Notes under the pieces: generated by a model
The model's database searches: none
What the model was told of the DNA's origin: nothing
The model's input: the letters and a program-made list of their open reading frames with translations, nothing else
Translations under genes and position numbers: made by a program
IMG/VR virus record: IMGVR_UViG_3300019850_000189
Coordinates: 32,001 to 96,000 of that record
Reading direction: 5' to 3' (one strand)
Length of the DNA: 64,000 nucleotides
Source: a virus
Part shown: positions 1 through 64,000 of the stretch, in pieces
Numbering within the stretch: the first letter of the stretch is position 1
Layout of the letters: every line of letters starts with the position of its first letter

Positions 1-1
1 T

Positions 2-505
2 CTGCATACTCATAGTAACGGCGATATTCTTGCTGGTGCATTGGCCGATGCTGTCAGCTACATAAATCCCCAGAGAAGATATTATTCATTTTCTCCATTT
101 GGGTTTGGTGGATGGACTATCATTGGTGATGGTACTGCCTCGGTTAATCCTAATACCGCATCAAATGGTGATTATGTCATATCATGCTCCATCATGCCGG
201 ATGATAGTGTTATGAAAGAATTTTCTTTATATATAAACACAACCGGTGTTCATGATTTAACTATAAGTCTAATGCGCACGGATATAGTTAATGGATCAGC
301 TGATACTGTGGCACAAATAACTCATAACAGTTCTACTGCCGGATACGAGAAACTGACCACAAGTGATTTCAGCACAGGGATGGATTTAATAGACAAGGAA
401 GTATATCATTATTGGATTTTATTTCAAGAAGATAGCACATTTGATGTGGATATAAATATTACAGGTGGATTTATTGCTTGTGATGTTGAGAAACCAATAC
501 CATAA
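2..505 (+). CDS. C-terminal part of a probable virion structural protein, 5' end outside the window
   Basis: Frame is open from position 2 (LHTHSNGDILAGALADAV...). Beta-rich composition; lies at the head of the structural module. Confidence 0.55.
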   Translation: MHTHSNGDILAGALADAVSYINPQRRYYSFSPFGFGGWTIIGDGTASVNPNTASNGDYVISCSIMPDDSVMKEFSLYINTTGVHDLTISLMRTDIVNGSADTVAQITHNSSTAGYEKLTTSDFSTGMDLIDKEVYHYWILFQEDSTFDVDINITGGFIACDVEKPIP

Positions 506-562
506 TATTTGTTTCCATATTTGCAAAGCTTTCACAAAGATAATAACAGATAGGGGGGTATT

Positions 563-742
563 ATGCCCGTACAAAGCCATGGTGCTGAACAAATGATGCA
601 ATACCAAAAGTTGGTTGATAAGATATTAAAGAACGAAACGGCCGATGAAGCTAATAAAGTCCGCATAGCAAAAAAGAATAAAATAAAAATAGGAGCTCCG
701 GAACTTCCGCGAGCCGGAACCAGAGAGCCTAGGACTAAATAG
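563..742 (+). CDS. Small hypothetical protein (59 aa, below ORF-track cutoff)
   Basis: ATG at 563 after GGGGGT SD-like run; MPVQSHGAEQMMQYQKLVDKILK...; TAG at 740-742 overlaps the SD of the next gene. Confidence 0.55.
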   Translation: MPVQSHGAEQMMQYQKLVDKILKNETADEANKVRIAKKNKIKIGAPELPRAGTREPRTK

Positions 743-751
743 GAGAATCAA

Positions 752-1057
752 ATGAACGTCAATTATTATGATGAAATTAATAAAAAATTGTCACATAATG
801 ACTTTGAGTCATATACGACATCTGAGAGTTTAAAGCAAAAAAATAAAGATACAGTGGAGCTCGTTAAAGAGGCCTTTATTGAAGAGCTCAAAAAGCGAAA
901 TTTAAGCTACAATAAGGAAGTAGTTGATATCTATCCAACTTGTATAAAAGTTGAGAAAGAAACTCTTGAATACCCTTATTATAGAGAAGCGGTTGATACG
1001 ACCAGAACCAGAATCAAAAAAGATTATGGTATTGATTTAGGACTTTATTCATTCTAA
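752..1057 (+). CDS. Hypothetical protein
   Basis: AGGAG SD upstream; co-oriented operon. Confidence 0.65.
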   Translation: MNVNYYDEINKKLSHNDFESYTTSESLKQKNKDTVELVKEAFIEELKKRNLSYNKEVVDIYPTCIKVEKETLEYPYYREAVDTTRTRIKKDYGIDLGLYSF

Positions 1058-1068
1058 GGAAAAAATGT

Positions 1069-1959
1069 ATGCTATCAGAACAAGGAAAAGGAGAAGGCGC
1101 CATTGGAAAAATACCATTTGTGCGCACGTTAGCTGGAGCCGGAAAAATTGCAGGTCAAACACTTGGTCTGCCACTTGCAGGGTTTGTTTCAGCGAGCAAT
1201 GAAAAAGGAGAAAAAAGTCTATTTAAGCAACTTGGAGCTCAGAGCGGCAAATTATTTAGGACTGGCGCAAAGGCTGTGAAAGTTGCTTATGCTTATGCGG
1301 TAGCTCCAAAGCATGTTAGAAATGCCATTAAAAAATTGTGGAGGGCATGGCCCAATTTAAAAATAAGATTGATGAATATATGGGTATTGATATATCCCGA
1401 TATGCATAATCCAAATACATATAGTGTAGTTTATTACGCTCCGGATGGTTCAAAGCTTGTCCAGACTTCAGTTAGCAAAGAAGAGGCCGAAGAAATGAAA
1501 GTCCAACCGGAAACCGCGGGAGCCAAGGCTATAAGAAAGATAGAAGGCGGAAACAAAGCTAAAAAAAAGATAGTAGGCAACAAAGCTAAAAAAAAGATAG
1601 TAGGCAACAAGGCTATAAAAAAGATAGAAGGCGGTAACAAAGCTAAAACAGAAGCAGAAGATATTAAAATCGAAATTCGTTCAATGGGTATGGAATATGA
1701 TCAATTAGATATGATAGAAGAAGAAATAATGAATGAAGCCCTTGGTCTTCCTCCAGCAGCAGCACTTCTGGCTCGATGGAAATATGGTAAGTCAGCTACA
1801 TTGGTAAGATATAGAATTTGGATCCTACAATTTTTTGATAGTGCCCGTAATAAAACTTTTATAAGTATTTATGATGCGTTGCCACAGAAGCTGGAACCGG
1901 GTGAAGAACTTAATCCAATTCACAAATTCGCATATCAGGGCAAGCAGGAAATGATTTAA
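1069..1959 (+). CDS. Hypothetical protein with Lys-rich tandem repeats
   Basis: 296-aa ORF with GNKA(K/I)KKI(V/E) repeats; stop overlaps the next start. Confidence 0.65.
   Translation: MLSEQGKGEGAIGKIPFVRTLAGAGKIAGQTLGLPLAGFVSASNEKGEKSLFKQLGAQSGKLFRTGAKAVKVAYAYAVAPKHVRNAIKKLWRAWPNLKIRLMNIWVLIYPDMHNPNTYSVVYYAPDGSKLVQTSVSKEEAEEMKVQPETAGAKAIRKIEGGNKAKKKIVGNKAKKKIVGNKAIKKIEGGNKAKTEAEDIKIEIRSMGMEYDQLDMIEEEIMNEALGLPPAAALLARWKYGKSATLVRYRIWILQFFDSARNKTFISIYDALPQKLEPGEELNPIHKFAYQGKQEMI
1524..1648 (+). repeat. Coding tandem repeat, 27-30 nt units (GNKAKKKIV / GNKAIKKIEG)
   Basis: About four copies of caacaaagctaaaaaaaagatagtagg-like units. Confidence 0.8.
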
Positions 1960-2168
1960 TGAAATTATACAAGGTTTTGAACGAATTAATTGGAGCACCA
2001 ATTGGATTTTATTCCCTCCCATATAGACAACTATCTGGAAGTGAGGGTTATTATGGAAGCGTGAATGCGCCATTTATGCCTCCGCATACAACAGCTAATT
2101 TGGCATATAAAGCAGCTAAATACAAAAAGAAAAATAAAAAGAAAACGGAAAGAAAAAATGAAACTTGA
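1959..2168 (+). CDS. Small basic protein with Lys-rich C-terminus
   Basis: MKLYKVLNE leader; ends KYKKKNKKKTERKNET; translationally coupled. Confidence 0.65.
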   Translation: MKLYKVLNELIGAPIGFYSLPYRQLSGSEGYYGSVNAPFMPPHTTANLAYKAAKYKKKNKKKTERKNET

Positions 2169-2328
2169 ACAAGTAATAAAAGAATCAGATTGTAGTACTG
2201 GTTCTACAGATGTTAAAGGAATCCCACAAAGGATGATGCCAATAGTTCGTAGAAAACTTCCCGTCAAGCCCACTAATATAGTTGTTTATGCGAAGAAGAA
2301 AAAGAAGAAAAAAAAGAGAACAATTTAA
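2158..2328 (+). CDS. Small basic protein with poly-Lys tail
   Basis: Preferred start ATG 2158 (MKLEQVIKE); ends KKKKKKKKRTI. Confidence 0.6.
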   Translation: MKLEQVIKESDCSTGSTDVKGIPQRMMPIVRRKLPVKPTNIVVYAKKKKKKKKRTI

Positions 2329-2351
2329 GTGCCAGAATGCTGGAGAAATAA

Positions 2352-2681
2352 ATGAATTTAAAAAAAATTATATCAGAAGTTGATTTTACAGATCCATTTG
2401 CCGGAAATATAGATCGAAACAAAAAAATGGATAGAGAGGGCCTAATTAGAGCAATTAGAATGGATATCGCCGCCGAACACGATGCGGTCGCTCTATATAC
2501 GGCACACGCTCTCGCGACAGATAATGAAACAGCTAAATTAATTTTGTTGGATATAGCAAATGAAGAGCGTGTTCATGCTGGTGAGTTTATGAAGCTTCTG
2601 GATATTTTGACGGATGGCCAAGAGAGCGAACTGCTTTCAAAGGGAGAGCAGGAAGTAAGAAATAAAACTACTGAGGAATAA
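2352..2681 (+). CDS. Ferritin-like protein (encapsulated-ferritin / rubrerythrin-like family)
   Basis: LIRAIRMDIAAEHDAVALY and LLDIANEERVHAGEF carry the di-iron ligand pattern (E...Y; EExxH) of short ferritin-like proteins. Confidence 0.85.
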   Translation: MNLKKIISEVDFTDPFAGNIDRNKKMDREGLIRAIRMDIAAEHDAVALYTAHALATDNETAKLILLDIANEERVHAGEFMKLLDILTDGQESELLSKGEQEVRNKTTEE

Positions 2682-2682
2682 C

Positions 2683-3090
2683 ATGGAATTATTACGTCTT
2701 TTATCACAGTTAGAAGAACAAATTGCTGGCACGAGTGCGATGGGCGGCCCAGCCAAGAAAACAGAGTTCATGCCTCTGACCAACATTTCAGATTCTATTA
2801 AAAGGCACAAAAAGAAAAAGAAGAAGATATCACATTATATATCACTAAAGCAATCTGATGTTGTGTTGGGCGACGCAGAACGTAAAAACGAAGGCATATC
2901 AGTCGGCCGAGATAAATTCGCTAATGTCAGAAGTAAAGGCAATGAGGAATACACACCCGGAACAAAATCTAAAGCGAAAAATAAACCAAATGAAATAAGT
3001 GGTAGAGAAAGAAAAAAAACAAAAAGAACTAAACTCAATTATTCTGATTTTGATTTCGGAACAGTTGGAATGTTTAACAAATATGTTTAA
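2683..3090 (+). CDS. Basic, Lys-rich hypothetical protein
   Basis: Coupled ORF; HKKKKKK tract; MELLRLLSQLEE leader. Confidence 0.65.
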   Translation: MELLRLLSQLEEQIAGTSAMGGPAKKTEFMPLTNISDSIKRHKKKKKKISHYISLKQSDVVLGDAERKNEGISVGRDKFANVRSKGNEEYTPGTKSKAKNKPNEISGRERKKTKRTKLNYSDFDFGTVGMFNKYV

Positions 3091-3099
3091 GAGAGATAT

Positions 3100-4176
3100 A
3101 TGGCAAATCCATATAATAGACCAGACGATGAGCTCCTTGATAGTTTTCATCGTGAGAACCCAGATTTTGATTTAATGAATGCCGTCAATGATGAATTGCA
3201 TAATATATCTGCGGCGCCATGTCGGGTTTATAAGTTGGATGTATCACAGAGTAAAGAAGATCCAGATAATATATATCCAGAGTTGATATATAGGACCTAT
3301 CTGCCTCCTATTGTGGTTAAAATGTATTATGTTGAGCCAACATGGACAGAGGAGTTAAATCGGCTGGGCATTAATATGCCAGAGGAAATAGTGCTTTCTA
3401 CTAACCTGCAAAGATTGATTGAAAGTATGAGATACGCAAAAACAGTCTCTTCAAAGGCAAGTGCTTCAATCAATATCAGTTATACATTTAATGAACAATC
3501 AGGTTATCCTTTCTCCACTTATGAGGATCCGGCAAATGAATTGACTGCTGTAAATATTTATCATGATGGTAATGGCAGACTTTATTCTAAACTGGTTTTT
3601 TCAGATGGCAATGAAATATGTGATCCAAATTTCGAACTGAATTATGAGGATAAGTGTGGTATTATAGATCTGGCCCATCCTGCGGTATCGACGGTAGAAA
3701 AGCTGGTGGATTTTGTAGACGGCCTCCCAAATTATTCAGCAGATCTCGAATCCGGCTCATTGGATATTCTATCTTCTAAGATGATTCCTTTCGCAAATTG
3801 GATAAATATAAAAGATTACATATACCAGGTGCCGGTAGACCGAACAGGTGGCGTCTATGATAATGTAGCTGATGTTCTGGAGCCTGGAGACATAATTGAA
3901 ACTGTAAGAAGACACGAAGCCACACGGCAAGGGACCGAACCCATTCACGGGTTGGATGGATCACCCACTTTGGACCCGGTTACTTTAGCACCTGTAAGAG
4001 GTAAAATATACGAAGTAAGATATTCTTTCGTAAGCAATGAAACACCCAGCTGGCATTATATTAATTTTAATATCACGGCAGACAAAATACCAATGGATAG
4101 CTATGATCAGGTCTTGAAGGGCTTGCCGGCAGATGAGGTTTGGACTCCTGGGCCAGGTGGTAGATGGTATGCTTAA
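3100..4176 (+). CDS. Neck / head-completion protein, T4 gp14-like, with inserted domain
   Basis: N-part (DNIYPE...LNRLGINMPEEIVLS) and C-part (LEPGDIIE...KIYEV) resemble gp14; located upstream of gp15-like and sheath genes. Confidence 0.65.
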   Translation: MANPYNRPDDELLDSFHRENPDFDLMNAVNDELHNISAAPCRVYKLDVSQSKEDPDNIYPELIYRTYLPPIVVKMYYVEPTWTEELNRLGINMPEEIVLSTNLQRLIESMRYAKTVSSKASASINISYTFNEQSGYPFSTYEDPANELTAVNIYHDGNGRLYSKLVFSDGNEICDPNFELNYEDKCGIIDLAHPAVSTVEKLVDFVDGLPNYSADLESGSLDILSSKMIPFANWINIKDYIYQVPVDRTGGVYDNVADVLEPGDIIETVRRHEATRQGTEPIHGLDGSPTLDPVTLAPVRGKIYEVRYSFVSNETPSWHYINFNITADKIPMDSYDQVLKGLPADEVWTPGPGGRWYA

Positions 4177-4393
4177 CAAATATGAGATATACATGCGTGA
4201 TTATGGGCCTGGCGCAACAGGGCATGTTTATGAGATAAATATATATAGGGCGAAACCCAAAAAGCTTTTGTTTTCATATCGTTCGCGGTTCGCGCCTCAT
4301 CACTCAGAAAAAAGAACGCGCTCGATTACACGCATGGTATATAGAATTATAGATTTAAGAATAAAAAGGCATATTTTGAATCACTTATTGTAA
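4169..4393 (+). CDS. Hypothetical protein
   Basis: ATG 4169 overlaps the stop of the previous gene. Confidence 0.5.
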   Translation: MLNKYEIYMRDYGPGATGHVYEINIYRAKPKKLLFSYRSRFAPHHSEKRTRSITRMVYRIIDLRIKRHILNHLL

Positions 4394-4405
4394 TAGGAGT
4401 TTGAT

Positions 4406-4699
4406 ATGGCTAGTTTGAGAGAGTTATTGAACGATATTTTAGTTGAAGGTTGGGCAGGAGCTCGTGGCGTTCCTGATGGATCAGGTCCGGGGCCCGGTAT
4501 GACAGCTAAAGGCCGGCAACAGGGTATGGCAAATGGAATCAATAAAGATGCCGTCCACTCAGCGGCCGCCAGGGCAGCAAAAACAATTTTTGGCAAGGTT
4601 AATGAAAAAGAACTCAAGAAGACTGTAGCTGCTGCTATTAAGAAAGCCAAAGACACAAAACAGGCTATTCAAATAGCTACCGACATGATGAGGGGTTAA
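4406..4699 (+). CDS. Hypothetical protein
   Basis: AGGAG SD; MASLRELLNDILVE leader; Gly-rich core. Confidence 0.7.
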   Translation: MASLRELLNDILVEGWAGARGVPDGSGPGPGMTAKGRQQGMANGINKDAVHSAAARAAKTIFGKVNEKELKKTVAAAIKKAKDTKQAIQIATDMMRG

Positions 4700-4700
4700 G

Positions 4701-5000
4701 ATGAAACTTTTGGAATTATTAAAACAAGAATTACACACGCCTACAATTCCAATAGTAGATCTGAAAAATCTCAACAATAATATCGATGATTATCTTAAAT
4801 ACGCAGATGATCTTTCGGATAAGCAGCGGGAAACTTTTATTCGCACCATGGTTAGAACAATGCAGTCTATTTCCAGAAAACTTTCGGCCAATAATAAGTA
4901 TGAGGGCTTCGTAAGGAGAATGTTTGATAAAGATAATTTAGACGATAATTTGAAGAAATTAAAATCATATAATAATAAGCTCATAAAGGAAAAACAATAA
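4701..5000 (+). CDS. Hypothetical protein
   Basis: Coupled ORF; MKLLELLKQE leader. Confidence 0.65.
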   Translation: MKLLELLKQELHTPTIPIVDLKNLNNNIDDYLKYADDLSDKQRETFIRTMVRTMQSISRKLSANNKYEGFVRRMFDKDNLDDNLKKLKSYNNKLIKEKQ

Positions 5001-5019
5001 ATACAATGAGAGGGTAGGC

Positions 5020-5340
5020 ATGAGAACCATTAAACAGAGGCTCATAGAACAAGATCTTAAGCAGGGGAAAACTATCATCAATAAAGGCAATAATGATAAG
5101 TATGTAGAAGCAATATTTTACGTCTCTCAAAAAGGCGGAAGTGGTTACGATAAAAAGGCCTTAATCAGTCAAGAGAGTGCCTTAGCTAAAGAATATAAAT
5201 TTAGAATAGATAAAGACAAGCTTGGTAATGTTATTGATCATATCCGTAGTCTGCCTGGAGTTACCATGCAAACTAAGAATCAATCAGAAATGGGGCAAGG
5301 CACAGGAAAAGAAACACATAGTTTTCCGGAAATTAAATAA
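5020..5340 (+). CDS. Hypothetical protein
   Basis: GAGGG SD; MRTIKQRLIE leader. Confidence 0.65.
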   Translation: MRTIKQRLIEQDLKQGKTIINKGNNDKYVEAIFYVSQKGGSGYDKKALISQESALAKEYKFRIDKDKLGNVIDHIRSLPGVTMQTKNQSEMGQGTGKETHSFPEIK

Positions 5341-5630
5341 TGGCAAAGTCAGAATTAAAGTTCAATGAATTAATTAAAAAGGTTGAGAATGATATAGAGC
5401 AGATCAAAGCTGCAATTGTCCAAAGAGCCTCTGACGAAATTAAATCAACGTTTCAGGAAAGCAATGTTAATATCGAGCCGGCACCTTCTGGAGCTAACAT
5501 ATCAGTCAATAATGAAGATCATGAGTTTTTAAAAAAAGAATTCGGAGCGGATAAATACAAGCCGGCCAATAAGTCGATCAGGATCAAAAGAGGAATAGGA
5601 AAGAAAATAAAGAGGTGGATGGGGCAATAA
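5340..5630 (+). CDS. Hypothetical protein
   Basis: TAATG stop/start coupling. Confidence 0.65.
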   Translation: MAKSELKFNELIKKVENDIEQIKAAIVQRASDEIKSTFQESNVNIEPAPSGANISVNNEDHEFLKKEFGADKYKPANKSIRIKRGIGKKIKRWMGQ

Positions 5631-5631
5631 A

Positions 5632-6738
5632 TTGTCAGTGCCAACATATTTTTTATTTAAGAGATACAGTGTTGAGGTAAAGAGGTGGTTACAATCCATT
5701 TTTCACATTCCAAGATTGGACAGTACCAACGCAAGTGTAAAAGTTGTTTATGCCACCCCAGAAAGGGCCATAGCGAAGTATGTAGTTCCTATCCGAAATC
5801 AAATGACAGACATTCCGGTAGTCGGTTTATACCTGGCTAATATGTCTTATCAACTTGAAAAAAATACCGCTATTGAAAACTATGAGGTAATTAAAGACAA
5901 AGATAATAACATAGCAAAACGCATGAAACCGTTCCAAGTTTATAGTTTAACGTATGTAATTAATATTTGGACAAAGCTTCAAATGGATATGGATGTCATG
6001 CTTTATTCTCTATTGAGCCAGCTGACTCCATTCCGATACCTGGCCGTAGACTCAAATATCGACTACAAGGAATATGATAATTTGGATAGATTTTATCCAA
6101 TGGAGAATGGCCCGCAACAGGGCAAAAATATAGATGCGAACACGAATGAGTTTGAGAAAAAACATGGTCAATGGTTCCCATTGACTTTGGATTCAGTAAA
6201 TGATGCCTCTAACCTCGAACCCGGTGAAGCAGGTGAAAGGGTAATTAGAACAGACATCAATTTGCTCTGTGATAGAGCTTATTTACCAATTGGCGGATTC
6301 GAATATAAATCAATTCGGGAATTGGAAATAAATAGTGTTTTAGATTGGAATACTGAGGAAGGCATCAGTATATATGCTCTTTCAGATGCTGATTATAATT
6401 ATTTAATGGCTCATGATGAGAACTGGCATTCTCCTGTTCCGACATATGGAGACTTGCCGATGACAGGCAATAGCATCGGCGATATACGTAGAGTAATTTC
6501 TGAGAATGGCTTATACGATGATGGTGAACCCTATGTTTGGGGAGTAGAAGATATATCATTCTATAAACCAGCGGTTGATACCCTGGGAGATCTACCACTG
6601 ACTGGCAGTATAGACGGCGATATTAGATATGTTAATAATAAATCAGAACACTATCGATGGAATGGATTTACAAGCAAATGGCAATTATATAATAGATGGA
6701 TCAAATATAGAATCTATTTGAGAGATATCGTAACATAG
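5632..6738 (+). CDS. Tail terminator / sheath-stabiliser, T4 gp15-like, with C-terminal repeat extension
   Basis: VVYATPERA, IPVVGL and YSLTYVINIWTKLQMDMDVMLYSLL motifs; lies just upstream of the sheath. Confidence 0.7.
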   Translation: MSVPTYFLFKRYSVEVKRWLQSIFHIPRLDSTNASVKVVYATPERAIAKYVVPIRNQMTDIPVVGLYLANMSYQLEKNTAIENYEVIKDKDNNIAKRMKPFQVYSLTYVINIWTKLQMDMDVMLYSLLSQLTPFRYLAVDSNIDYKEYDNLDRFYPMENGPQQGKNIDANTNEFEKKHGQWFPLTLDSVNDASNLEPGEAGERVIRTDINLLCDRAYLPIGGFEYKSIRELEINSVLDWNTEEGISIYALSDADYNYLMAHDENWHSPVPTYGDLPMTGNSIGDIRRVISENGLYDDGEPYVWGVEDISFYKPAVDTLGDLPLTGSIDGDIRYVNNKSEHYRWNGFTSKWQLYNRWIKYRIYLRDIVT

Positions 6739-6748
6739 GAGCCACAAT

Positions 6749-6934
6749 ATGATTTTCAAGATTAAAAATAAAACTTATCAGCCTTTGATGCTAATCATTG
6801 AAGATAAATATGTAACACTTCCAGCGAGGAAGACGATTAAAGTACACCATATCACAAAACAAATGAGAAATTTGGAAATTAAAGGATTTTTACAAATTAT
6901 AAGAATTCAAGAGGAAATAGACCAATTTCTCTAA
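6749..6934 (+). CDS. Small hypothetical protein preceding the sheath
   Basis: AGGAG SD; 61 aa. Confidence 0.6.
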   Translation: MIFKIKNKTYQPLMLIIEDKYVTLPARKTIKVHHITKQMRNLEIKGFLQIIRIQEEIDQFL

Positions 6935-6956
6935 TCGAAGTAAGGGAGGAATATAA

Positions 6957-9074
6957 ATGGCTAACAATTTTTTGATGAGCCCTGGTGTTCTTGTTCAAGA
7001 ACGGGATCAAAGCTCTTACACGGTAACGTCCGCAGCCACACAAGTCGCCATGGTTGGATATGCCTCGAAGGGCCCAGTTGACACGCCAATGCTGGTCACA
7101 AGCGCGCAAGACTTTATTAATAAATTTGGCGCGCCGCCATCCAATAATCCATATATGGGTTTAGCTGCCCTCAAATTTTTCGAGGAAGGCAGTAGACTTA
7201 TTATTAGCAGAGCTGGTTATAATACCAGAGATGTTAGAGGCCTACCCGGCTGGCAATCATCAGGAGAGGTAACATCTAATACTGGCTGGATGGGTAAATT
7301 AACAAAAGCGACCTCTGAAATAGATAGAGCATTACAAACGGCGGCTGTACCATCTATAACAGGCACCAAGGATTTTCAATACGGTCTTACATACCTAACA
7401 GATGTTGACTTCACCCTTAGATACTATAATGATAGAACAGGTGAAAGTAAGACATTTAACGTGAGCGGAGATTTACTTGCTGATCCAGGCCGGACATCAG
7501 TCGCATTATTGGCAAGTGATCTCAATACGTTAATTGGTACGATAACCGGAGCAAGCACTTATTTTGAGTTTTCACAGAGTGGTGCAAATTATTTAATTTT
7601 AAGAATGCCATCCGGTGAGAATGAATATCTTGACAATAAAGCATCAATAAGCATCTCAGGAACTGGCGGCAGCACAACCATCAGCCAACTAGGTTTCTTG
7701 CAGGACAATCGTTCTGCTCATGGTGTAGGCGATGGAACTGGTGCTGATATACCTGCCAGTGGCATAACTGTAACAGCGAAAACAGAAGGTTCTTGGGGAA
7801 ATGATATTACATTAAGATTTTATAGTGAAACCACTTCGCAATTCGATTCAAGTTCAGGAACATTCTTGACTCAAACAATTTATAAAGCTCAGGTTTACTA
7901 TAAGGGCGGCTTGATTGAAACTTTTGATCAGATAGATTGGGAAGATGATTCTTCTGATTATTGGGTTGAGGACTTATTCCCAACAGCTCTTGGAGAGGGC
8001 TCTAATTATATTTCGATAGAGTTTAATACTACGGCTAATCCAAGCTCACCATACACGCCTCCAGAAGATATATCTGCAGATAGTGATGATTTCATCCAAC
8101 TAGGAACGGATGGAGCGGAGGCTACTCAAGGTGCTAATGGTATTCCGATTGTTGATGACACATATGGTTTTAACGCAGAACAGACAGATGCGCTTAATAA
8201 TACAGCTCTTACAGAACTGGATAGAGGTATTAACACTCTAGCGAATTCAGAAACTTGGGAATTTGATGTTGTATTAGTCCCAGGACAATCTTCTTCTGTA
8301 GTAATTAATTCCATTTTCAATCTTGTAATGACCAGAAGAGATTGTATGGCTATTATAGACTCTCCATTTGGTCTTACTTATGAAGATGTGGCTGAATGGC
8401 ACAATGGTCAGGGCCATGGAAATTCAGCAGCATTTAATACTTCATACGCAGCGTTATATTGGCCATGGTTATACGACTATGATGCATATAACAGACAGTA
8501 TGTATGGCTTCCTCCTTCAGGATATGTTGCGAAGCAATATGTCTATACTGATAATGTTTCCGATCCATGGCAGGCTCCAGCTGGCATGACCAGAGGTAAA
8601 ATTACTGCTTTGGATTTAGAACAGTCAGCTTCACAAAGCCAGAGGGATCTACTGTATGGCGAAACAAATGCTGTTAATCCGATTGTCAACTTTGTCGGTG
8701 AAGGTCTCACTATATGGGGTCAAAAGACTTTATTGAGAGACACCAAAGCAACAAATAGAGTTAATGTCAGAAGGCTTTTGATTTATGCTGAAAGATTAGT
8801 CGCTAAGATGGCCAAGTCCTTTGTATTCGAACCAACAGATGAAACAGCGTGGGCTGATTTTACAAGACGGGCAAATGCTATTATGGAGCCAATAAGAATA
8901 AGAAGAGGATTGTATTCTTACAAGGTTGTTATGGATTCAACAACTAATATTCCAGAAGTAATAGATCAAAATAAAATGGTTGGATACATCTTTTTACAGC
9001 CTACAAAAACTGCTGAATTTATTGAGGTGTATTTTACTGTTACATCAACGGGTGATACATTTATTAGTGAATAA
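6957..9074 (+). CDS. Tail sheath protein (gp18-like)
   Basis: SPGVLVQERD N-terminus, GYASKGP, YAALYWPW, LPPSG, WQAPAG, IWGQKTL and RVNVRRLLI sheath motifs. Confidence 0.95.
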   Translation: MANNFLMSPGVLVQERDQSSYTVTSAATQVAMVGYASKGPVDTPMLVTSAQDFINKFGAPPSNNPYMGLAALKFFEEGSRLIISRAGYNTRDVRGLPGWQSSGEVTSNTGWMGKLTKATSEIDRALQTAAVPSITGTKDFQYGLTYLTDVDFTLRYYNDRTGESKTFNVSGDLLADPGRTSVALLASDLNTLIGTITGASTYFEFSQSGANYLILRMPSGENEYLDNKASISISGTGGSTTISQLGFLQDNRSAHGVGDGTGADIPASGITVTAKTEGSWGNDITLRFYSETTSQFDSSSGTFLTQTIYKAQVYYKGGLIETFDQIDWEDDSSDYWVEDLFPTALGEGSNYISIEFNTTANPSSPYTPPEDISADSDDFIQLGTDGAEATQGANGIPIVDDTYGFNAEQTDALNNTALTELDRGINTLANSETWEFDVVLVPGQSSSVVINSIFNLVMTRRDCMAIIDSPFGLTYEDVAEWHNGQGHGNSAAFNTSYAALYWPWLYDYDAYNRQYVWLPPSGYVAKQYVYTDNVSDPWQAPAGMTRGKITALDLEQSASQSQRDLLYGETNAVNPIVNFVGEGLTIWGQKTLLRDTKATNRVNVRRLLIYAERLVAKMAKSFVFEPTDETAWADFTRRANAIMEPIRIRRGLYSYKVVMDSTTNIPEVIDQNKMVGYIFLQPTKTAEFIEVYFTVTSTGDTFISE

Positions 9075-9082
9075 TAATTATT

Positions 9083-9108
9083 ACCAGCAGGGGAATTCTC
9101 CTGCTGGT
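9083..9108. terminator. Hairpin between convergent sheath and endonuclease genes
   Basis: accagcagg / cctgctggt inverted repeat. Confidence 0.6.
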
Positions 9109-9174
9109 TCTCATTCAAAATAAATAATGTATTCTTTATTTTTCGATTTGAAGGATTTATTAACTATTTCATAT

Positions 9175-11028
9175 CTATTTTTTTATTATTTTCGTAAATT
9201 TTAAGTTTCCGCAATCGTATATACGCCAGAATCCTGCTTCATCCATAATTTGAAATTCAGTTTTGTTTTCATTATAATTAGAAAATTTTTTAAGCGCGCT
9301 TTTTCTATATTTGAATCTGTGTTGCCGTATTGATTGTCCGTTGGCTATATACCAATAATTAGGGGCAGTTTCTTTCACCAATTCGAATCCGATTTTTTTG
9401 TATAAATTTCCATTACTCCACCTTCTGTCCGCATAACTGTAAATCTCTACTGGATAGTAATGCTGAATGAAATACTTCAGCATTTTACTTGCTGCGCCCG
9501 GAATGGATGTATCCGGTATGGTAGCGTATCTAGTTAGTTCATAAACATTATCGTTGCTTTTCTTTTGGCCTAACGCAAGTCTAGGTTTTGAAAATGTCAT
9601 AACCGCTACTAATTGAGTATTATAGAACGCTCCAAGATTGATGTTGGCCTTATCACTGCCTTGCAAATGGTAGTTTTCTAAGAATAATGTTTTTTGTTTA
9701 CTATCTATTTCTTGTATGTGGGTTTTTCTGGCTCCAATTGTATTTTTATTAAAGCCAAGTATGGCCTTGAGACGGCTTTTAACTATTGCTTGTTTATATA
9801 TCCATTCATCCTCAAAAATATGAATTAATTTTATGTTGTTGTGAAGGCATTTCTGTGTTTTGTTTAGATGGTAGTATTTGTCTTTGTATAAGCTTGAGTG
9901 CCAATAAAGTCCGTCCAGCTCTATCGCTATTTTATATCGAGAAAGATAGATATCTATTTCTTGCGGCGGAATTATCGATCTTGAATTTGTTACTAAACTT
10001 ATTTTAAATGTTTTTAAGAAATCAGCCAGCTCTAATTCCATGTTAGAAATTCTGCTTGAACGAGGATAACAAAAGGGGCATCTTGGATTGGAACCACCAA
10101 TTAAATTGTCTTCAAATACTTTATTGCACTTAGTACATTTCCATTTTAAAGTGGTTTTTATGCCGCTGTAATCTTTTGGTTTAAATAAAGGCACAGCCTC
10201 TACTATGCGTTGCCCTGTAAATATGCTGTTCAGGAATTTTTGCCTGGATATATCACTAATTTTGTCTTTGACTAATTGGCTTTGCGCTGGGTTTCTCGTT
10301 CCGTATTTCTTTTGACTAGTTGCGACTATTTTAGCTCTAACGGTTACTGATGATAGAGGATTTTCAACACCATATTTCTTTAAATTAGTCTCTTTGACTT
10401 TCTCTTGAATTTCTTTATTTGCTAGGGGAAAGCGAGCACCATATTTCTTAAAATTAGTCATAGCTATTTTTTCTTGAATTTTTGTGCTTGAAAAAGGCAT
10501 TTCAGCGCTGTACCTTTTAAGATTAGTTTGTCTGATTTTGTGTTTTATTATTTCGTTTTGGGCAGGATTCATCACGTCATATTTTTCTAAGCAAGTTGAC
10601 GTCCTTTTTTGAATTATTTCCGGAGCCTGTGAAGGATTTTTAACTCCATATTTTCTTAACCAAGTTTGTTCTACTTTTTTATGTATTTCAGGATTATGGA
10701 GGCTACACTCAACGCCATATCGCTGTAAATTAGTGGCTTTCACTTTATTCTTCACAGCTTTATTTTGCATTGGATTTTCTGTTCCATATTTCGACAAGCT
10801 TGTTTCTTTTAATAAACATTGCCCACATTTAATACAAGGCTCAAAAAACTTTTTGTTATATAAGAATAACTGAGTTGTTTGTTTATTACAAAGGCAACAA
10901 TTGTACACTATTTTATCATTTTTGGCGACTTTTTGTGTTCCGTTGATTATTAAATATTTGTCTTTAACTTCAACTTGATTAACATTTATCACTTGATGAG
11001 TTTTAGAAACTATTACTTGTTTAATCAT
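9175..11028 (-). CDS. Putative free-standing homing endonuclease: KYGVENP-type repeats, Zn finger, Vsr/DUF559-like nuclease and C-terminal GNAT (Mom-like) domain
   Basis: About 9 repeats of ~22 aa (KYGxxNPxQ); CTKC/CPFC; EIDIY...IAIELDGLYWHS; C-terminal FLENYHLQG...YSYADRRWSNGNLYKKIGF. Start 11028 preferred because of a GGAG SD. Confidence 0.7.
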   Translation of the reverse strand: MIKQVIVSKTHQVINVNQVEVKDKYLIINGTQKVAKNDKIVYNCCLCNKQTTQLFLYNKKFFEPCIKCGQCLLKETSLSKYGTENPMQNKAVKNKVKATNLQRYGVECSLHNPEIHKKVEQTWLRKYGVKNPSQAPEIIQKRTSTCLEKYDVMNPAQNEIIKHKIRQTNLKRYSAEMPFSSTKIQEKIAMTNFKKYGARFPLANKEIQEKVKETNLKKYGVENPLSSVTVRAKIVATSQKKYGTRNPAQSQLVKDKISDISRQKFLNSIFTGQRIVEAVPLFKPKDYSGIKTTLKWKCTKCNKVFEDNLIGGSNPRCPFCYPRSSRISNMELELADFLKTFKISLVTNSRSIIPPQEIDIYLSRYKIAIELDGLYWHSSLYKDKYYHLNKTQKCLHNNIKLIHIFEDEWIYKQAIVKSRLKAILGFNKNTIGARKTHIQEIDSKQKTLFLENYHLQGSDKANINLGAFYNTQLVAVMTFSKPRLALGQKKSNDNVYELTRYATIPDTSIPGAASKMLKYFIQHYYPVEIYSYADRRWSNGNLYKKIGFELVKETAPNYWYIANGQSIRQHRFKYRKSALKKFSNYNENKTEFQIMDEAGFWRIYDCGNLKFTKIIKK

Positions 11029-11189
11029 TATTGCTCCACAACTATATATGTGTTTGATAAAAAAAAGCATCAATTTTCATTAATTTATTAAGCATATAGT
11101 TGAGTGGTTATTTTTCTTAAAAAGAGCATCTTTTTTAGATTTATGCGAAAGATAATAATGTATTAATTGAAAAATTTGGAGGCGCGGAA

Positions 11190-11729
11190 ATGCCAATTGT
11201 ATTATCTACGGCTGAACAAAGTATTAAGGAACCCAAACGTCAAAATAGATTTATCCTAAAATTCGACGCAGTCCCGGGTGGTGGCGAAGAAGCATTAGCA
11301 CTTGATTTACTATCCGCAGGCAGACCAAACCTGAGCTTCAACAGTGTTCCTATTAATCGTTTAAATGAACAATTCAAGTTCCCCGCTAATCCAACCTGGG
11401 ATCCAATGACATGTGTTTTCTATGATTATGACAAAGGCAAAGACTCATCGGCGCAGATACTGTGGAGATGGGCACGATCAGTTTATGATCCAGTTACTGG
11501 CGCAATGGGATATGCCACACAATATAAAACCAATTCTACACTGGTTATTTTATCTCCAGATGGATCTATAGCTGAGACCTGGGATTTATTTGGTTGCTAC
11601 CCAGATGCTGTTACTTTTAACGAAGTTAGTTATAGTACTTATGATGCATTACAGGTAAACATGACATTGAATTTTGATTATGCAATATTGCAGGAAGACA
11701 CCAGTCAGGGTAATATACCTTCAGCATAA
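11190..11729 (+). CDS. Tail tube protein (gp19-like)
   Basis: EPKRQNRFIL, SAGRPNLSF, WDPMTCVFYD, W-Y-DP-TG-GY and WDLFGCYP motifs. Confidence 0.9.
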   Translation: MPIVLSTAEQSIKEPKRQNRFILKFDAVPGGGEEALALDLLSAGRPNLSFNSVPINRLNEQFKFPANPTWDPMTCVFYDYDKGKDSSAQILWRWARSVYDPVTGAMGYATQYKTNSTLVILSPDGSIAETWDLFGCYPDAVTFNEVSYSTYDALQVNMTLNFDYAILQEDTSQGNIPSA

Positions 11730-11747
11730 ATAATTTGAAATCGTATC

Positions 11748-11778
11748 AAAAGGCCTTCATATATGAAGGCCTTTTTTT
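11748..11778. terminator. Intrinsic terminator after the tail tube gene
   Basis: aaaaggccttcat / atgaaggcctttt stem followed by a T-run. Confidence 0.85.
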
Positions 11779-11906
11779 TATGCGATTTTTAGTTTTTTCA
11801 CTCAAAAAAATACTATCAATCAAATTTTGTTCCCAAAGATATTAGTAGCTGTATAGAGACAGCTGTAGCGTTTGGTAACACAAAATAGTATCAAAGGAGT
11901 TTTAAA

Positions 11907-12062
11907 GTGTCAGATACAACACGCATTTCAGAAAAAGAAAAAAAGGAACTGCAAGAAATATCTAAAAAAACTGGCATTTCATTAAAAAAATTAACCGATA
12001 TGGGCGCAAAATATGTTATTAAAGAATACCGAGAAGGCAATTTTGGTGTCCTGTCGGAATAA
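11907..12062 (+). CDS. Small ribbon-helix-helix-like DNA-binding protein (51 aa, missed by ORF track)
   Basis: GTG start after AAGGAG; TTRISEKEKKELQEISKKTGISLKKLTDMGAKYVI fits the beta-alpha-alpha RHH pattern. Confidence 0.55.
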   Translation: MSDTTRISEKEKKELQEISKKTGISLKKLTDMGAKYVIKEYREGNFGVLSE

Positions 12063-12079
12063 TGCCAAAGGGAGGAAAC

Positions 12080-12955
12080 ATGGCTAAAGAACAACAGCGC
12101 GAAAGTGTTGATATGTCAAATATCAATATAAAGAATAAACCTCCGGATATAGCAAGCAATAAGGAAAAACCAATTGTTGGCGAAACTCCAGCTTTTGAGC
12201 CGCCAGCAGAAGAGGTGGAACTTCCTTCTCACGGCTATCTATACCAGAATGCTACGTCTGATAAATTGGTTCTTAACGGTAAATTGCTGATCAGGCCAAT
12301 GACCATGACTGAAGAGAAAATACTTTCTACTAATCGTTTGATTAAAACCGGACAGGCACTGAACATGGTTTTCAGAAATTGTATCAAATCTGATATAGAT
12401 CCAGAGGATCTGCTTTCGTCAGATAGGATATTTTTGATGTATTGGTTGAGAGCCATATCATATGGCCCAGAATATACCTTTACCTTAAGGTGCCCAAATC
12501 CAACATGTCCTGTTGGAAAGTTTAAGTATACGGTTGATATCAGCAAACAGCCAGTTAAAGAGATGTCAGCCGACATTAAAGAGCCTATAGAACTTAAACT
12601 CAAAAGATCAGGTGCCACTATATTCTATAATCTGTCCAGAGGAAGAACAGAGACCCAGGCGAGACAGCTTAGAAACAAAAAGTTAATTAACGCTACAGAT
12701 ATAGATAATACATCAACTGAAAGACTTGGGCTCCTGATTAAAAAAATAGTTACACCGCAGGGTGAAGAACTCGAAGTCTCAAAATGGAATATGTTTCTGA
12801 ATTCTTTAATAGGAGAGGACTCATCGATCATTAGGGATGATATGAATGAGAAAGATGCTGGCATAGAACCTATAAAGAATATCAGGTGCCCTCATTGTGA
12901 TGAGGAATTTGATGAAGACATCCCTATAACGACCGAGTTTTTTCGTGTCAAATGA
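12080..12955 (+). CDS. Baseplate hub assembly protein (T4 gp26-like)
   Basis: VELPSHG, IRPMTMTEEKIL, LLSSDRIFLMYWLRAISYG; CPxxxC and CPHC; GGAGG SD before ATG 12080. Confidence 0.8.
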   Translation: MAKEQQRESVDMSNINIKNKPPDIASNKEKPIVGETPAFEPPAEEVELPSHGYLYQNATSDKLVLNGKLLIRPMTMTEEKILSTNRLIKTGQALNMVFRNCIKSDIDPEDLLSSDRIFLMYWLRAISYGPEYTFTLRCPNPTCPVGKFKYTVDISKQPVKEMSADIKEPIELKLKRSGATIFYNLSRGRTETQARQLRNKKLINATDIDNTSTERLGLLIKKIVTPQGEELEVSKWNMFLNSLIGEDSSIIRDDMNEKDAGIEPIKNIRCPHCDEEFDEDIPITTEFFRVK

Positions 12956-13202
12956 TGAGGACACTAACTCGGACACCTACAAGTCTCTTCTGCAAATGCA
13001 GTTTATGCTGGCATATCACGGCGGTATAGATGTCTGGTTTACGCAGAACATGACTATTGAAGATAGAAATTATTTTGCCGAACTCCTCATCGATGAGAAG
13101 AAAAGAGAAGAAAAATCATATAAAAAATCTGAGCGAGAAGGCCAGATGCAAAGTAGATCCACGCCCCACAGACCTTACATAAATCCTCGTATAAAGATAT
13201 GA
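12945..13202 (+). CDS. Baseplate hub assembly catalyst (T4 gp51-like)
   Basis: QFMLAYHGG...NMTIEDRNYFAELL pattern; directly follows the gp26-like gene. Confidence 0.65.
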   Translation: MSNDEDTNSDTYKSLLQMQFMLAYHGGIDVWFTQNMTIEDRNYFAELLIDEKKREEKSYKKSEREGQMQSRSTPHRPYINPRIKI

Positions 13203-13216
13203 TAAATAGCTAAACT

Positions 13217-13240
13217 AAAGGCCGGTAAATACCGGCCTTT
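13217..13240. terminator. Hairpin terminator
   Basis: aaaggccggt-aaat-accggccttt. Confidence 0.75.
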
Positions 13241-13315
13241 CTTGCTTTTATTAAATGTATTTGTTCTCCGAAAACATATATAGATATAAAACAATAGCAT
13301 GACGAAGGCAATTTT

Positions 13316-14335
13316 GTGAAAATATTATTATTCAGCGATCTACATGTATACAGACATATGGGTATGGATTTGTTTGTCAAAACGGCCGGCAAATTTCTAT
13401 CCTATGTCGAACAATACGCAATCAAACACAAAATAAATCATATCTACTTTCTTGGAGATATGTTCCAAATTAAGACTAAAGTTGATTCAATGGATTTTAT
13501 TTTTATACGGAACATAATTCGTTCATGGAAGAATAAATTCAAATTGTATTTTTTAATTGGCAATCATGATATGCCACTACCCGATAGCACAGATGGTTCA
13601 ATAATGCACGCTTTCGATGAGTATGGCCGCGTTGTGAAGGATTACGAATATTTTGATTTAAGCGATGATCTTAGGTTTCATTTTATGTCATATATTAAAA
13701 ATGACAATGGTAAGCTGCCGAATTTTAAAATTGGAAATGGTAAAAATGTCCTGTTCATGCATCAGGATGTGACTGGCTTTCGAATGAATAATTCCCATGT
13801 GGCCGGCCTGGGTTTCGATATTACTAAATTCAAACAGATGAATAAAGTTTTTTCAGGTCATTATCATTTACACCAACAAAAACTTAATATTGTATTCATT
13901 GGATCTCCATTTCAAACAAATTTCGGAGAACGCGATACAAATAAAGGCTTTGTTGTACTTGATACGAATACGTTGAATTGGACTTTTCATGAATTTAGGG
14001 GTGCTCCAAGATTCAAGTATGTAGATTATACCCAGATCAATCGTGTTAATGTTAATAATTGTTTTGTCAAGGTCATTATCCCATCAGAAATAAAGAATAC
14101 TGAGCCTATTATAGAAAAAATGAGGTCAAAAGGCGCTATTTCTGTCGATATCAGCACTACAACAGAAGAACTTATTAAAGAGTTGGAGTTTGTAGAAGAG
14201 CTTAATAAATCGACTATCAAGAAATTAGCTATGCAGTTTTTGGATAACATAGATATTTCAAATGATCTTAGCAAAAAGGAATTAGTCAGCATATTAGATA
14301 AAATAAATGACGAATACCTCGCACAAAGAGCGTAA
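13316..14335 (+). CDS. SbcD/Mre11-like recombination nuclease (gp47-like)
   Basis: FSDLH, LGDMF, IGNHD, MHQD and FSGHYH metallophosphoesterase motifs. Confidence 0.92.
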   Translation: MKILLFSDLHVYRHMGMDLFVKTAGKFLSYVEQYAIKHKINHIYFLGDMFQIKTKVDSMDFIFIRNIIRSWKNKFKLYFLIGNHDMPLPDSTDGSIMHAFDEYGRVVKDYEYFDLSDDLRFHFMSYIKNDNGKLPNFKIGNGKNVLFMHQDVTGFRMNNSHVAGLGFDITKFKQMNKVFSGHYHLHQQKLNIVFIGSPFQTNFGERDTNKGFVVLDTNTLNWTFHEFRGAPRFKYVDYTQINRVNVNNCFVKVIIPSEIKNTEPIIEKMRSKGAISVDISTTTEELIKELEFVEELNKSTIKKLAMQFLDNIDISNDLSKKELVSILDKINDEYLAQRA

Positions 14336-14429
14336 TGTGACAAAAAAAAGAGGGGAAATGAACCGCGTTTTGTAGCAATGATAATTAGCAAAATACCTGG
14401 TAATAAATAGAAAAGGGGAGGAACAATAT

Positions 14430-16313
14430 TTGAAGTTTCGCGATCTTCGACTTAGAAATTTTCTCTCTTTCGGCGATGAGGAACAATTCATTCATTTTGT
14501 GGATAATGATATTATTTTGGTTCTAGGCCAGAACTTAAAAGAGGGAGGTTCAAACGGAGCAGGCAAGACCACTCTATATAATGCTATAGTTTGGGCCATC
14601 TATGGCAAAACAACAAAGGGCCTGCAGGCCGATGATGTTGTTAATAATATAACAAATAGAGACTGCATGGTCCAGCTGGATTTTACAATCGACAATAAAT
14701 ATATTAGTATAAAGCGTTGGAGAAAAATAAACGGTAAAAAGAATAAGAATAAAATTTCCCTGAAAGTAAATGGTAATGATGTTTCTCTTGCCAACATGGC
14801 GGATACTCAAGATAAAATAAATAATTTAATTAAAATTAATTTCAGATCATTCATATCATCTGTTATGTTTTCGCAAGATAGAATATTTAATTTTACAGAT
14901 GCTTCTCAGTCAAAAAGAAAAGAAATTATTGAAAATGTATTGCAGGTCGATAATTTGGGGGTGTATGAAAAATTATTAAAAAATGATGTCGTGGAACTTC
15001 AACGACTTCAGGAGAACAAGTATCATCAGCAGGTTAGTAAAAAAGACATGGCGAATTCTTTGGTAACAAATATTCAGGATTATCTTACTTCATGTAAATT
15101 CAAGTCTAAACAACTTATAAATAAGATTAAAGATATGAATCGCGATTTAGAAAGACTTGAAAAAATAGACGGGGATCGTGAGCTCGAAAAACATAAGGAA
15201 AATGATATCTTGAAAAATCAAGAAAAGAAATTAATCAAAAGCATGGATGAATTAAAAATAAAAGAGAACAACGCTAGAGATAAATTGGATACATTATCCA
15301 GGCATGTGAAAGAAAAAGTTAGTAGAAAAAATAAAACTCTCGATAACCTAAAAATAATTAAAGAAGAGCTTCAGAAGGCAGAAAATGATCCAAGTAAATG
15401 CCCTTTATGCGGTAATGTAATAAATCCACATTTAATTAAGAAATATATTTCAGAACGAAAAAATTCTATAACAGTATATAAAAAAGAGCTTAGTGTTTTG
15501 GATGATGATTTTGATAAGTTAAAAATTAAACTCGATGAAGTAAATAGTTCAATTTTGGATTATGAAGAGCGAATAAAGAAATTGAATGAAAAAATAGATA
15601 AAATAAAATATGTAAAGCCAAAAATATCGCTTGATGAACTGCAGAAACTAGTTGAAGAGAAGATAGATTTAAGAAGCAAAATACAAATGCTTAATGACCA
15701 AAAAAATAATATAGTGGATCTTAAATTTATAGAAAGCATAAAAACACAGATTAAAGAGGCAAGAGCTTCAGCTACGGCTATTGAAAAAGACCTTGAAAAT
15801 ATTCAGAATACAGTTAAACATTATTCCTTTTGGCTCCATGCCTTTTCCAAAGGAGAGAATACGATCCGCTCATTTCTTGTCAATAAAATTATTGACTTTA
15901 TTAATAGCCGCATTAAACATTATCTAAACATATTTTTTGTTGAGGAAGTTCAGTTCATCCTTGATCGTGAGATGAATCACACGATATTTAAAAGTGATAT
16001 AGAGATTAGTTTGGCACAATTATCCGGGGGAGAAGAACAAAGATTGAATCTTGCTATCGCCTTTTCATTATTTGATCTCGTTAAGATTAATCTTGGCAAT
16101 GATATAAATATAATATTTATGGACGAAGTACTGGATAGAAATTTGGACGAGAATGGGGTAACAGCCTTACTTAAAATTATTGATGATATGAAAGAGAACG
16201 GAAATTCTATTTACCTTATATCTCACAAGGATAATTTCAAAGCATATTTTAATAATTTTGTTGTTATATATAAAGATGCGAACGGTATATCTAAAATACT
16301 ATCTGCCGCATAA
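14430..16313 (+). CDS. SbcC/Rad50-like recombination ATPase (gp46-like)
   Basis: Walker A GSNGAGKT, coiled coil with CPLC zinc hook, LSGGE signature, Walker B FMDE. Confidence 0.95.
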   Translation: MKFRDLRLRNFLSFGDEEQFIHFVDNDIILVLGQNLKEGGSNGAGKTTLYNAIVWAIYGKTTKGLQADDVVNNITNRDCMVQLDFTIDNKYISIKRWRKINGKKNKNKISLKVNGNDVSLANMADTQDKINNLIKINFRSFISSVMFSQDRIFNFTDASQSKRKEIIENVLQVDNLGVYEKLLKNDVVELQRLQENKYHQQVSKKDMANSLVTNIQDYLTSCKFKSKQLINKIKDMNRDLERLEKIDGDRELEKHKENDILKNQEKKLIKSMDELKIKENNARDKLDTLSRHVKEKVSRKNKTLDNLKIIKEELQKAENDPSKCPLCGNVINPHLIKKYISERKNSITVYKKELSVLDDDFDKLKIKLDEVNSSILDYEERIKKLNEKIDKIKYVKPKISLDELQKLVEEKIDLRSKIQMLNDQKNNIVDLKFIESIKTQIKEARASATAIEKDLENIQNTVKHYSFWLHAFSKGENTIRSFLVNKIIDFINSRIKHYLNIFFVEEVQFILDREMNHTIFKSDIEISLAQLSGGEEQRLNLAIAFSLFDLVKINLGNDINIIFMDEVLDRNLDENGVTALLKIIDDMKENGNSIYLISHKDNFKAYFNNFVVIYKDANGISKILSAA

Positions 16314-16364
16314 CATCAGCACAAACAAAATTCTATCGCAAAGATAATTGATGTGGAGAGGCAA

Positions 16365-16934
16365 ATGGACAAGAAGGCTGAAACGAGTTTATACAAACTT
16401 AAGGGTGATGACGAAATAAGAGCTTTTCTCCTCGGCCGCGGCTGGTCCGAGGAAGCATCATACTTTTTTGCCAAAAAATTCAGCAGTTTTAACCTGGTAT
16501 TGGAAAGGGAGGATCATAGTAGTCTTGGGTGGCATATTCTTATTACAGGCACAGATAATTTTCATCTTAAAAATAATGTGGCCCTGAAGAATGAGATAAA
16601 TGTGTTAAAAGGTATATTTACCGGCTTCTGGTTTCGTGACGATGCATATAAGAATATTGTTGGCCACGAAGTGAGCGATGACGAAACTAAACATGAGGCG
16701 TACATGCCAGAATGCTTCACAAAAGATAAAGACAAAATACAATATTTAGTTTCAATGCTTCTCGGCTCAGGCGCAGATTTCGTATTTGATAATGAATATT
16801 TTTTAGCTTATTATGCTGATAATACAAATCGTAATAAATTACAACTTAAAATTATAAAGATAGAAGATCAGGTAAATTTACATTTTGATAAATCGGGCAA
16901 TCTCTTTTTTGCCAATGGCGAAAAGCTCATATGA
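16365..16934 (+). CDS. Hypothetical protein
   Basis: GGAGAGG SD before ATG 16365. Confidence 0.6.
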   Translation: MDKKAETSLYKLKGDDEIRAFLLGRGWSEEASYFFAKKFSSFNLVLEREDHSSLGWHILITGTDNFHLKNNVALKNEINVLKGIFTGFWFRDDAYKNIVGHEVSDDETKHEAYMPECFTKDKDKIQYLVSMLLGSGADFVFDNEYFLAYYADNTNRNKLQLKIIKIEDQVNLHFDKSGNLFFANGEKLI

Positions 16935-16943
16935 GGAAGAATC

Positions 16944-17378
16944 ATGATTAGGGGAGATAAATATATTATATCAAAACAGATCGGCAATATTCTCATGTCT
17001 CGACCAGAAAGCAATGTTGCTGAAGTTAAAAGCTTTGTTGAAGGCAATATATTATTTAAAATTGGTAAAATGCAGTATATACTACCTATCAACATTTTTT
17101 CAGGATATATAATTGAGAAGATATCACCAGATAAACCAAAAGAAATCAGGATAGCTACGGCAGCAGTTAATAAAACACCTTTTGTTATAACAAAACCGGA
17201 TGTTACTCCAACGGAGCCAACAACAGAACCGGTCCATAATGATACTACCCCGGAGCCAACAACAAAACCGGCTCCTAATGACACTACTCCGGAGCCAACA
17301 ACAGAACCGGACACTAAGCCAGATAATACAATTATTACACCGCCGGATCCTGATGAGGATTTATACGATAATGATTAA
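16944..17378 (+). CDS. Hypothetical protein with Pro/Thr-rich repeat tail
   Basis: GAGG SD; TPEPTTEP repeats. Confidence 0.65.
   Translation: MIRGDKYIISKQIGNILMSRPESNVAEVKSFVEGNILFKIGKMQYILPINIFSGYIIEKISPDKPKEIRIATAAVNKTPFVITKPDVTPTEPTTEPVHNDTTPEPTTKPAPNDTTPEPTTEPDTKPDNTIITPPDPDEDLYDND
17205..17318 (+). repeat. Three 36-nt coding tandem repeats (PEPTTxPxxNDTT)
   Basis: cggagccaacaaca(g/a)aaccgg occurs three times at 36-nt spacing. Confidence 0.85.
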
Positions 17379-17631
17379 TATATATAAAACAGGGACATTT
17401 TACAGCAATTTACAAAATGAATCTGCTTTAGTTAATAGACTACGGGAAAATTTTAGAGCAGGTCATCTTAAAATTAGCATAAGAGTGAAGAATGATGTCA
17501 TTGATTTTACAGCCAAAAGAAAAAGATTGTCTGTTACAGCTGCAAATAGCAAGATACTGGTAGATGAATATGAATTTGATGACGTTGAAGATGCTGCTGA
17601 ATATGTTTTTGGTACATTGAAGGGGAAATGA
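17371..17631 (+). CDS. Hypothetical protein
   Basis: ATG 17371 overlaps the previous stop. Confidence 0.55.
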   Translation: MINIYKTGTFYSNLQNESALVNRLRENFRAGHLKISIRVKNDVIDFTAKRKRLSVTAANSKILVDEYEFDDVEDAAEYVFGTLKGK

Positions 17632-17632
17632 A

Positions 17633-17902
17633 ATGGCTAAGTTTGATGATGTAATTGAGCAGATGCTGGGAGCAAAGCCTAATGATATATCAAAAGATAT
17701 AGCTGCGGCAAAAAACTCCGGCAATAGGGCTCTTGTTGGTTTATTGAATCAAAAACAGAATATTGCGCAAAATATACAGAAGATGCAAAATGATATGAAT
17801 AAATTAGATCTACAAATAGCACAAGCAAAATTAAAATTAGCAACTGGCCCAAATAAAGGCACCACTCCGGCAGGTAATACACCTCCTGGAGGAGCTGCAT
17901 AA
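17633..17902 (+). CDS. Hypothetical coiled-coil protein
   Basis: Coupled ORF; Q/N-rich heptads. Confidence 0.65.
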   Translation: MAKFDDVIEQMLGAKPNDISKDIAAAKNSGNRALVGLLNQKQNIAQNIQKMQNDMNKLDLQIAQAKLKLATGPNKGTTPAGNTPPGGAA

Positions 17903-17918
17903 TTATAGGAGATAAAAT

Positions 17919-18278
17919 ATGAAAGAAAGCAACAAAGAAGAAAAGAAAGTTCAAGCAGCCACTCAAGGCAATTTGGTTGAAGAGAAGTTGTCCGATAAGG
18001 AAAAGCTTAAAGCGGAGATAACCCGCGTTAAAGCATCTTTATCTAATCTTGCCGAGACTGTAGAGAAATGCGAGAAAATAAAGGCTCAAAAAAGATTGGT
18101 GCTTAGCGAAGATGGAAGCGTCACTAAAAAATCACCAGAAGAGGTGTTTACATTTGCCGTATCGGGAGACATTGTTTTAGCGATAATGAATATTATCGAT
18201 AATTTTCTCGGTAGAACAAAAACACAGCTGCTGGAAGATCAGAATAAAATTATTGATAAGTTGAATGAATATCTATGA
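17919..18278 (+). CDS. Hypothetical protein
   Basis: AGGAG SD. Confidence 0.7.
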   Translation: MKESNKEEKKVQAATQGNLVEEKLSDKEKLKAEITRVKASLSNLAETVEKCEKIKAQKRLVLSEDGSVTKKSPEEVFTFAVSGDIVLAIMNIIDNFLGRTKTQLLEDQNKIIDKLNEYL

Positions 18279-18844
18279 AAATTCGTAATGTGGCAACAGG
18301 ACAGAACTTACCGCAGAAGGTGTCTCAGTATGTGGTAGAGCTCTGTCTTCTGGACCCAAAGTTTTATGATAAGAGAGCCCTTGATGATATTATCACGGTG
18401 TTAGAAGATGAATTGACAAAGATCAATTTGGATTATAACGATTGGATAACCACGTTAGAGACCCTGGATGCGGTTCCGCGGAAGAATTTTTTTCTGGGAG
18501 AGAACAACATCAAATGTTTCGATGTTGAAGAAAAAATAGAAACAGATACCGATAGAGCAAAAGTTATAGTTTACAACATACGTGACAAAGATTTATTAAA
18601 AGAACTTATACAAAAAAAGAAGAACAAAGTTTATGTAACTGTTAAATTCATTTCTCCGCGCGTTATCAGGGAGCTTGTTGATATAAAAAGATTTTACAGG
18701 AAATTAATTTATTTATGCGAAACCTCTATTGCGAAATTAAAAGAGTGTTCTCAGGGAATAGAAATTTTAGATGGCGAATATAAAAGTAAAAATAATAAAC
18801 AAGAGCAATTGGCCGAACAAAATAGTATATCAGCAGCTGAATAG
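18275..18844 (+). CDS. Hypothetical protein
   Basis: ATGA overlap with the previous gene. Confidence 0.7.
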   Translation: MKIRNVATGQNLPQKVSQYVVELCLLDPKFYDKRALDDIITVLEDELTKINLDYNDWITTLETLDAVPRKNFFLGENNIKCFDVEEKIETDTDRAKVIVYNIRDKDLLKELIQKKKNKVYVTVKFISPRVIRELVDIKRFYRKLIYLCETSIAKLKECSQGIEILDGEYKSKNNKQEQLAEQNSISAAE

Positions 18845-19115
18845 TAGTTCCAAAATTGCTCTCAATGATGGCGAGAAAATTTGGATGAAAACTTTGCTTA
18901 CACAGCTGGTAGATAGTATTATCCAAAATGATGAAGCGGATCCAAAGATATTCGCAAAGATCATTGAATTATCCCCGCGCTTGGATGATAGTGATATATT
19001 GAATAAATTAATTGCTGATGTTCAGGTCTGGAATAGTTATGCAGAGGATTTTGAAGAAGAACTCTCTGATTTTCCAATTGAGAGTTATTATCAAGAATTA
19101 ATAAAAATAATATAA
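18771..19115 (+). CDS. Hypothetical acidic protein (start uncertain, possibly 18885)
   Basis: Fills the operon gap; acidic C-terminus. Confidence 0.5.
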   Translation: MANIKVKIINKSNWPNKIVYQQLNSSSKIALNDGEKIWMKTLLTQLVDSIIQNDEADPKIFAKIIELSPRLDDSDILNKLIADVQVWNSYAEDFEEELSDFPIESYYQELIKII

Positions 19116-19127
19116 TAGGAGATAAAA

Positions 19128-19505
19128 ATGCCAGAAAAAGACGAACGTATTGACAAGGTGGTAGATGTGCTGTATGATAATCTTCACCTTGAAGTGCCAC
19201 TCACAAAAGAATATCTTCGTGAGGTTATAAACACCGCAATAACTTTTGACACCAAGCAGCGAGATTATAGTACTCAAAATATTGCAGAGTTCAGCGCTCT
19301 GGGTGTCTTGATTCGTATGAGTGACAAATTCTCAAGGCTAAAGAATTTGTTGCTTCACAATAAAAAACCCCAACATGAGACTATTGAAGACACGTGGTTA
19401 GACATATCTATTTATGGAATAATTGGTTTACTTTGTCACAAGGGCAAATGGCCAGGTCAGAGGGAATTTAAAATAATAACGGACAAAAAAGAGAGCAGTA
19501 GTTGA
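19128..19505 (+). CDS. DUF1599 / nucleotide-modification-associated domain 1 protein
   Basis: FDTKQRDY...GVLIRMSDKFSRLKNL...ETIEDTWLDISIYGII matches the family pattern. Confidence 0.8.
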   Translation: MPEKDERIDKVVDVLYDNLHLEVPLTKEYLREVINTAITFDTKQRDYSTQNIAEFSALGVLIRMSDKFSRLKNLLLHNKKPQHETIEDTWLDISIYGIIGLLCHKGKWPGQREFKIITDKKESSS

Positions 19506-20257
19506 TTTGCGCTAAATGTAGACAAGAGAAAGATATATCCGAATTTTATATTCGAAAAAAAACTGGTAAGCCTGGGCAATGGTGCAAAGAGTGCGGAAAA
19601 GATTACAGCAGGGAGTATCGAAAACATAATGGAGATAAAACAAGGAGTCAGTGTAGGAAGTGGCGCCAAAAAAACCGAGAGTATTTGAGCTCATGGAGAA
19701 ACGAATATTATCAAACACATAGAGAACAAGAGATTTCTTGTAGCAAAGAGTATACCAAAAAGAATTATGAAAAGGTTGCATTATATCAACAAGGTTATCG
19801 CCAAAAAAATCATGAAAAAATATCAGCCAGAACAAAAGAATACTATAAAGAAAATCACGATAAAATAATAAATTATATAAACGAATACCAAAAGGACCGC
19901 CGAAAAAAAGACGATGCATATAAATTAAGCAGAAATATGTCGTCATCTATTTCTGCATCTTTAAGTGGTGGTAAGGGCGGCTATCATTGGGAAGATCTTG
20001 TCGGTTGGACGTTTAATCGGTTTCGAGAGGAATTTAACGAAAAAATGCTCTTGGCCAACAAAAATAATCCAAACAAAACACCAATGACTTTTGATAACTA
20101 CGGAGCAATTTGGCACATAGATCATATAATACCTAAATCATTGTGGCAATTCAATAAACCAGAGGATAGAGAATTTAAACAATGTTGGGCACTGTGTAAT
20201 TTACAGCCCTTATGGGCTAAGGATAATATGAGAAAGAGCAATAAAATTAATCCTTGA
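19502..20257 (+). CDS. HNH homing endonuclease
   Basis: CAKC / CKEC zinc finger, basic helical repeats, WHIDHIIP...NLQPLWAKDNMRKSN. Confidence 0.85.
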   Translation: MICAKCRQEKDISEFYIRKKTGKPGQWCKECGKDYSREYRKHNGDKTRSQCRKWRQKNREYLSSWRNEYYQTHREQEISCSKEYTKKNYEKVALYQQGYRQKNHEKISARTKEYYKENHDKIINYINEYQKDRRKKDDAYKLSRNMSSSISASLSGGKGGYHWEDLVGWTFNRFREEFNEKMLLANKNNPNKTPMTFDNYGAIWHIDHIIPKSLWQFNKPEDREFKQCWALCNLQPLWAKDNMRKSNKINP

Positions 20258-20275
20258 ATTGAACAGAAATAGATT

Positions 20276-22030
20276 CTAATATTTTTTCATCTTTCTATCA
20301 ATTTTATCTATTATATTGTCAATACTCAACTCTTCCATTATAACATCTTCTTTAATGGCTGTGTAGTTATTGCTAATTCGTCCCTCTTTGATTGTTAGCG
20401 CCTCCTGGTTCCATGAATATTGATTGTTGAATGTGAACCATGTGTCCAGATAGCATCCAGCATATCCACCATTTTTAGCCAGTGGCTTTTTTTCTATAGG
20501 TATTTTGGGATCTGGAAAAAAACACCAGTCCAAAATAACCCATTCCAAACTTCTCTGCGAATCAGCACGATCTGCCAGATAAATAGAATAACCATGTCCT
20601 CCCATTTCTGCTTTTGGACCTGGTTTTACATATCCAGCCACCACCTTGGCGCGCCATGGCGGAATGCCTGCGTTAATGAGCAAGCTTGTAATTAAAATAC
20701 CGCCGTCTTCGCAATTTTTTACAATGCTTCCGTTTTTGGTAATGAAATTATGCGTCTCTTGCACTTCAAAATCCCTCATTTCTACTTCTTCTAAATCTTC
20801 GATATAAGAGATGGAGACTTCACTTATCCCTTCATATCCATAATCTTTCTGAAAATGTGAATTTGAATTATAAATAACTCTATATATTGGAGCAGTTCCA
20901 AATCCAGTATGTTCAGATTGGCAATAGACATATAAAGGTTTTCCTAATTGCAAATGAATCCTTTGAAGATCACTCACCAATTGTTCCGAGACAGTTGAAT
21001 AAAATAATCGAGAGTTGTTGTTATATCCTCTTTTGTCTGGATAATCAGTTATGTGGCCATCTCCCAAGTGATAGCCATTCAGAAAACTTTGTAGCTTATT
21101 TTCTGGGAGGTGGAAAAACTCTTCTGGAATATGGATATCAAAACTATTAGTTTTAAATTGTTTTAAGTAATCCTTAAACTGACTTTTCAAAAAAGTCAAT
21201 ATAGGCAAACCATTATGTTCATGTTCTGAAAATAAAATATTATTTTTTTCTAAGAGTGGAATTATTTCTTCAGTTATAGCATAGCCACTAGTAGCTATGT
21301 GCCCATGAGAATGCCACCCCTCTGCAATGTAATGCCCTATTACAAAACATAAGTCCTCATTTAACCATTCAATGTCTCGTATTTTATAAGGAATTTTTTT
21401 GGTCATTGGCATTTTTTTGGTCCACCATTTGCTAAGATCTAAATCTTTCACTCTAGTTTCTTTGTATATACTTTTTTTCTGGGATTGCCGTATAAGAAGT
21501 TTATGTTCGTCTGATACATCTATCCATTGCCCATTTCGCAGATGAACCCTTTTTAACGGCAGGAGACCTTTCTCCCATATTTTGCTAATATATTTATAAC
21601 AATATTTCTTTTTTTCAAAATCATAGGACAAAACATTGTCACCGACTTTCAGATCGCCAACTTTTTTTATACCATCTTCTGTGTATATTTCTTCATAATT
21701 AGCAATACAATCTCCAGTGCTAGCGGAAATTGTTTCAAATGGAAATTGCCAGAACTCGGGAATTTTTGCAGTATCATCGTCATATTTATATGTAAGAAAT
21801 TGGCATACGAATTTTTGCACCGCCCACGCTGTCTCATTGTGTGTTCTTTTCTTTAAGTTATATTTTTTGATTACCTCATGAAGTATGGCGTCATTGGCGG
21901 AAATAAAATCTTTCACATCAACTCCTATTTGCTTTTTTTGCCATCTAAGCGCCCGGCCTCCATAAATTATAGGAGCTCTTGGCCATTTGTTGTTCCAATA
22001 GTTTTCGCCATAATTACCATAATCTGGCAT
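20276..22030 (-). CDS. Transglutaminase-like cysteine-protease-family protein interrupted by an intein
   Basis: Spliced extein reads WQFPFET...TGD/CEDGGILITSLL...GHGY...ILDW (Cys-His-Asp triad pattern). Confidence 0.75.
   Translation of the reverse strand: MPDYGNYGENYWNNKWPRAPIIYGGRALRWQKKQIGVDVKDFISANDAILHEVIKKYNLKKRTHNETAWAVQKFVCQFLTYKYDDDTAKIPEFWQFPFETISASTGDCIANYEEIYTEDGIKKVGDLKVGDNVLSYDFEKKKYCYKYISKIWEKGLLPLKRVHLRNGQWIDVSDEHKLLIRQSQKKSIYKETRVKDLDLSKWWTKKMPMTKKIPYKIRDIEWLNEDLCFVIGHYIAEGWHSHGHIATSGYAITEEIIPLLEKNNILFSEHEHNGLPILTFLKSQFKDYLKQFKTNSFDIHIPEEFFHLPENKLQSFLNGYHLGDGHITDYPDKRGYNNNSRLFYSTVSEQLVSDLQRIHLQLGKPLYVYCQSEHTGFGTAPIYRVIYNSNSHFQKDYGYEGISEVSISYIEDLEEVEMRDFEVQETHNFITKNGSIVKNCEDGGILITSLLINAGIPPWRAKVVAGYVKPGPKAEMGGHGYSIYLADRADSQRSLEWVILDWCFFPDPKIPIEKKPLAKNGGYAGCYLDTWFTFNNQYSWNQEALTIKEGRISNNYTAIKEDVIMEELSIDNIIDKIDRKMKKY
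20714..21709 (-). mobile_element. Intein with LAGLIDADG endonuclease (332 aa)
   Basis: Starts CIANYEEIYT; block B SDEHKLL; LAGLIDADG-like GHYIAEGW and GYHLGDGH; ends MRDFEVQETHNFITKNGSIVKN followed by +1 Cys. Confidence 0.9.
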
Positions 22031-22110
22031 AGGTTATACCCTCCTAAATATTTTAATGAAAAAATTAACTAATATATGATAAAATCTTTTGAAAAAGCTC
22101 ATATCGCAAT

Positions 22111-22410
22111 TTAAATCCTAAACCAATATTTGTTTAGATCAAATTTTTCACTGATCATCTGTTCTATGATCCATTTCTTGATATCTTTAATATTAAAAGG
22201 TGTGGCACCAGCTCCAACAAATATTTTCTTGCCGGGAGGGGTAAAGTAGTGCTCTTTATGCCCGAATGTAAATAGCGATTTGTCTACGATGACATAACCC
22301 TTTTCGTTTGGAACTCTGGTTCCGGTAAAAGCGTGAAGATATCTTATTTTTTTAGTTGGTTTGACCGTACCGGTTAGTTCGGCTGTTGATGTGTATAACC
22401 AAGCTTTCAT
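22111..22410 (-). CDS. Hypothetical protein
   Basis: GAGG SD upstream on the minus strand. Confidence 0.6.
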   Translation of the reverse strand: MKAWLYTSTAELTGTVKPTKKIRYLHAFTGTRVPNEKGYVIVDKSLFTFGHKEHYFTPPGKKIFVGAGATPFNIKDIKKWIIEQMISEKFDLNKYWFRI

Positions 22411-22530
22411 GTTAAAAATACACCTCTGCTCTCCTTATTGTGCTATAATAACCAATAGAAATAAAGTATTGTTTTCCCATGTCTGTGCCAATCACTAATT
22501 GCATTGTCTGAGTAGCAGTTGATAATGCTA

Positions 22531-22818
22531 CTATATTACCCGGCCGCGTTGGCGGAGGAAGAGGCCCTTAATTATGTCTCGTCTCAATTTTGAGGAAATC
22601 TTGATTTTAATTTTACCGGCAACTGTCCGTGCTGAAGTGCTTGCCATATGGTAAACTCTAAAGTCAGTCCAAAAGGAAGGTGTTTCTCCTGGTAAAAGAT
22701 ATCCTAGTGGCACTACATCATATTCATTTCCTTCTAGACTAATTACCAGATCAATCATACTCATGGGGTTCCCCATTTCTGTTTCGTATTTTAAAATATC
22801 TCCGGGTTTAATTTTCAT
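22531..22818 (-). CDS. Hypothetical protein, tandem paralog 2 (MKIKPGDILKY family)
   Basis: Near-identical N-terminal half to the adjacent gene. Confidence 0.8.
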   Translation of the reverse strand: MKIKPGDILKYETEMGNPMSMIDLVISLEGNEYDVVPLGYLLPGETPSFWTDFRVYHMASTSARTVAGKIKIKISSKLRRDIIKGLFLRQRGRVI

Positions 22819-23084
22819 TCAGTAAATAATCCTTTAATTATATCGTATTTAAGCTTCGGAAAAACTTTTATTTTCGTTTTACCGGTAATTTCCAGTATGG
22901 TAACTGTTGCTATATGGTAAGCTTCAAGGTTTTCCCAAAAGCAAGGTGCTTCTCCTGGGAAAACATATCCTAGTGGCACTACATTATATTTATTTCCTTC
23001 TAGGCTAATTACCAGATCAATTATTCTCATGGGGTTCCCTGGTTCCATTTTATATTTTAAAATATCTCCGGGTTTAATTTTCAT
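22815..23084 (-). CDS. Hypothetical protein, tandem paralog 1 (MKIKPGDILKY family)
   Basis: As above; ATG 23084 aligns with the paralog start. Confidence 0.8.
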   Translation of the reverse strand: MKIKPGDILKYKMEPGNPMRIIDLVISLEGNKYNVVPLGYVFPGEAPCFWENLEAYHIATVTILEITGKTKIKVFPKLKYDIIKGLFTE

Positions 23085-23365
23085 TCCTGAACCCTCCAAG
23101 CGAACATTAAATCGATCATATATTTTTTATCATTTGTTGCTACAGCTCGTCCCTTATTTATTTCGTTATAACGAGGAATGCCTTCAGTCCCTGGCTTAAT
23201 GCCAATGAAACTAAAAATAACTTTAACTATTGGCCCTGAGTGGTATGTAGGCGCTGTAACTTGAACTATATCATTCCATAATGCTCCTCCACTAGCAAGA
23301 ACTCTATAATAAAATATAGAACCAATTGGCAACTTCTTTATTTGGTCATATGATAGTTTTTTCAC
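23081..23365 (-). CDS. Hypothetical protein
   Basis: Coupled with the paralog pair. Confidence 0.6.
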   Translation of the reverse strand: MKKLSYDQIKKLPIGSIFYYRVLASGGALWNDIVQVTAPTYHSGPIVKVIFSFIGIKPGTEGIPRYNEINKGRAVATNDKKYMIDLMFAWRVQE

Positions 23366-23394
23366 TTTACAAATTGTCCTAAATGTGATATATT
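23366..23394 (+). promoter_or_regulatory. Sigma70-like promoter
   Basis: TTTACA-17 nt-TATATT with upstream TG; ATG 7 nt downstream of the -10. Confidence 0.7.
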
Positions 23395-23400
23395 TATAGT

Positions 23401-23625
23401 ATGAAACTATTCCAAAATATTTTTTTAGGGAAAGCTATCCAAGTAGTCCCACTTTTTACTAACATTTACTATTATCTTGAGTGTGAAGATTATAATGTTA
23501 TCGCCCACAAGAAAGAAAGCTGGAACCTTTATTATGGCACTATGAAGAATATTAAAAAAGCCATCCCTGCCCTTATCAAACTAAGACCAAACATTAAAAT
23601 TCAAATTAAAACCTATAGGATATAA
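23401..23625 (+). CDS. Hypothetical protein, probably leaderless
   Basis: ATG at the predicted transcription start; no SD. Confidence 0.55.
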   Translation: MKLFQNIFLGKAIQVVPLFTNIYYYLECEDYNVIAHKKESWNLYYGTMKNIKKAIPALIKLRPNIKIQIKTYRI

Positions 23626-23817
23626 CATATAAACTAATCTTTGGCGGCAAAGATGACTTGAGGGCGCCTGGTAGGGAATTGGAGTTTGAAGGTTTTAGGC
23701 ATAATAGAAAAAGAAAATAACTTGAATGCCATCAGAAAAGCTATTTCTAATTATTTCGAGAATGGTACTAAAACGCCTAAAGTAAAATACATATATAAAC
23801 ATAGGAATGAGGAAACC

Positions 23818-24144
23818 ATGATAAAAACAAATAAAGTAGTAAAAACTGTAATCGAAAATATATATATATGCGATAACTGTGGCGCAACTTCCAAGTCAGG
23901 CGGTTCATACCATAAATGCTCCATATGTGGAAAATTGTTCTGTCGGAATTGTACGGTAGTATTTGATTGGGCCATTCTGAAAGAGGGTGAATTCTCCGGT
24001 GATTATCCAGATTACATGTGTAAAAATTGTTGGGAAAATGGTAAGAACTATAGAGAAAAAATTATAGATATTCGAGCTGAGGCTGATGCGAAAGAAGAGG
24101 CATTAATGGAATCTTGGAGATCTTCTAGCGAGAATATGCCATGA
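23818..24144 (+). CDS. Zinc-finger hypothetical protein
   Basis: CDNC, CSIC, CRNC, CKNC; GAGG SD before ATG 23818. Confidence 0.7.
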   Translation: MIKTNKVVKTVIENIYICDNCGATSKSGGSYHKCSICGKLFCRNCTVVFDWAILKEGEFSGDYPDYMCKNCWENGKNYREKIIDIRAEADAKEEALMESWRSSSENMP

Positions 24145-24419
24145 GTTTCAAACCAATGTCACTTATGCCTGGCGATAAAGTTGTTAATAGGGTGTCAATT
24201 ACTGGAGATCGTGGCAGTACAATACCTCCGAACACAGAACTGGTTGTGATAGCCACGAATGGTGATGATTGTGTGATGACACATTCAATTCTTCCAGAAA
24301 ATAAATGGCCAGGAGCTGAGTTATTTGTGGAAGATACCAGGAAATTGAAGCTCGTCGAAGAAGTTAAAAATATAGAAGTTGTTGATTTGGGAGGTAAATA
24401 TGAAGCTGGCAGCCGCTGA
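24141..24419 (+). CDS. Hypothetical protein
   Basis: ATGA overlap. Confidence 0.65.
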   Translation: MSFKPMSLMPGDKVVNRVSITGDRGSTIPPNTELVVIATNGDDCVMTHSILPENKWPGAELFVEDTRKLKLVEEVKNIEVVDLGGKYEAGSR

Positions 24420-24882
24420 AATAATTGAAAATGTGTTATCCAAGTCTCTTACCCACAAACAGATTGTTGCTCATTTGAATAATAATATGCCGCAAAAAAT
24501 GATTGAATTTTGTAAAGAAAAAAATGGCATAGGCTTGGCCGCGCCTCAAATTGCTCTTTTCCAAAGTTTTTTTGTGGCAAAAATATCTAATGAATGGCAA
24601 GTTTTCTTTAATCCTGCCATACTTCATAAATCTGATGAATTGATATCAATAAACGAAGGCTGCTTGAGCTATCCAGGCTTGCTTGTTAAAACGCAAAGGT
24701 CAAAAGAAATCATTGTTCAGTTCTTTACCATTAATAAAATGTTATCAACTAAATTGTCAGGTTTGGACGCTATCGTTTTTCAGCATGAGTATGATCATCT
24801 TCAGGGTATTACAATTTCAACACTGTTTAAGGATGGAAAGGCCAAAAAATCATCAAGTGTTAAAAATAAGATTGCCATGTAG
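24400..24882 (+). CDS. def: Peptide deformylase
   Basis: GIGLAAPQ, EGCLS and HEYDHLQG motifs; GGAGG SD. Confidence 0.95.
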   Translation: MKLAAAEIIENVLSKSLTHKQIVAHLNNNMPQKMIEFCKEKNGIGLAAPQIALFQSFFVAKISNEWQVFFNPAILHKSDELISINEGCLSYPGLLVKTQRSKEIIVQFFTINKMLSTKLSGLDAIVFQHEYDHLQGITISTLFKDGKAKKSSSVKNKIAM

Positions 24883-24894
24883 GAGGAATTAGTA

Positions 24895-25314
24895 GTGTCA
24901 GTTGAAGAAAAAAGAGTTAAAGAAATGAAATTAACATCAGAAAATGTTGAATTTGTGTTTAATGAATGTAAATTTGATTCGAAAACAAGTAAAGAGAAAG
25001 CCATACAGGTTGATGGTGTTGTTCACATTTATTCATTCGATCAAAGCAAGCTTAATAAACGCAAAAAAGATATTTATAGCATGCTCAGGCAACTGCCGGA
25101 TGAATTCCAGCAAGATGGTGGCGGGGGAATGTCTTTTTTGAAAGCTTGTGACGATAAAAATGGAAATCGATGGACTGATCTTCATCTTCGGATAGAGCAG
25201 CTTCTTTGTTTAGGCATAGCAACCGACCAGCTCGATTTTTGCTTGCCAAGAGAAGCATGGCATATTATGCCAGGCGGTATGCCATATGTCGTGGTATTAG
25301 GAGATAAAAAGTGA
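24895..25314 (+). CDS. Conserved phage hypothetical protein
   Basis: AGGAGG SD; LRQLPDEF...GGGMSFLKAC...W motif recalled from other phage proteins. Confidence 0.7.
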   Translation: MSVEEKRVKEMKLTSENVEFVFNECKFDSKTSKEKAIQVDGVVHIYSFDQSKLNKRKKDIYSMLRQLPDEFQQDGGGGMSFLKACDDKNGNRWTDLHLRIEQLLCLGIATDQLDFCLPREAWHIMPGGMPYVVVLGDKK

Positions 25315-25514
25315 GACGCAAGAGAAGAACAAGAGTACCATGGGCTAGAAAAATCAATGAGCCTGCGACGGAACATGATTCCACACTCAATGAAAAACTA
25401 ATCATCGCTCAGAACCGTATTGACGAAAACATCAGGAATCATAAGGGGCAGTTAAAAGATTTCAAAGCTCAAGTGGCTGATGAATTAGAACGCATCTGGG
25501 CAAAAATACTTTAG
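25311..25514 (+). CDS. Hypothetical protein
   Basis: GTGA overlap. Confidence 0.5.
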   Translation: MRRKRRTRVPWARKINEPATEHDSTLNEKLIIAQNRIDENIRNHKGQLKDFKAQVADELERIWAKIL

Positions 25515-25549
25515 GCACAATGATACATATATAGAATGAAAGGACAGAT

Positions 25550-26338
25550 ATGGACACACTCACAAAAGAATTGATCAATAGTTTCAAAAAAGATTATCCT
25601 TACAATCCATTGGTGGTATTCGGTGAAGATGAGAAATATGGCAAAATTCCAGGCTGGATATCATCTTCAAGTTACAGTTTGAATTGGCTCGCTAGCAAAT
25701 CTCTCCGTAGAGGATTGCCTACCGGCCGGACCGCCGTTATTGTTGGGGATCCCTCGACAGGCAAAACCGCGATTGCCATATCCTGTATGAGAGATCCGAG
25801 CATAGATCTTATTGTTTATTTAGATAGTGAAGGCGGCGGTGCTGATGCCAGTTTTGCCGAATTTTTAGGTGCAGATCCGAAAAAGATATTATATTCTCCA
25901 GTTGATACTATGGATGAGCTTAAATCAAAAATGAGTAAAGTTATAGACACAATCGAGAAAAATCAATCCACTAAAAAGGTATTGGTTGTTATAGATTCAA
26001 TGTCCATGATAAGCACTGAAAAAGAAATGAACCCGGAGAAAGGCTGTTACGTTGAGGGTACCATAGTTCCCACTACTGATGGCTCAAAACCAATAGAAGC
26101 TATTACTATTGGGAATAAAGTAATCACACATCTGGGCGAGTGGAAAGAGGTAGAAAAAGTATGGGAATATACTGATAAAGACGACCTCATAGAAATCACC
26201 ATGGAGAATGATATTACTATCAAATTAACTCCTAATCATCGGCTACTAGTTCAACGAGATGGTTCATTGCAATGGATCGCCGCTGAAGATTTGAAGGTAA
26301 CTGATTTGTTGCAACAATTGGATAACAAAAAGCATTAA
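25550..26338 (+). CDS. uvsX: UvsX/RecA recombinase N-terminal extein fused to split-intein N-fragment
   Basis: Walker A GDPSTGKT, YLDSEGG, Walker B VVIDS, then CYVEGT intein start; TAA after 97 intein residues. Confidence 0.9.
   Translation: MDTLTKELINSFKKDYPYNPLVVFGEDEKYGKIPGWISSSSYSLNWLASKSLRRGLPTGRTAVIVGDPSTGKTAIAISCMRDPSIDLIVYLDSEGGGADASFAEFLGADPKKILYSPVDTMDELKSKMSKVIDTIEKNQSTKKVLVVIDSMSMISTEKEMNPEKGCYVEGTIVPTTDGSKPIEAITIGNKVITHLGEWKEVEKVWEYTDKDDLIEITMENDITIKLTPNHRLLVQRDGSLQWIAAEDLKVTDLLQQLDNKKH
26045..26335 (+). mobile_element. Split intein, N-terminal fragment (97 aa)
   Basis: Block A CYVEGTIVPTTDGSKPIEAI, block B IKLTPNHRLL, WIAAEDL; no endonuclease; ends at a stop codon. Confidence 0.88.
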
Positions 26339-26424
26339 GGCGGGATAGTGTGTCATTATCATATGGGAGAAGGATTATACAGAAAGCCCAAAAAAGATTG
26401 TACGACAACTTTTAAGGAGTATAA

Positions 26425-26580
26425 ATGATGATTAATTATGAAGATGTTTTTGTAGAGTCAATGTACCGGCCGGTAAGAATAAAGTCCATCAAGAAAATTT
26501 CGAATAAGCAAAAAGTGTATGATTTATCGGTAAAAGATCATAAATCGTATTGCACAAATAATGGCATCATAGGCCATAAT
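26425..26580 (+). mobile_element. Split intein, C-terminal fragment (52 aa)
   Basis: VRIKSIKKISNKQKVYDLSVKDHKSYCTNNGIIGHN followed by +1 Ser (blocks F and G). Confidence 0.88.
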
Positions 26581-27384
26581 TCAGATATGGGCGCAAAAGC
26601 TAAACAGGTTCGTGAATATTTCAGGATTTATTCTCGCAAAATTCAGAAAATGAACATGTGTCTTCTCATGACCGCTCACTATACTCAAAGGCTGGATCCG
26701 TATGGTCCTCCAAAGGTTGTTGGTGGCGGCACAATTATGGCGTTTGCGCCAAGTCTTACTATTGAATTGAGCCACAATACGAAGGAAAGCGATATTGAAA
26801 AATCAGCCAAGGGTGCCAGCATTGTCGGCCTGAGAGCCAAAATCATAAAGTCGCGACTGGGCACATATGGCAAACAGATGGAGTTCGAGTTTAATATGAA
26901 TCAAGGCCTTGATCCATATTCAGGATTATTCAACATACTCAAAGATTATGGCATTATTATCCCTGCCGCGAAGGATCTGGAGGCACAAATAAAAGAAAAG
27001 AATATCCCTAAAAAGTCAACCGGCGCATGGATATTTAACGCCTGGGAATATCCGGAAATATTTGAAAACTTCAAAAAGCATATTCGCGCATCTGGCAAAT
27101 TCAGGGAAAAGGAATTCAATGGTTTTTGTGCAAAAAATAATGACTGGATTATAGATCTTATTCAATCATCATTGGATAAAGCCACACATATAGATGCGAT
27201 AAAGATGAAACCGGTCCAGGCCGCAGATGACGAAGCTCATGAAGAGACGGAGCCTGCCGTACAAACGGAATCAGATAAACCCAAAACCAAGAAAAAGACC
27301 GAAAAGGCGTCAAAAGACAAGAGCGCGGTAGAACTTCTTGCGGGCACATTGGCACCCAAGTCTGAGAAGAGCCAGAAGAAATAA
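26425..27384 (+). CDS. uvsX: Split-intein C-fragment fused to UvsX/RecA C-terminal extein
   Basis: Own TAAGGAG SD; after HN the protein continues SDMGAKAK...TAHY...VVGGG...FAPSLTIEL...KSRLG as RecA/UvsX. Confidence 0.9.
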   Translation: MMINYEDVFVESMYRPVRIKSIKKISNKQKVYDLSVKDHKSYCTNNGIIGHNSDMGAKAKQVREYFRIYSRKIQKMNMCLLMTAHYTQRLDPYGPPKVVGGGTIMAFAPSLTIELSHNTKESDIEKSAKGASIVGLRAKIIKSRLGTYGKQMEFEFNMNQGLDPYSGLFNILKDYGIIIPAAKDLEAQIKEKNIPKKSTGAWIFNAWEYPEIFENFKKHIRASGKFREKEFNGFCAKNNDWIIDLIQSSLDKATHIDAIKMKPVQAADDEAHEETEPAVQTESDKPKTKKKTEKASKDKSAVELLAGTLAPKSEKSQKK

Positions 27385-27394
27385 AGGGTAATTT

Positions 27395-27949
27395 ATGGAG
27401 ACTGATTTTAAAGTTAGACAGTTGGTCATAGCCCTGTATGCGGTTATTATTCGCTCGCCCATGACGTTCTTCGGCAATATAGTATATTGGGTTGCGCACA
27501 TAAAAGACCTTTCAAAAGCCGTTAGGCAAAAGAAGAAATTGCGCAGCTATGCTCAATACTTTTATGGCGTTATCAGCACCATGAAAGAATATAAATGGAA
27601 ATCTGATCCACTCGGGGGTGCAATAGATTGGAGTCCATGGCCACTTACCATCATAAATAAAAATGAGCAGGACGATTGCGATGGATCCGCTCGCCTCGGC
27701 CGTTGGATGTGTAAATTTTCCAAGGATGTAGAATTCGCGAATGAATATATACTTGTAGATGGCTGGGATGTGCGAAGCGCTCATGTTATATGTATAGGCC
27801 GTTTGAAAGATTCGATGAAATGGTTTTGCTTTAATGTAAGCCAACTTTTAGAGGCCACAAGCTTTGAGAACATTCTAGACCAATTTGTAACAGACGAATT
27901 AACTAGTCATGGCAAATATAAAAATCTTGTTTACTATAAATTAAAATGA
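27395..27949 (+). CDS. Hypothetical protein, possible transglutaminase-like fold
   Basis: DDCDGSA motif with downstream AHVICI; N-terminal hydrophobic segment. Confidence 0.5.
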   Translation: METDFKVRQLVIALYAVIIRSPMTFFGNIVYWVAHIKDLSKAVRQKKKLRSYAQYFYGVISTMKEYKWKSDPLGGAIDWSPWPLTIINKNEQDDCDGSARLGRWMCKFSKDVEFANEYILVDGWDVRSAHVICIGRLKDSMKWFCFNVSQLLEATSFENILDQFVTDELTSHGKYKNLVYYKLK

Positions 27950-27980
27950 AAAACATAAAATATATCAGACAGGAAATAAT

Positions 27981-28760
27981 ATGAAAATAGCAGTAGCATC
28001 AGATTTGCACATGGGCAACACAATTGATGTTGATAATAACAAATTCTCATTGCACACTATCGATAATGTGATGAAGTTTATCAAGTATCTGGAGAGCATC
28101 TCTGACAGAGTTTATCTTGCTGGAGATATTTGGGAAGGCTTGAAGTGCCCATTAAAAGCCTCTCTTAAAAAGCATATGCAGGTATTTAGGTATGTTAAGA
28201 AAAATAATAAAATAAAATACATAAGAGGCAATCATGATTGGGCCATGTTAGCTTATGGTTTTGGATATAGAAAAATCATCAGAATTGATGACAAGAATAT
28301 ATATATTGGACATGGCAACCTGTATGATTTCGGAAAAACCTGGTATAAATTTTTAGTAATTCCACTTGATTTATTAATTGGTATAATCGCCTTAATTCTG
28401 TTCCCTTTAAGATTTTTCATAGGCAGATTATTCGGCAGGTTTATTCTGGATAAAGTTCTCGAAGGGAATAAAGTGGATGATATAGATCAGATAGACACCC
28501 AAACAGAAATAAATTTCGAAGATCGCACTGAGCAGTTGGTCCAGGAGCAATTTTTGATATCCAATAACGTAGATACTGCCGCTTTGAGAATACTCAAAAA
28601 TGGTTTTGATGCTGTTATATTTGGGCACACCCATGAAGCCAGAAATGTTAGAGATGGCAAAAAATTGTATTTGAATTCTGGAAGATCCAATCAAAAACAC
28701 TTTGAATATGTTCTTTTGGATACTCAAGATATGAGCGCAAAAGTATGCAGGTTGATATAA
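27981..28760 (+). CDS. Calcineurin-like metallophosphoesterase (LpxH-like)
   Basis: SDLHMG, AGDIWE, RGNHD, GHGNLYD, FGHTH; internal hydrophobic helix. Confidence 0.85.
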   Translation: MKIAVASDLHMGNTIDVDNNKFSLHTIDNVMKFIKYLESISDRVYLAGDIWEGLKCPLKASLKKHMQVFRYVKKNNKIKYIRGNHDWAMLAYGFGYRKIIRIDDKNIYIGHGNLYDFGKTWYKFLVIPLDLLIGIIALILFPLRFFIGRLFGRFILDKVLEGNKVDDIDQIDTQTEINFEDRTEQLVQEQFLISNNVDTAALRILKNGFDAVIFGHTHEARNVRDGKKLYLNSGRSNQKHFEYVLLDTQDMSAKVCRLI

Positions 28761-28770
28761 GGAGTTTAAA

Positions 28771-29067
28771 ATGAAAGTAAAACAATTCAAAGCTTTGTAT
28801 TTGCGACACAGAGCACAAAGTATCTGCGATGTTGTTTTCATTAAAGATGGCGATATGACGGTCTTAAAAGATGATGATGAGATAGGAGACCGAATGGTTT
28901 TAATACGCCCCAAGGAAAAGATTGTACAAGAAGAGATTACAATTGATATTCCCGCGGATGTCTATCGGTTTATAGCTGAATATGCTCAGAAAAACCGCAT
29001 GATATTTGATGAAGCAATGGAAGAAATGATTAAAAAATCATTAGAGACAAACAAGGAACATATATAG
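28771..29067 (+). CDS. Hypothetical protein with C-terminal RHH-like segment
   Basis: AAGGAG SD; ITIDIPADVYRFIAEYAQKN. Confidence 0.6.
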   Translation: MKVKQFKALYLRHRAQSICDVVFIKDGDMTVLKDDDEIGDRMVLIRPKEKIVQEEITIDIPADVYRFIAEYAQKNRMIFDEAMEEMIKKSLETNKEHI

Positions 29068-29091
29068 AGGTATATTAATAGGAGGCGTTAG

Positions 29092-29535
29092 ATGACATTA
29101 GCAGAAGCTCTCATGGAGCGCAGAGATATTATTAAGAAAATTAACAAGATTAAAGAAGAGATCAGAAGCAATCTTGTTACGAAAGAGGATTTCCAGTTAC
29201 CTTTTGACATGGATAAACTTTTTGATGATTTCATATTATATCAAAATAAGCTCATGGATATCAACACTAGAATAGATAAAACAAATGTGAAAGTCATTAA
29301 TGACAAATTAAATCAGATCAGAATTTTTGATGCTATCATTATGTTCTACAAGGAATGCAGGAAAGATATACTTCAGGATAGAGGTAGTGGCTTATACCGT
29401 GAAGAACGTCGCTATGTAAGAAATTATGATATTAATCAAATAAACAGTAATATTGATGAATACGAAAAAATTAGGAGAGAACTTGATCGCTCTATTCAGA
29501 AAATAAACTGGAAAACGGAGCTAGAAGAAGAATGA
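29092..29535 (+). CDS. DIP1984-family coiled-coil protein
   Basis: MTLAEALMERRDI N-terminus and IQKINWKTEL C-terminus are typical of the family. Confidence 0.75.
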   Translation: MTLAEALMERRDIIKKINKIKEEIRSNLVTKEDFQLPFDMDKLFDDFILYQNKLMDINTRIDKTNVKVINDKLNQIRIFDAIIMFYKECRKDILQDRGSGLYREERRYVRNYDINQINSNIDEYEKIRRELDRSIQKINWKTELEEE

Positions 29536-29797
29536 AACGCGGGCGAATCTATTGGATAATGGAAAAGCAATTCCAAGAGCAAAACCTTGATAGGCACAGC
29601 AGCTGACGTGGTTCAAGACTTACCTTGCCATATAGCAAAACTTCCCACTCAAGAAGCTGTGAGTGTCACCAAAAACTCAAGATTCAAGACTTATCTTAAA
29701 GCTCTTCCGATCTTCTAGCTTTCGCCCACTTTTTTATGAGAAATTGAAAATAAAGGAATAGTTTAAATGTTATGCCTGCTAATAAGAACAAAATAAT

Positions 29798-30133
29798 TTA
29801 GCTAATTTTTTTAACTATTTGATATGCCAGCACAATAATATTGTCCATTTTACTAATAATTTCTGTGAATTTGTTTAGCTTTTCCATGGATTCATTAATC
29901 ATTGCAACAGCATCTCCTGCCTCTTCGGTGAGAGCCTTAATATCATTGATGACTTGCTCACTATTGCTAAGCTGCTCCATATCGGCTGCTAAAATACTTT
30001 CAAAGTTTTGCTCCAGTTGTCTTATTCTTGTTCTTACCCGAATTACATCATTCTCCTTTTTATTTCTTAACTGGCGATATTCTGCTCGCAGCCCGTTCAA
30101 AGATGTTTCTAAGCTTTCTAATACATCTGTCAT
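29798..30133 (-). CDS. Hypothetical coiled-coil protein
   Basis: Coupled to the upstream lipoprotein (TAATG); GAGG SD. Confidence 0.65.
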   Translation of the reverse strand: MTDVLESLETSLNGLRAEYRQLRNKKENDVIRVRTRIRQLEQNFESILAADMEQLSNSEQVINDIKALTEEAGDAVAMINESMEKLNKFTEIISKMDNIIVLAYQIVKKIS

Positions 30134-31011
30134 TAATTAACCTCATTGTATATTTTTTCCAGCGATTTTCCATATTGAATAAAATCACGCATATTTCGGT
30201 TATATTTAAATTCTTTCAATGAAGCGTGGATCCCTGGAATTGTTTCATATATTTTATGAACTAATTTAAGTGCCTCAAGATTTCTTTTATATTCTTTATT
30301 AAGATCGAAAGCCCTGTCTGCAATTTCCCTTCTGTGATTTGCATTTTTTTCATTAAACAATTCCTCTTCTATTTGCGCGAACAGCTGAGAATAGTTGTGG
30401 TATAACATAAGTTCTATTTTATCTATGATCTTTATAGACTGAATTGAGTAAGCTTCTATAACGGGTTGATTGTCTTTGAGAATTTCAGCTAAAAGTTCTT
30501 TTCTGCGTCTTTCCATTAATAATCTTGTAATCTCAGCTCCTGAAACTGTTAGCGTTGGCATTATCGCATCGGGCATAGATAATTCTAAATCTTTAATAAC
30601 TTCGTCTGAAGCATCATTTATACCCTTGGCCAATTCCATGAAATTATTTTTATCAACTATCTCAGAACCAGAAAGAGTGACCAGCAATCCAAAATAGTTT
30701 ATGGCAAGGGTATTAATATTATTAATTGCATGTCGCGACAAAGCAATTGCTTTCAACATTGATGTATTTTGCTCCGGATGTATACTATAGGCCGCGTTTC
30801 GTTCAAGAAATATATTATATAGTTCGCGGTCATTAAGTATTATTTCTTCTTCTAAAATCCTGTTAGTGAGATCGTAATTCTCATCAAGAACCGAATTAAT
30901 TGTTTTTGCGGCATTATTTGCAGTATCTAAAAGCGATGTGAAATTATCTGTTTGGATGGAGGAACAGCTTACTGTCATAAATATAATTAATATTAACCAC
31001 AGTTTTTTCAT
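30133..31011 (-). CDS. Putative lipoprotein
   Basis: MKKLWLILIIFMTVSC signal peptide with lipobox Cys. Confidence 0.7.
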   Translation of the reverse strand: MKKLWLILIIFMTVSCSSIQTDNFTSLLDTANNAAKTINSVLDENYDLTNRILEEEIILNDRELYNIFLERNAAYSIHPEQNTSMLKAIALSRHAINNINTLAINYFGLLVTLSGSEIVDKNNFMELAKGINDASDEVIKDLELSMPDAIMPTLTVSGAEITRLLMERRRKELLAEILKDNQPVIEAYSIQSIKIIDKIELMLYHNYSQLFAQIEEELFNEKNANHRREIADRAFDLNKEYKRNLEALKLVHKIYETIPGIHASLKEFKYNRNMRDFIQYGKSLEKIYNEVN

Positions 31012-31095
31012 TTAATTTCCCTATTGTCGATCTTATCTTTGAATGGTTACATATATAATAATAAGATGTCACAAAAACAGAAAAGAGGTAATTTA

Positions 31096-33096
31096 ATGTC
31101 CAACAGTTTAGAATTAAGCTTGTGGCGCGCAGCTAATGAATTAAGAACTAACAGTAACTTGGATGCACATGAATATATGAAGCCGGTTTTAGGCTTAATA
31201 TTTTTAAAATGCGCTGAGCGATCTAATTTTATAAATACACCAGAAAAAGCTACATTCTCATATATTAAGGAACACAAGTCTGGACTGGGTACCATTTTGA
31301 ATAAAGCCATGATGATTATAGAAGAAAACAATAACATGCTTAAAAATTCATTACCTAAAATGTATGATGCGCTAGATGATAGTGTACTGGCTTCTTTAAT
31401 TAATTTACTTGACAGTATTGCAGCAAAAAAAGATAAGGACTTCTTTGGCCAAATATATGAATACTTTTTAGGTAAATTTGCTCTAATGGAGGGCAGAAAT
31501 GGAGGGGAGTACTATACTCCTTCTTCTATTGTAAAATTAATATGCGCCATTATAAAACCTAAAAATGGCAAGTTGCTCGATCCGGCATGCGGTTCTGGCG
31601 GTATGTTTGTTCAGGCCTTAAAAAATACCGAAAATTTAGAAATTTTCGGGCAAGAGAAATCACATGATTCAATAAATGTATGTAAAATGAATCTAGCCGC
31701 GCACGGCTCAGAAGGCACGATTGTACAAGGGAATTCTTATTATGAAAGCAAATATGATGAAAAATTCGATTTTGTAATGGCAAATCCACCTTTTAACGCT
31801 AAACAATTTAATGCCGACAAACTAAAAAAAGATTATAGATATAAATATGGTATTCCGAATACAAATGCGAATTACTTATGGATTCAAATATTTATAAATG
31901 CGCTTAATGAAACAGGGCGCGCCGGTTTTGTTATGTCTAATATAGCTGCTGATGCTAGTTATACAGAATTAGATATACGAAAAAAGATTATAAAAGACAG
32001 ATTAGTAGACATAATAATATCAGTAGGCCCAAATTTCTTTTACAATGCTACACTAGGATGTATGCTATGGTTTATTGATAAGTCTAAATCAACAAGCGAT
32101 AGGGCTGATGATATTTTATTTATAGACGCCACAGGGATATCTGTTAATGATATTGGCTCTTATAAGAAATTCTCAAAAGAGCAGATTAGTCGAATCGCAG
32201 AAGTGGTTGAAAGTTATAGAGATGGTATTATAGATAATTTGCCGAATTTCTGCAAGATTACTAAGATTAAGGAAGTAGCCAAAAAGAGTTTTTCACTCAA
32301 TCCTAGAAAATATATTATAATATCTAATACCAATTTTAGTGAAAAAAAGCTAAACTCTATAAGGAATGATGTAATCGCAATATCGCAAAATTCAAAAAAT
32401 ATTGAAGATTCGCTTTTGCATAATATAGAAGGAGTTATTGAAAACAAGAAATTTGTGGCGCAGGTCCCATCTATGGATATATTTACCCTATCTAAAAAAT
32501 ACAGAGAAATTTATAAATGGTTTCCCAAAATATTATTTCATAAATGGTTTGAATTATATAATTTCCCGGGAGCCGATGAAATAAATTTCAAGAAGACAAA
32601 AATGGGGGTTATACCATCTAACTTTAAAATTGTTAATTTAGCTGATATAGTAGATTTCATAAAGGGGATTGAACCAGGGCGAAAGAACTATAAAGATTAC
32701 TCGCCTAAAAGATTAAAATTTATAAGAGTCGGAGATATTGGCACCAGACCATCTGATATATGGATAGAAAAGGACATAGTGGGCAATAAAATATTAATGC
32801 CAAAAGATATTGTATTAACTTTAGATGCTACAATTGGACTAGTGGCTACGGGCCTTTATGGTTCTTATGCGTCTGGCATAAGAAAATTAGTTATTAAAGA
32901 CTGTTCTAAGATTAATAAAACATTCTTGTTTTATTTATTACAGTCTGATTATATACAGAATACGATAACTAGTTATGGAAAGGGGACAACAATACAACAC
33001 GCGAGCTCGGTTGTTAACAACTTTAAATGCGTAATTCCTCCATTAGATTTGCAAAACAGCTTTGCTAATATAGTTTCTCCGATAATAAAATTTTAG
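31096..33096 (+). CDS. Type I HsdM-like N6-adenine methyltransferase fused to one HsdS-like target-recognition domain
   Basis: DFFGQIYEYFLGKFA...GEYYTP, DPACGSGGM, ANPPFN; C-terminal GVIPSNFKIVNLADI...FIRVGDI...IPPLDLQ (half HsdS). Confidence 0.85.
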   Translation: MSNSLELSLWRAANELRTNSNLDAHEYMKPVLGLIFLKCAERSNFINTPEKATFSYIKEHKSGLGTILNKAMMIIEENNNMLKNSLPKMYDALDDSVLASLINLLDSIAAKKDKDFFGQIYEYFLGKFALMEGRNGGEYYTPSSIVKLICAIIKPKNGKLLDPACGSGGMFVQALKNTENLEIFGQEKSHDSINVCKMNLAAHGSEGTIVQGNSYYESKYDEKFDFVMANPPFNAKQFNADKLKKDYRYKYGIPNTNANYLWIQIFINALNETGRAGFVMSNIAADASYTELDIRKKIIKDRLVDIIISVGPNFFYNATLGCMLWFIDKSKSTSDRADDILFIDATGISVNDIGSYKKFSKEQISRIAEVVESYRDGIIDNLPNFCKITKIKEVAKKSFSLNPRKYIIISNTNFSEKKLNSIRNDVIAISQNSKNIEDSLLHNIEGVIENKKFVAQVPSMDIFTLSKKYREIYKWFPKILFHKWFELYNFPGADEINFKKTKMGVIPSNFKIVNLADIVDFIKGIEPGRKNYKDYSPKRLKFIRVGDIGTRPSDIWIEKDIVGNKILMPKDIVLTLDATIGLVATGLYGSYASGIRKLVIKDCSKINKTFLFYLLQSDYIQNTITSYGKGTTIQHASSVVNNFKCVIPPLDLQNSFANIVSPIIKF

Positions 33097-33097
33097 A

Positions 33098-33126
33098 TTT
33101 ACAAAAAGAGCATTTCGTGTTATACT
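33098..33126 (+). promoter_or_regulatory. Sigma70-like promoter
   Basis: TTTACA-17 nt-TATACT. Confidence 0.7.
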
Positions 33127-33145
33127 TATATACAAGGAGCGTTTT

Positions 33146-34027
33146 ATGGATAAAAACAAATATTTTGAAACTAACGAAAAATTAATAGAAGAAGGCATAA
33201 GAGAACTTTATTTACGGCCTAGATTGAAAAGAATGAAATGGTCTAAAATTACAAACCAGTCTATACAAGCAGATGCTTATGTTGGCCAGCAAATAGTTTC
33301 ATTAGTTACTGGTATTAAGGGTACGGGTTCCAGAGGGCGGGGTGATGATCTTGCCGATGAGAGCGAAATCAAATCTGCTATTAGAATAGATCAAATGTGC
33401 AGATGCAATGATTGTAAATATACATTCCCATCTCTTCTAGATAAAGAATGCCCAAAATGCGGTTCTAAAAATTACAATCAACCAAAAGATTCACATGCGA
33501 GCATAAGATTAGCCACAAACCATGATTTAGAAACTTTAATAAATCTTCCGGCCATTTATAATCTTTTAATAGACGCCTCAGAGGATAAAGAAAACCATAT
33601 AAGAATTAGAATATGGAAAATCGATCCCACAAGAGAAAAAGCGAAAGAATTTTTTAAAGGTTCTCTTGAAAATAACAAAACAAAAGGAAGCAGCAATGTC
33701 AATTTTCATCCCTTAAAGCGACAATGGCATTTGATGGAGCCCGAAATGATCTTCTTGGCAGAAACTAATGAGACAGGAGCTGATTTTAAAACAAAATTTT
33801 ACAATCTTGATTATCCTGAAAAAGAATTAATGCCAATTAAATTATTAAATATAGAGGAAATAAAATCTCTTTACCCAAATGTGATTTTTAAGAAAAATTG
33901 TAGTAAGGTGGAGATGATAAAGCAAATTGGCACCGAATTTTTGTCAGAGGAGCTAATGAGTAAAGTTGAAATGAAAGTGGGAAACACTTTTACTTATAAA
34001 AATCCTTATGATAGAAGAAAAAAATGA
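33146..34027 (+). CDS. MamI-family restriction endonuclease
   Basis: RPRL..MKWSKITNQ...GQQIVSLVTG..G...RGDDLAD.SE.KSA.RIDQ..RC..C matches the RE_MamI pattern; CPKC zinc site. Confidence 0.75.
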   Translation: MDKNKYFETNEKLIEEGIRELYLRPRLKRMKWSKITNQSIQADAYVGQQIVSLVTGIKGTGSRGRGDDLADESEIKSAIRIDQMCRCNDCKYTFPSLLDKECPKCGSKNYNQPKDSHASIRLATNHDLETLINLPAIYNLLIDASEDKENHIRIRIWKIDPTREKAKEFFKGSLENNKTKGSSNVNFHPLKRQWHLMEPEMIFLAETNETGADFKTKFYNLDYPEKELMPIKLLNIEEIKSLYPNVIFKKNCSKVEMIKQIGTEFLSEELMSKVEMKVGNTFTYKNPYDRRKK

Positions 34028-34277
34028 GAGTAATTACAAGAGAAAATTTTATAATCCGGCCAGCAAGAATGGAGTATGGCTGGCTGAAATTATTAAAAGG
34101 CTTATGGTTTGTATAAAGAGCATATATACTAGTGATAATGTCGATGAATGTAAGCTCCGTCTTTATAAAATAGTCAAACCTCTTTTATCCAAACAAGAAC
34201 GAAAAGAGGCCCAAGAAATACTAAATAGAAATATAGTTTGTGCAGACGCATTAACTTATGATTATAGTTTTAAATAG
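34008..34277 (+). pseudogene. Probable remnant of a DNA methyltransferase C-terminal segment
   Basis: EILNRNIVCADALTYDY resembles Eco57I/type IIG methylase segments; no motif I or IV. Confidence 0.35.
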
Positions 34278-34291
34278 GGGGAGGCAACAAA

Positions 34292-34909
34292 ATGAGAAAG
34301 ATAGCAAAGATGTTGGGACTGGTTATACTGATTATATCAATATTCAGTATTGCCATGGCAAAAAATGAGTATGTAGAATATTTGGGTAGTCTATCGCCAA
34401 CCTTACAGATAAGCATGGAGGGTCAAAGACTGATTGTTCAGCATGTTTTTACAAACGACAAACCTCCATATAATACTGAATACTATAATAATGGTTTCAC
34501 AGATTATTACCATGTAAACCATGGTATTCTCAAAATAGAATATAGTAGATATATTCGGATTAACGGAGACTTTAAGCGTGATGGTTTCGGAGCATCCAAT
34601 GCTGGTATTGTCAAGAAAGAAAACGATAAACTGCCTGAAAATAATGTGAGTAATGTCTTTAATGTATTAGGGTTATTTTCTCATGCCTTTCCAGGAGATA
34701 TTGAATATCAGGTAATAATAACAGATAAGCTTAGCTCGAAGTGGTATCAAGTAGATAATATTAAAGACATAGTCATACCTGATGACAAAAGTTTTGATAT
34801 TCAGGTTTTTATGTATGATGATCCTGATTATTTACAAGTGATGCTTACTTATAGCCCAGAGACTCAAAAATATATAATACTTGGAATGGATATAGCGATA
34901 TATCAGTAA
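34292..34909 (+). CDS. Secreted hypothetical protein
   Basis: GGGGGAGG SD; Sec signal peptide (…SIAMA). Confidence 0.7.
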   Translation: MRKIAKMLGLVILIISIFSIAMAKNEYVEYLGSLSPTLQISMEGQRLIVQHVFTNDKPPYNTEYYNNGFTDYYHVNHGILKIEYSRYIRINGDFKRDGFGASNAGIVKKENDKLPENNVSNVFNVLGLFSHAFPGDIEYQVIITDKLSSKWYQVDNIKDIVIPDDKSFDIQVFMYDDPDYLQVMLTYSPETQKYIILGMDIAIYQ

Positions 34910-35057
34910 AATAGTGCGCGCTTATCTTTCTCAAGGATAAGTGCGGCGTCGCACAGGTGCAGGGTGATGGTGCATAAATGGCAGTGATATATTCTGGCCG
35001 GAGGACAAATTAAAAGTAACCTTCAGATAGCCTGTATGCGTCAGACAATAATATAAT

Positions 35058-35255
35058 ATGAAAGTAATTCACACATATCTCCAGTTTATAACCGCGATTC
35101 CATTAAAGCCAATGGCATAATCCCAACTAAAGTGAGGCGCCTAGACCATCAGAGATATGATTTTCTGCAAAGTATGGATTCATCCCAGAAATGATATGTA
35201 CAATTTGTATGACCAGGAATATATTGATTTCAGAAAGGTATTTGATAGAAATTTA
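35058..35255 (+). pseudogene. Degraded duplicate of the 36117..36647 gene
   Basis: Near-identical to 36117-36207 joined to 36297-~36400; 89-nt deletion at CATC microhomology; 2-nt insertion near the start. Confidence 0.85.
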
Positions 35256-35257
35256 TA

Positions 35258-35929
35258 TTAATTTTTCTCAGATATTGGCAACCAGTAATGTGCCTTTAAA
35301 TTAGGTATATTCCAAAGTAAAATTTCATTATGAAATTCAACATTTGGAAATACGTCCAGTGGTAAAGATACAATAGAAGTTATCTCAGCACTACAATTAT
35401 CTCTAAAATATTTCCACCTCTTTGAGATTACTCTTTGATTCAGTCTAAAACCCATAGGACTAAATAATACTACCGGTGTATCTTCACCATATAATTCAAA
35501 TATCTTTTTTATAAACAACTCAGGATAAAGTTTTTTCCTATATTTTTTTGATTCACTATTAAAATTAAATGGCGGATTACATAACACTAAACTAATTTCA
35601 TTAATATTATATGTTAGTTTTATATGTTCAGGTGTTAAAGTTAAAAAATCAATTTTATGAAATATATCTGTCCATTGTCGATTTGGGTCATCATGAATGT
35701 CATATCCTATAGTAAGAATTTTAGACTCAAAAGATTCTTTAAAATTAGCTAAAAGATTTGCTGAACCAACTGCTGGGTCAATAATAATTCTTTTTCCATT
35801 ATTTATATTTGTTTTAATATGTTCAGATAAGGTATTAAATAAAAAATTACAAATATTTTTTGGAGTATAAATAATATTATTTTTTTTATTTTCATGATAT
35901 TTATTTCTGGAAGTGGATAATGGATTCAT
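35258..35929 (-). CDS. Small N6-adenine DNA methyltransferase
   Basis: IIYTPKNI, IIDPAVGSANL (motif I), LCNPPFN (motif IV). Confidence 0.85.
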   Translation of the reverse strand: MNPLSTSRNKYHENKKNNIIYTPKNICNFLFNTLSEHIKTNINNGKRIIIDPAVGSANLLANFKESFESKILTIGYDIHDDPNRQWTDIFHKIDFLTLTPEHIKLTYNINEISLVLCNPPFNFNSESKKYRKKLYPELFIKKIFELYGEDTPVVLFSPMGFRLNQRVISKRWKYFRDNCSAEITSIVSLPLDVFPNVEFHNEILLWNIPNLKAHYWLPISEKN

Positions 35930-36116
35930 ATATGATGTCTTTGCCCTTTCATTCTAATTGTAATTCCTTTACCGTGGTCATATTCATGTTGGAAAACTGC
36001 TGCCTACATGCCACTTATTTTTTAACTACCACGCAAGGTTATTGAACATGGTATTAATATATATGTTATGTGAAGTTGTGACATATGTATAATATACCAA
36101 AGCAAAAGGCGATAAT

Positions 36117-36647
36117 ATGAAAGTAATACACATATCTCCAGTTTATAACCGTGATTCCATTAAAGCCAATGGCATAATCCCAACTAAAGTGAGGCACCTA
36201 GACCATCTAGCATATTTTGTGGAACGCGATATTTGCACAAAAGATGGGAAAGCAATATATACTTGGCAAGATTCTATTGATAACGAAAAATTCATCAGAG
36301 ATATGATTTTCTGCAAAGTATGGATTCATCCCAGAAATAATATGTATAATTTGTATGACCAGGAATATATTGATTTCAGAAAGGTATTTGATAGAAATTT
36401 ATGCAATTATAATTATATGTTGTATGATGTATATGTTATAGAAACTCCTGATAGTAACTCATGTGATTACCACATACAACTACCAAGCGATAATATATTC
36501 AGCACATTGTGGAATATGCCGGGGGAGTATGCCCATGATCATAAACGCCTTTTTATTTTTAAGAATCCTTTAAAAAGCATAAAGATTATTGGACAGGCGC
36601 AATATTATTTTGATAATAATAAATATCATATTAAAATTTTAAAATAG
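36117..36647 (+). CDS. Hypothetical protein, possible ADP-ribosyltransferase-like fold
   Basis: N-terminal HISPVYNRDSIKANGIIP resembles the H-x-T...N..SI...GL.P start of ART/Tpt1-like folds. Confidence 0.5.
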   Translation: MKVIHISPVYNRDSIKANGIIPTKVRHLDHLAYFVERDICTKDGKAIYTWQDSIDNEKFIRDMIFCKVWIHPRNNMYNLYDQEYIDFRKVFDRNLCNYNYMLYDVYVIETPDSNSCDYHIQLPSDNIFSTLWNMPGEYAHDHKRLFIFKNPLKSIKIIGQAQYYFDNNKYHIKILK

Positions 36648-36648
36648 C

Positions 36649-36677
36649 TTTACAAAACCTCTAGAGTGTGATATATT
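36649..36677 (+). promoter_or_regulatory. Sigma70-like promoter (identical copy at 37616)
   Basis: TTTACA-17 nt-TATATT; shares 34 identical nt with 37615-37648. Confidence 0.75.
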
Positions 36678-37009
36678 TATATCATAGGAGGCGACATGCC
36701 GAACAATAATGAATCATTAGAGATACAGGATAAAAATGAGCACGAATCTACTATTCAAAAGCAAACAAATAACTAAGGAGGCAATAAAATGGCAGCATTA
36801 ATTCTTTATGCTTTTTCATGTATCACAACAACTTTTGCAGGATCTTATATAGTTTTATCTGATCAGGTTAGTGGATTAACCAATGCACAGATAAATCATA
36901 TAATTGTAGAACTGAAAGCGGAAGATAAATGAAATAAGAATTCGAATGGAGCAAGAATAATTCTCTTGTAATGTGCAATAAATTAATTTTAATTTAGGGG
37001 AGTTTGTTT

Positions 37010-37612
37010 ATGAAAAGGCTATTTATAATGATAGTGTTAACTGTGGTATTTATTTTCCCGGAAGTTTTACATGCTAGTGACTGGCCTATAGAGGATAACT
37101 TATCTAGCGTGGTTTTCAGTCTCCACATACGCGGATCGAGAGCGAATTTGAAAACACTTGAGCTTTTAAAAACGGATGGATATAACTCAACAATTGAAAA
37201 TCAATTAGGCAGCTTTATATATTTCGTAATAAGTAAATACACGAACAAAGTTAAATATCAAAATCTAGCTGAATTTCATAGTGAAAATAACAAATACCGT
37301 ACTCCGACTACTCTCTGGATTATATTTGAAATATCATATAATATATGGCCTAAAAGAGATTCATCAGGTAAAATCTTGCCTGGTCTCGAAGAGTATACGG
37401 GTAGTTATAGAATAGAATTTCGACGGGAATGTACGCTAACGGCTATTGAAGATTACAGTTGGTGGTTAATTTATCACTACAACACAGGTGCAAAATTTCC
37501 TCTTACGTCTGACCAAAATTATAATAGTATAAGTTCTCTATTGGCTGACATGGAAGATTTTATAGGCATGGACTTAGATTATGAGCTCAAGAAAATTGAG
37601 TTCGTAAAATAG
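37010..37612 (+). CDS. Secreted hypothetical protein
   Basis: GGGGAG SD; signal peptide ending VLHA. Confidence 0.65.
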   Translation: MKRLFIMIVLTVVFIFPEVLHASDWPIEDNLSSVVFSLHIRGSRANLKTLELLKTDGYNSTIENQLGSFIYFVISKYTNKVKYQNLAEFHSENNKYRTPTTLWIIFEISYNIWPKRDSSGKILPGLEEYTGSYRIEFRRECTLTAIEDYSWWLIYHYNTGAKFPLTSDQNYNSISSLLADMEDFIGMDLDYELKKIEFVK

Positions 37613-37615
37613 AAC

Positions 37616-37644
37616 TTTACAAAACCTCTAGAGTGTGATATATT
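37616..37644 (+). promoter_or_regulatory. Sigma70-like promoter upstream of rIIA
   Basis: TTTACA-17 nt-TATATT. Confidence 0.75.
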
Positions 37645-37673
37645 TATAATATACCATAACAAAAGGTGATAAT

Positions 37674-39725
37674 ATGAAAGTAAGAAAAAATGTTCGCAAC
37701 ATTAAAACAAATACAAAAGATTCAACCCCATTTACCATCAAAACATCCGGCAAGGCTTTTAAAATTCTCTCCGATAATCTTTATTCAGATAAACACGCGG
37801 CAATTATAAGAGAACTAAGCTGTAATGCTTATGATTCTCATATAGAGGCGAATAAAGAAAATGTTCCTTTTGAAATACACCTACCAACAAAATGGCAGCC
37901 CTGGTTATCCGTTAAAGATTACGGAGTTGGAATGTCCCATGAACAGATGCTGAATCTTTATACCTCTTATTTCGATTCGGATAAAACAGACACAAATGAA
38001 TTGACTGGTGTCTTAGGCCTTGGCTCAAAAAGCCCTTTTGCCTATACTGATGTTTTTACTGTTACATCTATTCATGGAGGTAAAAAGCGAATATACAGTT
38101 GTTTTATTGATAGTGACGGAACTCCTAACATAACTCTTATGGATGAATCCGATACAGATGATTGCAGTGGTGTTGAAGTCAAATTAACAGTTAAACCAAA
38201 TGATTTTGATGATTTTTCACGGAAAGCCGGCCATATACTATCTGTATTCAAGGTTAGACCCAAGGTGACAGGCCCAAAAGAATTCACTTATGACAAAGTA
38301 AAGACTATATTTTCAGGCAAGGACTGGAGTTTCAACAATAGCATAAGCCATGTACCTCGTGCTATTCAGGGGAATGTTTTTTATCCTATAAACTACGAAA
38401 GTGTTAAGGGCCAGCTCAATGATAAACAGCTGTTTGTGTTGCAAAATAGATTTGATATAAACTTTGATATAGGCGAGTTGGATGTTGCTGCGTCAAGGGA
38501 AGATCTGAGTTATGATAACATAACAAGCGAAAATATAAAAAATAAAGCGAAAAAAGTATATGATAGATTCCACAGTACGGTTACAAGGCATCTAAATAAA
38601 TGCAATACATTATGGGAAGCCAAATTGTATATTAAGAAAATCATAGGAAATATGTATTACCATACTGGGTTCAAGTTCTTTTATAAAGGAAAGGAAATTT
38701 TTGATAATGACTTTCAGGCCGGCCATGTGAATGGCGTCAAGATTATTTCATACTCCACGCAGTACAGCAATATTATAAAAAGAACGGATTTGTCACATGA
38801 ACCTTATATCAGAATAGCAGCCTCGGAAAGTAAGTGTTTTATAATTAATGATGAAGAAAGAAAAGGAATTTCCAAGGCAAGATATTTGGTCTCCACAGAT
38901 AGAAATGTAAGAATAGTTTATTTGATAGAGGGCGATCACAAAGCATTTTTTAATCTCATAGGCAATCCCCCTTATAAGATGGCATCTTCGATCCCAACAC
39001 CCCCCAAAATCACAGGCCTATATACGCGCGATAGTAAAAGAATATTTGCTCCCATTACGTATGGTCAGTTTGACAAAGGAAAATCTGTATATTATGATTC
39101 TATTAAGGAACAAAAAAGAATATTTTATATGGCCACGAAACATAATACTATATACGGTGGGGGAGAAAAGTTGAGCTTCGCCATGGTGAGAAATTATATA
39201 AAAACTGCGAAGCAATTAGGAATTATTAATAGTGATACAGTTGTTTATGGAATATCTACATTTAACATCAAGCGAAATAAATTGGAATCTCAAAAACAGT
39301 TCAAGGAATTTTTTGCATATACAAAAAAAAGGGTAATATCTAAGATCAATAAATTAAAAGATGAGATTTTAGAGCATAAAAAGATTGTCGCTAATTATGA
39401 ATATATAAAGCCCGATATCGAGCTCTGTAGAATCATGGGTAATGATGAAAATATTGCAACAGTGTTGCGCGGATCGAGATTCATAAAAATAAAGGAAGAA
39501 CACGATAATATAAAAAAATTGTATTATAAAAATGATGAGATCATTAATGCATTAATTAAAATGGTTACATTTTTCGGCCTAAACATTGATATCGACGTCC
39601 ATGATGATATTGAATTGATAACAGATAGATATCCGCTCTTAAAAATAATTGAGCATTGGAATATGCGTCGTAATTTTGATGAAATATGCGAATATATCAA
39701 GCTCGTGGATGATAACTTGAAATGA
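37674..39725 (+). CDS. rIIA: rIIA-like protein (GHKL/Hsp90-type ATPase N-domain)
   Basis: AFKILSDNLYSDKHAAIIRELSCNAYDSH, KDYGVGMS, LGLGSKSPFAY. Confidence 0.88.
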   Translation: MKVRKNVRNIKTNTKDSTPFTIKTSGKAFKILSDNLYSDKHAAIIRELSCNAYDSHIEANKENVPFEIHLPTKWQPWLSVKDYGVGMSHEQMLNLYTSYFDSDKTDTNELTGVLGLGSKSPFAYTDVFTVTSIHGGKKRIYSCFIDSDGTPNITLMDESDTDDCSGVEVKLTVKPNDFDDFSRKAGHILSVFKVRPKVTGPKEFTYDKVKTIFSGKDWSFNNSISHVPRAIQGNVFYPINYESVKGQLNDKQLFVLQNRFDINFDIGELDVAASREDLSYDNITSENIKNKAKKVYDRFHSTVTRHLNKCNTLWEAKLYIKKIIGNMYYHTGFKFFYKGKEIFDNDFQAGHVNGVKIISYSTQYSNIIKRTDLSHEPYIRIAASESKCFIINDEERKGISKARYLVSTDRNVRIVYLIEGDHKAFFNLIGNPPYKMASSIPTPPKITGLYTRDSKRIFAPITYGQFDKGKSVYYDSIKEQKRIFYMATKHNTIYGGGEKLSFAMVRNYIKTAKQLGIINSDTVVYGISTFNIKRNKLESQKQFKEFFAYTKKRVISKINKLKDEILEHKKIVANYEYIKPDIELCRIMGNDENIATVLRGSRFIKIKEEHDNIKKLYYKNDEIINALIKMVTFFGLNIDIDVHDDIELITDRYPLLKIIEHWNMRRNFDEICEYIKLVDDNLK

Positions 39726-39910
39726 AATACATTATAACAGAAAATTCAATTAATGTGTGTATCGGTAGTCGAACATTCATTTGCGATAACACCTATAAAT
39801 ATTTTGATGACATTAAAAAAGCCCTGGAGAGTGGCGGCCCAAAGTCAAAGATTATTCATTTATTTCGCAAACAAACTATAGCAGCAGCAAAAGCATTGTT
39901 AGTGAAATGA
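39722..39910 (+). pseudogene. Truncated rIIB-like N-terminal fragment
   Basis: MKYIITENSINVCIGSRTFICDNTYKYFDDIKKAL resembles rIIB N-termini; only 62 aa, running into a convergent endonuclease. Confidence 0.55.
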
Positions 39911-40645
39911 GAAGTCTCGTTCGCGAATTCTTATAAATTTAAAATCCGGAAAATACTTTTCTATCTCTTTTTGCCTTCTGACATCTTTTTCTAATAATTT
40001 TCCATCTTTATAATGCCTTTCTTCATCCCACTCCATGATGAGTTTTTTATCAAAATTTATATAATCTACCCAATACCCCAGCTCTTCTGTGTAGTATTCT
40101 CCTCCATTGGTGGCGTACTGACCGATAGTGTTGTTCAATCGATCGAATTTCTTGAAATACTCACAACCCCTTTTACTCCAGTTGGGAAATATTTGCGTTC
40201 CCTTCTTGTTGCTTATATATTTTATCATAGATATCCGCTTTTTTAGCCTAATATCTGCTTCTTTCTTACCATATATTTCTTTGTAGGTTTTGCCTTTCAT
40301 CCTTTTGGTAATATGGGGACATTTCTTGCCCATTTGAGCTCTTGATATGGCTTCTTTTGTTTTCTCTGACCGCCTTTTACCGTACATTGGGTGATTTGTT
40401 CCTGAGATGTCGAAATGATTTTCCTTTATTTTCCTACGGCTTTCTATTGTATGTTTCTTTTTATAAAAGTGGTTTAGTGGCCCCTTTGCTCTGCAAGATT
40501 TACACAAATCTTTGCCTGTTTTCTTTCTGATTATACTATTTTTGTAGTTTTTGACAATAGATACCCATTCTTTGCCACAATCATCGCATTTTAATACAAT
40601 TTTAGTTCTGCCGGCAGTGCCCTCTGAAAATGTTGTGAGTAACAT
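39899..40645 (-). CDS. Homing endonuclease (Zn finger, NUMOD3 repeats, Vsr-like nuclease)
   Basis: CDDC / CKSC; NHFYKKKHT and NHPMYGKRRSE NUMOD3 repeats; GYWVDY...IMEWDEERH. Confidence 0.8.
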   Translation of the reverse strand: MLLTTFSEGTAGRTKIVLKCDDCGKEWVSIVKNYKNSIIRKKTGKDLCKSCRAKGPLNHFYKKKHTIESRRKIKENHFDISGTNHPMYGKRRSEKTKEAISRAQMGKKCPHITKRMKGKTYKEIYGKKEADIRLKKRISMIKYISNKKGTQIFPNWSKRGCEYFKKFDRLNNTIGQYATNGGEYYTEELGYWVDYINFDKKLIMEWDEERHYKDGKLLEKDVRRQKEIEKYFPDFKFIRIRERDFSFH

Positions 40646-40654
40646 AAAAAGTCC

Positions 40655-40683
40655 TTTACAATTATGCTTATATATGTTATCTT
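40655..40683 (+). promoter_or_regulatory. Sigma70-like promoter
   Basis: TTTACA-17 nt-TATCTT with upstream TG. Confidence 0.55.
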
Positions 40684-40708
40684 ACATATATACACTGTGG
40701 AGGACAAT

Positions 40709-41458
40709 ATGAATTACATTAATAAAGATTATAAGTCAGAAAGCTTTAAAAATCGTATTGAGGTATCTCTTGCAAACGTTTCAGTCTCTCCAAATGATGA
40801 ATTTAGATTGATTAAGACTAGCTACCAACCCTTCAATTGCGAGCTGTGTGGGCATGTTGGCTGCGTTTATCAGTTCACAATAGAAAATCTGAAAACCAAA
40901 AAACAGATTAATGTTGGCTCGGAGTGTATCTCGCACTTTAAAAATTCTGGTGTAGATATCAATCTTGCTATGGGACTTTTAAAAAGAGTACAGAAGACAG
41001 TTCTTAAAGCAAGAAAAGATATGAGGTTAGATATTGATAAGGGCGACTATGATAAGCTATCTATCGATAAAAAGAGAGATCTTACTCTCAAATATTTTAT
41101 GAGAGCTCAAGCAAAAGAATTACTTTTCGATGTTAGAATTGGCAAAGCCACTTTGTCAAGGCGACAGGTGAATGACATTTTGGATCTGGGTCTCGATAAG
41201 GAACTTAAGCGCGCACAGGATAGTGCTGATAGAATAAGAAAAGCAAAAGAGCAATTGGCGAGGCGCGCCGAGAGACATAAATGGCTTATGGATTATTCGG
41301 GTGATAATTTATTTATCAAAGGCTTAAAAAATGGCCTGCGACGATATAGTCACCTAACCGAGAAACAAGAAAAGTATCTACAGATCGTGATTAACCAAGA
41401 AAAAGCTAGAATTATTAGAGCAAAAAAAGCCGAGCAATATCATAAACTCGCTTTATAA
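40709..41458 (+). CDS. Hypothetical zinc-binding protein
   Basis: GGAGG SD; CELCGH...VGSECI. Confidence 0.7.
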   Translation: MNYINKDYKSESFKNRIEVSLANVSVSPNDEFRLIKTSYQPFNCELCGHVGCVYQFTIENLKTKKQINVGSECISHFKNSGVDINLAMGLLKRVQKTVLKARKDMRLDIDKGDYDKLSIDKKRDLTLKYFMRAQAKELLFDVRIGKATLSRRQVNDILDLGLDKELKRAQDSADRIRKAKEQLARRAERHKWLMDYSGDNLFIKGLKNGLRRYSHLTEKQEKYLQIVINQEKARIIRAKKAEQYHKLAL

Positions 41459-41541
41459 ACAGTATCACAATAAGGGATACATATCACATAAACAATCAAG
41501 AATTTTATATAACATATATAAATCTATAAGGAGTGAAAAAA

Positions 41542-41895
41542 ATGAGATCCATTGAAACAACAACAACATCATTAGGCGCTGATTATGATGGCATAACTGA
41601 TATCAGCCTTCGGCATCTCGAGCAATTTAGCAACAAAAAACTTGTTTCCGTGCGCATTACCCATGGTGATATTGACACAAAATGCGCATTCATATTCGAA
41701 GATATGACTTCTTATGTAGCTTCCGGTTTTGCCATAGGCTATGGCGGTGAGGGCCCTCATGGGCTTTGGAAAGCTATTCGCATGTGGCATCCGAACAAGA
41801 TCTCAGCTGATTTTTGGGAAACTGAAATACCAAAACTGCTTATTAACAAAAATTATACATGGACAGCTGATCATGGTTTTGAGGAAACAGTATAG
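41542..41895 (+). CDS. Hypothetical protein
   Basis: AAGGAG SD; SGFAIGYGGEGPHGL motif. Confidence 0.7.
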   Translation: MRSIETTTTSLGADYDGITDISLRHLEQFSNKKLVSVRITHGDIDTKCAFIFEDMTSYVASGFAIGYGGEGPHGLWKAIRMWHPNKISADFWETEIPKLLINKNYTWTADHGFEETV

Positions 41896-41983
41896 AAGGA
41901 TTAAAATGTTACATATAGGTTTATCTAAATATTTTACAGATTCAAAGAACACTTTTAAGAATTTGAAAGTTGGAGGTAAATAA

Positions 41984-44137
41984 ATGTCTATTATTCCTGT
42001 TATATGCGTTCATGCCGCTACAATCGCTCAGGCTCATGAGAAAGCCTTAAAAGAATTATGGAAAAACGGCATTAGGATTAAAACTCAATATGATGGCCCT
42101 GAGGATCCTCCATCAATAGATGCTACTGCTAATATAACTATTGATGACCCATTGGCAGACCCTATGATTCATAAAGCTTTTCCAGGAGGGATCGAAGATT
42201 TACGCGAATACGTCATGGAACTGAGTGGTCTCAAGGATCATTGGGTGAGAAATATGAATGATGCAGATGATAAACGCTGGGAGTATACATATCATTCCAG
42301 ATTTGCGGATTGGGGCTCTCACTACGAATTGGTTTCCGGTAATCGCACAATAATTTCTCCTTTTGATGGTGAGATTGATCAGATTGATATAGTCGCTAAA
42401 AAACTGGCGCAATGCTCCTATACAAGAAGGGCACAGATGATAACATGGATGCCATATATGGATAATGATATCGAAGATCCGCCATGTTTCGCCGCGGGAA
42501 CTCTTGTATCTACACCATCTGGTCCCATTCGCATAGAAGAACTTCGCGAATCGGATAGTGTTTATGTATACGATTTATCAGCCGGAACATATTATATTAA
42601 TCAAGTGCGCAAACCGTTTAAGAAGAAGAGTGATTGTGTAAAAATAAGCACTCCGCATGCAAGTGCAGAGGTTTCTGAAGAACAATACATGTTCACAAAA
42701 GATGGTTGGATTATGGCTCGCGATTTGCAACCCGGAATGGAAATACGTATGCCAACAATTTGTACTGGCTCAGATGTGTCGGATAGTATGTTTGTTGGAT
42801 TTATGTTTGGGGATGGTTGGTTATCTAGTGGTTTTATTAATAGAAAAAACAGAAAAAAACCTATAAAACGTTGTCAAGTTTCATGCTCAATACATCCGGA
42901 ATCCAATGATTTATGGATAAAAGAATATTTTAATTATCATTCAAACAACAAGGTTCAAATATATGAACAGCGCACAAATAATAAAAAATACGGTATATGT
43001 GGTGTTTCAAAAACCGTATCTATTACAGATAGGAATTTATGGGAAAAATTGATTGATGCTGGTTGTCCTGTGGGTAGAAAAGGGGGGAAAGTTGGTTGGG
43101 ATATGAATGGCAAATCAGATGCTGATTGCAAGGATTTTTTGACTGGCATATTTTCGGCCGAAGGGAGTATTTCTTGGGCGGCGTCTGGTAATAGACCAAA
43201 TATATCTATCAGTATGAAATGGCCAGAAGCAATTAAATTGGTTAGAGAATTATTGAACAAATTTAACATACAACATAAATTTTATATAACATCAACAAAC
43301 GGTTTACATCAACTGCAAATAATGGGCCATGCTGCCATAGAAAAAGCATTAGAAACATTCGATTTTAGGTTGGATAGTAGAAAACAAGCTAAATTTATGT
43401 TGTTAAAAGCCAAGCTGATGAGTTCGAAGATGGCTTTGTTTGAGCGCGCTTCGCGCGTGCGCGAGGCACGCCGTCTAAAAAAGGAGGGAGCTACGCAGCG
43501 TAAATTGAGGGAAAGCATTAAAGGGTTTTATAATCGTTGGCTTGATGAAAGTTATGTCCCATCCTTCAGGTGGCAACCGATTCACGCCGATGAACAGACT
43601 CATAATTCAGTTTGGTCGCCTATTATCAGCAAGATATTCACCGGCTCTAAAGATGTTTATGACTTTGAGGTTGAGCACAAAGATCATGCCATCATTGCTA
43701 ATGGCTATGTGGCGCATAACTGTATACAATCATTATATTTTAGGATTACCGAAGAGATTACAGAAGATATGATGACAGTGTGGCATCTTCATACTAATGT
43801 GAGAATCAGGTCTAATGATGCCTGGGGAGCCTCCTTTATGAATTTGTTTGGTATTACAATGTTTGTTCGAGATGTAATAATCCCAAAAATTAATGAGTAT
43901 CGCGATGTGCCAAGTGAAATATACATGGCAAGATTAAATTGGCAGGCTGATTCATATCATATTTATGGAAAAGATATAAGTGATTTTAAAAAGAGATTCA
44001 TTGATAAGATTGGGATTCAACCACCAGAAAAAAGGTTTTATAATTTTTATGATCCACTTATACAGGAAATATACTCGGAGGCCGAAGAGAAAGTACTTAA
44101 AAAGATAGCGGACTATGACGCAACTCATCCAAGATAA
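41984..44137 (+). CDS. thyA: Thymidylate synthase-like protein interrupted by an intein
   Basis: Extein YTYHSRF...TRRAQMITW...DPP/CIQSL...RSNDAWGASFMN...SYHIY; the Asn after the RSND motif suggests dUMP specificity. Confidence 0.85.
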   Translation: MSIIPVICVHAATIAQAHEKALKELWKNGIRIKTQYDGPEDPPSIDATANITIDDPLADPMIHKAFPGGIEDLREYVMELSGLKDHWVRNMNDADDKRWEYTYHSRFADWGSHYELVSGNRTIISPFDGEIDQIDIVAKKLAQCSYTRRAQMITWMPYMDNDIEDPPCFAAGTLVSTPSGPIRIEELRESDSVYVYDLSAGTYYINQVRKPFKKKSDCVKISTPHASAEVSEEQYMFTKDGWIMARDLQPGMEIRMPTICTGSDVSDSMFVGFMFGDGWLSSGFINRKNRKKPIKRCQVSCSIHPESNDLWIKEYFNYHSNNKVQIYEQRTNNKKYGICGVSKTVSITDRNLWEKLIDAGCPVGRKGGKVGWDMNGKSDADCKDFLTGIFSAEGSISWAASGNRPNISISMKWPEAIKLVRELLNKFNIQHKFYITSTNGLHQLQIMGHAAIEKALETFDFRLDSRKQAKFMLLKAKLMSSKMALFERASRVREARRLKKEGATQRKLRESIKGFYNRWLDESYVPSFRWQPIHADEQTHNSVWSPIISKIFTGSKDVYDFEVEHKDHAIIANGYVAHNCIQSLYFRITEEITEDMMTVWHLHTNVRIRSNDAWGASFMNLFGITMFVRDVIIPKINEYRDVPSEIYMARLNWQADSYHIYGKDISDFKKRFIDKIGIQPPEKRFYNFYDPLIQEIYSEAEEKVLKKIADYDATHPR
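42485..43720 (+). mobile_element. Intein with LAGLIDADG endonuclease (412 aa)
   Basis: CFAAGTLV start; GFMFGDGW and GIFSAEGSI motifs; VYDFEVEH...NGYVAHN followed by +1 Cys, the catalytic Cys of the PPC motif. Confidence 0.92.
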
Positions 44138-44157
44138 TATAAAATGTTGAGGCAATC

Positions 44158-44523
44158 ATGGATTATACAGATGATGTTGTGTGTCCGAGGTGTGGCTATG
44201 AAATGGCATCGCTAGAGCATGATGCTGGTGACGAAATTGGTGAGCTATATTGTTTGCTATGCGGGTTTGGCGCGCGGGTTTCTCTTAAGACTAGGAAAAT
44301 AAAAGAAGTGATATTAGAGCCACCTCTACAAATGATTAAGATATCCAAGATATTGCAAGGTATTCTTTCCACACTAGAAGAAGCTGATAATTTCTGGGAT
44401 TTTATATACAACTTTACATGGCTTGATAGTGTGTATGATAAGAAAAAGCTTAATGTCAACCGCGAAGTTAAAACGGCATTGTTAGGTCTCAGTACTGAGG
44501 GGCATATATTAAAAGCCGAATGA
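44158..44523 (+). CDS. Zinc-ribbon hypothetical protein
   Basis: CPRC and CLLC; GAGG SD. Confidence 0.65.
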   Translation: MDYTDDVVCPRCGYEMASLEHDAGDEIGELYCLLCGFGARVSLKTRKIKEVILEPPLQMIKISKILQGILSTLEEADNFWDFIYNFTWLDSVYDKKKLNVNREVKTALLGLSTEGHILKAE

Positions 44524-44795
44524 TGGACTACAAAAAAGATTTTTGTGAACATATAGATTGCCCAGAACATCCAAACCATTATGAACATAAAGATGGTTTG
44601 ATCTCACATGCAAATGAAGGCGATCATCTGCTTGGCACCACTATTGAAGACGTAATGCGCAATGCTACTCATGTTGTTATACAAATAAATGGCATTATAA
44701 TTCCCTTTGCCTGCTCCGTCTGTTCCAATCACAAAGAAATAGATATGGAGTCTCTCATGAAAAGAGAGGCAGCAAAAAAAGAGCTGAAGAAATGA
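44520..44795 (+). CDS. Hypothetical protein
   Basis: Coupled; CEHIDC / CSVC. Confidence 0.6.
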   Translation: MMDYKKDFCEHIDCPEHPNHYEHKDGLISHANEGDHLLGTTIEDVMRNATHVVIQINGIIIPFACSVCSNHKEIDMESLMKREAAKKELKK

Positions 44796-45640
44796 TAATA
44801 TCCCCATTAAAATGGAACGGTTCAAAGGCCAAGCTTATCGAGGCAATACTAGAGATAGTTCCACAACACTATAACAGATATTTTGAACCATTCATGGGCT
44901 CTGGATCTGTAATGCTCAATATAAATCCGCAGAAAGCTTACTGCTCCGATATAATAGAAGAGCCAATTAACACAATGCAAGTTATCAAAGATAAACCAGG
45001 CGAACTTATAAATGAATTTGTGAAATATGCATCTATTTTGTGGGAAGATAGCGGCCAGTTTTATTATGAAGCACGAAATGAATACAATAGAGACAAATAT
45101 TCTATGCCCGCAATAGACAAGGCGGCTGCCATTATGTTTCTCTTAAGGTCAGGTTTTAATGGATTAGTTCGTTTTAATAAGGATGGTTGTTGGGATGTTC
45201 CTTGGGGGAAACGTGGTACTAAGGATACTGGCAATCCAATATTCAACAGTGATTATGAGAAATTAATTCTTGAAACCAGCAATATATTAAATCAAGGTGA
45301 TAAACAATTTGTTGTTTGCTCATTTGAGCAAAGCATAGCACAAGCTCAGGAAGGCGATTTGGTGTATGCGAATCCTCATTTAAATACCGATTACAATTCG
45401 TATAGTGGTTATGATTGGACAAAAGAACAAGAAAAATTATTATATGATGAATTGCTGAAGGCCTCTGATAGAGGCGCAAAATTTATTCTGAGCAACGTTT
45501 ATATATACAAAGGCAAAAAAAATAAAAAGTTGCTTAAAATCTTCGGAAATTTTCACCACACTATTATAAATCATCAATATATTATGGGGCCCATGGGCCA
45601 TAAAAGGCCCTTGGTTTCAGAAATACTTATTTATAATTAA
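44792..45640 (+). CDS. Dam-family (D12-class) adenine methyltransferase homolog with degenerate catalytic motif
   Basis: SPLKWNGSK, EPFMGSGSV, FNGLVRFNKDG..NVPWG-like segment; DPPY position reads ANPHL. Confidence 0.8.
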   Translation: MIISPLKWNGSKAKLIEAILEIVPQHYNRYFEPFMGSGSVMLNINPQKAYCSDIIEEPINTMQVIKDKPGELINEFVKYASILWEDSGQFYYEARNEYNRDKYSMPAIDKAAAIMFLLRSGFNGLVRFNKDGCWDVPWGKRGTKDTGNPIFNSDYEKLILETSNILNQGDKQFVVCSFEQSIAQAQEGDLVYANPHLNTDYNSYSGYDWTKEQEKLLYDELLKASDRGAKFILSNVYIYKGKKNKKLLKIFGNFHHTIINHQYIMGPMGHKRPLVSEILIYN

Positions 45641-45657
45641 AACACATATATAGCAAT

Positions 45658-46089
45658 ATGAAAAAAATATATACATTTTCTGGAAATTTCTGCTCAGAGG
45701 ACTTATCAAGGGATGTTCATTTGCCTATTCATAGATTTCCTAACTGTGTTTGGGATGATGATATAGATAGTCTTATGAAATATATACGTAGAGAGTCAGT
45801 AAAAATGACGGAATGGTCTATAAAAAATATTGGCTATTATCCCTCAATGGTGGTTCTCGATGGAATGATCAATACATTTAATATCAAGCATAACAAAATT
45901 GAAAGTAATATATGGCATGTTTTTTCTATACATTTGATCAATTTGAGGGAATGTGGAGACATATATAAAGGTAAATACGGGGTTGTTTCATTTGCTAAAA
46001 TGCAGAAACTTATTGAGAAAAACAACCTGGACAAAAAAACCCTAAAGATAAACAATAGAACTGTGGCAAAAGGAAAGAAAAGCAGATGA
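45658..46089 (+). CDS. Hypothetical protein
   Basis: 143-aa ORF directly after a CATATATA motif. Confidence 0.55.
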   Translation: MKKIYTFSGNFCSEDLSRDVHLPIHRFPNCVWDDDIDSLMKYIRRESVKMTEWSIKNIGYYPSMVVLDGMINTFNIKHNKIESNIWHVFSIHLINLRECGDIYKGKYGVVSFAKMQKLIEKNNLDKKTLKINNRTVAKGKKSR

Positions 46090-46180
46090 TTATATTTTCT
46101 CTCACGACTATGAATACCAATAATACAGAAGATGATGAAGGTATGCTCATGAGGGAGTAATCGACTTGGTATCGTTGCAG

Positions 46181-46210
46181 CTCCCTCTTATTAAAAAGAG
46201 GGAGTTTTTT
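46181..46210 (+). terminator. Intrinsic terminator
   Basis: ctccctctt / aagagggag stem plus T6. Confidence 0.8.
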
Positions 46211-46279
46211 GGCATATATGATTTCACTTTATAAATTGTTCTTTGACATACATATATATTATATAATAAGAGGCAAAAA

Positions 46280-46507
46280 ATGACTGTAAGATTCCGTAAT
46301 GTTCTTCACCGTATCAAAAATGAGGAAGAACTTTTCAAATTTTTTGAGAAAAATGCTAGATTTGTTTCTGAAGGAATTTATTATTGTGCCGGTATTTATG
46401 CCAATGACACAGCAGATCTATTTGAGGATCTCAAAAAAGCCTGGAAGAAGAACAAGAAAGAATACAAAGCTGGCTCAGCAAGAAAGTTGCTTGAAAATAT
46501 TGCTTAA
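46280..46507 (+). CDS. Hypothetical protein
   Basis: GAGG SD. Confidence 0.6.
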   Translation: MTVRFRNVLHRIKNEEELFKFFEKNARFVSEGIYYCAGIYANDTADLFEDLKKAWKKNKKEYKAGSARKLLENIA

Positions 46508-46637
46508 GAAAACACATCAAGCAAAGAGACTTCTAAAATTTGTGTATTTTTTGTGGAGAACCTGAAGAAAGAAAATGACGAAGAGAAAGTGCGCTGTAAA
46601 CTTGTCCCCTTTGGAAGATATCAATAAAAGATTTAGC

Positions 46638-46709
46638 GGCCCCGTCGGCTAGTGGTTAGGCCGCCAGATTCTCAATCTGGAAATAGCAGTTCAATCCTGC
46701 TCGGGGCTA
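46638..46709 (+). tRNA. tRNA-Glu(CTC)
   Basis: Cloverleaf; acceptor ggccccg/cggggct; loop ttCTCaa. Confidence 0.92.
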
Positions 46710-46791
46710 AAGAGTGGGGATGGAACAAGACCATCGGGAAAATTGAATGTCTATAGTTTCCGAGTGATAGGATGGATCAGAAAAAAATTAG

Positions 46792-46862
46792 GCCACCGTA
46801 GAATAATGGTAGTTCACTGGACCTTCAATCCAGAGATTCCGGATCATTACCGGCCGGTGGCA
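46792..46862 (+). tRNA. tRNA-Glu(TTC), atypical (C33, T-loop ATCATTA)
   Basis: gccaccg/cggtggc; ctgga-ccTTCaa-tccag. Confidence 0.8.
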
Positions 46863-46868
46863 ATTTTC

Positions 46869-46898
46869 TTTACAAAAATGCTTTTTTCGAGGTATAAT
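46869..46898 (+). promoter_or_regulatory. Sigma70-like promoter
   Basis: TTTACA-18 nt-TATAAT; ATG 7 nt downstream of the -10. Confidence 0.65.
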
Positions 46899-46904
46899 AT
46901 AAAT

Positions 46905-47717
46905 ATGAAAAAGTTATTAGGATTTCACATAAGCGGAGCTTCAAAGAATTTGATAGCGAATAGGGATTTCCTAAAGAAAACTGGATTGAGGAATTTTCAG
47001 GTTTTTGTTTCTTCTCCAGCTTCAGGCGCAATGCCAAAACTGTCACCAGAAATGATAGAACTCATGAAGAATTATCATGTGATAGTTCATAGTCCTTATT
47101 GGGTAACATTATCCAGGAAAAAGAGTCTTGGATTTAATCTCGAGTGGGTAATTAGTTTGTTATATCAGGTAGCTGATAATGGATTAAGTATAGATTATGT
47201 AACTCATTTAGGATATCCAGATAAGAGAGCAGGAGAGTATGTCTCTTATGAGGAATCTATCGAAAATACAGTGGATTATTTAAGAAAATTACTTGTTAAA
47301 TGGCCAAAGCATCTTAAGAATACCAGAATTCTGCCGGAAACCGATTCTGGTTCAAAAAATGGCAATGGATTTTCAGGCCTGAAGGGAATAAAGAAAATTG
47401 TCCAAAGAATAAATGATTCTAGAGTTGGAATATGTTATGATACCGAGCATTTATATGCGGCAGGTGAAGATGATCCAACAGAAAAGGATTGGAATTTAAT
47501 CAAGCTGGTTCATCTTAATTCAATTCCGGATAAGGTAGAGAAAGGATCTCATTTGGATAGGCATGGAAAGACATTGATAACTGAATGTAAGGAAGGGCCA
47601 GATTGGGTTTTGGATAAAGCAAGAGAAGCATATAAAAGAAAAATTCCAATGATTCTTGAAAGAAGCGATATGGATGTAGTTTTGAAGGATATAAAATTTA
47701 TATTGGAGCATATATAA
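46905..47717 (+). CDS. nfo: Endonuclease IV (AP endonuclease family 2)
   Basis: Zn-ligand motifs HSPY, THLG, PET, DTEH, VHLN, DRH, ILE. Start moved to 46905 because the longer ORF overlaps a tRNA. Confidence 0.85.
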   Translation: MKKLLGFHISGASKNLIANRDFLKKTGLRNFQVFVSSPASGAMPKLSPEMIELMKNYHVIVHSPYWVTLSRKKSLGFNLEWVISLLYQVADNGLSIDYVTHLGYPDKRAGEYVSYEESIENTVDYLRKLLVKWPKHLKNTRILPETDSGSKNGNGFSGLKGIKKIVQRINDSRVGICYDTEHLYAAGEDDPTEKDWNLIKLVHLNSIPDKVEKGSHLDRHGKTLITECKEGPDWVLDKAREAYKRKIPMILERSDMDVVLKDIKFILEHI

Positions 47718-47721
47718 TATT

Positions 47722-47961
47722 ATGAAAGCCAAACTCGAATTTGATTTACCAGAAGAAAAAGATGATTTTAAGATGGCCACCAAGGGACCAGATTATTACT
47801 TCACTTTATGGGCCCTTGATCAAGAAATAAGGAATATTCTGAAGTATAATAAATTTCCGTCGGATAAGGTTAAGACACCAGGTGATATGGCAGAGCATAT
47901 AAGAGATGTGCTATATCAGATAATGGAAGATAGAAATTTAATCTTTAATGAAATAAGCTAA
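47722..47961 (+). CDS. Conserved phage hypothetical protein
   Basis: MKAKLEFDLPEE...A...LW.LDQ.IR..LKY pattern. Confidence 0.7.
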   Translation: MKAKLEFDLPEEKDDFKMATKGPDYYFTLWALDQEIRNILKYNKFPSDKVKTPGDMAEHIRDVLYQIMEDRNLIFNEIS

Positions 47962-47964
47962 TGC

Positions 47965-48037
47965 TGCGGATTAGACTGGAGTGGCTCCAGCGCGGTCTCA
48001 TAAGCCGACTACCCCTGTTCGACTCAGGGATCCGCGA
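47965..48037 (+). tRNA. tRNA-Met(CAT), initiator-like
   Basis: tgcggat/atccgcg; loop ctCATaa. Confidence 0.8.
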
Positions 48038-48122
48038 AATACAATGAAAAAATCTAGCCATTGGATTATTGGCGTAGATTGAGCGATCAATTGATATAGC
48101 CTTCGAAGAAAGGGTAATTTTC

Positions 48123-48428
48123 ATGTTAAAAAAAATAATAATTGTTTTGCTGTGTCTGATTGTATTGAGTGCCGTCTGTTCCTTGGGAAACAGTGCCTAT
48201 GATGCTATAAAGAAAGCGCGCTACGCTAGGGCTGAAAAAATTTACTTTAATTTTATAATAGAGATATCCAGGAGTTCCATACGCTATTACAATATATTTT
48301 ATAATCCTTACTCAAATCGGTATAATATTAAAATAATAGACAGTAATTACGTGCTGCATGAATATAATAAGGTTAGATTGAATTATCTGCCTTCGATTTT
48401 AGAAGACATCAGCAATAAGCCTCAGTAG
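48123..48428 (+). CDS. Membrane-anchored hypothetical protein
   Basis: N-terminal hydrophobic helix. Confidence 0.55.
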   Translation: MLKKIIIVLLCLIVLSAVCSLGNSAYDAIKKARYARAEKIYFNFIIEISRSSIRYYNIFYNPYSNRYNIKIIDSNYVLHEYNKVRLNYLPSILEDISNKPQ

Positions 48429-48490
48429 CCAAGTGGTTTGGCACTCGGCTCATATCCGGGAATACGGGGGTTCAAATCCCTCCTGAGGCA
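48419..48490 (+). tRNA. tRNA-Met(CAT) (elongator or Ile2)
   Basis: gcctcag/ctgaggc; ctcgg-ctCATat-ccggg. Confidence 0.88.
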
Positions 48491-48534
48491 AATGAACGGA
48501 TTATTCCCGTATAAGAAGGTAAGATAATTATGTT

Positions 48535-48792
48535 ATGTTGTCTGAAAATGCAATATATGTTATCCAAAATCAGAAAAAGATCAGAGAAGGATATTTACGC
48601 TATAAATATATCATACTTAAATACTGGGATGGATTACACTGGATTGTAAGATTTCTAAAGAATGGCAATACTAATTGGATTGCGCTAACAGAAACCAGGC
48701 TTGTGAATATGATTGGTGACGGGACTATTAGAATTCCTGACGCGCATGAAAGATTAGAGGCAATGATAATGGAGAATAAATTGGGGTATTAA
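48535..48792 (+). CDS. Hypothetical protein
   Basis: ORF between tRNAs. Confidence 0.5.
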   Translation: MLSENAIYVIQNQKKIREGYLRYKYIILKYWDGLHWIVRFLKNGNTNWIALTETRLVNMIGDGTIRIPDAHERLEAMIMENKLGY

Positions 48793-48858
48793 TGATGTCG
48801 CAAAAGAAAATGGGGAATAATGAAATATTTTATCAAAAATATAGGGGGATAAAATGAT

Positions 48859-49125
48859 ATGGAAGAGAAACAGAAGACAGGACCTGTAGAAGACGTATTA
48901 AATAACTTAAATGATACGGTAAAGCAATTAGACGTCCTTGTTAATAAATTGCGAGGGCAACTAAAACCCGTATTGGAATCAGAAGGGGAAGAAGATAAAG
49001 AAGAGTTAAAACAACCTTCGGTACCTGTGACTTGTCCCCTTGAACGAGCACTTATGAATACACAGGAGAGTGTAAATAATATAAAATTTAATATCGATGA
49101 AATATTGCGCAGATTAAGAGTTTGA
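48859..49125 (+). CDS. Hypothetical coiled-coil protein
   Basis: AGGGGG SD. Confidence 0.65.
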   Translation: MEEKQKTGPVEDVLNNLNDTVKQLDVLVNKLRGQLKPVLESEGEEDKEELKQPSVPVTCPLERALMNTQESVNNIKFNIDEILRRLRV

Positions 49126-49169
49126 AAGATTAGAGACAATGATAATGGAAAATAAATTGAGATATTAAT

Positions 49170-49240
49170 GCTTCCATAGTACAAAGGCAGTGCAGTAGGT
49201 TGCCAATCTACGAATGCCGGTTCGATTCCGGCTGGAAGCT
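49170..49240 (+). tRNA. tRNA-Gly(GCC)
   Basis: gcttcca/tggaagc; ttGCCaa. Confidence 0.92.
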
Positions 49241-49254
49241 CACGGGGCTATACT

Positions 49255-49575
49255 ATGAAAGCGATATTATATAAAATCAAAGTCTATGAAAGCTTTCTGT
49301 CTTTTAATCATAGTATGGGCCAGGAAATTTGGGAAATTTACATTCCAAGAGAGCACATGTGCATTAATGAGAAAGCTGGAGTTTTCGTAAGTGAAGAACC
49401 AAGAGACAATAAGTATAAAACCGAGATAGAAATATCGCACAAGAGTATTGATATACTTGAAGAATTTTTGCGCGCACAAAAAGATATGCTATCGGAAGTT
49501 GAACATATATTTGATAGTCTTAGAGATGTGGGCCTGGCAGCAAAGCCTAAACCTTCTGGACTTGTCAAGCGATGA
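49255..49575 (+). CDS. Hypothetical protein
   Basis: ORF between tRNAs; GGGG SD. Confidence 0.6.
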   Translation: MKAILYKIKVYESFLSFNHSMGQEIWEIYIPREHMCINEKAGVFVSEEPRDNKYKTEIEISHKSIDILEEFLRAQKDMLSEVEHIFDSLRDVGLAAKPKPSGLVKR

Positions 49576-49579
49576 AAAT

Positions 49580-49650
49580 GGAGCATTTGTGTAGTGGTAG
49601 CACGCAGGCCTGTCTAACCTGAGGCAGGGGATCGTTCCCCCTATGCTCCG
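49580..49650 (+). tRNA. tRNA-Asp(GTC), atypical T-loop (ATCGTTC)
   Basis: ggagcat/atgctcc; ctGTCta; C31:A39 mismatch. Confidence 0.75.
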
Positions 49651-49672
49651 CATGAATAAAGAGAGGGATAAT

Positions 49673-50350
49673 ATGGAATTAGGCGGCGACGTATCAGAGA
49701 TTTTGAATGTAAGACGCTATCGTAAATATGGCTATCAACTTGTTTACTTTATGACAACTGGTCATGGCTTTAGTAAGGAGCCATTTAAAATGTGCACAGC
49801 GCTTACGTGGCCTGAAGGATTATATATAGGTGATAAAAAAACGGCTTATTTTCTTTGTGTAAAAAAAGGAATAAAACCCGAAAAGATTCCCAAAAAGCCG
49901 TTGCCCAAGTCAGATAAAGCAAAAAGGCTTTTAGAAAATATTGATGGAGATATTACGCCGTGTTCAATCGGTTTTTGTGATAAAGATCAAAAGTGGTATG
50001 GATGGTCTCACAGAGCCATATATGGCTTCGGTATTGGTAGCAGAGTTAAAAAGGGTGATTGCGGTTATATACCATTTAGTCCCGAAGATATGCTGGAGGA
50101 TATGATTAGATTTGATAGTGATGACAATCACGTTATACTGGGACATTCTCTTCGTGCTGAAGATCCAAATCATGAAATAGAAGGGTTTGGTATACTTGTC
50201 AAAGAGGAAATTAAGTCTAAAAGCGGCAGATCTATATTAAGTACTGATTGGGAACCATATCCCGTTCCTTGGGGTAAGGGGGAATGGAAAGCTAAAACTC
50301 TTGAAGATGCCAAGCAGATGGCCATAAATTTTGCTCAAGGTATTGCATGA
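49673..50350 (+). CDS. Conserved phage hypothetical protein
   Basis: GAGGG SD before ATG 49673; CSIGF...QKWYGWSHRAIYGFGIG motif. Confidence 0.75.
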   Translation: MELGGDVSEILNVRRYRKYGYQLVYFMTTGHGFSKEPFKMCTALTWPEGLYIGDKKTAYFLCVKKGIKPEKIPKKPLPKSDKAKRLLENIDGDITPCSIGFCDKDQKWYGWSHRAIYGFGIGSRVKKGDCGYIPFSPEDMLEDMIRFDSDDNHVILGHSLRAEDPNHEIEGFGILVKEEIKSKSGRSILSTDWEPYPVPWGKGEWKAKTLEDAKQMAINFAQGIA

Positions 50351-50553
50351 GAAGAAAGAAGAAATTAGAATTAGCCAAAAGACTTTTATGTAATAAATGC
50401 TGCGGCACATGCTATAATCGTTTAGGTAATGGTTATTGCCGTTTATTATTGGATAAAGGTGCTAATGTTTCTCGCGTGAGCGATAATCAATATTGCAAAA
50501 ACTGGAAGCCGGATGTTGAAGGCCGTATTAAATTCAGCTTAACTTGGGGATAG
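50347..50553 (+). CDS. Small Cys-rich hypothetical protein (AKRLL...CxxC family)
   Basis: ATGA overlap; paralogous motif at 61860 and 61381. Confidence 0.55.
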   Translation: MRRKKKLELAKRLLCNKCCGTCYNRLGNGYCRLLLDKGANVSRVSDNQYCKNWKPDVEGRIKFSLTWG

Positions 50554-50566
50554 TGGAGGTTTAACT

Positions 50567-50860
50567 TTGGGAGTATATGACTGCTATGGTAATTGTCAAC
50601 TTAAAATTGGTCCATGTGAATTAGATGTTTATGATATAGGAGATAAAGTTCCAATCACAGATGGAATATATTTGGATTATGGTGGAGCAGTTGTTATTAA
50701 AGATGGAATATTTGTCGCAGAGTTCAAAGAGTTAACCGATAAATATGGCGGTTCTATAGATATAGAACAAGTGGCCAATGAAAGGAATCCATTATATGAA
50801 TTGACACAACAAGTTACTAAAAACGCCAAGAAACAGACGGGCCCTACAGATAAATTATAG
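50567..50860 (+). CDS. Hypothetical protein
   Basis: GGAGG SD; TTG start. Confidence 0.65.
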   Translation: MGVYDCYGNCQLKIGPCELDVYDIGDKVPITDGIYLDYGGAVVIKDGIFVAEFKELTDKYGGSIDIEQVANERNPLYELTQQVTKNAKKQTGPTDKL

Positions 50861-50898
50861 ATAGTAGGATTGTAGTTGATGCTGGCGAATCCGGATGA

Positions 50899-50970
50899 TC
50901 CTCTCTGATGAAATGGGTATCATAGTTGACCGTTAATCAACCTTTTATGGTTCGAATCCATAGGGAGGAG
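50899..50970 (+). tRNA. tRNA-Asn(GTT), C33
   Basis: tcctctc/gggagga; gttga-ccGTTaa-tcaac. Confidence 0.85.
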
Positions 50971-51192
50971 AATGAGAAGAAACACAAAAAAATGTCCTAA
51001 ATGCGGTCGCCTTGTGGGCTTGAGAAATTATAAGAGAAAAAGAAAAGCAAGGTCGGGCAGTAAAACAAATAGAAGTATATAGAGTCCTTAGGGATCAGGG
51101 AATGATTGTTCGCATGAGAGGAGTGTTGATAGTATTTGAGAAAATATCAAAATTTGTGCCAAAAAATAGGTTAATGTAGCATATATACAAAT

Positions 51193-51427
51193 ATGGGCAG
51201 GTTCCGTTATAATGCACTAGCAGAGGAATAAGCGCGGCGGTTCGGAAAGACGAACTTAGATTATCAGGTGACTGCCGGCAATAGTTCGGCGCGCCATCTA
51301 ATGCGAGGTTTAATTTAAAACCTCATCACGGCGATTTAATTGATTTAGGCCTGTGGCTGCGAATGCCAATAATCGAAACCAATAGAGATCGCAAAGCGAA
51401 TAATCCGTTGGAAGTCCGCCTGCCCAT
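51193..51427 (+). ncRNA. Candidate structured ncRNA of unknown family (~235 nt)
   Basis: Perfect 9-bp terminal helix atgggcagg/cctgcccat; several internal hairpins, including a GAAA loop; GC-rich; CATATATA motif immediately upstream. Confidence 0.55.
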
Positions 51428-51446
51428 TATTATATTAGGATATGAT

Positions 51447-51623
51447 ATGAATCTTCAAGAAGCGAAAGCACTCGTCGGAAAAACAGTTGAATTTTCCGGG
51501 GCTTTCAGACACATTTACAAGGCCAAAATATTTAAAGTGCGAGAGTTTAGTGACATTATCGTCGCCGAACTGGATGATGGATCGACCGTAATTAATATAG
51601 AATTATTAAGACTGTTAGATTAA
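51447..51623 (+). CDS. Small hypothetical protein
   Basis: AGGA SD; start placed after the ncRNA. Confidence 0.5.
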   Translation: MNLQEAKALVGKTVEFSGAFRHIYKAKIFKVREFSDIIVAELDDGSTVINIELLRLLD

Positions 51624-51627
51624 TAGT

Positions 51628-51699
51628 GCCCCTCAAGCATACTCGGTGATGTGCCGGTTTTGTACGCCGGAGAAGGGAGTTCGATTCTCCCGGGGGGCT
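51628..51699 (+). tRNA. tRNA-Thr(TGT)
   Basis: gcccctc/ggggggc; ttTGTac. Confidence 0.88.
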
Positions 51700-51718
51700 G
51701 ATTGAATATTGATTTCAT

Positions 51719-51791
51719 GCCCTCGTAGCTTAATAGGTAAAGCAATTTCTCGGTAAGGAAGAGAGTCCGGATTCAATTTCCGGCGAGGGCT
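51719..51791 (+). tRNA. tRNA-Thr(GGT), C33
   Basis: gccctcg/cgagggc; loop tcGGTaa. Confidence 0.85.
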
Positions 51792-51813
51792 CACAGATGT
51801 CTATACATATTAC

Positions 51814-51885
51814 GCCCACATAGCTTTAATGGAAAGCGGGAATTTCGTAAGTTCCAAGTTGCCGGTTCAAATCCGACTGTGGGCT
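51814..51885 (+). tRNA. tRNA-Thr(CGT)
   Basis: gcccaca/tgtgggc; ttCGTaa. Confidence 0.9.
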
Positions 51886-51932
51886 TAATTTTATGCCCAT
51901 AGCATATATAACAAATAAAGGGAGGTGCAAAA

Positions 51933-52109
51933 ATGAGCGATATTAATGTTGAAAAGGAAGACAACATACGTAAGCTTACAGAGCTTAGGTCAACCTTACA
52001 AGTGCTAGGATCAGTTAACCCTAACACGGATGAGGAAGTATGTAAAAGATTGTCAGCTATTAAAAGAAGTATACTTGACAAGATTGATAAACTTGTTGAA
52101 GAGATATAA
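51933..52109 (+). CDS. Small hypothetical protein (58 aa, missed by ORF track)
   Basis: GGGAGG SD; MSDINVEKEDNIRKLTELRS... Confidence 0.6.
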   Translation: MSDINVEKEDNIRKLTELRSTLQVLGSVNPNTDEEVCKRLSAIKRSILDKIDKLVEEI

Positions 52110-52114
52110 AAGTC

Positions 52115-52143
52115 TTTACAAATTGGCAATTATGTGTTATACT
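52115..52143 (+). promoter_or_regulatory. Sigma70-like promoter
   Basis: TTTACA-17 nt-TATACT. Confidence 0.7.
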
Positions 52144-52155
52144 AAAGAAGTGAAT

Positions 52156-52593
52156 ATGAAAGAATACCATAGATATCATCATTTAGAACTAGCATTAGAA
52201 AGATTTGACATATCAAAAAAAATAATAAAAAAAAGCTTTACAAAAGAACAATTCTATTGTATAATTATAAATATGAAGGAAAAAGGCAAAATGGAAGCAA
52301 TAGATGACTTTTTGTGGTTCTCTGAACTGCAACTAAGTACGGGCATTTGCTTGGTTTTACAAAGTGACCGAAACCTGCCATCCGAGGGCTATACTATCCC
52401 CAAGCGAATATCGGATGAAAAAACCCGGTTACCAGTGAGCTTTCGCCTCCTTCATCGACTTGAGGCTGATGACCGAAGTACATTTCCCCAATTGAATGAA
52501 AATGCCAATGGTATTTCATCTCAATTCGCTTTAAAGGGATTAGTGGAAAACCCGGTTGATCTTGTAGGCTCAGTCTCATTCAGTCGCAATTAA
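52156..52593 (+). CDS. Hypothetical protein; 3' two-thirds may be read-through of a structured element
   Basis: Starts after a promoter; base composition becomes more GC-rich at ~52320. Confidence 0.35.
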   Translation: MKEYHRYHHLELALERFDISKKIIKKSFTKEQFYCIIINMKEKGKMEAIDDFLWFSELQLSTGICLVLQSDRNLPSEGYTIPKRISDEKTRLPVSFRLLHRLEADDRSTFPQLNENANGISSQFALKGLVENPVDLVGSVSFSRN

Positions 52594-52644
52594 GGTGACA
52601 ATTTGCCACTTTAAAATAAAATATTTCCTTGACAGGGGGATCTC

Positions 52645-53106
52645 GTGAAAAAGATCACATTATTTCTAGTAGCATTGTTGTTTATTTTGGCAGTTGGAGT
52701 TGTGGCATTTGCAGACATGAAGCCTGCTGACATCGTTGGTAATTGGCTGATTATGCAGGAGTCAAGTGCGGATCAGGATGGCCTTACGCTCTACGAGAAA
52801 GGCTCTGATAGTTATGTCATCTTTAAGTTCAAAGATGATATAATTTGTGCTCCTGCTTTCAATAAAAATGGTGTCAATCATGTTGCCACTTATGATTCTG
52901 GTGAGTATGTAACTGTTAGTAAAGTTAGCATATTTACTGATTCATATGGTAAAAAATGGTATCACTTCTATGACAATTGGTATAACATAGATGTTATGTT
53001 AAAGTTTCATAACAAAGATATCGTTTATGGTTATGCGATCAATGATGACTGGACATTGAAAATAGTGCTCAAGAGATCAGGCACATTCGACTTGAAAAGT
53101 GAATAA
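52645..53106 (+). CDS. Secreted hypothetical protein
   Basis: AGGGGG SD; signal peptide ending AFA. Confidence 0.7.
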   Translation: MKKITLFLVALLFILAVGVVAFADMKPADIVGNWLIMQESSADQDGLTLYEKGSDSYVIFKFKDDIICAPAFNKNGVNHVATYDSGEYVTVSKVSIFTDSYGKKWYHFYDNWYNIDVMLKFHNKDIVYGYAINDDWTLKIVLKRSGTFDLKSE

Positions 53107-53125
53107 TTAAAATAGCAATGAGTTG

Positions 53126-53155
53126 AAAGCCTCGGATATTCGAGGCTTTTTTTTT
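53126..53155 (+). terminator. Intrinsic terminator
   Basis: aaagcctcg / cgaggcttt plus T-run. Confidence 0.85.
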
Positions 53156-53692
53156 GCCAAAATAATTATGTTATGGAGGATAAAATGCAATTAAAGAAAT
53201 ATGAGCGTCAGACAAGATCTTGGTGAAGAAAGTTTTGATGGCAAGACTGGGAAATATTTATTTGACTTTGTCTATGAATATACTAGATAATGTAAAGATA
53301 ATCCTGTTATGGGACTATACGAACAATCTAGAAATACAAAGCAGTATAAACTATTGATTGATGCTGGTTTTAAGGAAGTTACGCCAGTAGTTACTCGTAA
53401 GCGTGGTTCTTTTACTGGGGGAGCTAAATAAAATTTTTCTGGATGCATATATACAGGTATGTTATGAGTGAGTGAGTGTGGTTAATGTATTTGGGAAAAT
53501 ATATTTGATTAGCAAAAATAAACTTTCTTGGAATTATTGCCAAGATAATTTCACCAAAATAAAGAGTGAGAAATTATTATGAATAGATTATCTTCAAAGC
53601 CGCAACAGTTTAGTATTAATTGGTCACATTCCGCGATAGCCGGAGTACATCCAATTATGCGATTGTAAGGACGAATTACTCTTTTTCTCGGT

Positions 53693-53722
53693 AAGCCTTC
53701 CTTACATGGAAGGCTTTTTTTT
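53693..53722 (+). terminator. Intrinsic terminator
   Basis: aagccttcc / ggaaggctt plus T-run. Confidence 0.85.
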
Positions 53723-53729
53723 GACTATA

Positions 53730-53802
53730 GCAGCCATAGTGTTTAATGGTAGCACACGATCCTTCCAAGTTCGATGTGGGGGTTCAAATCCCCCTGGCTG
53801 CT
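53730..53802 (+). tRNA. tRNA-Gly(TCC)
   Basis: gcagcca/tggctgc; ctTCCaa. Confidence 0.9.
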
Positions 53803-53807
53803 CATGA

Positions 53808-53882
53808 GCGTCCGTAGCTCTAATTGCGCAGAGTGCCGATCTCCAAAATCGGATGTTGCAGGTTCGAATCCTGCCGGACGTG
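53808..53882 (+). tRNA. tRNA-Trp(CCA)
   Basis: gcgtccg/cggacgt; ccgat-ctCCAaa-atcgg. Confidence 0.9.
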
Positions 53883-53885
53883 ATA

Positions 53886-53959
53886 CGGGAAGTGGGCTAA
53901 AGGTGAGCCGCCTGGTCAGGGGCAGGACATCCAAGTGGATTCGATTTCCACCTTCCCGA
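53886..53959 (+). tRNA. Aberrant tRNA-Pro-like gene (8-nt anticodon loop, or AGG anticodon)
   Basis: Pro-type acceptor cgggaag/cttcccg with A73; intact D and T arms; anticodon arm cctg-gtcagggg-cagg. Confidence 0.6.
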
Positions 53960-53989
53960 ATGATTTATGAAAATTGCAATAAAGGTACT

Positions 53990-54076
53990 TATGCCGGTGG
54001 CAGTTTTTGTTGCCAAGAATACGCAGAGCGGCAGTCCCAAAACTGTTGGTTGCAGGTTCGAATCCTGCCGGCCGTG
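53990..54076 (+). pseudogene. Degenerate tRNA-Trp-like element
   Basis: 23-nt T-arm identical to that of tRNA-Trp at 53855-53877; 6-nt anticodon loop cccaaa; poor acceptor pairing. Confidence 0.5.
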
Positions 54077-54248
54077 ATACATAGATAGCATTACGAGACA
54101 AGATTAAAAAATATAGTAGAAAGGCAGGAATTATTATACGAAAAGGTGTCCGATATGTGGCAAAGAAATCCACAACAAATATAGAACATTTTGTTCTAAT
54201 AGTTGTTCATCCAAAGCAAAGTGGCGAGATGCTCAATACAGAAGCAAG

Positions 54249-55088
54249 ATGCTTAGTGCTCTCTCAAAGCAATCTGTAAGAGTACAGAAAACATGTCCTT
54301 TATGTGGCTCTGTCTTTTATGTTGAACGCAAAGTGCTTAATGGTATGCCACATCAAAAATCTAAAGAACGTAAGTTTTGTTCTATAAAATGTGCTCGTGC
54401 TTATTCTACAATCGGCGATCGTGGAAAACACAAGATAGCGGCTTGTATTGTTTGTGGTAAGCCTATAATTGTAGGTAAAAGAACGGACGTTTCTAGGGTT
54501 AAGTGCGATAATTGTAAGTCAACACGAACGCACAACAAAAAGTCTTATACCTGTAAAGTTTGCGGTAAAAGCATAGGCAAGACAAAAACCGGACTTTGCG
54601 CGTCTTGTCTGCATAAATCTAAAGAATATAAAAAAAAGTTGTCGGATTCACAAAAACGTCTCGTTAAAAACGGCACTCATATCGGGTGGCAAGTAAGATC
54701 AAAGCTTAGCTATCCAGAAAGGTTTTTTATCAATGTATTGAAAATAAATAGCTTGAACGAACAGTTTATAGTCAATCATCCGGTCAAAAAAAACTCTTTA
54801 GGAGTGCAGAGCTCAAGTTGTTATTTTTTGGATTTCTTTTTTCCTGATAAGATGATTGATTTAGAAATTGACGGTAAACAGCACAAATACAAGGACAGAA
54901 AGCAAAGCGATAAAGTGAGAGATAATCTATTACGTAAATCCGGCTACAATGTTTTTAGAATTGAATGGAAATCTATTAATAATGATACCGGCAAACAGTA
55001 TATTCGAGAAAGAATTTCTGAATTTTTGAAATTCTTTCATTCGACTGGGAGTAGCGCAGTTAGGAGCGCGCAGCGCCTGGGACGCTGA
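54249..55088 (+). CDS. Homing endonuclease (multiple Zn fingers plus DUF559/Vsr-like domain)
   Basis: Several CxxC pairs; YFLDFFFPDKMIDLEIDGKQH...RDNLLRKSGYNVFRIEW; 3' end overlaps tRNA-Pro. Confidence 0.8.
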   Translation: MLSALSKQSVRVQKTCPLCGSVFYVERKVLNGMPHQKSKERKFCSIKCARAYSTIGDRGKHKIAACIVCGKPIIVGKRTDVSRVKCDNCKSTRTHNKKSYTCKVCGKSIGKTKTGLCASCLHKSKEYKKKLSDSQKRLVKNGTHIGWQVRSKLSYPERFFINVLKINSLNEQFIVNHPVKKNSLGVQSSSCYFLDFFFPDKMIDLEIDGKQHKYKDRKQSDKVRDNLLRKSGYNVFRIEWKSINNDTGKQYIRERISEFLKFFHSTGSSAVRSAQRLGR

Positions 55089-55117
55089 GGTCGTGGGGGC
55101 AGAGCCCACCTCCCAGA
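55045..55117 (+). tRNA. tRNA-Pro(TGG), C33, atypical T-loop (GGCAGAG)
   Basis: ctgggag/ctcccag; cagcg-ccTGGga-cgctg. Confidence 0.8.
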
Positions 55118-55214
55118 CATTCGATCTTTGACATAGAAAAGACTTAAAATATTTGATCCTGGAAGCATATATAATAATAGTATCACATAAGTTCTTTGAG
55201 ATTATTATTAACGT

Positions 55215-56036
55215 GGCTTGACACGGATAGCATGTCGCAAGGCATGTAAAGGCGGCTTGGCAACCGCCACCGATCGCAAGATCGGCCAATTCAAACAAGC
55301 TGACATCCCTATGGCTTCGCATGCCTGCGGAGCTTGCACCGACATTGGACGAAGACAGCATAGACTGAGGGTAACACTGTAAGCTTATGTTTCTCGTGGA
55401 AAGGATTATTCGTAACCATAACCAATTAGATGTTAGGATGAACAGTAGTTATATTGTCTGAGCTTTTGCCAGCAAGGGCTTTATAGCAGTTTGATAGGTT
55501 GGTGGACATCCAGTACACCGGTCTTGAAAGACGGTTTAGTATCCGGCAGGAGAAAGACAGACAGCGTCCGGCATTTTGTAGGTCAAAAGCCTATGAAACT
55601 GGTGGATCAGCGCGTTGTCGCTATGGGGAGACCCATTTTTCAATGATAGCTCAAAGGTAGAGCACATGTCTTAGAAACACATTATGCTGTTGGTTCAACT
55701 CCAACTCATTGGCTTTATCCGCAAAGACTGGTCCGGTATTGAGTGAAAGCAGCTTAATTCCATGCCCTTCGGGAACATGGACTTTCCGAGGCTCGCAAGG
55801 CTAAAGAAAGTTAGTTGTAAGAAGCACGGCGAGGTTAGCGCCTCCTTATAGCTCGCAAGGCTGACGGTATTCTGAGAACTGAGTAGCTCAATGCGTCACT
55901 GGAAATGCCGCCAGTATAAAAAGGCAGTTGTGTTGATTTACCGTTCCTGGAACGGTGGATAAGTTCTTAAGGCCCGGTTAGCGGCCGAGCTGTACGAGGG
56001 CAAAAGGATTGACATATAGAGTTGTAGTCTCAGGCT
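55215..56036 (+). ncRNA. GOLLD-like giant ncRNA (~820 nt)
   Basis: ORF-free GC-rich stretch in a tRNA array; ends pair (ggcttga/tcaggct); many GNRA hairpins (gatcgcaagatc, ctcgcaagg twice, tcttgaaaga); 3' GAGTTGTAGTCTC; embedded tRNA. Family assigned from recalled characteristics. Confidence 0.65.
55640..55713 (+). tRNA. tRNA-like element (Leu TAG anticodon) embedded in the GOLLD-like RNA
   Basis: tcaatga/tcattgg acceptor; gctc/gagc D-stem; gttgg-ttcaact-ccaac T-arm; only 3 bp in the anticodon stem; short variable loop. Confidence 0.6.
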
Positions 56037-56302
56037 TTATAAATTTTTTGGATAATTCAATGCTTACAAAAGGTTTAAAGAAAGATGATTTTTTTGAACT
56101 TGCTAAAGTCTATGAAATAAGCTGGACAAAATATCAATTTGTTGAAGAACTTACCAAATTATGCCAGATTTGATGGCATCCTGCATACAAGCAATTTTAA
56201 GTATTTACTTTGATGGCAATATGGTTATATTAAATGACATGATCACAAAGAGCTATGTTAAACTAGCAAATAAAACTGCTCAGGTCAAATATGGACTTAT
56301 AA

Positions 56303-56377
56303 GGGGCTGTAGCTCAATTTTGGGAGAGCGTCTGACCTGCAATCAGAAGGTAAGGGGTCCGAATCCCCTCAGCTCCA
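56303..56377 (+). tRNA. tRNA-Ala(TGC), C33 and C55
   Basis: ggggctg/cagctcc; ccTGCaa; T-loop TCCGAAT. Confidence 0.88.
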
Positions 56378-56385
56378 CAAATGAC

Positions 56386-56414
56386 TTTACAAAATTGTTG
56401 TTATGTGTTATAAT
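56386..56414 (+). promoter_or_regulatory. Sigma70-like promoter
   Basis: TTTACA-17 nt-TATAAT with upstream TG. Confidence 0.8.
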
Positions 56415-56436
56415 ATGTGTACTCAAGGAGAACATC

Positions 56437-56661
56437 ATGGCCCAAAAACTGAAATGGTTTCATTATATCGTTGATGGCATGGATGCCAGAAAGGCGGTCA
56501 TGATTAAAAAAGCTTTGCTTGGCGCCGTTCCTCAGATTATAAATGTGTATGTTAGTTTACGCGAATCAAAAGTTTCAGTGTATTCCATTAAACCATTTGA
56601 GAAGCAGGTTAAAATGGCAGCAGAAGTGGCGAATGCCAGCTTTAGAACAAAACTCAAATGA
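56437..56661 (+). CDS. Small HMA-fold-like protein lacking the metal-binding cysteines
   Basis: AAGGAG SD; YIVDGMDARKA..IKKAL...VYVSL pattern. Confidence 0.55.
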   Translation: MAQKLKWFHYIVDGMDARKAVMIKKALLGAVPQIINVYVSLRESKVSVYSIKPFEKQVKMAAEVANASFRTKLK

Positions 56662-56662
56662 A

Positions 56663-56735
56663 TGGCCCGTAGTTCAACAGGAAGAGCGCCAGACTTTGAA
56701 TCTGGAGGCTAGTGGTCCAAATCCACTCGGGCCAG
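56663..56735 (+). tRNA. tRNA-Gln(TTG), C55
   Basis: tggcccg/cgggcca; ctTTGaa; T-loop TCCAAAT. Confidence 0.9.
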
Positions 56736-56740
56736 AACAT

Positions 56741-56812
56741 GGTGGTATTGGTGTAGAGGTCGCACGCAGGTCTGTGGAACCTGAGGGCTCGGCTCAATTC
56801 CGGGATACCACC
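56741..56812 (+). tRNA. tRNA-His(GTG) with encoded G-1; T-loop CTCAATT
   Basis: g-gtggtat/ataccac-c; ctGTGga. Confidence 0.88.
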
Positions 56813-56973
56813 CACTTATTATACTAAAGGAAAATATAATGAACCAAAAAAATCTGCGCTGAGTGTCGGATTATTTGAGGGCAAAGGAACAATTACAAAA
56901 CGAACTAGTAGAAATAATTAGGGGTGCACCCAACGGTTGTAGGGGAAATCAAATTTGGAGAGGAGATAATTAG

Positions 56974-57183
56974 ATGAAAAAATATAGAGTTGTGGAATAT
57001 GAGTATTGTAAACATAAAATCTTTGAAGTGCAGAAGAAATCTATGTTTGGATTTTGGTATAATCCAGACAATGTAGATGGGAATCTTACTAGATATTATG
57101 ATACAATTGAAGAAGCAAAAGAAATTATAAGAAGAAAAATAGCACTAACAACTAAAAGAGTAGTATATGAATCTCCACTTTGA
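56974..57183 (+). CDS. Hypothetical protein
   Basis: GAGGAG SD. Confidence 0.65.
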   Translation: MKKYRVVEYEYCKHKIFEVQKKSMFGFWYNPDNVDGNLTRYYDTIEEAKEIIRRKIALTTKRVVYESPL

Positions 57184-57645
57184 GGCATAAATAGATAGAA
57201 ACAGAACAAGTTATTTTGGAGATAGCAATGACATTAAGAGAACAGTTTGAAAAAGAGTATCATAAACAACCAGTAGAACCTTATCCAGAAAGTGAAGATT
57301 CAGAGCAATGGTTAAAGATTGTTGCATGGGAAGAAAAATATTTAACATGGCTTAAAAATAAACTTCTTCAAAGTATAGATTGGAAATAAAGATGAGTTAG
57401 GGAATGGGAATATGAATAATGTAGATTGTTATTTTGATAAAAATGGTAGAGAGGTAATGAAAAATGGAAGGTAGACATAAAGGGAGTGACAATTCTCATA
57501 GTATAGGGCATAATACTGATACAGAGGAAATAGATAAAATTATAGAAGAAGGTAAATTTGAGGAGACATTAAAAGAAATTATCGTTAAAATGGCAAGTAT
57601 AGATTTTAAGGAAGAGCTAAATAAAATAAAGGGGCCCAATAAAAA

Positions 57646-57864
57646 ATGGCAGATTTAATAAAGATTAAAAACAGGTTTTTAAACCTTGATAAAGTGAGAG
57701 AGATTCATTTTTTAGATAAAAGAATAATTTTGAGTTATGATAATATTGATCGGGAATGGGTTGTAGTTCCTGATAATGAAATTGGAGGTTATCACAAAAT
57801 CACTAAACAGGATTATAAGATGATATCGCAGGAATTACAAAAAATCTCTCACGTAATTATTTAG
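57646..57864 (+). CDS. Hypothetical protein
   Basis: Coupled with the upstream small ORF 57464..57658. Confidence 0.55.
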   Translation: MADLIKIKNRFLNLDKVREIHFLDKRIILSYDNIDREWVVVPDNEIGGYHKITKQDYKMISQELQKISHVII

Positions 57865-57879
57865 TAGAAGAAGAATGTT

Positions 57880-58077
57880 ATGACAGATGAGGAAATAAAA
57901 ACAATTAAGACAATTAATCAAATGACTCAGAGGGAAATGGCCTCCTTATGGAGATTTGCACCATCAGGACATCCATATTTTGACAAAACTAAGCCATATT
58001 GGAAGGTATTCAAAAATAGGTTTTTTGATGAACTTGGAGGTTTTACTCCTGAAATATCAAAATCTATTGGGTGGTAA
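57880..58077 (+). CDS. Conserved phage hypothetical protein
   Basis: WRFAPSGHPYFD...LGGFTPEISKSIGW motif. Confidence 0.7.
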   Translation: MTDEEIKTIKTINQMTQREMASLWRFAPSGHPYFDKTKPYWKVFKNRFFDELGGFTPEISKSIGW

Positions 58078-58144
58078 AATATTAACATAAATTATATCCG
58101 TTGAGGAAGAGAGAACAAGAACGAAAATATATTTTAATAGTTAT

Positions 58145-58219
58145 TGGCCTGTGGTGCAAATTGGTAGCACGACTGACTCTGGATCAGTAGATTTGAGGGT
58201 TCGAATCCTTCCAGGCCAG
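58145..58219 (+). tRNA. tRNA-Gln(CTG)
   Basis: tggcctg/caggcca; ctCTGga. Confidence 0.92.
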
Positions 58220-58292
58220 AATGAGCTTTAATTGTAAATATTGGTGGAAAATTAAAATACCCAGTAATTTTTAGAATAACAGGGAGATTTTA

Positions 58293-58526
58293 ATGCAAAA
58301 AAATAAAGAGGCAAAAAGCTTGAATAATATTAGTTGCCGTTATTTTGATAAAAATGGTAGAGAGGTTAAAGAAGGTGATACAATCCAGTTTACTCTATAT
58401 GAGGGAATACCTAACAAGAAGGAAGTGGTAAGGAAAGATAAAAAAATGAAAAAGTTTGGAATCGTGGGATTGTATCCGCCAATGATGAAATATTTGGAGT
58501 TTGTCATTGTTGATAATGGTAAGTAA
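58293..58526 (+). CDS. YopX-like small protein
   Basis: DKNGREVKEGD motif; GGGAG SD. Confidence 0.55.
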   Translation: MQKNKEAKSLNNISCRYFDKNGREVKEGDTIQFTLYEGIPNKKEVVRKDKKMKKFGIVGLYPPMMKYLEFVIVDNGK

Positions 58527-58770
58527 CGAACGAGTATGAGGAGATTTTATATAATGTATGTATTCGGATTATTTGAGGCGTTTTTTGTAGGGATGGCAAT
58601 AGGAATGATAATTGATTATGTGAGTAGAGAAAGAAAAGTAGAATAAATTATTTCATTAAAATATAAAATAAAGGTGGGTTAAAAAAGCTCGAAGAGGAGG
58701 AAACTAAAATGAATCAAAAACAACTGTAACAGAAATGATGACAGGAAAATGACAGTGAGCCGTAATATAT

Positions 58771-58858
58771 GGAGGCGTGTGATAATGGTAGTCGGGCCGC
58801 CTTGAAAGCGGTTGATCGGTGCTGAGCCGGTTTGGGGGTTCAAGTCCCTCCGCCTCCG
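58771..58858 (+). tRNA. tRNA-Ser(TGA)
   Basis: ggaggcg/cgcctcc; ctTGAaa; long variable arm. Confidence 0.92.
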
Positions 58859-58915
58859 AAAAAAATTATTAATAAAAATCATCCATATTTAGTGGAAACA
58901 TTTTAGAGAGTTTAC

Positions 58916-59006
58916 GGAGGCGTACTCAAGTTGGTGAAGAGGCTGGTTTGCTAAACCAGAAGATCGGTTAATAGCCGGTGCGAGAGTTCGAGTCTCTCCG
59001 CCTCCG
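58916..59006 (+). tRNA. tRNA-Ser(GCT)
   Basis: ggaggcg/cgcctcc; ttGCTaa; long variable arm. Confidence 0.92.
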
Positions 59007-59096
59007 CATAAATATAGTTGATGATTTTTTAAAAAATCTTGGATATTATAACATAGCCGGTGTAGACGAAGTGAATTTATATTTTTGAAATTCCTT

Positions 59097-59179
59097 GGAG
59101 GCGTGTGATAATGGTATTCAGCCAGTTTCGAAAACTGGTGGCCGCTCGCGACTTGCAGGTTCGAATCCTGCCGCCTCCG
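59097..59179 (+). tRNA. tRNA-Ser(CGA)
   Basis: ggaggcg/cgcctcc; ttCGAaa. Confidence 0.92.
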
Positions 59180-59190
59180 AATATATACAT

Positions 59191-59276
59191 GGAGCTGTGT
59201 GATAATTGGTAGTCAGCTTGACTGGAATTCAAGTGCCCGCGTAAGTGGGTTGCAGGTTCGATTCCTGCCGGCTCCG
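59191..59276 (+). tRNA. tRNA-Ser(GGA)
   Basis: ggagctg/cggctcc; ctGGAat. Confidence 0.92.
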
Positions 59277-59376
59277 AGCATATATACTAAGTGAAAGTCA
59301 TTGAACAAAACGCTTCATGAAGCATATTTATATTTAGATTGTATATATATAATAATAAAATACCTAGGAGAAGAAA

Positions 59377-59844
59377 ATGAAAAGAATATTTTTAATATTG
59401 CCAATTTTATTAATGATAGCAGGATTTGCATCAGCAGCAGATGTTCATAGTTATACTGCTATAAAAGTTGGCTATGGAAATGAAACTGGAGGAGCAGGAA
59501 TAGGAATAGAAAATAAATATCACTTTTTTGGTTTTACGGGTGGTATTGGTTATTTTAACGATAAAATATGTTGGAATTTTGGGTTTAAGGGTTATCTTGA
59601 TTTAGGCGAAGTAGCCACAGTATATGGTGGATTAAACTTTGGAATTTTAGGTTATGAGTGGTCTTCATTGGATAATGTATATAAGTATATTTATGGTCCA
59701 TATTTTATGATTGGGGCAGCTTTTGTTGGAAAAAATGGTTTTTATGCAGATATTGGCGGCGGCTATGGCGGATCAAAGACAGAATATTTTGGCAAACTAG
59801 AATTTCCTACAGTGCAACTTTCAGTAGGATATGCATTTAATTAA
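59377..59844 (+). CDS. Outer-membrane beta-barrel protein
   Basis: Signal peptide ending ASA; alternating aromatic/Gly strands; C-terminal LSVGYAF signal. Confidence 0.75.
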   Translation: MKRIFLILPILLMIAGFASAADVHSYTAIKVGYGNETGGAGIGIENKYHFFGFTGGIGYFNDKICWNFGFKGYLDLGEVATVYGGLNFGILGYEWSSLDNVYKYIYGPYFMIGAAFVGKNGFYADIGGGYGGSKTEYFGKLEFPTVQLSVGYAFN

Positions 59845-59890
59845 AATATAATGGGGAGATTATAATCTCCCCTGCTCAAAAGAGTAAAAT

Positions 59891-60256
59891 ATGAAAAAAC
59901 TTTTTTTATTAACAATAATTATAGGAGTACTAATAATTCTTAGCAATTGCTCAGTAACTAATGATGTACATACGCCTACTCTTGTTACGCCTACTACTAG
60001 TAGCGCTAGAGTAATGGTTGTAAATGAGTATGATGGAATTGAAGATTATACTGCTATATACAAAAATGATTCGTATTATGTTCCTTCTGGTTGGGATTCA
60101 TTTGTTTATATTTATATCGAATGGAGTGGCAGTGATAGTAATCATGTAACAATAGATATTTGGGATGGTACAAGGTTTGTTTATGAACAAAACTTTGATT
60201 TAAACGATGGTGATGAAGCTATGATATGGATAGTAGATGGTAGTTATCATCCATAA
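59891..60256 (+). CDS. Putative lipoprotein
   Basis: MKKLFLLTIIIGVLIILSNC lipobox. Confidence 0.65.
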   Translation: MKKLFLLTIIIGVLIILSNCSVTNDVHTPTLVTPTTSSARVMVVNEYDGIEDYTAIYKNDSYYVPSGWDSFVYIYIEWSGSDSNHVTIDIWDGTRFVYEQNFDLNDGDEAMIWIVDGSYHP

Positions 60257-60541
60257 TCAAAAGAAACTATTAATGAAGATCTTATAAAAAGCGGCAACTG
60301 AGATTGTTAAATCTCTTTATAGAGGTCAAATAAAAGAAAAAGGATTTGTGAAAATTAAGGAGCTTAGATGCATATTGTAATAAATGTTTTAATGATTTTC
60401 GGATTGCTTGGTGTATTATGCCTTGAGTCAATTTATGTAGATGTCATGTGGGACAAAATTGACAGGTGGTCAGAAGACCGTAAAAGAGTGGGCAGGAACT
60501 TGATTGCCAGGAAGTTCAAACGGCATTAGATTCTGTGTTTA

Positions 60542-60613
60542 GCGCGCGTAGTTCAATGGTAGAACAGCGTCCTTATAAGGCGTAATTTCCCCGTCCAAAT
60601 CGGGGCGTGCGCA
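60542..60613 (+). tRNA. tRNA-Ile(TAT), C55
   Basis: gcgcgcg/cgtgcgc; gcgtc-ctTATaa-ggcgt; T-loop TCCAAAT. Confidence 0.85.
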
Positions 60614-60626
60614 AGATGAGTGATAT

Positions 60627-60863
60627 AGTTTGACGGTTCCGGTTCTACGCTGTATATGATAACATATATAGAGGAAACACCGAACATCTCTGCTCTAATG
60701 CAGGAGGCGAAAGCTGTTTGGACTGCAGAGGATGCGACCACAAATAACTCTAGGTGGTGAGCAGGCCAATGATGAGATGGTAGTGGGCAGCTGAAAAGCC
60801 AGTTGAAAAAACTGAGATAGATGTAGAACAAAAACAGAATTCGGGTTATAGGAACCGTCAACT
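60627..60863 (+). ncRNA. rnpB: Compact RNase P RNA
   Basis: P1 ttgacggttcc/ggaaccgtcaa; P2 gttctac/gtagaac; P3 hairpin; CR-I-like GAGGAAACACCGAAC; CR-IV-like GAGCAGGCCAA; CR-V-like ACAGAATTCGGGTTA. Confidence 0.8.
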
Positions 60864-60879
60864 TAATATAGCATAAGGA

Positions 60880-61122
60880 GTGAAAATGTCTTTAGAAGAT
60901 GAAATTGTCGAGCATCTTAAACAGGACTTCACGGGTCATGAATTTAGTATTACAACCCAAGGCGATGTGAGAAATATACTTATGGATGGTGTGTCTTGTT
61001 TGACCTATGATGATATACAGATTGACTCCCTTAAAAAATCTTATTCTGCAGCAGCTGAAATGGCATTTGATGAGTTTTATGGCCTGATAGAGCAATCAGT
61101 TAAAATGGTTCTGAATAAATGA
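60880..61122 (+). CDS. Hypothetical acidic protein
   Basis: AAGGAG SD. Confidence 0.65.
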   Translation: MKMSLEDEIVEHLKQDFTGHEFSITTQGDVRNILMDGVSCLTYDDIQIDSLKKSYSAAAEMAFDEFYGLIEQSVKMVLNK

Positions 61123-61307
61123 TTTTAAATATATCAGGATATTTTCTTGGATATATTTAAATTTATAATAGTAGTTTTTCTTATTTATTTGTTTATAAAA
61201 TATATGTAGAAGGAAATAATGATTTTTAATTCCGAAACAGCGGCGTGGATTCTTGTCGGGTTTGGTGTAGCTACATTTGTGTTTGCGGCTTTATGGCAGA
61301 GGATTAA

Positions 61308-61378
61308 GCACCTGTAGTTCAATGGTAGAACCGGCGAACGATAATCGTCAAACGAAAGTTCAACTCTTTCCGGGTGCA
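61308..61378 (+). tRNA. tRNA-Ile(GAT), A32/C33
   Basis: gcacctg/cgggtgc; ggcga-acGATaa-tcgtc. Confidence 0.85.
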
Positions 61379-61588
61379 CAATGAAACCTAAAACTCAGGC
61401 CGCGAAGATGCTTTTGCGTTTTGGCAAGAAGTGTTGGAATTGCGGTAATCTTGATCTTGGACGGAAAAATTCATTTTGTTGCTGCCGTATAATCCAAGCT
61501 TCTATACTCGGTCCTATGAAATAGAAAAAGGGACATGGGAAGGCCCTAATGAATTTGATAAATTTATAGAAACAATTAGGAGTAAAAA

Positions 61589-61783
61589 ATGAGCTACAAT
61601 TCATCAGCTGGTGGAGATTTTGGCATAGGAATGGTTTTATTTATAGTTTTTCTAATATTGAAACTGACACACACTATAGATTGGCGCTGGATTTGGGTAT
61701 GTTCTCCATTGTGGATTTTTGCTGGTTTTGTTATTTTCGTGCTTCTCGCTTTGGGCGTAATAGCCGCAATATCGAGAATGTAA
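61589..61783 (+). CDS. Small membrane protein
   Basis: AGGAG SD; GIG...LFIVFLILKL...IDW.W.WV.SPLWI motif. Confidence 0.75.
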   Translation: MSYNSSAGGDFGIGMVLFIVFLILKLTHTIDWRWIWVCSPLWIFAGFVIFVLLALGVIAAISRM

Positions 61784-61785
61784 TA

Positions 61786-61859
61786 GGGTCCTTGACTCAA
61801 TCAGGTAGAGTACTGGCCTCTTAAGCCAGGATGTGAAGGTTCGATTCCTTCAGGGCCCA
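61786..61859 (+). tRNA. tRNA-Lys(CTT)
   Basis: gggtcct/agggccc; ctCTTaa. Confidence 0.92.
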
Positions 61860-62120
61860 ATGATTGGTTTTAAGATAGAAATAGAGAGAAAGAAATTAGC
61901 GAAGCGACTTCTGCAAGATAGGACTTGCGAAAATTGTGGGATACCACTTAGCTTGATGTATGAAATGATTAACAAAGATGAAATAGAAAGAGCATTAAGA
62001 GAGCGTGGTTGCCAGTTGCGAGTGAAGTATATAAAAGACAATAAGCTTATTATGAAATCTCCATTTGAAAGAACTTGTAGCAGTTTTACGGAAAAAAATG
62101 ACAACAATCGAAGTAGCTAA
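61860..62120 (+). CDS. Hypothetical protein (AKRLL...CxxC family)
   Basis: KLAKRLLQDRTCENC; start placed after the tRNA. Confidence 0.5.
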   Translation: MIGFKIEIERKKLAKRLLQDRTCENCGIPLSLMYEMINKDEIERALRERGCQLRVKYIKDNKLIMKSPFERTCSSFTEKNDNNRSS

Positions 62121-62173
62121 GAATTTATTAAAAATAAAACTTGTGATAGGAAGTTAATTGTTGAGTATAAGTA

Positions 62174-62246
62174 GGCTGGGAAGCTCAATTGGTAGAGCGG
62201 TGGGTTGAAGACCCGCGCGTAGGCAGTTCGATACTGTCCCCAGCCA
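62174..62246 (+). tRNA. tRNA-Phe(GAA)
   Basis: ggctggg/cccagcc; ttGAAga. Confidence 0.92.
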
Positions 62247-62249
62247 ATA

Positions 62250-62324
62250 GCGGGGTTGGCTCAGTTGGTTCAGAGCGGTAGTCCTACAAACTACAGGCCG
62301 AAAGTTCGAATCTTTCACCCCGCA
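62250..62324 (+). tRNA. tRNA-Val(TAC), C33
   Basis: gcggggt/accccgc; gtagt-ccTACaa-actac. Confidence 0.88.
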
Positions 62325-62357
62325 CATAGGTAAGATTCATATGAATAGGAAAGAACA

Positions 62358-62765
62358 ATGATTAAGCAAGTTATTGCAGTAAGAAAAGATCTTGACATGA
62401 ATAATGGAAGAATGGCGGCGCAAGTGGCCCATGCCGCTATGAAAGTTTTCCTTGATAGGGCTGCCGCCATCATACCACTGAATCTTGAGAGCGACGAATG
62501 GTGGATTTCTATAAAAAATGTAACTGGGCCAATGGCAAAATGGTGTAAAGATAATTTCACTAAAGTAGTGGTTGGTATCAATGCGGAAGATGATATATAC
62601 AAACTCAAAGAAAAAGCCGATAATGCTGATATACCAAATGCCATAATGGTTGATAATGGATTCCCAGAGTGCTATCATGGTAAGACAGCTACATGCATTG
62701 CCATAGGCCCTGATATATCCGAAAAAATTGATGCGATAACTGGCAATTTAGAGCTTATTCAATAA
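62358..62765 (+). CDS. pth2: Peptidyl-tRNA hydrolase, Pth2 type
   Basis: KQVIAVRKDL.M..G.MAAQVAHA, W...F.KVVV, VDNG, TCIAIGP...IDAITG.L.L. Confidence 0.88.
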   Translation: MIKQVIAVRKDLDMNNGRMAAQVAHAAMKVFLDRAAAIIPLNLESDEWWISIKNVTGPMAKWCKDNFTKVVVGINAEDDIYKLKEKADNADIPNAIMVDNGFPECYHGKTATCIAIGPDISEKIDAITGNLELIQ

Positions 62766-62876
62766 AGGTAACATAAAGCGAAATAAAAGGGGTATGTATA
62801 ATTATGAATTTATCTCTGTGTCATAAACGTTATCTCTTTGGAGGACAACCATAAGCAGGCCGTGTTATATTTATAT

Positions 62877-62902
62877 ATCCGCCTGAAAAGGCGGATTTTT
62901 TT
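62877..62902 (+). terminator. Intrinsic terminator
   Basis: atccgcct-gaaa-aggcggat plus T-run. Confidence 0.85.
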
Positions 62903-62904
62903 GC

Positions 62905-62933
62905 TTTACAGATAGCAATTAGTAGTTTATAAT
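62905..62933 (+). promoter_or_regulatory. Sigma70-like promoter
   Basis: TTTACA-17 nt-TATAAT; ATG 7 nt downstream of the -10. Confidence 0.8.
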
Positions 62934-62939
62934 TACAAT

Positions 62940-63122
62940 ATGAAAGTTATAATTAGATGCTCAAAATGCGGTAAGGATATTCGCGAAGGAGAATGGCCGG
63001 ATAATCCAAACTATAAGGAGCCGGTTGTCTCTCACGGCTATTGTGACGAATGTTATAAAATAGTCATGAAAGATGCTGAAGCTGATTTTATTGTTATTGA
63101 GAAGAGGGTCAGTAAAGAGTAG
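62940..63122 (+). CDS. Small zinc-finger protein, probably leaderless
   Basis: CSKC...SHGYCDEC; 3' end overlaps tRNA-Tyr. Confidence 0.65.
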   Translation: MKVIIRCSKCGKDIREGEWPDNPNYKEPVVSHGYCDECYKIVMKDAEADFIVIEKRVSKE

Positions 63123-63193
63123 CGGCGAACTCCCCTGTCTGTAAAACAGGAGCCTTAAGGCAAACATCGTAGGTCCGAGTCCTACCTGGCCCA
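63106..63193 (+). tRNA. tRNA-Tyr(GTA), C55
   Basis: gggtcag/ctggccc; ctGTAaa; long variable arm; T-loop TCCGAGT. Confidence 0.88.
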
Positions 63194-63282
63194 AACACAT
63201 ATGTATGTCCAATGAGAGGTATTTGCATATGTTAGTAGAACATAAAAAGTAGTTTTTATTGGCGACTTGAGCCATATATAAA

Positions 63283-63498
63283 ATGATGGAAAAGCGTGTT
63301 TTTATAGATACTAAAAAGAAGATGATATATATCCAAGTGCCATCTAATGTAAAATTGAAGAGTGATGTATTTTTGAAGATTTATAGTAAAAAAATCAAAC
63401 TTTTCAAGAATAAGGAAAAGTATGATGTATATACCATAAAGTGCTCTAATTTATCAGAGGCATTTAATCTTCAAGAAAGTCTGCTTAATAGTTTATGA
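63283..63498 (+). CDS. Hypothetical protein
   Basis: ORF after a CATATATA motif; stop abuts tRNA-Lys. Confidence 0.5.
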   Translation: MMEKRVFIDTKKKMIYIQVPSNVKLKSDVFLKIYSKKIKLFKNKEKYDVYTIKCSNLSEAFNLQESLLNSL

Positions 63499-63572
63499 GG
63501 GTCAGTGACGCAATATGGTAGCGTAATCGGCTTTTAACCGATAAGTTGGGGGTCCAAATCCCTTCTGGCCCA
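63499..63572 (+). tRNA. tRNA-Lys(TTT), C55
   Basis: gggtcag/ctggccc; ctTTTaa; T-loop TCCAAAT. Confidence 0.9.
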
Positions 63573-63620
63573 AAAAGAGAGTATAGTTAAGTGTATATTT
63601 TATATAAAAAGAAATATATC

Positions 63621-63694
63621 GAGCCAGTAGCTCAGCGGATTAGAGCACAAGTTTGCGGAACTTGAGGTCATGGGTTCGAGTCCCATCTAGCTCA
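63621..63694 (+). tRNA. tRNA-Arg(GCG)
   Basis: gagccag/ctagctc; caagt-ttGCGga-acttg. Confidence 0.85.
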
Positions 63695-63706
63695 ATAGGA
63701 GATAAA

Positions 63707-63904
63707 ATGAAAAGAATAACAATAACTATTACAGCTGAGCATTATGCGGAGGCCATTAGTCAGGCTTATGAGGCCGGATATAAGTCTGCATCTTCAGTGC
63801 TTGCGGTCTCTTCTCTATCTGTGAAATCTGAGAGACTTAAAAATTATGTACTGAAAAAGTGTAATGAATCTATTCGGAGAAAATACGGTAATGCACATAG
63901 ATGA
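63707..63904 (+). CDS. Hypothetical protein
   Basis: AGGAG SD before ATG 63707. Confidence 0.6.
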   Translation: MKRITITITAEHYAEAISQAYEAGYKSASSVLAVSSLSVKSERLKNYVLKKCNESIRRKYGNAHR

Positions 63905-64000
63905 GCATGATAGAAAAATATATGCATGGATGGAGGGGCTTTTAGCTCTTTATGAGACATTCGGAACAGAGTGGTTCTCGACCACAGAAGGAGTAGAAGC

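Follow-up and report, generated by a model that had tools for sequence, protein, structure and literature searches.

The recombinase gene uvsX/recA of an uncultured phage is very probably broken in two by a canonical naturally split intein, so that the whole enzyme would be made by protein trans-splicing, and the gap between the two halves holds the fossil of a homing-endonuclease gene. The locus lies in the window analysed here, a stretch of 64,000 nucleotides that corresponds to bases 32001–96000 of a 189,375-bp IMG/VR record. This record is a single, linear metagenomic contig with a G+C content of 35.7%, is 79% complete according to CheckV, and has a coding pattern consistent with translation table 11. 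A fractured uvsX/recA with a naturally split intein had been proposed earlier in a sequence-only reading of the window, and this proposal is supported by the profile matches, the catalytic residues and the intein-less, contiguous and split alleles described below.

The locus consists of two adjacent open reading frames on the plus strand: ORF1 (25550–26338, 262 aa), which ends in a TAA stop codon at 26336–26338, and ORF2 (26425–27384, 319 aa), separated from it by a gap of 86 nt (26339–26424). Residues 1–165 of ORF1 (25550–26044, +) constitute the N-extein, that is the first part of a UvsX/RecA recombinase up to a Gly at the start of loop L1, and residues 166–262 together with the stop codon (26045–26338, +) constitute the N-terminal half of the intein (IntN), 97 aa long and starting with Cys1 (26045–26047). 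ORF2 begins with the C-terminal half of the intein (IntC; residues 1–52, 26425–26580, +), which ends in His-Asn, and continues from Ser+1 (26581–26583) with the C-extein (26581–27384, +; 267 aa and the stop codon), comprising what remains of loop L1, followed by loop L2 and the C-terminal portion of UvsX. The two-gene layout given in the sequence-only reading, an N-half with IntN followed by IntC, Ser and a C-half, is found at exactly these coordinates, and so is its 52-aa IntC; by comparison with the relatives, the homologous start of ORF2 is probably the second ATG (26428), which would give an IntC of 51 aa. ORF2 is preceded by a Shine-Dalgarno motif, TAAGGAG, read from the sequence at 26413–26419 (+), and an in-frame TAA (26422–26424) lies immediately 5′ of its ATG.

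The two halves do not share a frame (25550 mod 3 = 2, 26425 mod 3 = 1), and when the frame of ORF1 is followed beyond its TAA a TGA is met after 29 codons; therefore neither a frameshift nor read-through can join them, as the earlier reading had argued, and both routes were rejected on the basis of the frames and the intervening stop codons. The best tblastn matches were to TAG-recoding Lak megaphages. An alternative genetic code was also considered and rejected: recoding of any of the stops gave just a generic gain in ORF cover, and ORF1 ends in TAA. The stop codon usage is 31 TAA, 21 TGA and 12 TAG.

Both exteins were identified as parts of a UvsX-like recombinase. The N-part of ORF1 and the C-part of ORF2 each matched phrog_97 (UvsX-like), with E-values of 1e-22 and 4.5e-17 respectively, and the N-extein also matched PF00154 with 29.8 bits, above the cut-off of 27. 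Among structures in the PDB, the N-extein matched the phage recombinases 7z3m (7e-17) and 9gbg (1.8e-12), while the C-extein matched UvsX 9gbg (5e-8) and aligned with E. coli RecA from residue 157 onward. Both halves are covered by alignments to UvsX and RecA in the PDB, and the elements of the RecA-fold ATPase core are present: Walker A (GDPSTGKT) and Walker B in the N-extein, loop L1, and the GGG of loop L2. The junction of the exteins aligns with G160/S162 of E. coli RecA, within loop L1, which spans residues 157–164 in the established RecA numbering; the placement of the junction in this loop by the earlier reading is thereby borne out.

The joined exteins correspond to a complete recombinase. 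Protein searches combined with contig look-ups in public metagenomes recovered intein-less UvsX alleles of 393–449 aa (P0002–P0005, P0009 and P0010), whose identity to the locus reaches 79% over the N part and 77% over the C part; to P0002–P0005 the N-extein is 76–79% and the C-extein 62–77% identical. These six intein-less homologues align unbroken across the junction, and their residues at this point are those of the N-extein end and the C-extein start, so that the two exteins sum to a colinear whole in which nothing is missing or duplicated. No second RecA-family locus was found in the 189-kb record, at its 79% completeness. In cultured phages the matches to the exteins were just 25–35% identical, and this IntC was found in none of them.

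The intein halves were recognized by curated profiles and by their catalytic residues. ORF1 matched PF14890 with 37.3 bits (cut-off 35.8) over profile positions 37–93 and PF13403 (Hint_2) with 29.5 bits (cut-off 28.4). ORF2 matched positions 121–155 of PF14890 with an E-value of 4.1e-6 and 27.1 bits, a score below the family cut-off, as would be expected of a match to just 35 positions of the profile. Given the matches to phrog_97, PF00154 and PF14890/PF13403, the assignment of the locus to a recombinase and an intein is not due to chance. In ORF1, Cys166 (Cys1 of the intein) directly follows the conserved extein Gly, and block B is formed by Thr227-Pro-Asn-His230 (26228–26239, +); C166, T227 and H230 do not vary among five split N-halves. 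In ORF2, the block F Asp (D33), the block G His-Asn (H51 and N52, 26575–26580) and Ser+1 (S53) are invariant in eight split C-halves. The relatives that share these invariant residues are 31–58% identical overall. Judged from the sequence, the block A, B, F and G residues, the +1 residue and the curated profiles are those of a class-1 intein.

The position of the split is equally canonical. It falls between blocks B and F, and coincides with a short linker in the one contiguous allele found (P0015, 550 aa, locus L012), which carries a 152-aa mini-intein at the same site of the recombinase. IntN is 55% identical to the N part of this mini-intein. A single-sequence AlphaFold model of the P0015 intein reached a pLDDT of 43 and was too poor to be used.

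Both intein halves seem to evolve under constraint. In pairwise comparisons pN ranged from 0.06 to 0.31 against a pS of 0.60–0.89, and the exteins behaved alike; since synonymous sites are saturated, these values represent a bound only and a weak test of selection. Between the window and L012, pN and pS were 0.31 and 0.72 in IntN and 0.25 and 0.89 in IntC; between the split alleles L009 and L013 they were 0.14 and 0.60 in IntN and 0.06 and 0.60 in IntC. These data bear on the reading that the intein is a splicing-dead relic whose halves stay unligated, the recombinase being either lost or working in two pieces that the intein halves hold together non-covalently. The decay of the homing-endonuclease gene would suit such a relic, as it indicates a mobile element past its invasive phase. 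Against it stand the catalytic residues (Cys1, Thr..His, Asp, His-Asn and Ser+1), which are all intact and invariant among relatives of no more than 44–58% identity; the exteins, which are full length, free of stops and frameshifts and 62–79% identical to intact homologues; and the excess of pS over pN in both intein halves, read with the saturation just mentioned. In addition, an unspliced domain of 17 kDa within the DNA-binding loop L1 would be hard to square with function. We consider a dead relic very unlikely, and a functional trans-splicing intein remains the preferred reading.

The relatives recovered in the searches form an allelic series around the locus. Besides the six intein-less alleles and the contiguous one, split alleles were found in independent metagenomes. 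In L009, L010 and L013 the split halves are separated by an intervening gene of 324–331 aa, and in L011, which carries the C-half nearest to that of the window (P0014), the same gene adjoins the C-half. The intervening genes of L009, L010, L011 and L013 all match phrog_3339, annotated as homing endonuclease. Homologues that are contiguous or separated by an endonuclease, for which the sequence-only reading had suggested a search, were both found in this way. A search for longer alleles with an endonuclease domain in frame returned none besides P0015. At the DNA level, no close relative was detected by blastn in the phage collection.

The intervening endonucleases had no Pfam match and no sequence-profile match in the PDB. 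E. coli Vsr (1vsr, 1cw0) and the catalytic domain of I-Bth0305I (3r3p) were among the top fold matches of a low-confidence model of the endonuclease (pLDDT 57), with an E-value of 0.019 for 1vsr, and on the basis of this model a Vsr-like fold is tentatively proposed for the family.

A further split allele, L008, has a gap of 53 nt between its halves and no endonuclease gene. Over 18 nt this gap is identical to an internal segment in the 3′ part of the endonuclease gene of L009 (maximum in shuffled sequences 15 nt), and it also contains a ribosome-binding site. The endonuclease gene of L008 seems to have been removed by a different deletion from that in the window.

The gap of the window has an origin of the same kind. 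Its third frame (26349–26435, +) encodes 28 residues followed by a TAA stop, and this peptide aligns over its whole length with the very C-terminal end of the endonucleases encoded in L011, L009 and L013 (BLASTP E-values of 4e-8, 2e-6 and 3e-6 respectively). The best score, 33.1 bits, compares with a mean of 14.7 (sd 2.2) and a maximum of 21.2 in 200 shuffles translated in three frames. According to these alignments, the gap is the 3′ remnant, the last 28 codons, of a deleted free-standing homing-endonuclease gene. The earlier reading had stated that no endonuclease lies between the halves: this holds for an intact gene, but the gap does contain the 28-codon remnant of one. The alignment is limited to the last 27–28 residues of the endonucleases, and the Gly-Asp-x-Trp-His region conserved among the relatives has been deleted; with only the last 28 codons left and no catalytic motif among them, the fossil cannot be an enzyme. 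No intact endonuclease copy was found in the 189-kb record, which contained marginal matches only.

The fossil overlaps the start of ORF2 by 8–11 nt, and the same kind of stop/start overlap is seen in L009 and L011. In both of these loci the last codons of the endonuclease gene contain the ribosome-binding site of the IntC gene, and in L009 a homologous AGGAG is found at the equivalent place in the endonuclease 3′ end. The Shine-Dalgarno motif of ORF2 likewise lies within the fossil, which by this homology provides both the ribosome-binding site and the start codon of ORF2. What the deletion left behind is 10 nt past the IntN stop and the segment from which translation of the downstream half is driven. 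In L009 a hairpin masks the endonuclease gene's own ribosome-binding site, and the window has no counterpart of this hairpin; about 300 endonuclease codons have been deleted, and the hairpin with them.

The fossil also weighs on the reading that the split is an assembly or sequencing artefact, the true gene being a contiguous mini-intein like that of P0015 or intein-less. The locus comes from a single metagenomic contig, and in viral_contigs neither an exact match to the gap junction nor a close relative of ORF2 nor an identical second assembly was found. However, an indel error cannot yield 86 nt homologous to the endonuclease 3′ end of the relatives at the same position, nor can it supply a working set of ribosome-binding site and start codon. 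Independent samples contain the same two-gene layout, both halves diverge to a matching degree from the same homologues, and the charge complementarity specific to split alleles (see below) is present. An artefact is extremely unlikely, and a genuine split of the gene is assumed in what follows.

The intein halves carry complementary charges. IntN has a net charge of -7 (pI 4.8) with an acidic patch of -6, and IntC a net charge of +4 (pI 9.4) with a basic patch of +7, values that agree with the complementarity pointed out by the sequence-only reading. The same pattern extends to the relatives: the IntC strand carries between +4 and +7 in each of the eight split alleles, compared to -5 in the single contiguous allele (P0015), and its partner strand in IntN has a charge of -5 or -6 in five of six split N-halves, compared to 0 in the same single allele. 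With one contiguous sequence as the basis of the comparison, the strand charges fit selection for electrostatic capture after the intein was split. As a side observation, the charges of this strand pair seem to have changed sign in the intein family when the split arose.

Docking of the two halves was modelled with residues 160–262 of ORF1 (IntN) and residues 1–60 of ORF2 (IntC). The predicted complex scored 0.72, compared to 0.00 for the best of three controls, a score that may reflect memory of solved split-intein complexes and is to be read as likeness to these complexes, not as binding by this particular pair. Among solved complexes, 58 of 80 attained this mark, as did 2 of 110 mismatched pairs, counts that are rough because own alignments were used. 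Contact agreement between the runs was at least 92%, and the pLDDT of the partner at least 69. In the predicted complex, the acidic strand at residues 214–217 of ORF1 is paired with the basic strand at residues 19–25 of ORF2. As a prediction, the complex supports docking of IntN and IntC.

From these data the following course of events may be proposed. Since no promoter or terminator match was found in the 86-nt gap, ORF1 and ORF2 are probably transcribed together. ORF1 would give a 29-kDa protein composed of the N-extein and IntN, and ORF2 a 36-kDa protein composed of IntC and the C-extein. The acidic strand of IntN and the basic strand of IntC would then dock to form one HINT domain, in which Cys1 would form a thioester, Ser+1 would attack this thioester, the terminal Asn would cyclise, and an O-to-N shift would leave a normal Gly-Ser peptide bond in the DNA-binding loop L1. 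The expected product is a recombinase of 432 aa and 48.1 kDa with a native L1 loop and a layout identical to that of the intein-less homologues, and the intein pieces released would be of 11 and 6 kDa.

The allelic series likewise suggests a history of the locus. The L1 site would first have been invaded by a mini-intein; a homing-endonuclease gene, free-standing and probably Vsr-like, would then have inserted in the intein and broken the gene; and most of this endonuclease gene would later have been deleted. A plausible reason for the survival of its last 28 codons is that they contain both the start codon and the ribosome-binding site used by the downstream half.

It may be asked whether the split is of use to the phage. 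One proposal is that trans-splicing acts as an adaptive control point on the recombinase, responding to timing, redox state or stoichiometry, and so goes beyond the harmless scar that a selfish element would leave. Its support is by analogy only: the inteins of RadA/RecA have been proposed to splice conditionally (PMC4760082), and Cys1 would in principle make splicing redox-sensitive. On the other hand, close relatives thrive without an intein, the allelic series fits the neutral path of a selfish element described by Dassa et al. (2009; PMC2677866), and the gap contains no regulatory signal; its RNA structure was not significant (z = -0.42). An adaptive control point is therefore regarded as very unlikely. 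A broader version, in which either the split has been kept as useful, with trans-splicing in L1 gating the timing of the recombinase, or the remote intein is a fast orthogonal trans-splicing pair that differs from those characterized to date, is unlikely too. The scar of a selfish element, spliced out in trans, remains the reading followed here.

Fractured genes with split inteins are well documented. Dassa, London, Stoddard, Schueler-Furman and Pietrokovski (Dassa et al. 2009; PMC2677866) reported such genes from marine metagenomes, with gp41, IMPDH, DnaE, NrdA, NrdJ, ligase and terminase as hosts and UvsX as a neighbouring gene only. In their model the invading element gives the upstream part its stop and the downstream part its start, and may later be lost; a locus without endonuclease gene, gp41-7, for which an upstream hairpin was reported, was placed at step III, and a Vsr-like family was present in half of the fractured loci. 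The fossil in the gap places the locus at the stage of this gene-breaking model in which the endonuclease has been lost.

Like the loci of that study, the window contains a phage DNA-metabolism gene in two adjacent ORFs on the same strand, interrupted by a canonical class-1 split intein with Cys1 and charge-complementary halves. The locus resembles gp41-7 in the secondary loss of the endonuclease gene and in the downstream translation signals derived from the endonuclease 3′ end, but differs from it in that a readable coding fossil of the endonuclease has been kept and that the upstream hairpin is absent. In contrast to the hosts of Dassa et al., the split lies in UvsX/RecA, at loop L1, and intein-less, contiguous, endonuclease-bearing and endonuclease-less alleles are available for one and the same gene. 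The intervening genes of the relatives tentatively resemble Vsr-like homing endonucleases of the I-Bth0305I type, in line with the Vsr-like family in the loci of Dassa et al., and the gap of the window is homologous to the C-terminal helix of the endonucleases of these relatives; unlike them, the window has retained the last 28 codons only, from which the catalytic motif is missing.

Compared with characterized split inteins (gp41-1, PDB 6qaz/6riz; NrdJ-1; IMPDH-1; Npu DnaE), the intein of the window has the same canonical split site, Cys1, HINT fold and a similar size ratio of N and C pieces, whereas its IntC is longer (51–52 aa) owing to a conserved N-terminal extension. A search with the P0015 intein as query gave E-values of 0.005 for gp41-1, 0.003 for a polymerase intein (9hth) and 0.6 for the Pho RadA intein, matches so marginal that by this search the intein is only remotely similar to characterized split inteins.

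VidaL and related atypically split inteins are said to come from uvsX genes, in work attributed to Thiel et al. in 2014 and Burton et al. in 2020. VidaL is split after strand β2 and has an N piece of 16 aa (PMC13014065). The locus of the window has in common with VidaL that a naturally split intein sits in a phage recombinase gene, but its split is canonical (97/52), with an N piece of 97 aa instead of 16 aa. The literature searched contained no account of a uvsX gene with a split intein.

The kind of locus described here, a split intein in a fractured phage gene, is already known, including examples without endonuclease (PMC2677866), and knowledge of how split inteins work is unchanged by it. 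The additional value lies in the endonuclease fossil and in the complete allelic series. The main phage recombinase, broken at its DNA-binding loop L1, joins the genes fractured by canonical split inteins, and the gene-breaking model gains an unusually complete series, from intein-less and contiguous mini-intein alleles to split alleles with and without endonuclease. By its homology, the fossil shows that the downstream half owes its translation start to the invading endonuclease gene. Set side by side, the contiguous allele and the split alleles suggest which strand charges change at the split, which could guide intein engineering, and the intein pair is a candidate for a new trans-splicing reagent.

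The intein family is broad, with 956 cluster representatives at E ≤ 0.001, and includes at least six clusters (at 50% identity) of RecA N-parts that end in an IntN. Within the 189-kb record itself, four further intein matches were observed, which makes this an intein-rich phage.

The split intein in loop L1 of UvsX belongs to a single family that is found at either of two positions, separated by four residues. In the window and in L008, a relative whose split uvsX lacks an endonuclease gene, the intein follows a Gly and lies ahead of Ser-Asp-Met-Gly. In the other group, which comprises P0021, P0011 and the uvsX halves of L009 (P0007/P0019; 4001-4816 and 5842-6798), a locus with an endonuclease gene between the halves, it follows Asp-Met-Gly, and the Ala next to the insertion point is replaced by the Ser nucleophile. 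The L1 intein has either shifted or homed to an adjoining site.

Within the 53-nt gap between the uvsX halves of L008 (gap region 4817-4876), 18 consecutive nt are identical to an internal stretch of the 3' part of the endonuclease gene of L009 and L010, a further split locus with such a gene. In 500 shuffles, no match exceeded 15 nt. A ribosome-binding site is also retained in this gap, ahead of the IntC start. The L008 sequence suggests that its endonuclease gene was lost by a second, independent deletion. In L009, a perfect 17-bp hairpin (4826-4864) located immediately 3' of the IntN stop sequesters the AAGGAG preceding the endonuclease gene, resembling the hairpins described upstream of such endonuclease genes (Dassa 2009; PMC2677866). 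No counterpart of this hairpin was found in the gap between the uvsX halves of the window.

In L013, a Logan contig of SRR17165187 (region ORFs at 2148-2633, 2669-3802, 3799-4803, 4869-5843 and 5836-6801), uvsX seems to be divided into three parts linked by two distinct split inteins. The first interrupts the Walker A loop (Gly-Lys|Cys ... His-Asn|Ser), the second loop L1. There is one free-standing nuclease-like gene per split intein, of which one matches an HNH PHROG and the other is of the tentative Vsr-like type. Among the related proteins, P0022, P0023, P0025 and P0035 carry the Walker A split only.

The uvsX gene of the Lak-B megaphages is likewise fractured, by a split intein related to that of the window. 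This intein is located ahead of the conserved Ser-Gly in the second DNA-binding loop (L2), whereas the one of the window is in loop L1. In Prevotella phage Lak-B2 (MK250021.1), a record without annotation that was translated with TAG as Gln, the ORFs of the uvsX region are found at 2402-3376, 3463-4134, 4303-4854 and 4799-5536, and the halves are separated by two ORFs of 223 and 183 aa.

Related IntN pieces were also identified on other host proteins. Three cluster representatives (P0098, P0175 and P0058) are short ORFs terminating in an IntN related to the uvsX intein; their host sequences come from DNA polymerase III alpha (its N part), a Toprim domain and a Mu-F-like head protein, and they are likely to represent additional fractured genes.

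Besides the uvsX split intein, the phage's own full record has four more intein-profile matches, at 13000-13668, 24281-24688 and 52714-53679 (window 20714-21679) on the minus strand and at 123202-123528 on the plus strand. These matches lie within long ORFs (859, 963, 585 and 885 aa), and with them the phage is predicted to carry at least five inteins.

Finally, a peptide deformylase gene (window 24379-24882; phrog_2890, 8e-34) is located just upstream of uvsX. A deformylase gene adjoins uvsX in L008, L009 and L013 too, and a ribosomal protein S21 gene is present near uvsX in L008 and L009.

Follow-up and report, generated by a model that had tools for sequence, protein, structure and literature searches.

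Replacement of U33 or of the U54-U55 pair in about a third of the tRNA genes of a large T4-like phage: intact, conserved variants that may resist tRNA nucleases

In a large uncultured T4-like phage, 13 of 37 tRNA genes have lost either U33 or the U54-U55 pair, and these deviant genes are intact and under purifying selection. Few bases in biology are as strongly conserved as U33, U54 and U55. Because the deviant genes remain intact, are conserved and read the codons that the phage uses most, they are probably working variants. We regard as evenly balanced the full proposition that these are working tRNAs whose odd bases come from the DNA itself and are selected, not edited back, and that the benefit is, as we infer, most likely resistance to tRNases.

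The analysis covered a window of 64,000 nucleotides, taken from a 189-kb contig with a completeness of 79% and a G+C content of 35.6%. ARAGORN called 28 tRNAs in the window, with concordant Infernal/Rfam results and alignments that confirm the register, and 36 on the contig; a tRNA-Pro(UGG) that neither ARAGORN nor Rfam calls brings the total to 37, a set that covers all 20 amino acids and includes a CUA suppressor. The array continues beyond the part listed below to window coordinate 73220. Beside the tRNAs the phage carries a translation kit consisting of a CCA-adding enzyme, a PTH2 peptidyl-tRNA hydrolase and an RNase P-like RNA, and a genomic CCA follows only 1 of 36 tRNAs. Among the tRNA genes of the array lies a counter-defence gene, encoding a Tad6 Thoeris inhibitor (E=2e-42); searches for the tRNA repair genes Rnl1, Rnl2 and RtcB found none, and these genes thus give no independent sign of nuclease pressure. 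The array and the deviant genes are as follows.

46638..63694, + strand: tRNA array, in-window part (28 ARAGORN calls and the uncalled Pro)
46792..46862, + strand: tRNA-Glu(UUC); C33 at 46823; A54 at 46843 and U58 at 46847 (T-loop ATCATTA)
49580..49651, + strand: tRNA-Asp(GUC); A54 at 49631 and U58 at 49635 (T-loop ATCGTTC); also U37
50899..50970, + strand: tRNA-Asn(GUU); C33 at 50931 (loop CC-GTT-AA)
51719..51792, + strand: tRNA-Thr(GGU); C33 at 51751; covarying A53:U61 pair
55045..55117, + strand: tRNA-Pro(UGG); C33 at 55077; G54 at 55098 and G55 at 55099 (T-loop GGCAGAG); A18 at 55062
56303..56378, + strand: tRNA-Ala(UGC); C33 at 56337; C55 at 56359
56663..56735, + strand: tRNA-Gln(UUG); C55 at 56717; 63.4 bits
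56742..56813, + strand: tRNA-His(GUG); C54 at 56793 (T-loop CTCAATT)
60542..60613, + strand: tRNA-Ile(UAU); C55 at 60595
61308..61379, + strand: tRNA-Ile(GAU); C33 at 61339 (loop AC-GAT-AA)
62250..62325, + strand: tRNA-Val(UAC); C33 at 62284; top-scoring tRNA of the window, 68.3 bits
63106..63193, + strand: tRNA-Tyr(GUA); C55 at 63175; Rfam score 27.7 bits
63499..63572, + strand: tRNA-Lys(UUU); C55 at 63554

Seven of the 37 tRNAs carry C33, five carry C55, and nine have T-loops deviant at position 54 or 55. An earlier note, made from the sequence alone, had reported the same seven C33 tRNAs; ARAGORN and Infernal bear out six of them, and the seventh, tRNA-Pro(UGG), is the true gene left uncalled by both. 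The C55 that it had listed in Ala, Gln-UUG, Ile-UAU, Tyr and Lys-UUU was recovered by both programs, and the deviations it had seen at position 54 are A54 in Glu-UUC and Asp, C54 in His and G54 in Pro; its count of 12 tRNAs becomes 13. The systematic U-to-C replacement that it proposed describes C33, C55 and C54, and does not describe the remaining sites, where A54 is found with U58 (Glu and Asp) and G54-G55 with A18 (Pro).

Its statement that stems are largely intact, with no general decay, holds: the deviant tRNAs have essentially perfect stems, and their Infernal scores (median 57.5 bits) equal those of the canonical tRNAs (56.0 bits). The low Rfam score of tRNA-Tyr is explained by its long variable arm. 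All 21 stem pairs of tRNA-Pro(UGG), the sole Pro tRNA of the genome, are Watson-Crick, and the gene has C1:G72 and A73. Other invariant features hold as well, with C56 present in 36 of 36 tRNAs and G53:C61 in 35 of 36, the single exception being the covarying pair of Thr-GGU. Where the elbow of the molecule departs from the standard design, the partner positions change together. Both tRNAs with A54 (Glu-UUC and Asp) have a swapped 54:58 pair, A54:U58, which is also found in a relative's Lys(UUU) and in Trina Ile(UAU), and G55 pairs with A18 in Pro, A18 being present in all six other G55 tRNAs too. At positions 33 and 55, 12 of 13 changes are to C (p=1.7e-5), and a pyrimidine is thus retained in these 12.

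Conservation in related phages, a check that the earlier note had called for, was assessed in a close relative, about 95% identical, known from independent Logan assemblies of other runs. The relative keeps 15 of 16 deviant sites, and the same bases in these independent assemblies dispose of the objection that the changes are sequencing artefacts. Compared with this relative, the deviant tRNAs diverge by 1.47%, the canonical tRNAs by 2.10% and the flanks by 4-5%; the deviant tRNA genes are under purifying selection and evolve no faster than the canonical ones. Thr(GGU) (in L230), Gln(UUG) and Ile(GAU) (both in L232) are identical in the relative, as is Glu(UUC) in L233, next to a Glu(CUC) with 4 changes; the gene for Val(UAC) is identical in L232, C33 included. 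In L232, Ile(UAU) and Tyr keep C55 with 71/72 and 87/88 identical positions, respectively, and His keeps C54 with loop positions 57 and 60 changed; Asp in L230 keeps A54:U58 despite 3 other changes in the gene, and Pro in L234 is unchanged except at positions 16, 20 and 57. The only differing site is in Ala, which in L232 keeps C33 and has U55 instead of C55, so that at least this site can flip quickly. Two genes have been replaced in the relative, and both replacements are again deviant: L230 has an unrelated 87-nt Asn gene, also with CC-GTT-AA and thus C33, and L232 has a mosaic Lys(UUU) gene with the same anticodon arm, in which the A54:U58 loop ATCGTAA takes the place of C55. Further afield, C33 recurs in Ile(GAU) of the distant relative L007, in which all stems differ, and of phage GAP32, and in Val(UAC) of L006 despite D-loop changes, while in L007 Lys(UUU) is canonical and Val(UAC) has U33.

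Compared with 314 other phage tRNAs, the present set is enriched about 8-fold in T-loop deviants at 54/55 (9/37 versus 9/314; p=1.5e-5) and about 4-fold in C33 (7/37 versus 15/314; p=0.004), and C55 is likewise overrepresented (5/37 versus 3/314; p=4e-4). An unrelated phage, G002, displays a stronger version of the pattern, with 11 C33, 14 C55 and 9 non-U54 among 40 tRNAs, and another unrelated phage, G003, has 4 C33, 4 C55 and 1 non-U54 among the 45 tRNAs of its array loci, to which a run on the whole record added a 46th tRNA, a Trp with A54. Lys(UUU) with C55 occurs in all three arrays. In the phage studied here, the deviant tRNAs together read about 54% of phage codons (Mann-Whitney p=7e-5) and include all seven of the highest-demand tRNAs, a link that was found post hoc and is confounded with A/U-rich anticodons; sought in G002 and G003, it was not replicated.

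Relaxed constraint, under which mild U33C, U55C and U54 changes drift nearly neutrally into phage tRNAs that need to work for minutes only, and have no defensive role, strikes us as a somewhat unlikely account of these observations. E. coli can do without its U54- and U55-modifying enzymes, which makes such changes the mildest that could befall conserved positions, and phage tRNAs in general show about 5% C33, 1-2% C55 and about 10% non-U8. The difference between C55 and U55 in Ala of near-identical phages also fits drift, as do the deviant identities that differ among this phage, G002 and G003, the failure of the codon-demand link in the latter two, and the normal charging of natural C55 tRNAs in Lactiplantibacillus (PMC10464925). 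However, drift should strike rarely used tRNAs first, and here the seven in highest demand are all deviant; the substitution rate of the deviant genes is no higher than that of canonical genes, two independently replaced genes are deviant again, and T-to-C changes run counter to the mutation bias expected at 35.6% G+C. Deviance is also clustered in few phages, with C55 in 0 of 108 tRNAs from four cultured phages rich in tRNA genes versus 14 of 40 in G002. A different kind of advantage, which we consider improbable, would be independence from host tRNA-modifying enzymes, either through fast maturation that does not wait in a queue or through avoidance of a harmful modification. C55 is barred from conversion to pseudouridine by TruB and A54 or C54 from m5U formation by TrmA, and Tgt, which inserts queuosine, uses a U33-G34-U35 element that C33 breaks in Asn. 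All altered positions are thus modification sites or recognition elements of these three enzymes, the changes are concentrated in the most heavily used tRNAs, and the phage supplies maturation factors of its own, including the CCA-adding enzyme that goes with a nearly complete lack of genomic CCA. To lack these modifications is, however, usually a slight disadvantage and not a benefit, U33 itself is unmodified in bacteria, and only 1 of 4 queuosine-type tRNAs carries C33.

The earlier note had offered, as the second of its two explanations, a C-to-U editing system that restores U33 and U55 after transcription; this gained no support and we judge it very improbable. The preponderance of C among changes at 33 and 55 is what editing would produce, editing would make the Ala difference (C55 or U55) between close relatives selectively neutral, the contig is incomplete, and the enzyme might come from the host. 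To our knowledge, no C-to-U tRNA editing has been described in bacteria or phage. The deaminase and THUMP searches proposed in the note returned, on the 79%-complete contig, a single protein of cytidine-deaminase fold, which is of ComEB/dCMP-deaminase type (128 bits to TIGR02571) and adjoins nucleotide-metabolism genes; on the same contig no THUMP domain matched at E<=1 and six-frame translation gave no second HAE..PCxxC motif. G002, although richer in C55 and C33, has no zinc-deaminase motif (HAE...PCxxC) at all. Editing also leaves C54, G54-G55 and the A54:U58 and A18 co-changes unexplained; the latter indicate that the elbow is adjusted in the DNA, an adjustment that editing would make needless. 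That the genes are decaying pseudogenes or assembly errors is scarcely credible: it could be argued from a Tyr gene under the Rfam threshold and a Pro gene missed by both tRNA finders, and is contradicted by identical bases in independent assemblies from other runs, by perfect stems, high scores and a low substitution rate, and by the Pro gene itself, for whose amino acid the genome has no other tRNA and which has changed in the relative only at variable positions. The marks of tRNA pseudogenes (broken stems, low scores, a raised rate and redundancy with an intact copy) were looked for as a set, and this classification was rejected; for Pro, Asn, Asp, Tyr, His, Ala and Val there is no second genomic copy.

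Among these readings, a nuclease-resistant tRNA set, the first explanation in the earlier note, is the most likely and fits everything found; its link to tRNases is one that we infer. The deviant genes are phage-encoded, structurally intact and under purifying selection, as a nuclease-insensitive tRNA would be expected to be. The phage brings a near-complete translation kit and dispenses with U33 or U54/U55 in its most-needed tRNAs, with the elbow re-fitted where needed through A54:U58 or A18:G55; the altered tRNAs would no longer be substrates of tRNases that recognise these uridines, whether host-encoded or possibly made by the phage, and translation of phage genes could continue while ordinary tRNAs are being cleaved. 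The attackers may be T-loop-cutting nucleases of the Schlafen/Cash type and anticodon-loop nucleases that act beside U33. CbCash, a prokaryotic Schlafen, cuts mainly in the T-loop, 5' of U55 in a UUC motif, and a single mutation of either U54 or U55 is enough to abolish cutting (PMC13462974, 2026). The replaced positions 54 and 55 coincide with this site, and position 33 flanks known anticodon-nuclease sites. We tentatively propose, as a possibility only, that the T-loop changes are a counter-defence against Schlafen/Cash-type nucleases and C33 one against anticodon-loop nucleases, hardening the tRNAs under the highest load. Since CbCash cuts 28 E. coli tRNAs (PMC13462974) and 9 of 37 T-loops are altered here, protection would be partial; and because position 34 is U or G in the tRNAs with C33, C33 does not remove the anticodon-loop 'UC' motif of CbCash. 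The U54/U55 mutants described in PMC13462974 may not include U55C.

In this phage a third of a working tRNA set does without U33, U54 or U55, which shows that these bases are replaceable, and the accompanying changes at 58 and 18 illustrate how the elbow is re-fitted. If protection against loop-cutting nucleases is true, resistant phage tRNAs would extend beyond the anticodon arm to the T-loop; this would be the first natural instance in which phage tRNAs escape a T-loop nuclease, and it would bear out that such tRNAs are targets of CbCash-type enzymes, a point on which PMC13462974 leaves the matter open. Schlafen nucleases could then be tested directly against resistant phage tRNAs with defined sequences. 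The sole tRNA-Pro, missed by ARAGORN and Rfam, indicates that tRNA sets of uncultured phages are likely under-counted.

Several known systems provide points of comparison. The eukaryotic cytoplasmic initiator tRNA-Met, which has C33 in many species together with A54 and A60, is fully functional and thus demonstrates that both U33 and U54 are replaceable; the phage tRNAs resemble it in lacking U33 or U54 but are elongators of many identities, whereas the initiator has a special role and its own factors. In Methanopyrus kandleri, CDAT8, a cytidine-deaminase domain fused to THUMP, acts at C8; the phage likewise encodes C where the structure requires U, but both an RNA-type deaminase and a THUMP domain are missing from its contig (79% complete). 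In Lactiplantibacillus plantarum, tRNA-Gly has a genomic C55, and charging works equally well with C55 and with U55 (PMC10464925); that case concerns one tRNA family in one bacterium, while here C55 occurs in five identities of one phage along with changes at 54 and 33. T5 tRNA-Lys resists the PARIS nuclease AriB (PMC11464382), and van den Berg et al. 2023 (PMC10264068) hypothesized that phage tRNAs carry anticodon-loop mutations. As in those studies, the phage tRNAs here would be copies of host tRNAs with substitutions where defence nucleases recognise them, provided to keep translation going when tRNAs are depleted, and Lys(UUU) is prominent in both; the published cases involve the anticodon stem-loop and a known host and nuclease, PMC10264068 making no mention of the T-loop, whereas here the striking changes lie mostly at T-loop positions 54/55. 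The CbCash work used E. coli tRNAs and the match to this phage is purely positional, U54 and U55 being exactly the positions replaced in 9 of its 37 tRNAs.

Thirteen of the 37 tRNAs in the array, tRNA-Pro included, have lost U33, U54, or U55. Parsed ARAGORN structures place C33 in Glu(UUC), Asn, Thr(GGU), Ala, Ile(GAU), and Val(UAC); C55 in Ala, Gln(UUG), Ile(UAU), Tyr, and Lys(UUU); A54 in Glu(UUC) and Asp; and C54 in His, and the register is the same in Infernal alignments. The C33 and C55 replacements described in an earlier note are thus real, and the pattern extends beyond them; while the description "U-to-C in 12 tRNAs" holds insofar as C is the replacement base in 12 of 13 changes at positions 33 and 55, the set comprises 13 tRNAs and also includes A54:U58, C54, and, in Pro, G54-G55. 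Other invariant positions are held, i.e., C56 in 36/36 tRNAs, G53:C61 in 35/36 (the sole exception covarying), and A58 in 34/36; U58 occurs only in the two A54 tRNAs, where A54 with U58 is a swapped reverse-Hoogsteen pair. Position 37 of tRNAs is a purine as a rule; tRNA-Asp (49580-49651) has U37 together with a C31·A39 mismatch, and the copy in a close relative has U31:A39 and U37 as well. Loss of U8 was considered as part of the same pattern and rejected, since non-U8 bases occur in approximately 10% of ordinary phage tRNAs as compared to 2/32 here, which makes the two A8 tRNAs unremarkable.

The T-loop (GGCAGAG) of the tRNA-Pro gene (55045-55117) hides it from ARAGORN, even with thresholds lowered to 80%, and from Rfam at E<=1. 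The bases of this gene fold into a cloverleaf in which 21 pairs are Watson-Crick, with C1:G72, A73, and C33; C1:G72 with A73 is the bacterial proline signature, and the C33 tRNA-Pro proposed previously is a true gene, though called by neither program. It is the only Pro tRNA of the genome and completes coverage of all 20 amino acids, while standard annotation would list the phage as having no tRNA-Pro. The D-loop of this tRNA, 8 nt long and ending in A21, reads A18-G19-N20, and the relative differs exactly at N20. AG also replaces the usual GG in the D-loop of all six other G55 tRNAs in the comparison pool. G55 tRNAs in unrelated viral contigs are as follows.

IMG/VR loci L098, L104, L107, L139, and L077: G55 tRNAs (TGC T-loop), five tRNA-Met(CAU) and one Cys

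At these loci, G55 is always paired with D-loop AG, not GG (A18:G55). The C55 tRNAs retain G18-G19. A18:G55 looks like a recurrent alternative elbow and may be confined to a single class of CAU tRNAs.

Deviant bases are in excess over those in other phage tRNAs. Four cultured tRNA-rich phages (GAP32, Alone3, Trina, and PR1; 108 tRNAs) yielded one C33, no C55, and one A54:U58, and 44 tRNAs on metagenomic contigs sharing the PTH2 gene yielded six C33 and no C55. A third set, a sample rather than a count, was obtained from IMG/VR through a canonical (U55) T-arm with the sampling tRNA removed, and had eight C33, three C55, four G55 (all Met-CAU), and one non-U54 among 162 tRNAs from the matches listed. 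Against these three sets pooled (314 tRNAs, the third set being from among the matches listed), T-loop 54/55 deviants number 9/37 versus 9/314 (p=1.5e-5), C55 5/37 versus 3/314 (p=4e-4), and C33 7/37 versus 15/314 (p=0.004). With codon demand taken as codon counts over 167 long ORFs, the seven tRNAs in highest demand (Lys-UUU, Glu-UUC, Asp, Asn, Ile-UAU, Tyr, and Ile-GAU) are all deviant, and deviant tRNAs together read approximately 54% of codons; median demand per thousand codons is 47.8 for deviants versus 18.1 for others (p=7e-5). Viewed by modification class, every one of the seven tRNAs that belong to the queuosine class (Tyr, His, Asn, Asp) or to the 2-thio-U34 class (Glu, Gln, Lys) is deviant, versus 5/29 others (p=9.5e-5). 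Both comparisons were made post hoc and are confounded with A/U-rich anticodons.

The same kind of tRNA is found in other phages. One C55 T-arm scanned across IMG/VR gave 56 loci, approximately 20 of them in real tRNAs, and an exact-pattern scan with the Lys(UUU) T-arm gave no match. G002, an unrelated IMG/VR record (201 kb, ~50% G+C; record of locus L080, with its array in the 14.2-kb locus L203), is the most extreme case among the arrays examined here, as 28 of its 40 tRNAs are deviant, with 11 C33, 14 C55, and 9 non-U54 (5 A54, 3 C54, and 1 G54). G003, another unrelated record (255 kb, 42.5% G+C), has 45 tRNAs in array loci, including 4 C33, 4 C55, and 1 A54:U58; the whole record adds a 46th tRNA, Trp, with A54. 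Lys(UUU) carries C55 in all three phages versus 0/10 Lys(UUU) genes of the unbiased pool, Glu(UUC) deviates in 3/3, and Asp has A54:U58 in 2/3. In arrays picked via one C55 tRNA, T-loop changes occurred in 12/141 other tRNAs versus 9/314 in the baseline (part of which is from among the matches listed), and the trait therefore clusters by phage. A general rule that deviant tRNAs are invariably those for the commonest codons, while true here, failed to replicate in G002 and G003.

Deviant stems are clean, and median Infernal scores are on par with those of canonical tRNAs (57.5 versus 56.0 bits), in agreement with the earlier statement that stems are largely intact and that this is not general decay. 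Exact-sequence cluster look-ups led to a close relative, represented by five contigs in two independent runs (ERR15087767 and ERR15087787), with 93-97% DNA identity and covering window positions 37847-70692 with gaps. Deviant sites are largely kept in these contigs, confirming their conservation in a related phage, and the presence of the same bases in contigs from independent runs rules out sequencing artefacts. Divergence from the relative is 1.47% of sites in deviant tRNAs, 2.10% in canonical tRNAs, and 4-5% in flanks. There are no differences in Glu(UUC), Thr(GGU), Gln(UUG), Ile(GAU), and Val; Asp retains A54:U58 with three other changes, His retains C54 with two other T-loop bases altered, Ile(UAU) and Tyr retain C55, Pro is altered at positions 16, 20, and 57 only, and Ala retains C33 with U at position 55. 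Between these ~95%-identical phages, replacement by an unrelated or mosaic gene with the same anticodon has affected three genes, Asn, Lys-UUU, and Arg-GCG.

L230:1525-1611, contig of the close relative: swapped tRNA-Asn gene, versus window 50899
L232:8699-8771, contig of the close relative: swapped tRNA-Lys(UUU) gene, versus window 63499
L232:9153-9226, contig of the close relative: swapped tRNA-Arg(GCG) gene, versus window 63621

Array tRNA genes turn over by replacement as well as by point mutation. The Asn gene of the relative, 87 nt long, is unrelated to the one here and carries an extra arm or insert, and its loop is again CC-GTT-AA; the Lys(UUU) gene of the relative is a mosaic that shares the anticodon arm and has the T-loop ATCGTAA (A54:U58) in place of C55. 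A more distant relative, with PTH2 at 75% identity, shows C33 in Ile(GAU) though every stem differs, and its Val(UAC) and Lys(UUU) genes are of canonical form, so that the trait is stable among near relatives and turns over among more distant ones. GenBank phages included no near or distant relative, giving scattered single-tRNA matches only; the IMG/VR relatives to which tail sheath and PTH2 proteins led gave no orthologues, being too distant or too short, and several PTH2-bearing IMG/VR contigs had no tRNA array near that gene.

The IMG/VR virus contig (189,375 bp, 35.6% G+C, ~79% complete), of which the window spans bases 32001-96000, carries T4-type tail genes (sheath, gp15-like), many inteins, and many methylases. 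ARAGORN called 36 tRNA genes in the contig and 28 in the window, every one on the + strand, in agreement with 27 window tRNAs by Rfam at the gathering threshold. Protein genes between the tRNAs include two endonucleases, one DUF559 and one Nfo-like, along with the first two of the following features.

49643-50350, + strand: Tad6-family Thoeris inhibitor (E=2e-42), flanked by tRNA genes
62358-62765, + strand: PTH2 peptidyl-tRNA hydrolase, archaeal/eukaryotic-type (E=2e-27), flanked by tRNA genes
55559-56036, + strand: GOLLD RNA (162.6 bits), enclosing a tRNA-like gene with anticodon UAG
60631-60864, + strand: RNase P-like RNA, 234 nt (match to the bacterial class A model, 62.7 bits, E=3e-17)
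Contig 105149-105220 (window coordinate 73149, past the window end): tRNA with anticodon CUA (amber suppressor), also carried by G003

With the Tad6-family inhibitor and PTH2 among its tRNA genes, the array is also a counter-defence and translation-support island. A CCA-adding-enzyme domain is encoded elsewhere on the contig, and genomic CCA directly follows 1/36 tRNAs. In the UAG tRNA-like gene the anticodon stem is weak and the long variable arm of Leu tRNAs is missing; with seven differences from the L232 copy, this gene has diverged more than any other tRNA of the array. The RNase P-like RNA, which lies right 3' of tRNA-Ile(UAU) in a block 95% conserved in L232, matches the full model at a score under the gathering score of 100, and may be a phage RNase P RNA of miniature size; G001, G002, G003, and GAP32 lack it. 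It was rejected as a common cause of the odd T-loops, as G002 and G003 show the same changes without it. A 71-aa ORF had no homologues in a protein search. RNA ligase and RtcB repair genes were not found, a weak negative given that the Rnl1 model matched no control genome either.

With regard to origin, the best reading, to which we give about even odds, is that these are encoded, selected variants of the most used tRNAs of the phage, probably hardened against loop-directed tRNases. Near-neutral drift appears rather unlikely; the regaining of the deviation by a different gene is hard to account for through inheritance alone. Independence from host modification enzymes is less probable still. 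C-to-U RNA editing at positions 33 and 55, which the earlier note had offered as one of two alternatives, with a cytidine deaminase, possibly THUMP-fused, as the gene to look for, is very improbable. The only PF00383 protein of the contig is of the ComEB/dCMP-deaminase type (128 bits versus 28 bits for TadA), and in this ~79% complete contig neither a THUMP domain (E<=1) nor a second zinc-deaminase site (six-frame motif scan) was found; the zinc-deaminase motif is wholly absent from G002, and G003 has one, of dCMP-deaminase type.

Selection for resistance to loop-directed tRNases would have parallels in known systems. The anticodon-loop hypothesis for phage tRNAs makes no mention of U33 or the T-loop (PMC10264068), and T5 tRNA-Lys evades PARIS via anticodon-stem changes (PMC11464382). 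A natural C55 tRNA-Gly is charged the same as its U55 mutant (PMC10464925). Full-text searches found no paper on C55 or position-54 changes in phage tRNAs; the T-loop part of the pattern with its elbow co-changes, the regaining of the deviant state after gene replacement, and the link to codon demand are new here. Prokaryotic Schlafen (Cash) nucleases, which type III CRISPR signalling activates, cleave tRNAs for the most part 5' of U55, within a UUC motif, and a single U54 or U55 mutation abolishes cutting; the authors leave open whether these nucleases target phage tRNAs (PMC13462974). The positional match between the deviant T-loop bases and this newly described T-loop nuclease is likewise new.

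Follow-up and report, generated by a model that had tools for sequence, protein, structure and literature searches.

Two GOLLD cages have been solved, a 14-mer for env-38 and a 12-mer for Streptococcus agalactiae (Kretsch et al., 10.1101/2024.12.08.627333; review PMC12990946). [quoted passage not shown] A Mycolicibacterium GOLLD with a tRNA-Phe in J13/15 is credited to Morgado et al. 2020 in a review (PMC12990946) that also proposes 'inhibited storage' as an idea. In Mycobacterium aubagnense, a pseudo-tRNA is located inside a GOLLD that belongs to a cluster of 32 tRNAs and is adjoined by an HNH endonuclease; Northern blots of this organism detected the GOLLD RNA but not a separate pseudo-tRNA product (Behra et al. 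2019, PMC6582537), which argues against excision in M. aubagnense. Since linker tRNAs and pseudo-tRNAs in GOLLD have been published, both the architecture described below and the idea of a defective tRNA within it were already known.

The GOLLD locus considered here, in a phage genome, resembles those of Mycolicibacterium and M. aubagnense in that a tRNA-shaped insert occupies the same place in the linker, a large tRNA array surrounds it, and an endonuclease gene adjoins it; as with the mycobacterial linker tRNA and pseudo-tRNA, the insert appears to be non-functional as a decoder. It differs from the mycobacterial cases in a 2-nt insertion that produces a 9-nt anticodon loop, in its C73, in a body that is otherwise perfect, and in its nominal UAG anticodon, and it resides in a lytic-type T4-like phage rather than in an actinobacterial chromosome. 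What is new here is limited to details, namely the 9-nt loop, the phage-encoded mini RNase P-like RNA alongside, and a hint of shape over decoding. The overall reading preferred here, and considered rather probable, is that the locus encodes a full-length GOLLD RNA whose linker contains a tRNA-shaped, non-decoding module acting by its shape.

A GOLLD RNA in a phage tRNA island

The DNA analysed (the window) is a stretch of 64,000 nucleotides comprising bases 32001-96000 of a 189,375-bp IMG/VR virus record that is estimated to be 79% complete. The phage is T4-like, with genes for rIIA, the tail sheath and a gp46/SbcC-like nuclease, and its GC content is 35.6%. No close cultured relative was found: by tblastn, the tail sheath is less than 41% identical (at most ~40%) to that of any deposited phage; blastn of the GOLLD region against 50,697 phage records gave zero matches; and searches by way of the downstream 166-aa ORF and of rIIA produced no usable relatives. 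ARAGORN identified 36 tRNA genes and a tmRNA in the phage genome, every tRNA being on the + strand and 28 of the 36 lying inside the window, and GOLLD is situated in this one-directional tRNA island, with tRNA genes on both flanks (Table 1).

Table 1. Features of the GOLLD locus and its surroundings. Positions are those of the window unless marked as genome positions.
Feature	Position	Strand	Evidence or remark
279-aa ORF, DUF559/Vsr-like endonuclease domain	54249-55088	+	Pfam E 1e-7
tRNA-like gene, UGG (Pro) anticodon	55045-55117	+	Rfam tRNA 45 bits, sensitive run only
GOLLD 5' domain (cap domain)	55213-55558	+	nhmmer profile, family alignment, GC rise
P14 hairpin, UCAAAAG loop	55559-55620	+	Rfam alignment, model 1-62; opening element of the model
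Variable linker	55621-55734	+	~model 63-130, AU-rich unstructured positions, 41-nt insertion
tRNA-shaped insert, nominal anticodon UAG	55640-55713	+	Rfam tRNA 49.9 bits; ARAGORN Leu, anticodon TAG
GOLLD 3' domain, pseudoknot strand to terminal hairpin	55735-56036	+	RF02032 model 131-416
166-aa ORF, probably not a real gene	56161-56661	+	No Pfam match
tRNA-Ala(UGC)	56303-56378	+	267 nt downstream of GOLLD 3' end
RNase P-like RNA, 234 nt, catalytic domain only	60631-60864	+	RF00010 62.7 and 54.2 bits
Free tRNA-Leu(UAG), 82 nt	genome 96251-96332	+	Canonical; 8.5 kb downstream
Free tRNA-Leu(UAA)	genome 96399-96474	+	Past the window end
Free tRNA-Leu(CAA)	genome 97269-97345	+	Past the window end
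Amber-reading tRNA, CUA anticodon	genome 105149-105220	+	Past the window end
tmRNA, tag ADENLALAA	genome 108175-108519		Past the window end

The tRNA-like gene on the upstream side, 95 nt from the GOLLD 5' end, has an unusual T loop (GGCAGAG), was missed by ARAGORN, and overlaps the final 44 nt of the 279-aa ORF. This ORF, immediately upstream of GOLLD, is reminiscent of the HNH endonuclease that adjoins GOLLD in mycobacterial tRNA clusters. On the downstream side, the 166-aa ORF spans the tRNA-Ala gene on the same strand. The phage also has an amber-reading tRNA and a tmRNA (Table 1); genome-wide recoding of TAG is not evident, because coding coverage under the standard code is already high (at least 0.9). 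In the sequences adjoining GOLLD, no convincing sigma-70-like promoter, intrinsic terminator or copy of the T4 late-promoter motif TATAAATA was found.

An earlier note on this DNA, made without database searches, had assigned the region to GOLLD and had suggested a check against the Rfam model, and the assignment was correct. The model (RF02032; Weinberg et al. 2009), which represents only the conserved 3' half of GOLLD, matches positions 55559-56036 of the + strand over its full length (1-416 of 416, not truncated) with a score of 162.6 bits (E 9e-44), above the gathering cut-off of 150 bits. Because the model is restricted to the 3' half, the 5' half was examined separately with a profile made from nine other GOLLD loci (in each, the 400-450 nt that precede P14), the window being left out (nhmmer, leave-one-out). 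This profile matches positions 55184-55567 with 116.7 bits (E 3.3e-35), and no second place in the 64 kb scores with it. The GC content is 0.44-0.58 from ~55200 to ~56040, compared with 0.28-0.34 in the flanks. As had been noted, the region of ~820 nt is free of likely genes: no ORF on its + strand exceeds 54 aa, and a 143-aa ORF on the minus strand, over the first 150 nt of the region, lacks Pfam support. The match to the 5' domain and the rise in GC content indicate that the span originally proposed (55215-56036) was essentially correct, and on the strength of sequence homology it is nearly certain that positions 55213-56036 of the + strand encode a GOLLD RNA, which would be full-length at ~824 nt.

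The 5' domain starts with a short local hairpin (loop GCUUGA) and also contains two GCAA-capped hairpins. In the linker, a small GAGA-capped hairpin (55623-55636) and a UUUU leader come before the tRNA-like insert, and an A-rich trailer, ending in the conserved AAAGAC, comes after it. The locus is like other members of the GOLLD family in having a 3' domain that scores above the cut-off, a homologous 5' domain, and a variable linker between P14 and the pseudoknot strand, and in being located in a tRNA island of a phage genome. In a phylogenetic tree, however, it belongs to a clade apart from the env-38-like sequences, and its 5' domain lacks one hairpin region and has less length than that of most members of its own clade. 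It also differs from known GOLLD loci in its T4-like phage of at least 189 kb, whose genome also has genes for a tmRNA and for a mini RNase P-like RNA.

The region had further been described as having ends that pair and as rich in GNRA-capped hairpins. The latter description stands in moderated form, as three such hairpins with stems of at least 4 bp are present versus 0.7 in shuffled sequences, a modest enrichment. The pairing of the ends is at the level of chance: in the full-length minimum free energy fold they are joined by only 6 bp (55215-55220 with 56031-56036), two of which are G:U, and the energy of an end-to-end duplex is -18.1 kcal/mol, versus -17.5 +/- 3.7 kcal/mol for shuffled sequences. 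Such pairing also conflicts with the family alignment, in which the GOLLD 5' end is a local hairpin with a conserved loop, and with the Rfam consensus, which has a separate terminal hairpin at the 3' end.

The tRNA-shaped insert

The cloverleaf with a UAG anticodon that the earlier note had discerned in the linker is called by both Rfam and ARAGORN (Table 1), and its Rfam score, for which the tRNA cut-off is 29 bits, is inside the range of the free tRNAs of the phage (42-68 bits). All seven positions of the acceptor stem are paired, the first pair being U1:G72; the D arm combines a 4-bp stem with A14, G18, G19 and A21 at their expected places; and the T arm has 5 bp, the loop TTCAACT, and G53:C61. 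Direct reading of the sequence finds every nucleotide of the elbow and its tertiary contacts (U8, G18, G19, T54-Psi55-C56 and A58), and the A15:U48 and G46 contacts are possible. In its body the insert would appear fully competent for recognition by RNase P, 3' tRNA endonucleases and other readers of tRNA shape.

Infernal aligns the anticodon arm with a loop of 9 nt, CUUAGAAAC, closed by a stem that has 4 bp and a C:U mismatch, the variable loop being a normal 5 nt; in the ARAGORN reading the anticodon loop has 7 nt, its stem has 3 pairs and 2 mismatches, and the variable loop is abnormal at 7 nt. Alignment with the nine other GOLLD-embedded tRNAs (see below) shows that 2 nt are inserted in the anticodon loop, on its 3' side, and favours the Infernal reading. 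By either reading the anticodon stem is weak, as had been pointed out from the sequence, and the RNAfold centroid leaves the arm unpaired. The 9-nt loop is read from a single metagenome assembly, and an exact-pattern scan of IMG/VR for the D-arm and anticodon-arm signature of the insert found no second copy. Kissing of the anticodon loop with the GOLLD body was considered and rejected: the best duplexes are no different from those of shuffled loops, and they fall at non-homologous sites in eight GOLLDs.

Two absences carry little information. The insert does lack a long variable arm, which the earlier note had contrasted with normal tRNA-Leu, but this is not diagnostic here because the free tRNA-Leu(UAA) and tRNA-Leu(CAA) of the phage, just 76-77 nt long with short variable loops, lack one too. 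Short Leu tRNAs of a similar kind are also found beside GOLLD in survey loci L078 and L081. The absence of an encoded CCA end from the insert is equally uninformative, as no tRNA in the genome encodes one.

Linker tRNAs among GOLLD RNAs

Linkers were surveyed by pattern scans with the GOLLD 3' end as anchor; these yielded 128 loci from IMG/VR, genomes and metagenomes, reduced to 97 non-redundant 3' domains. About ten of these 97 GOLLDs contain a linker tRNA. ARAGORN accounts for eight distinct sequences, including that of the window, located 289-349 nt upstream of the 3' end, and Rfam adds two (L019 and L039) in which the acceptor stems or T loops are clearly eroded; every one of the loci has an Rfam GOLLD score above or just under the cut-off. 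A tree of 85 3' domains places nine of these ten GOLLDs in one clade, alongside members that have no linker tRNA, and the tenth (L078) elsewhere.

About three of the ten linker tRNAs look canonical (Asn-GUU, Arg-UCU and Glu-CUC). A34 anticodons occur three times (AUC twice, AUU once), and a UGA anticodon on a body of 73-74 nt, without the long arm of the Ser type, has appeared in two separate lineages. The identical anticodon loop CUUGAAA (UGA) is found at L066:12222-12294 and L078:1077-1150, which belong to different clades. The nearest parallel to the enlarged anticodon loop of the window is in a Baltic Sea GOLLD, where the linker tRNA at L096:1338-1413 (+) has an 8-nt loop, UUUUAGGA, and an encoded CCA end, the latter suggesting an exposed 3' end and so hinting at processing. 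On a metagenome contig, a GOLLD with a tRNA-Asn in its linker is followed, ~1.1 kb downstream, by a group I intron (L047:9254-9521, +; Rfam 105 bits).

An anticodon arm was counted as non-canonical if it had A34 in an anticodon other than ACG, if its loop was longer or shorter than 7 nt, or if a short body carried a type II anticodon. By this definition, under which the short-Leu criterion flags free tRNAs as well, the arms of 5 of the 8 ARAGORN linker tRNAs are non-canonical, versus 16 of the 193 distinct free tRNAs of the same contigs (Fisher p 3.5e-4); with the Rfam-only calls included, the proportion becomes 7 of 10, versus 8% of free tRNAs. The four stems covary strongly across the embedded tRNAs, with pairing in 91% of cells and compensatory changes at 19 of 21 pairs, a level that none of 500 shuffles attains; tRNAs of any mixed collection would covary as well. 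Descent of the embedded tRNAs from a common ancestor was assessed by nearest-neighbour identity, and the enrichment is weak (2 of 10 nearest neighbours, 13 of 50 among the top five), so that orthology is not claimed.

Broken anticodon arms on intact bodies hint that it is shape, not decoding, that has been kept in the linker tRNAs. The combination of non-canonical arms with intact, covarying bodies leads to the conjecture that GOLLD linker tRNAs as a class may have been freed from decoding and kept for a shape needed by the cage, a generalization that is offered as doubtful.

The survey also bears on the explanation that the insert is a decaying relic of a tRNA gene, which would have landed in an insertion-tolerant linker through the frequent rearrangement of tRNA arrays and would now be drifting neutrally, doing nothing for GOLLD. 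No part of GOLLD is less conserved than the linker, which is disordered, ~87 of the 97 GOLLDs manage without a linker tRNA, and decay is visible in L019 and L039; moreover, the embedded tRNAs show no convincing sequence clustering, and an endonuclease-like ORF is located just upstream of GOLLD in the window. Against this, the damage in the window is limited to the anticodon arm, the acceptor, D and T arms and the elbow nucleotides being intact, and linker tRNAs occupy the same site across the whole clade, with compensatory changes in their stems. A relic is regarded as an unlikely explanation of the insert.

Decoding, shape and processing

In E. coli, A73 is the main identity element for LeuRS. 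The discriminator of the insert is C73 (the C at 55713), whereas the three free Leu tRNAs of the phage (UAG, UAA and CAA) all have A73. When compared with the features of a tRNA-Leu, the insert has the cloverleaf and the elbow nucleotides, but it has neither A73 nor a 7-nt anticodon loop on a 5-bp stem. It is also the only one of the 36 ARAGORN tRNAs in the genome to have an AT-rich acceptor stem. Odd tRNAs are numerous in this phage, so that oddity by itself is no proof of lost function. The earlier note had suggested that the tRNA may be a structural or processing module in place of a decoder, and this agrees with the 9-nt loop, C73, the AT-rich acceptor stem, the redundancy with tRNA-Leu(UAG) and the enrichment of non-canonical anticodon arms within the family; judged from its sequence the insert is probably a non-decoder, while its cleavage by RNase P, above all by that of the phage, is speculative.

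The contrary explanation is that a working tRNA gene happens to reside in the linker: RNase P and a 3' endonuclease would free the insert, which would then be CCA-tailed and charged and would read CUN codons; in a variant of this explanation, the enlarged loop might read something unusual such as a quadruplet. The cloverleaf, at 49.9 bits and with its complete set of tertiary-contact nucleotides, is what such a gene would have, as are the U at position -1 and the four unpaired U's in the leader, and the CCA end, unencoded as in the other tRNAs of the phage, makes a common maturation route possible. CUN codons are common (53% of the Leu codons of the phage), and the phage could therefore benefit from having two UAG tRNAs. 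The canonical-looking linker tRNAs of other loci, and the CCA end encoded in L096, point the same way. Nevertheless, a working tRNA would have to accommodate a 9-nt loop (or a 3-bp stem by the alternative reading), a C73 at odds with its Leu counterparts, and a U1:G72 pair with an AT-rich acceptor stem that is unlike every free tRNA in the genome; the phage already possesses a canonical Leu(UAG) gene, and linker tRNAs are significantly enriched for non-canonical anticodon arms. On this evidence decoding by the insert is quite improbable. Least likely is that the inserts, at 12 to 14 per cage, are decoys or sponges for tRNA-targeting defences of the host (anticodon nucleases) or for tRNA-binding factors, for which the phage setting, the many copies per particle and the variable anticodon loops are circumstantial, as is a report in the literature that GOLLD pulls down ribosomes, whereas no sequence feature marks a particular nuclease target, the loops differ widely among relatives, and the linker faces the cage interior, where it would be hard to reach.

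The reading of the insert as a non-decoding, tRNA-shaped module of GOLLD may be laid out as a series of steps. Transcription would proceed rightward together with the neighbouring tRNA genes, and the ends of the RNA would be set by tRNA processing and trimming. Its fold, as homology shows, has the 5' domain and P14 on one side of a flexible linker and the conserved 3' domain on the other. By analogy with the solved relatives (env-38 and S. agalactiae), the RNA would then assemble into an RNA-only cage with the linker facing inward. The module in the linker, to judge from its sequence, would have kept the body of a tRNA and lost the features of a decoder, being redundant with a proper tRNA-Leu(UAG), and its role may, speculatively, be exerted through shape and not through the anticodon.

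Within this main reading, it is slightly favoured, as a speculation, that RNase P would cut between positions 55639 and 55640 and that a 3' tRNA endonuclease would cut after C73; cleavage at both sites is plausible because four unpaired U's precede position 1 and a short A-rich trailer follows. Such nicking would leave pieces of 427 nt and 323 nt, possibly associated by tertiary contacts: in env-38, L26 of the 3' domain is in contact with P14, which here would belong to the 5' piece, so that the nicked pieces could stay together. The speculative alternative to nicking is an uncut, tethered tRNA-like body within the cage. In MALAT1, RNase P cleavage of a tRNA-like fold (mascRNA) sets an end of a long non-coding RNA. 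The insert would be analogous as a non-decoding tRNA shape in a long structured RNA that could recruit RNase P or RNase Z; the analogy is one of mechanism only, with no homology, and cleavage in GOLLD is hypothetical.

An RNase P RNA had been reported 4.6 kb downstream of GOLLD, and what is encoded there is an RNase P-like RNA that has the catalytic domain only (Table 1). It was detected in two runs (E 3e-18 and 4e-16), both with scores below the RF00010 cut-off of 100 bits. P1-P5, CR-I and both strands of P4 align to bacterial class A, and ~39 nt replace the S-domain; in its score and its missing S-domain it falls short of that class. The phage RNA thus seems, from its sequence, to resemble a minimal RNase P RNA and would not be fileable as class A. 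Its gene directly follows that of tRNA-Ile(UAU). Nothing ties it specifically to GOLLD, and no RNase P-like match was found in the fragments of eight linker-tRNA loci, which are short and uninformative on this point.

If the doubtful class-wide role of shape is true, the linker tRNA could be a built-in site of nicking by RNase P and RNase Z, turning one chain into two associated pieces, or a handle for tRNA-binding machinery, and the S-domain-less phage RNase P-like RNA would be a dedicated processing enzyme. The structure of the GOLLD cage has been solved, and the present finding is a modest one. It adds one more full-length GOLLD, from a clade without a solved structure. It also brings together in a single phage a GOLLD, a tRNA body seemingly unable to decode, and a minimal RNase P-like RNA, a combination that makes this phage a convenient test case for the fate of the linker tRNA, which may be cut out, serve as a nicking site, or remain tethered inside the cage.

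Follow-up and report, generated by a model that had tools for sequence, protein, structure and literature searches.

Of the two universal ribozymes, one is RNase P RNA, which trims newly made tRNAs. The question raised by the locus described here is whether a short RNA encoded in the tRNA array of a large phage is an RNase P RNA that has lost the domain which reads the tRNA elbow, and whether this loss is matched to unusual T-loops in the tRNAs of the same phage, as was originally predicted. We analyzed a 64,000-nucleotide stretch (hereafter the window), which comprises bases 32001-96000 of a 189,375-bp IMG/VR record with a CheckV completeness estimate of 79%. The window contains 28 tRNA genes and a GOLLD RNA, and a T4-type major capsid gene (Gp23, E 5.5e-73) is present in the phage record.

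Identity and Architecture of the RNA

A search with RNase P models had been proposed together with the original prediction as a way to check it. When the window was searched by cmscan under an E-value threshold, the bacterial type A model (RF00010, RNaseP_bact_a) matched positions 60631-60864 of the plus strand from end to end (model positions 1-367; 62.7 bits, E 7.6e-19). It was the sole match to this model over the whole 189-kb record (E 6.8e-20). At the Rfam gathering threshold, cmscan reported no RNase P RNA in the window. The gathering score of RF00010 is 100 bits, and the window RNA falls short of this cut-off because the specificity domain (model positions ~75-215) is skipped in the alignment. 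RNase P RNA genes of this kind are missed by annotation at Rfam's curated threshold. Identity as an archaeal type T or a bacterial type B RNA was also considered and rejected, since neither the type T model (RF02357) nor the type B model (RF00011) matched the window RNA at E <= 10.

From the 5' strand to the 3' strand of P1, the miniature gene spans 60630..60861 on the plus strand (232 nt), an assignment based on RF00010, covariation in seven relatives and standard pairing throughout. All 71 assigned pairs (P1-P6, the stub, P15, P16, P17, and two P18-like hairpins) are standard in the window sequence, and the single-sequence fold of the RNA has a z-score of -3.98. We found P1-P6, P15-P17, the GGU of L15, J18/2, CR-I, CR-IV, and CR-V, and we found no CR-II- or CR-III-like motifs in the window RNA, in which P7-P14 are replaced by a 34-nt stub. 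Of these conserved regions, CR-I, CR-IV, and CR-V are parts of the catalytic domain, and the specificity domain contains CR-II and CR-III (PMC4919922). Judged from its sequence, the locus is a real gene for an RNase P RNA of bacterial type A descent that has been cut down to the catalytic domain.

All elements of the RNA are encoded on the plus strand. P1 pairs 60630-60640 with 60851-60861 (11 bp), and each of its 11 pairs changes on both sides among relatives. P2 (60642-60648 with 60823-60829, 7 bp) shows compensatory changes at five of seven pairs, and the P3 hairpin (60650..60671, 9 bp, loop AUAA) shows them at four of nine. P4 is built from CR-I (GAGGAAAGUCCG-type) and CR-V (ACAGAAnnCGGnUUA-type), and both motifs are there: CR-I, which includes J3-4 and the 5' strand of P4 (GAGGAAACACCGAAC), lies at 60671..60685, and CR-V with the 3' strand of P4 (ACAGAAUUCGGGUUA) lies at 60834..60848, each placed by the RF00010 alignment and by standard pairs. 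Eight standard pairs make up P4 (60676-60678 with 60845-60847, and 60680-60684 with 60840-60844). P5 joins 60685-60689 to 60730-60734, with 94% of alignment cells paired and compensatory changes at three of five pairs. The P6 pseudoknot is formed by CUGCUC (60690-60695) and GAGCAG (60759-60764), the latter located in L17; again 94% of cells are paired, and four of six pairs change on both sides.

The stub (60696..60729) has a 5-bp stem (60699-60703 with 60723-60727) and, as read from the sequence, a GC-GAAA-GC hairpin (60707-60714). Its internal loop is asymmetric, with GAG on the 5' side versus UGUUUGGA on the 3' side, and is conserved across the subfamily. The G of the tetraloop is replaced by A in a sister strain, and therefore the tetraloop itself is not conserved. 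The CR-IV-like J5/15, together with the 5' strand of P15 (GCGACCACAAAUAA), is located at 60734..60747, 19 nt beyond the GC-GAAA-GC hairpin. The P15-P16-P17 arm (60738..60786) was assigned by the RF00010 alignment, covariation and standard pairs. It consists of P15 (60738-60741 with 60783-60786), P16 (60748-60750 with 60774-60776), and P17 (60753-60755 with 60765-60767). The GGU of L15 (60779-60781, RF00010 alignment), which is the 3'-CCA binding site of type A RNAs, is retained. Two small hairpins with standard pairs, GCU-GAAA-AGC and CAGUU-GAAAA-AACUG, are present at the P18 position (60790..60814), followed by the conserved joining strand J18/2 (AGAUAGAU, 60815..60822, RF00010 alignment). 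In bacterial RNase P, J18/2 touches the 5' leader of the substrate (PMC13254310).

These features bear out much of what had been predicted. The signature strands of P1, P2, P3, and P4, noticed earlier in this short RNA, are confirmed by the RF00010 match, the standard pairs and covariation, and the gap between the GC-GAAA-GC hairpin and the CR-IV-like motif is indeed short. The view that the phage encodes an RNase P RNA homologue pared down to the catalytic domain, comparable to the archaeal type of Pyrobaculum, is supported as well.

The catalytic core of the window RNA has several altered bases. The pair equivalent to G68-C358 of Escherichia coli is C-G, the position of the bulged U69 is occupied by A (60679), and the position of A248 in J5/15 is occupied by G (60736). 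To our knowledge, the bulged uridine of P4 (U69 in E. coli) and the J5/15 base A248 are universally conserved in bacterial class A RNase P RNA. Among the 22 RNAs compared, only the window RNA has A at position 69, and the other 21 reduced RNAs have U. The sister strain carries the same A, which indicates that A69 is genuine. The A69 and G248 deviations are peculiar to the window copy or its subfamily.

Within the stub-only subfamily, P18-position hairpins were observed in the window RNA, L057, and L037 only. These three RNAs, which have the shortest stub hairpin, carry one or two such hairpins capped by GNRA loops, and the stub hairpin is long in the four RNAs that lack P18 (L050, L053, L038, and L051). 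The P18-position loops might dock at the conserved internal loop of the stub (5' GAG versus 3' YGUUNNNA).

Relatives in Other Phages and Genomic Context

A gapped pattern of the CR-I and CR-V core was scanned over viral contigs; by a rough estimate, fewer than one chance match is expected per scan. This pattern yielded 14 loci, all of which fold as reduced RNase P RNAs of 179-275 nt, and a subfamily-specific pattern yielded eight further loci in metagenome contigs. The exact CR-I 15-mer was also tried on viral contigs and was discarded, as it gave chance matches only, mostly in 5' UTRs of capsid genes. Six relatives (L037, L057, L050, L053, L038, and L051) share the architecture of the window RNA, including the stub and the C-G pair at 68-358. 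In the pattern-neutral viral hits, position 68 is C where position 358 is G and G where it is C, and positions 73/74 are complementary to 353/354 in every hit.

Covariation was assessed by counting pairs on a plain MAFFT alignment of the seven stub-type RNAs, using a structure that includes both pseudoknots. Among these RNAs, the share of paired cells is 91.7%, and two-sided changes are seen at 42 of the 71 pairs, including pairs in the P4 and P6 pseudoknots. None of 500 shuffles reached the observed pairing and compensation, and 33-42% of cells were paired in slid controls. RNAalifold independently found P1, P5, the stub stem, and P16/17 in the same seven-sequence alignment. The sister strain, which comes from a biofilm metagenome, differs from the window at 3 of 234 RNA positions versus ~4% in both flanks. 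One of these changes, G to A at 60765, converts a U.G pair of P17 into U-A.

About 20 reduced RNase P RNAs were detected in large-phage contigs, nearly all of them within tRNA arrays. The examined flanks of reduced RNAs contain 227 tRNAs, with up to 29 per locus. The carrier contigs are 114-203 kb in length, and as many as 66 tRNAs occur in one genome. In each of five other carrier genomes there is exactly one significant RNase P match (50-118 bits), and no T4-type capsid gene was found in these five genomes; the carriers are therefore diverse phages. As in the other carriers, the RNA of the window is a reduced type A RNA that is encoded by phage DNA and located in or near a tRNA array.

Cultured phages also carry RNAs of this kind. 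BLAST analysis with L048 detected an unannotated gap between two tRNA genes in Microbacterium phage A3Wally, which contains an RNase P RNA (MZ150783.1, 93852-94072; RF00010 72 bits, E 5.3e-22). Copies that are ~91% identical were found in Zooman, Big4, and a fourth M. foliorum phage. The RNA lies between two tRNA genes and is unannotated in all four cultured Microbacterium phages, so that the question of its function can be tested at the bench. The Microbacterium phage RNAs belong to a reduced class different from that of the window RNA. Cultured phages searched by BLAST with the window RNA, L057, and L053 as queries gave no matches. In the GenBank record of A3Wally (MZ150783.1, 87859-100061), many tRNA product names disagree with the bracketed triplet if the latter is read as the anticodon. 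For example, ARAGORN identifies the genes named tRNA-Pro(ccg) and tRNA-Pro(cct) as tRNA-Arg(ccg) and tRNA-Arg(cct), and they are annotated as Arg in sister phages.

Short RNase P RNAs were also seen on contigs filed under cellular organisms. Type A RNAs that apparently lack most or all of the S-domain are present in L073 (7603-7778), L066 (525-702), and L097 (1214-1401), whose contigs are filed as a Rhizobiales MAG, a deltaproteobacterial MAG, and a Pseudomonas isolate, respectively, with no N-masking at the gap. Possible explanations are prophages, phage DNA binned with the wrong organism, faulty assembly, or genuine cellular cases. In addition, archaeal DPANN contigs ('Iainarchaeum' and related; L061, L063, L074, L077-L079, L082, L084, L089, and L094) have short RNase P RNAs with a CCGCCC...GGCGG variant of P4, in which CR-II/III-like motifs are kept.

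In the window, the RNA is located directly behind a tRNA-Ile(UAU) gene (60542..60613, plus strand; ARAGORN, Rfam tRNA 60.2 bits), whose T-loop UCCAAAU has C55. The RNA had been placed 14 nt after this tRNA. Its position directly behind tRNA-Ile is correct, but the spacer between the end of the tRNA at 60613 and the start of P1 at 60630 is 16 nt, and the start given earlier (60627) falls in a possible weak extension of P1. Co-transcription of the two genes, also predicted, is plausible. A promoter-like site (TTGCCA-17-TAGATT, 9/12 by consensus scan; 60504..60532, plus strand) lies upstream of tRNA-Ile and is a possible start of a transcript that would cover the tRNA, the RNase P RNA and an ORF behind it, and no terminator-like site was seen upstream of 61241, the next one being located beyond that ORF. 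However, these sites are consensus matches only, and the promoter signal is weak (10 promoter-like sites versus 7.0 expected in shuffles).

The ORF in question encodes an acidic protein of 78 amino acids (60886..61122, plus strand). It follows an AAGGAG site, begins 25 nt past the RNA, and is probably part of the same transcript. This ORF and four other neighboring ORFs matched no Pfam or PHROG family, no relatives were found for them (for the 78-amino-acid ORF, in viral contigs), and they were rejected as candidate protein cofactors on these grounds. A gene for RnpA (PF00825) was not found in the phage record, although this is 79% complete and a cofactor gene could be located in the remainder. 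Nor was one found in the records of five other carriers, one of them 96% complete.

Several other features of the record concern tRNA maturation or structured RNAs. None of the tRNA genes of the window encodes CCA. A gene for a PolyA_pol-family nucleotidyltransferase (PF01743, E 7e-41) is located outside the window at 183669-184025 of the same record; it probably encodes a CCA-adding enzyme, which fits tRNA genes that lack an encoded CCA. The GOLLD RNA (RF02032, 162.6 bits; 55559-56036) belongs to the same tRNA island and lies 4.6 kb upstream of the RNase P RNA. Its linker contains a tRNA-like element (55640-55713), which is tRNA-Leu(tag) according to ARAGORN. A further structured RNA of ~230 nt (51193-51427) between tRNA-Asn and tRNA-Thr showed no RNase P match at E <= 10, no CR-II/III motifs and only a chance snoRNA match. 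A split enzyme whose S-domain is supplied in trans by this RNA was therefore rejected, given the lack of similarity and the single RF00010 match in the record.

T-Loops, Proposed Function, and Competing Explanations

The non-canonical T-loops (C55, A54, and C54) noted in the original prediction are real. T-loops other than TTC occur in 8 of the 28 tRNAs of the window (TCC in five, ATC in two, and CTC in one), and C56 is kept in all 28. We grouped the carriers by their remaining CR-II/III-like motifs and counted non-TTC T-loops among the nearby tRNAs. Beside stub-only RNAs, the proportion is 8/28 in the window and 2/16 in other phages, with 0/5 in the phage of L037, the closest architectural relative. 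It is 2/88 in the second class without CR-II/III, which includes A3Wally, 18/67 where CR-II/III-like motifs are kept, and 13/85 for larger, unclassified reduced RNAs. The most deviant set of T-loops (L047, 17/27 alone) is found beside an RNA with CR-II/III-like motifs. T-loop deviance does not track specificity-domain loss across carriers, and the proposed match between the two is not borne out by this comparison between phages.

Other peculiarities of the window tRNAs were observed. Seven tRNAs between 46638 and 63694 have C at position 33 in the anticodon loops given by ARAGORN. A U1.G72 wobble is found at the start of five tRNAs (Leu-tag, Gln-ctg, Ser-tga, Ser-cga, and Ser-gga), and two (Glu-ctc and Trp) have G1.U72. 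Weak +1/72 pairs matter to the choice of cleavage site by an enzyme without the elbow ruler. The N(-1) base of the window tRNAs is A in 16, T in 6, C in 4, and G in 2. Co-variation between the leader and J5/15 was considered and rejected, as no complementarity was seen between N(-1) and the G that stands in place of A248.

On balance, we consider it likely that the gene encodes a catalytic-domain-only RNase P RNA which uses host RnpA to mature the phage tRNAs. The RNA would be part of the transcript of the phage tRNA array, immediately following tRNA-Ile(UAU), and would fold into a core of P1-P6 and P15-P17. It would then assemble with the RnpA protein of the host, which is proposed because no phage rnpA was found, and would cleave the 5' leaders of ~28 phage pre-tRNAs. 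To recognize its substrates, the RNA would depend solely on contacts made by the catalytic domain with the acceptor stem, with the leader via J18/2 and RnpA, and, after CCA addition, with the 3'-CCA via the GGU of L15. The elbow 'ruler' contact of the specificity domain is missing. The benefit to the phage would be extra or shut-off-proof tRNA-processing capacity in infection, rather than a fit to odd T-loops. Published work has established that the S-domain binds the D/T-loop elbow; the bacterial C-domain on its own still cleaves pre-tRNA, whether RnpA is present or not, at a lower rate and with lower affinity (PMC4919922).

A 2026 cryo-EM study of Geobacillus stearothermophilus RNase P described six substrate contacts: stacking of the elbow on the S-domain, the T-arm's minor groove, pairing of L15 with CCA, pairing of the leader with J18/2, the bulged P4 uridine contacting the acceptor stem, and the J5/15 adenine stacked on the acceptor end (PMC13254310). 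In the window RNA, the elbow and T-arm contacts are gone, L15 and J18/2 are kept, and the bases of the last two contacts are changed. Because A69 and G248 occupy the positions that contact the acceptor stem, the window copy could be a weaker catalyst; there is some chance, although a small one, that it is indeed weaker or serves partly as a sponge for RnpA. It is also conceivable, but in our view doubtful, that large phages have an elbow-blind RNase P of their own which works without host RnpA, either alone or with an unrecognized phage protein. Such an enzyme would let phage tRNAs mature, those with altered elbows (C55) or weak +1/72 pairs among them, even if the host enzyme were shut off, saturated or incapable of handling them, and would form a private maturation channel together with the CCA-adding enzyme.

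Several other explanations were weighed against maturation of phage tRNAs with host RnpA. In the co-evolved private system that was originally proposed, the S-domain was lost as the host enzyme handles aberrant elbows (C55, A54, and C54) poorly, and the phage enzyme became specialized. The location of the RNA directly behind one of the eight non-TTC tRNAs (of 28) in the window, as well as the abundance of deviant T-loops in some other carriers such as L047 (17/27), would agree with this idea. However, the other stub-only carriers (2/16), the closest relative (0/5), and the second class lacking CR-II/III (2/88) do not show the same trend, and the RNA of L047 retains CR-II/III-like motifs. Moreover, the S-domain recognizes the elbow through stacking on the pair G19:C56 (in the tRNA studied, numbered G18 and C55) without reading positions 54/55 (PMC13254310), C56 is kept in 28/28 tRNAs of the window, and the 20 canonical tRNAs among the 28 need processing too. 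We regard such a system as quite improbable. A role as a decoy, in which a poor or inactive catalyst acts mainly by drawing RnpA away from the RNase P RNA of the host, or by modulating the processing of host tRNAs, also appears unlikely to us. A pure protein sponge would need neither the P4 core nor the L15 GGU and J18/2, all of which are conserved family-wide, and the carrier phages, in whose tRNA arrays the RNAs are situated, require maturation of tRNAs of their own. On the other hand, the absence of a detected phage rnpA means that the RNA, should it rely on a protein, has to compete for that of the host, and the A and G at the U69 and A248 positions of the window copy would also be in line with a decoy.

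The possibility that the RNase P acts alone or with an unrecognized phage protein, or mainly on non-tRNA phage RNAs such as the tRNA-like module of GOLLD or other RNAs of the array, has only a slim likelihood. Bacterial RNase P is known to cut non-tRNA substrates also (PMC4919922), the GOLLD RNA with its embedded tRNA-like element is 4.6 kb upstream, and small ORFs without an assigned family flank the gene. Yet no specific link between the RNA and GOLLD was found, most carriers are beside plain tRNA arrays, and the downstream ORF is acidic and without relatives, unlike the basic RnpA. Finally, the score under the Rfam cut-off and the two changed core bases would be compatible with a decaying, functionless relic of a captured host rnpB gene, but covariation is strong across distant relatives, sister-strain divergence is lower in the RNA than in its flanks, with one change preserving a pair, and the architecture is seen again in phages that are not related, with no T4-type capsid gene in five other carriers. 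Homology, covariation and sister-strain constraint together rule out chance and make a relic unlikely; we give it the very lowest probability among these explanations.

Comparison with Known Systems

The window RNA resembles bacterial type A RNase P RNA (E. coli M1 RNA/rnpB, Thermotoga maritima) in its catalytic domain, including the P4 and P6 pseudoknots. It differs from type A RNAs in length (232 nt versus 340-420), in the 34-nt stub in place of P7-P14, in the C-G at the G68-C358 pair, and in A69 and G248. It is also phage-encoded within a tRNA array and has no linked rnpA. Reduced cellular RNAs on contigs of lineages with small genomes (Elusimicrobia, Patescibacteria, and DPANN archaea) have a similarly short distance between CR-I and CR-V; however, those inspected keep the core that reads the elbow, with CR-II/CR-III-like motifs (ACAGAAAC and GUGAAA-type), whereas the window subfamily has none.

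A literature search, subscription journals excepted, revealed no paper on a phage or viral RNase P RNA besides the inactive RNA of camelpox virus. The latter is a eukaryotic-virus RNA with an RNase P-like secondary structure that is reported to be inactive in pre-tRNA processing (PMC3001073). Its resemblance to RNase P is weak, whereas the phage RNA has the full conserved catalytic core. Natural RNAs of bacterial type that consist of the catalytic domain only would reveal the minimal working enzyme in vivo, and the choice of substrates without the elbow 'ruler' would become visible. Phages with large tRNA sets would be seen to bring tRNA-processing machinery as well. Specific to the copy studied here are the A69 and G248 changes and the negative outcome on T-loop co-evolution.

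Pyrobaculum-type RNase P RNA works with several archaeal proteins. Like this minimal RNA (type T/P), the window RNA keeps the catalytic domain and has lost nearly all of the specificity domain, and by analogy it probably works in the same way (for the Pyrobaculum RNA see Lai et al. 2010, as cited in PMC4919922). Unlike the Pyrobaculum type, it does not match RF02357 and has the bacterial P6 and P15-P17/L15 features, pointing to independent reduction. In content, being the C-domain alone, it is the same as engineered C-domain-only bacterial ribozymes. According to the account in PMC4919922 (its refs 75-77), engineered C-domains cleave pre-tRNA with or without RnpA, more slowly and with lower affinity; a catalytic-domain-only design can therefore work. 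In contrast to these laboratory truncations, the window RNA is a natural conserved gene with a conserved stub loop of its own.
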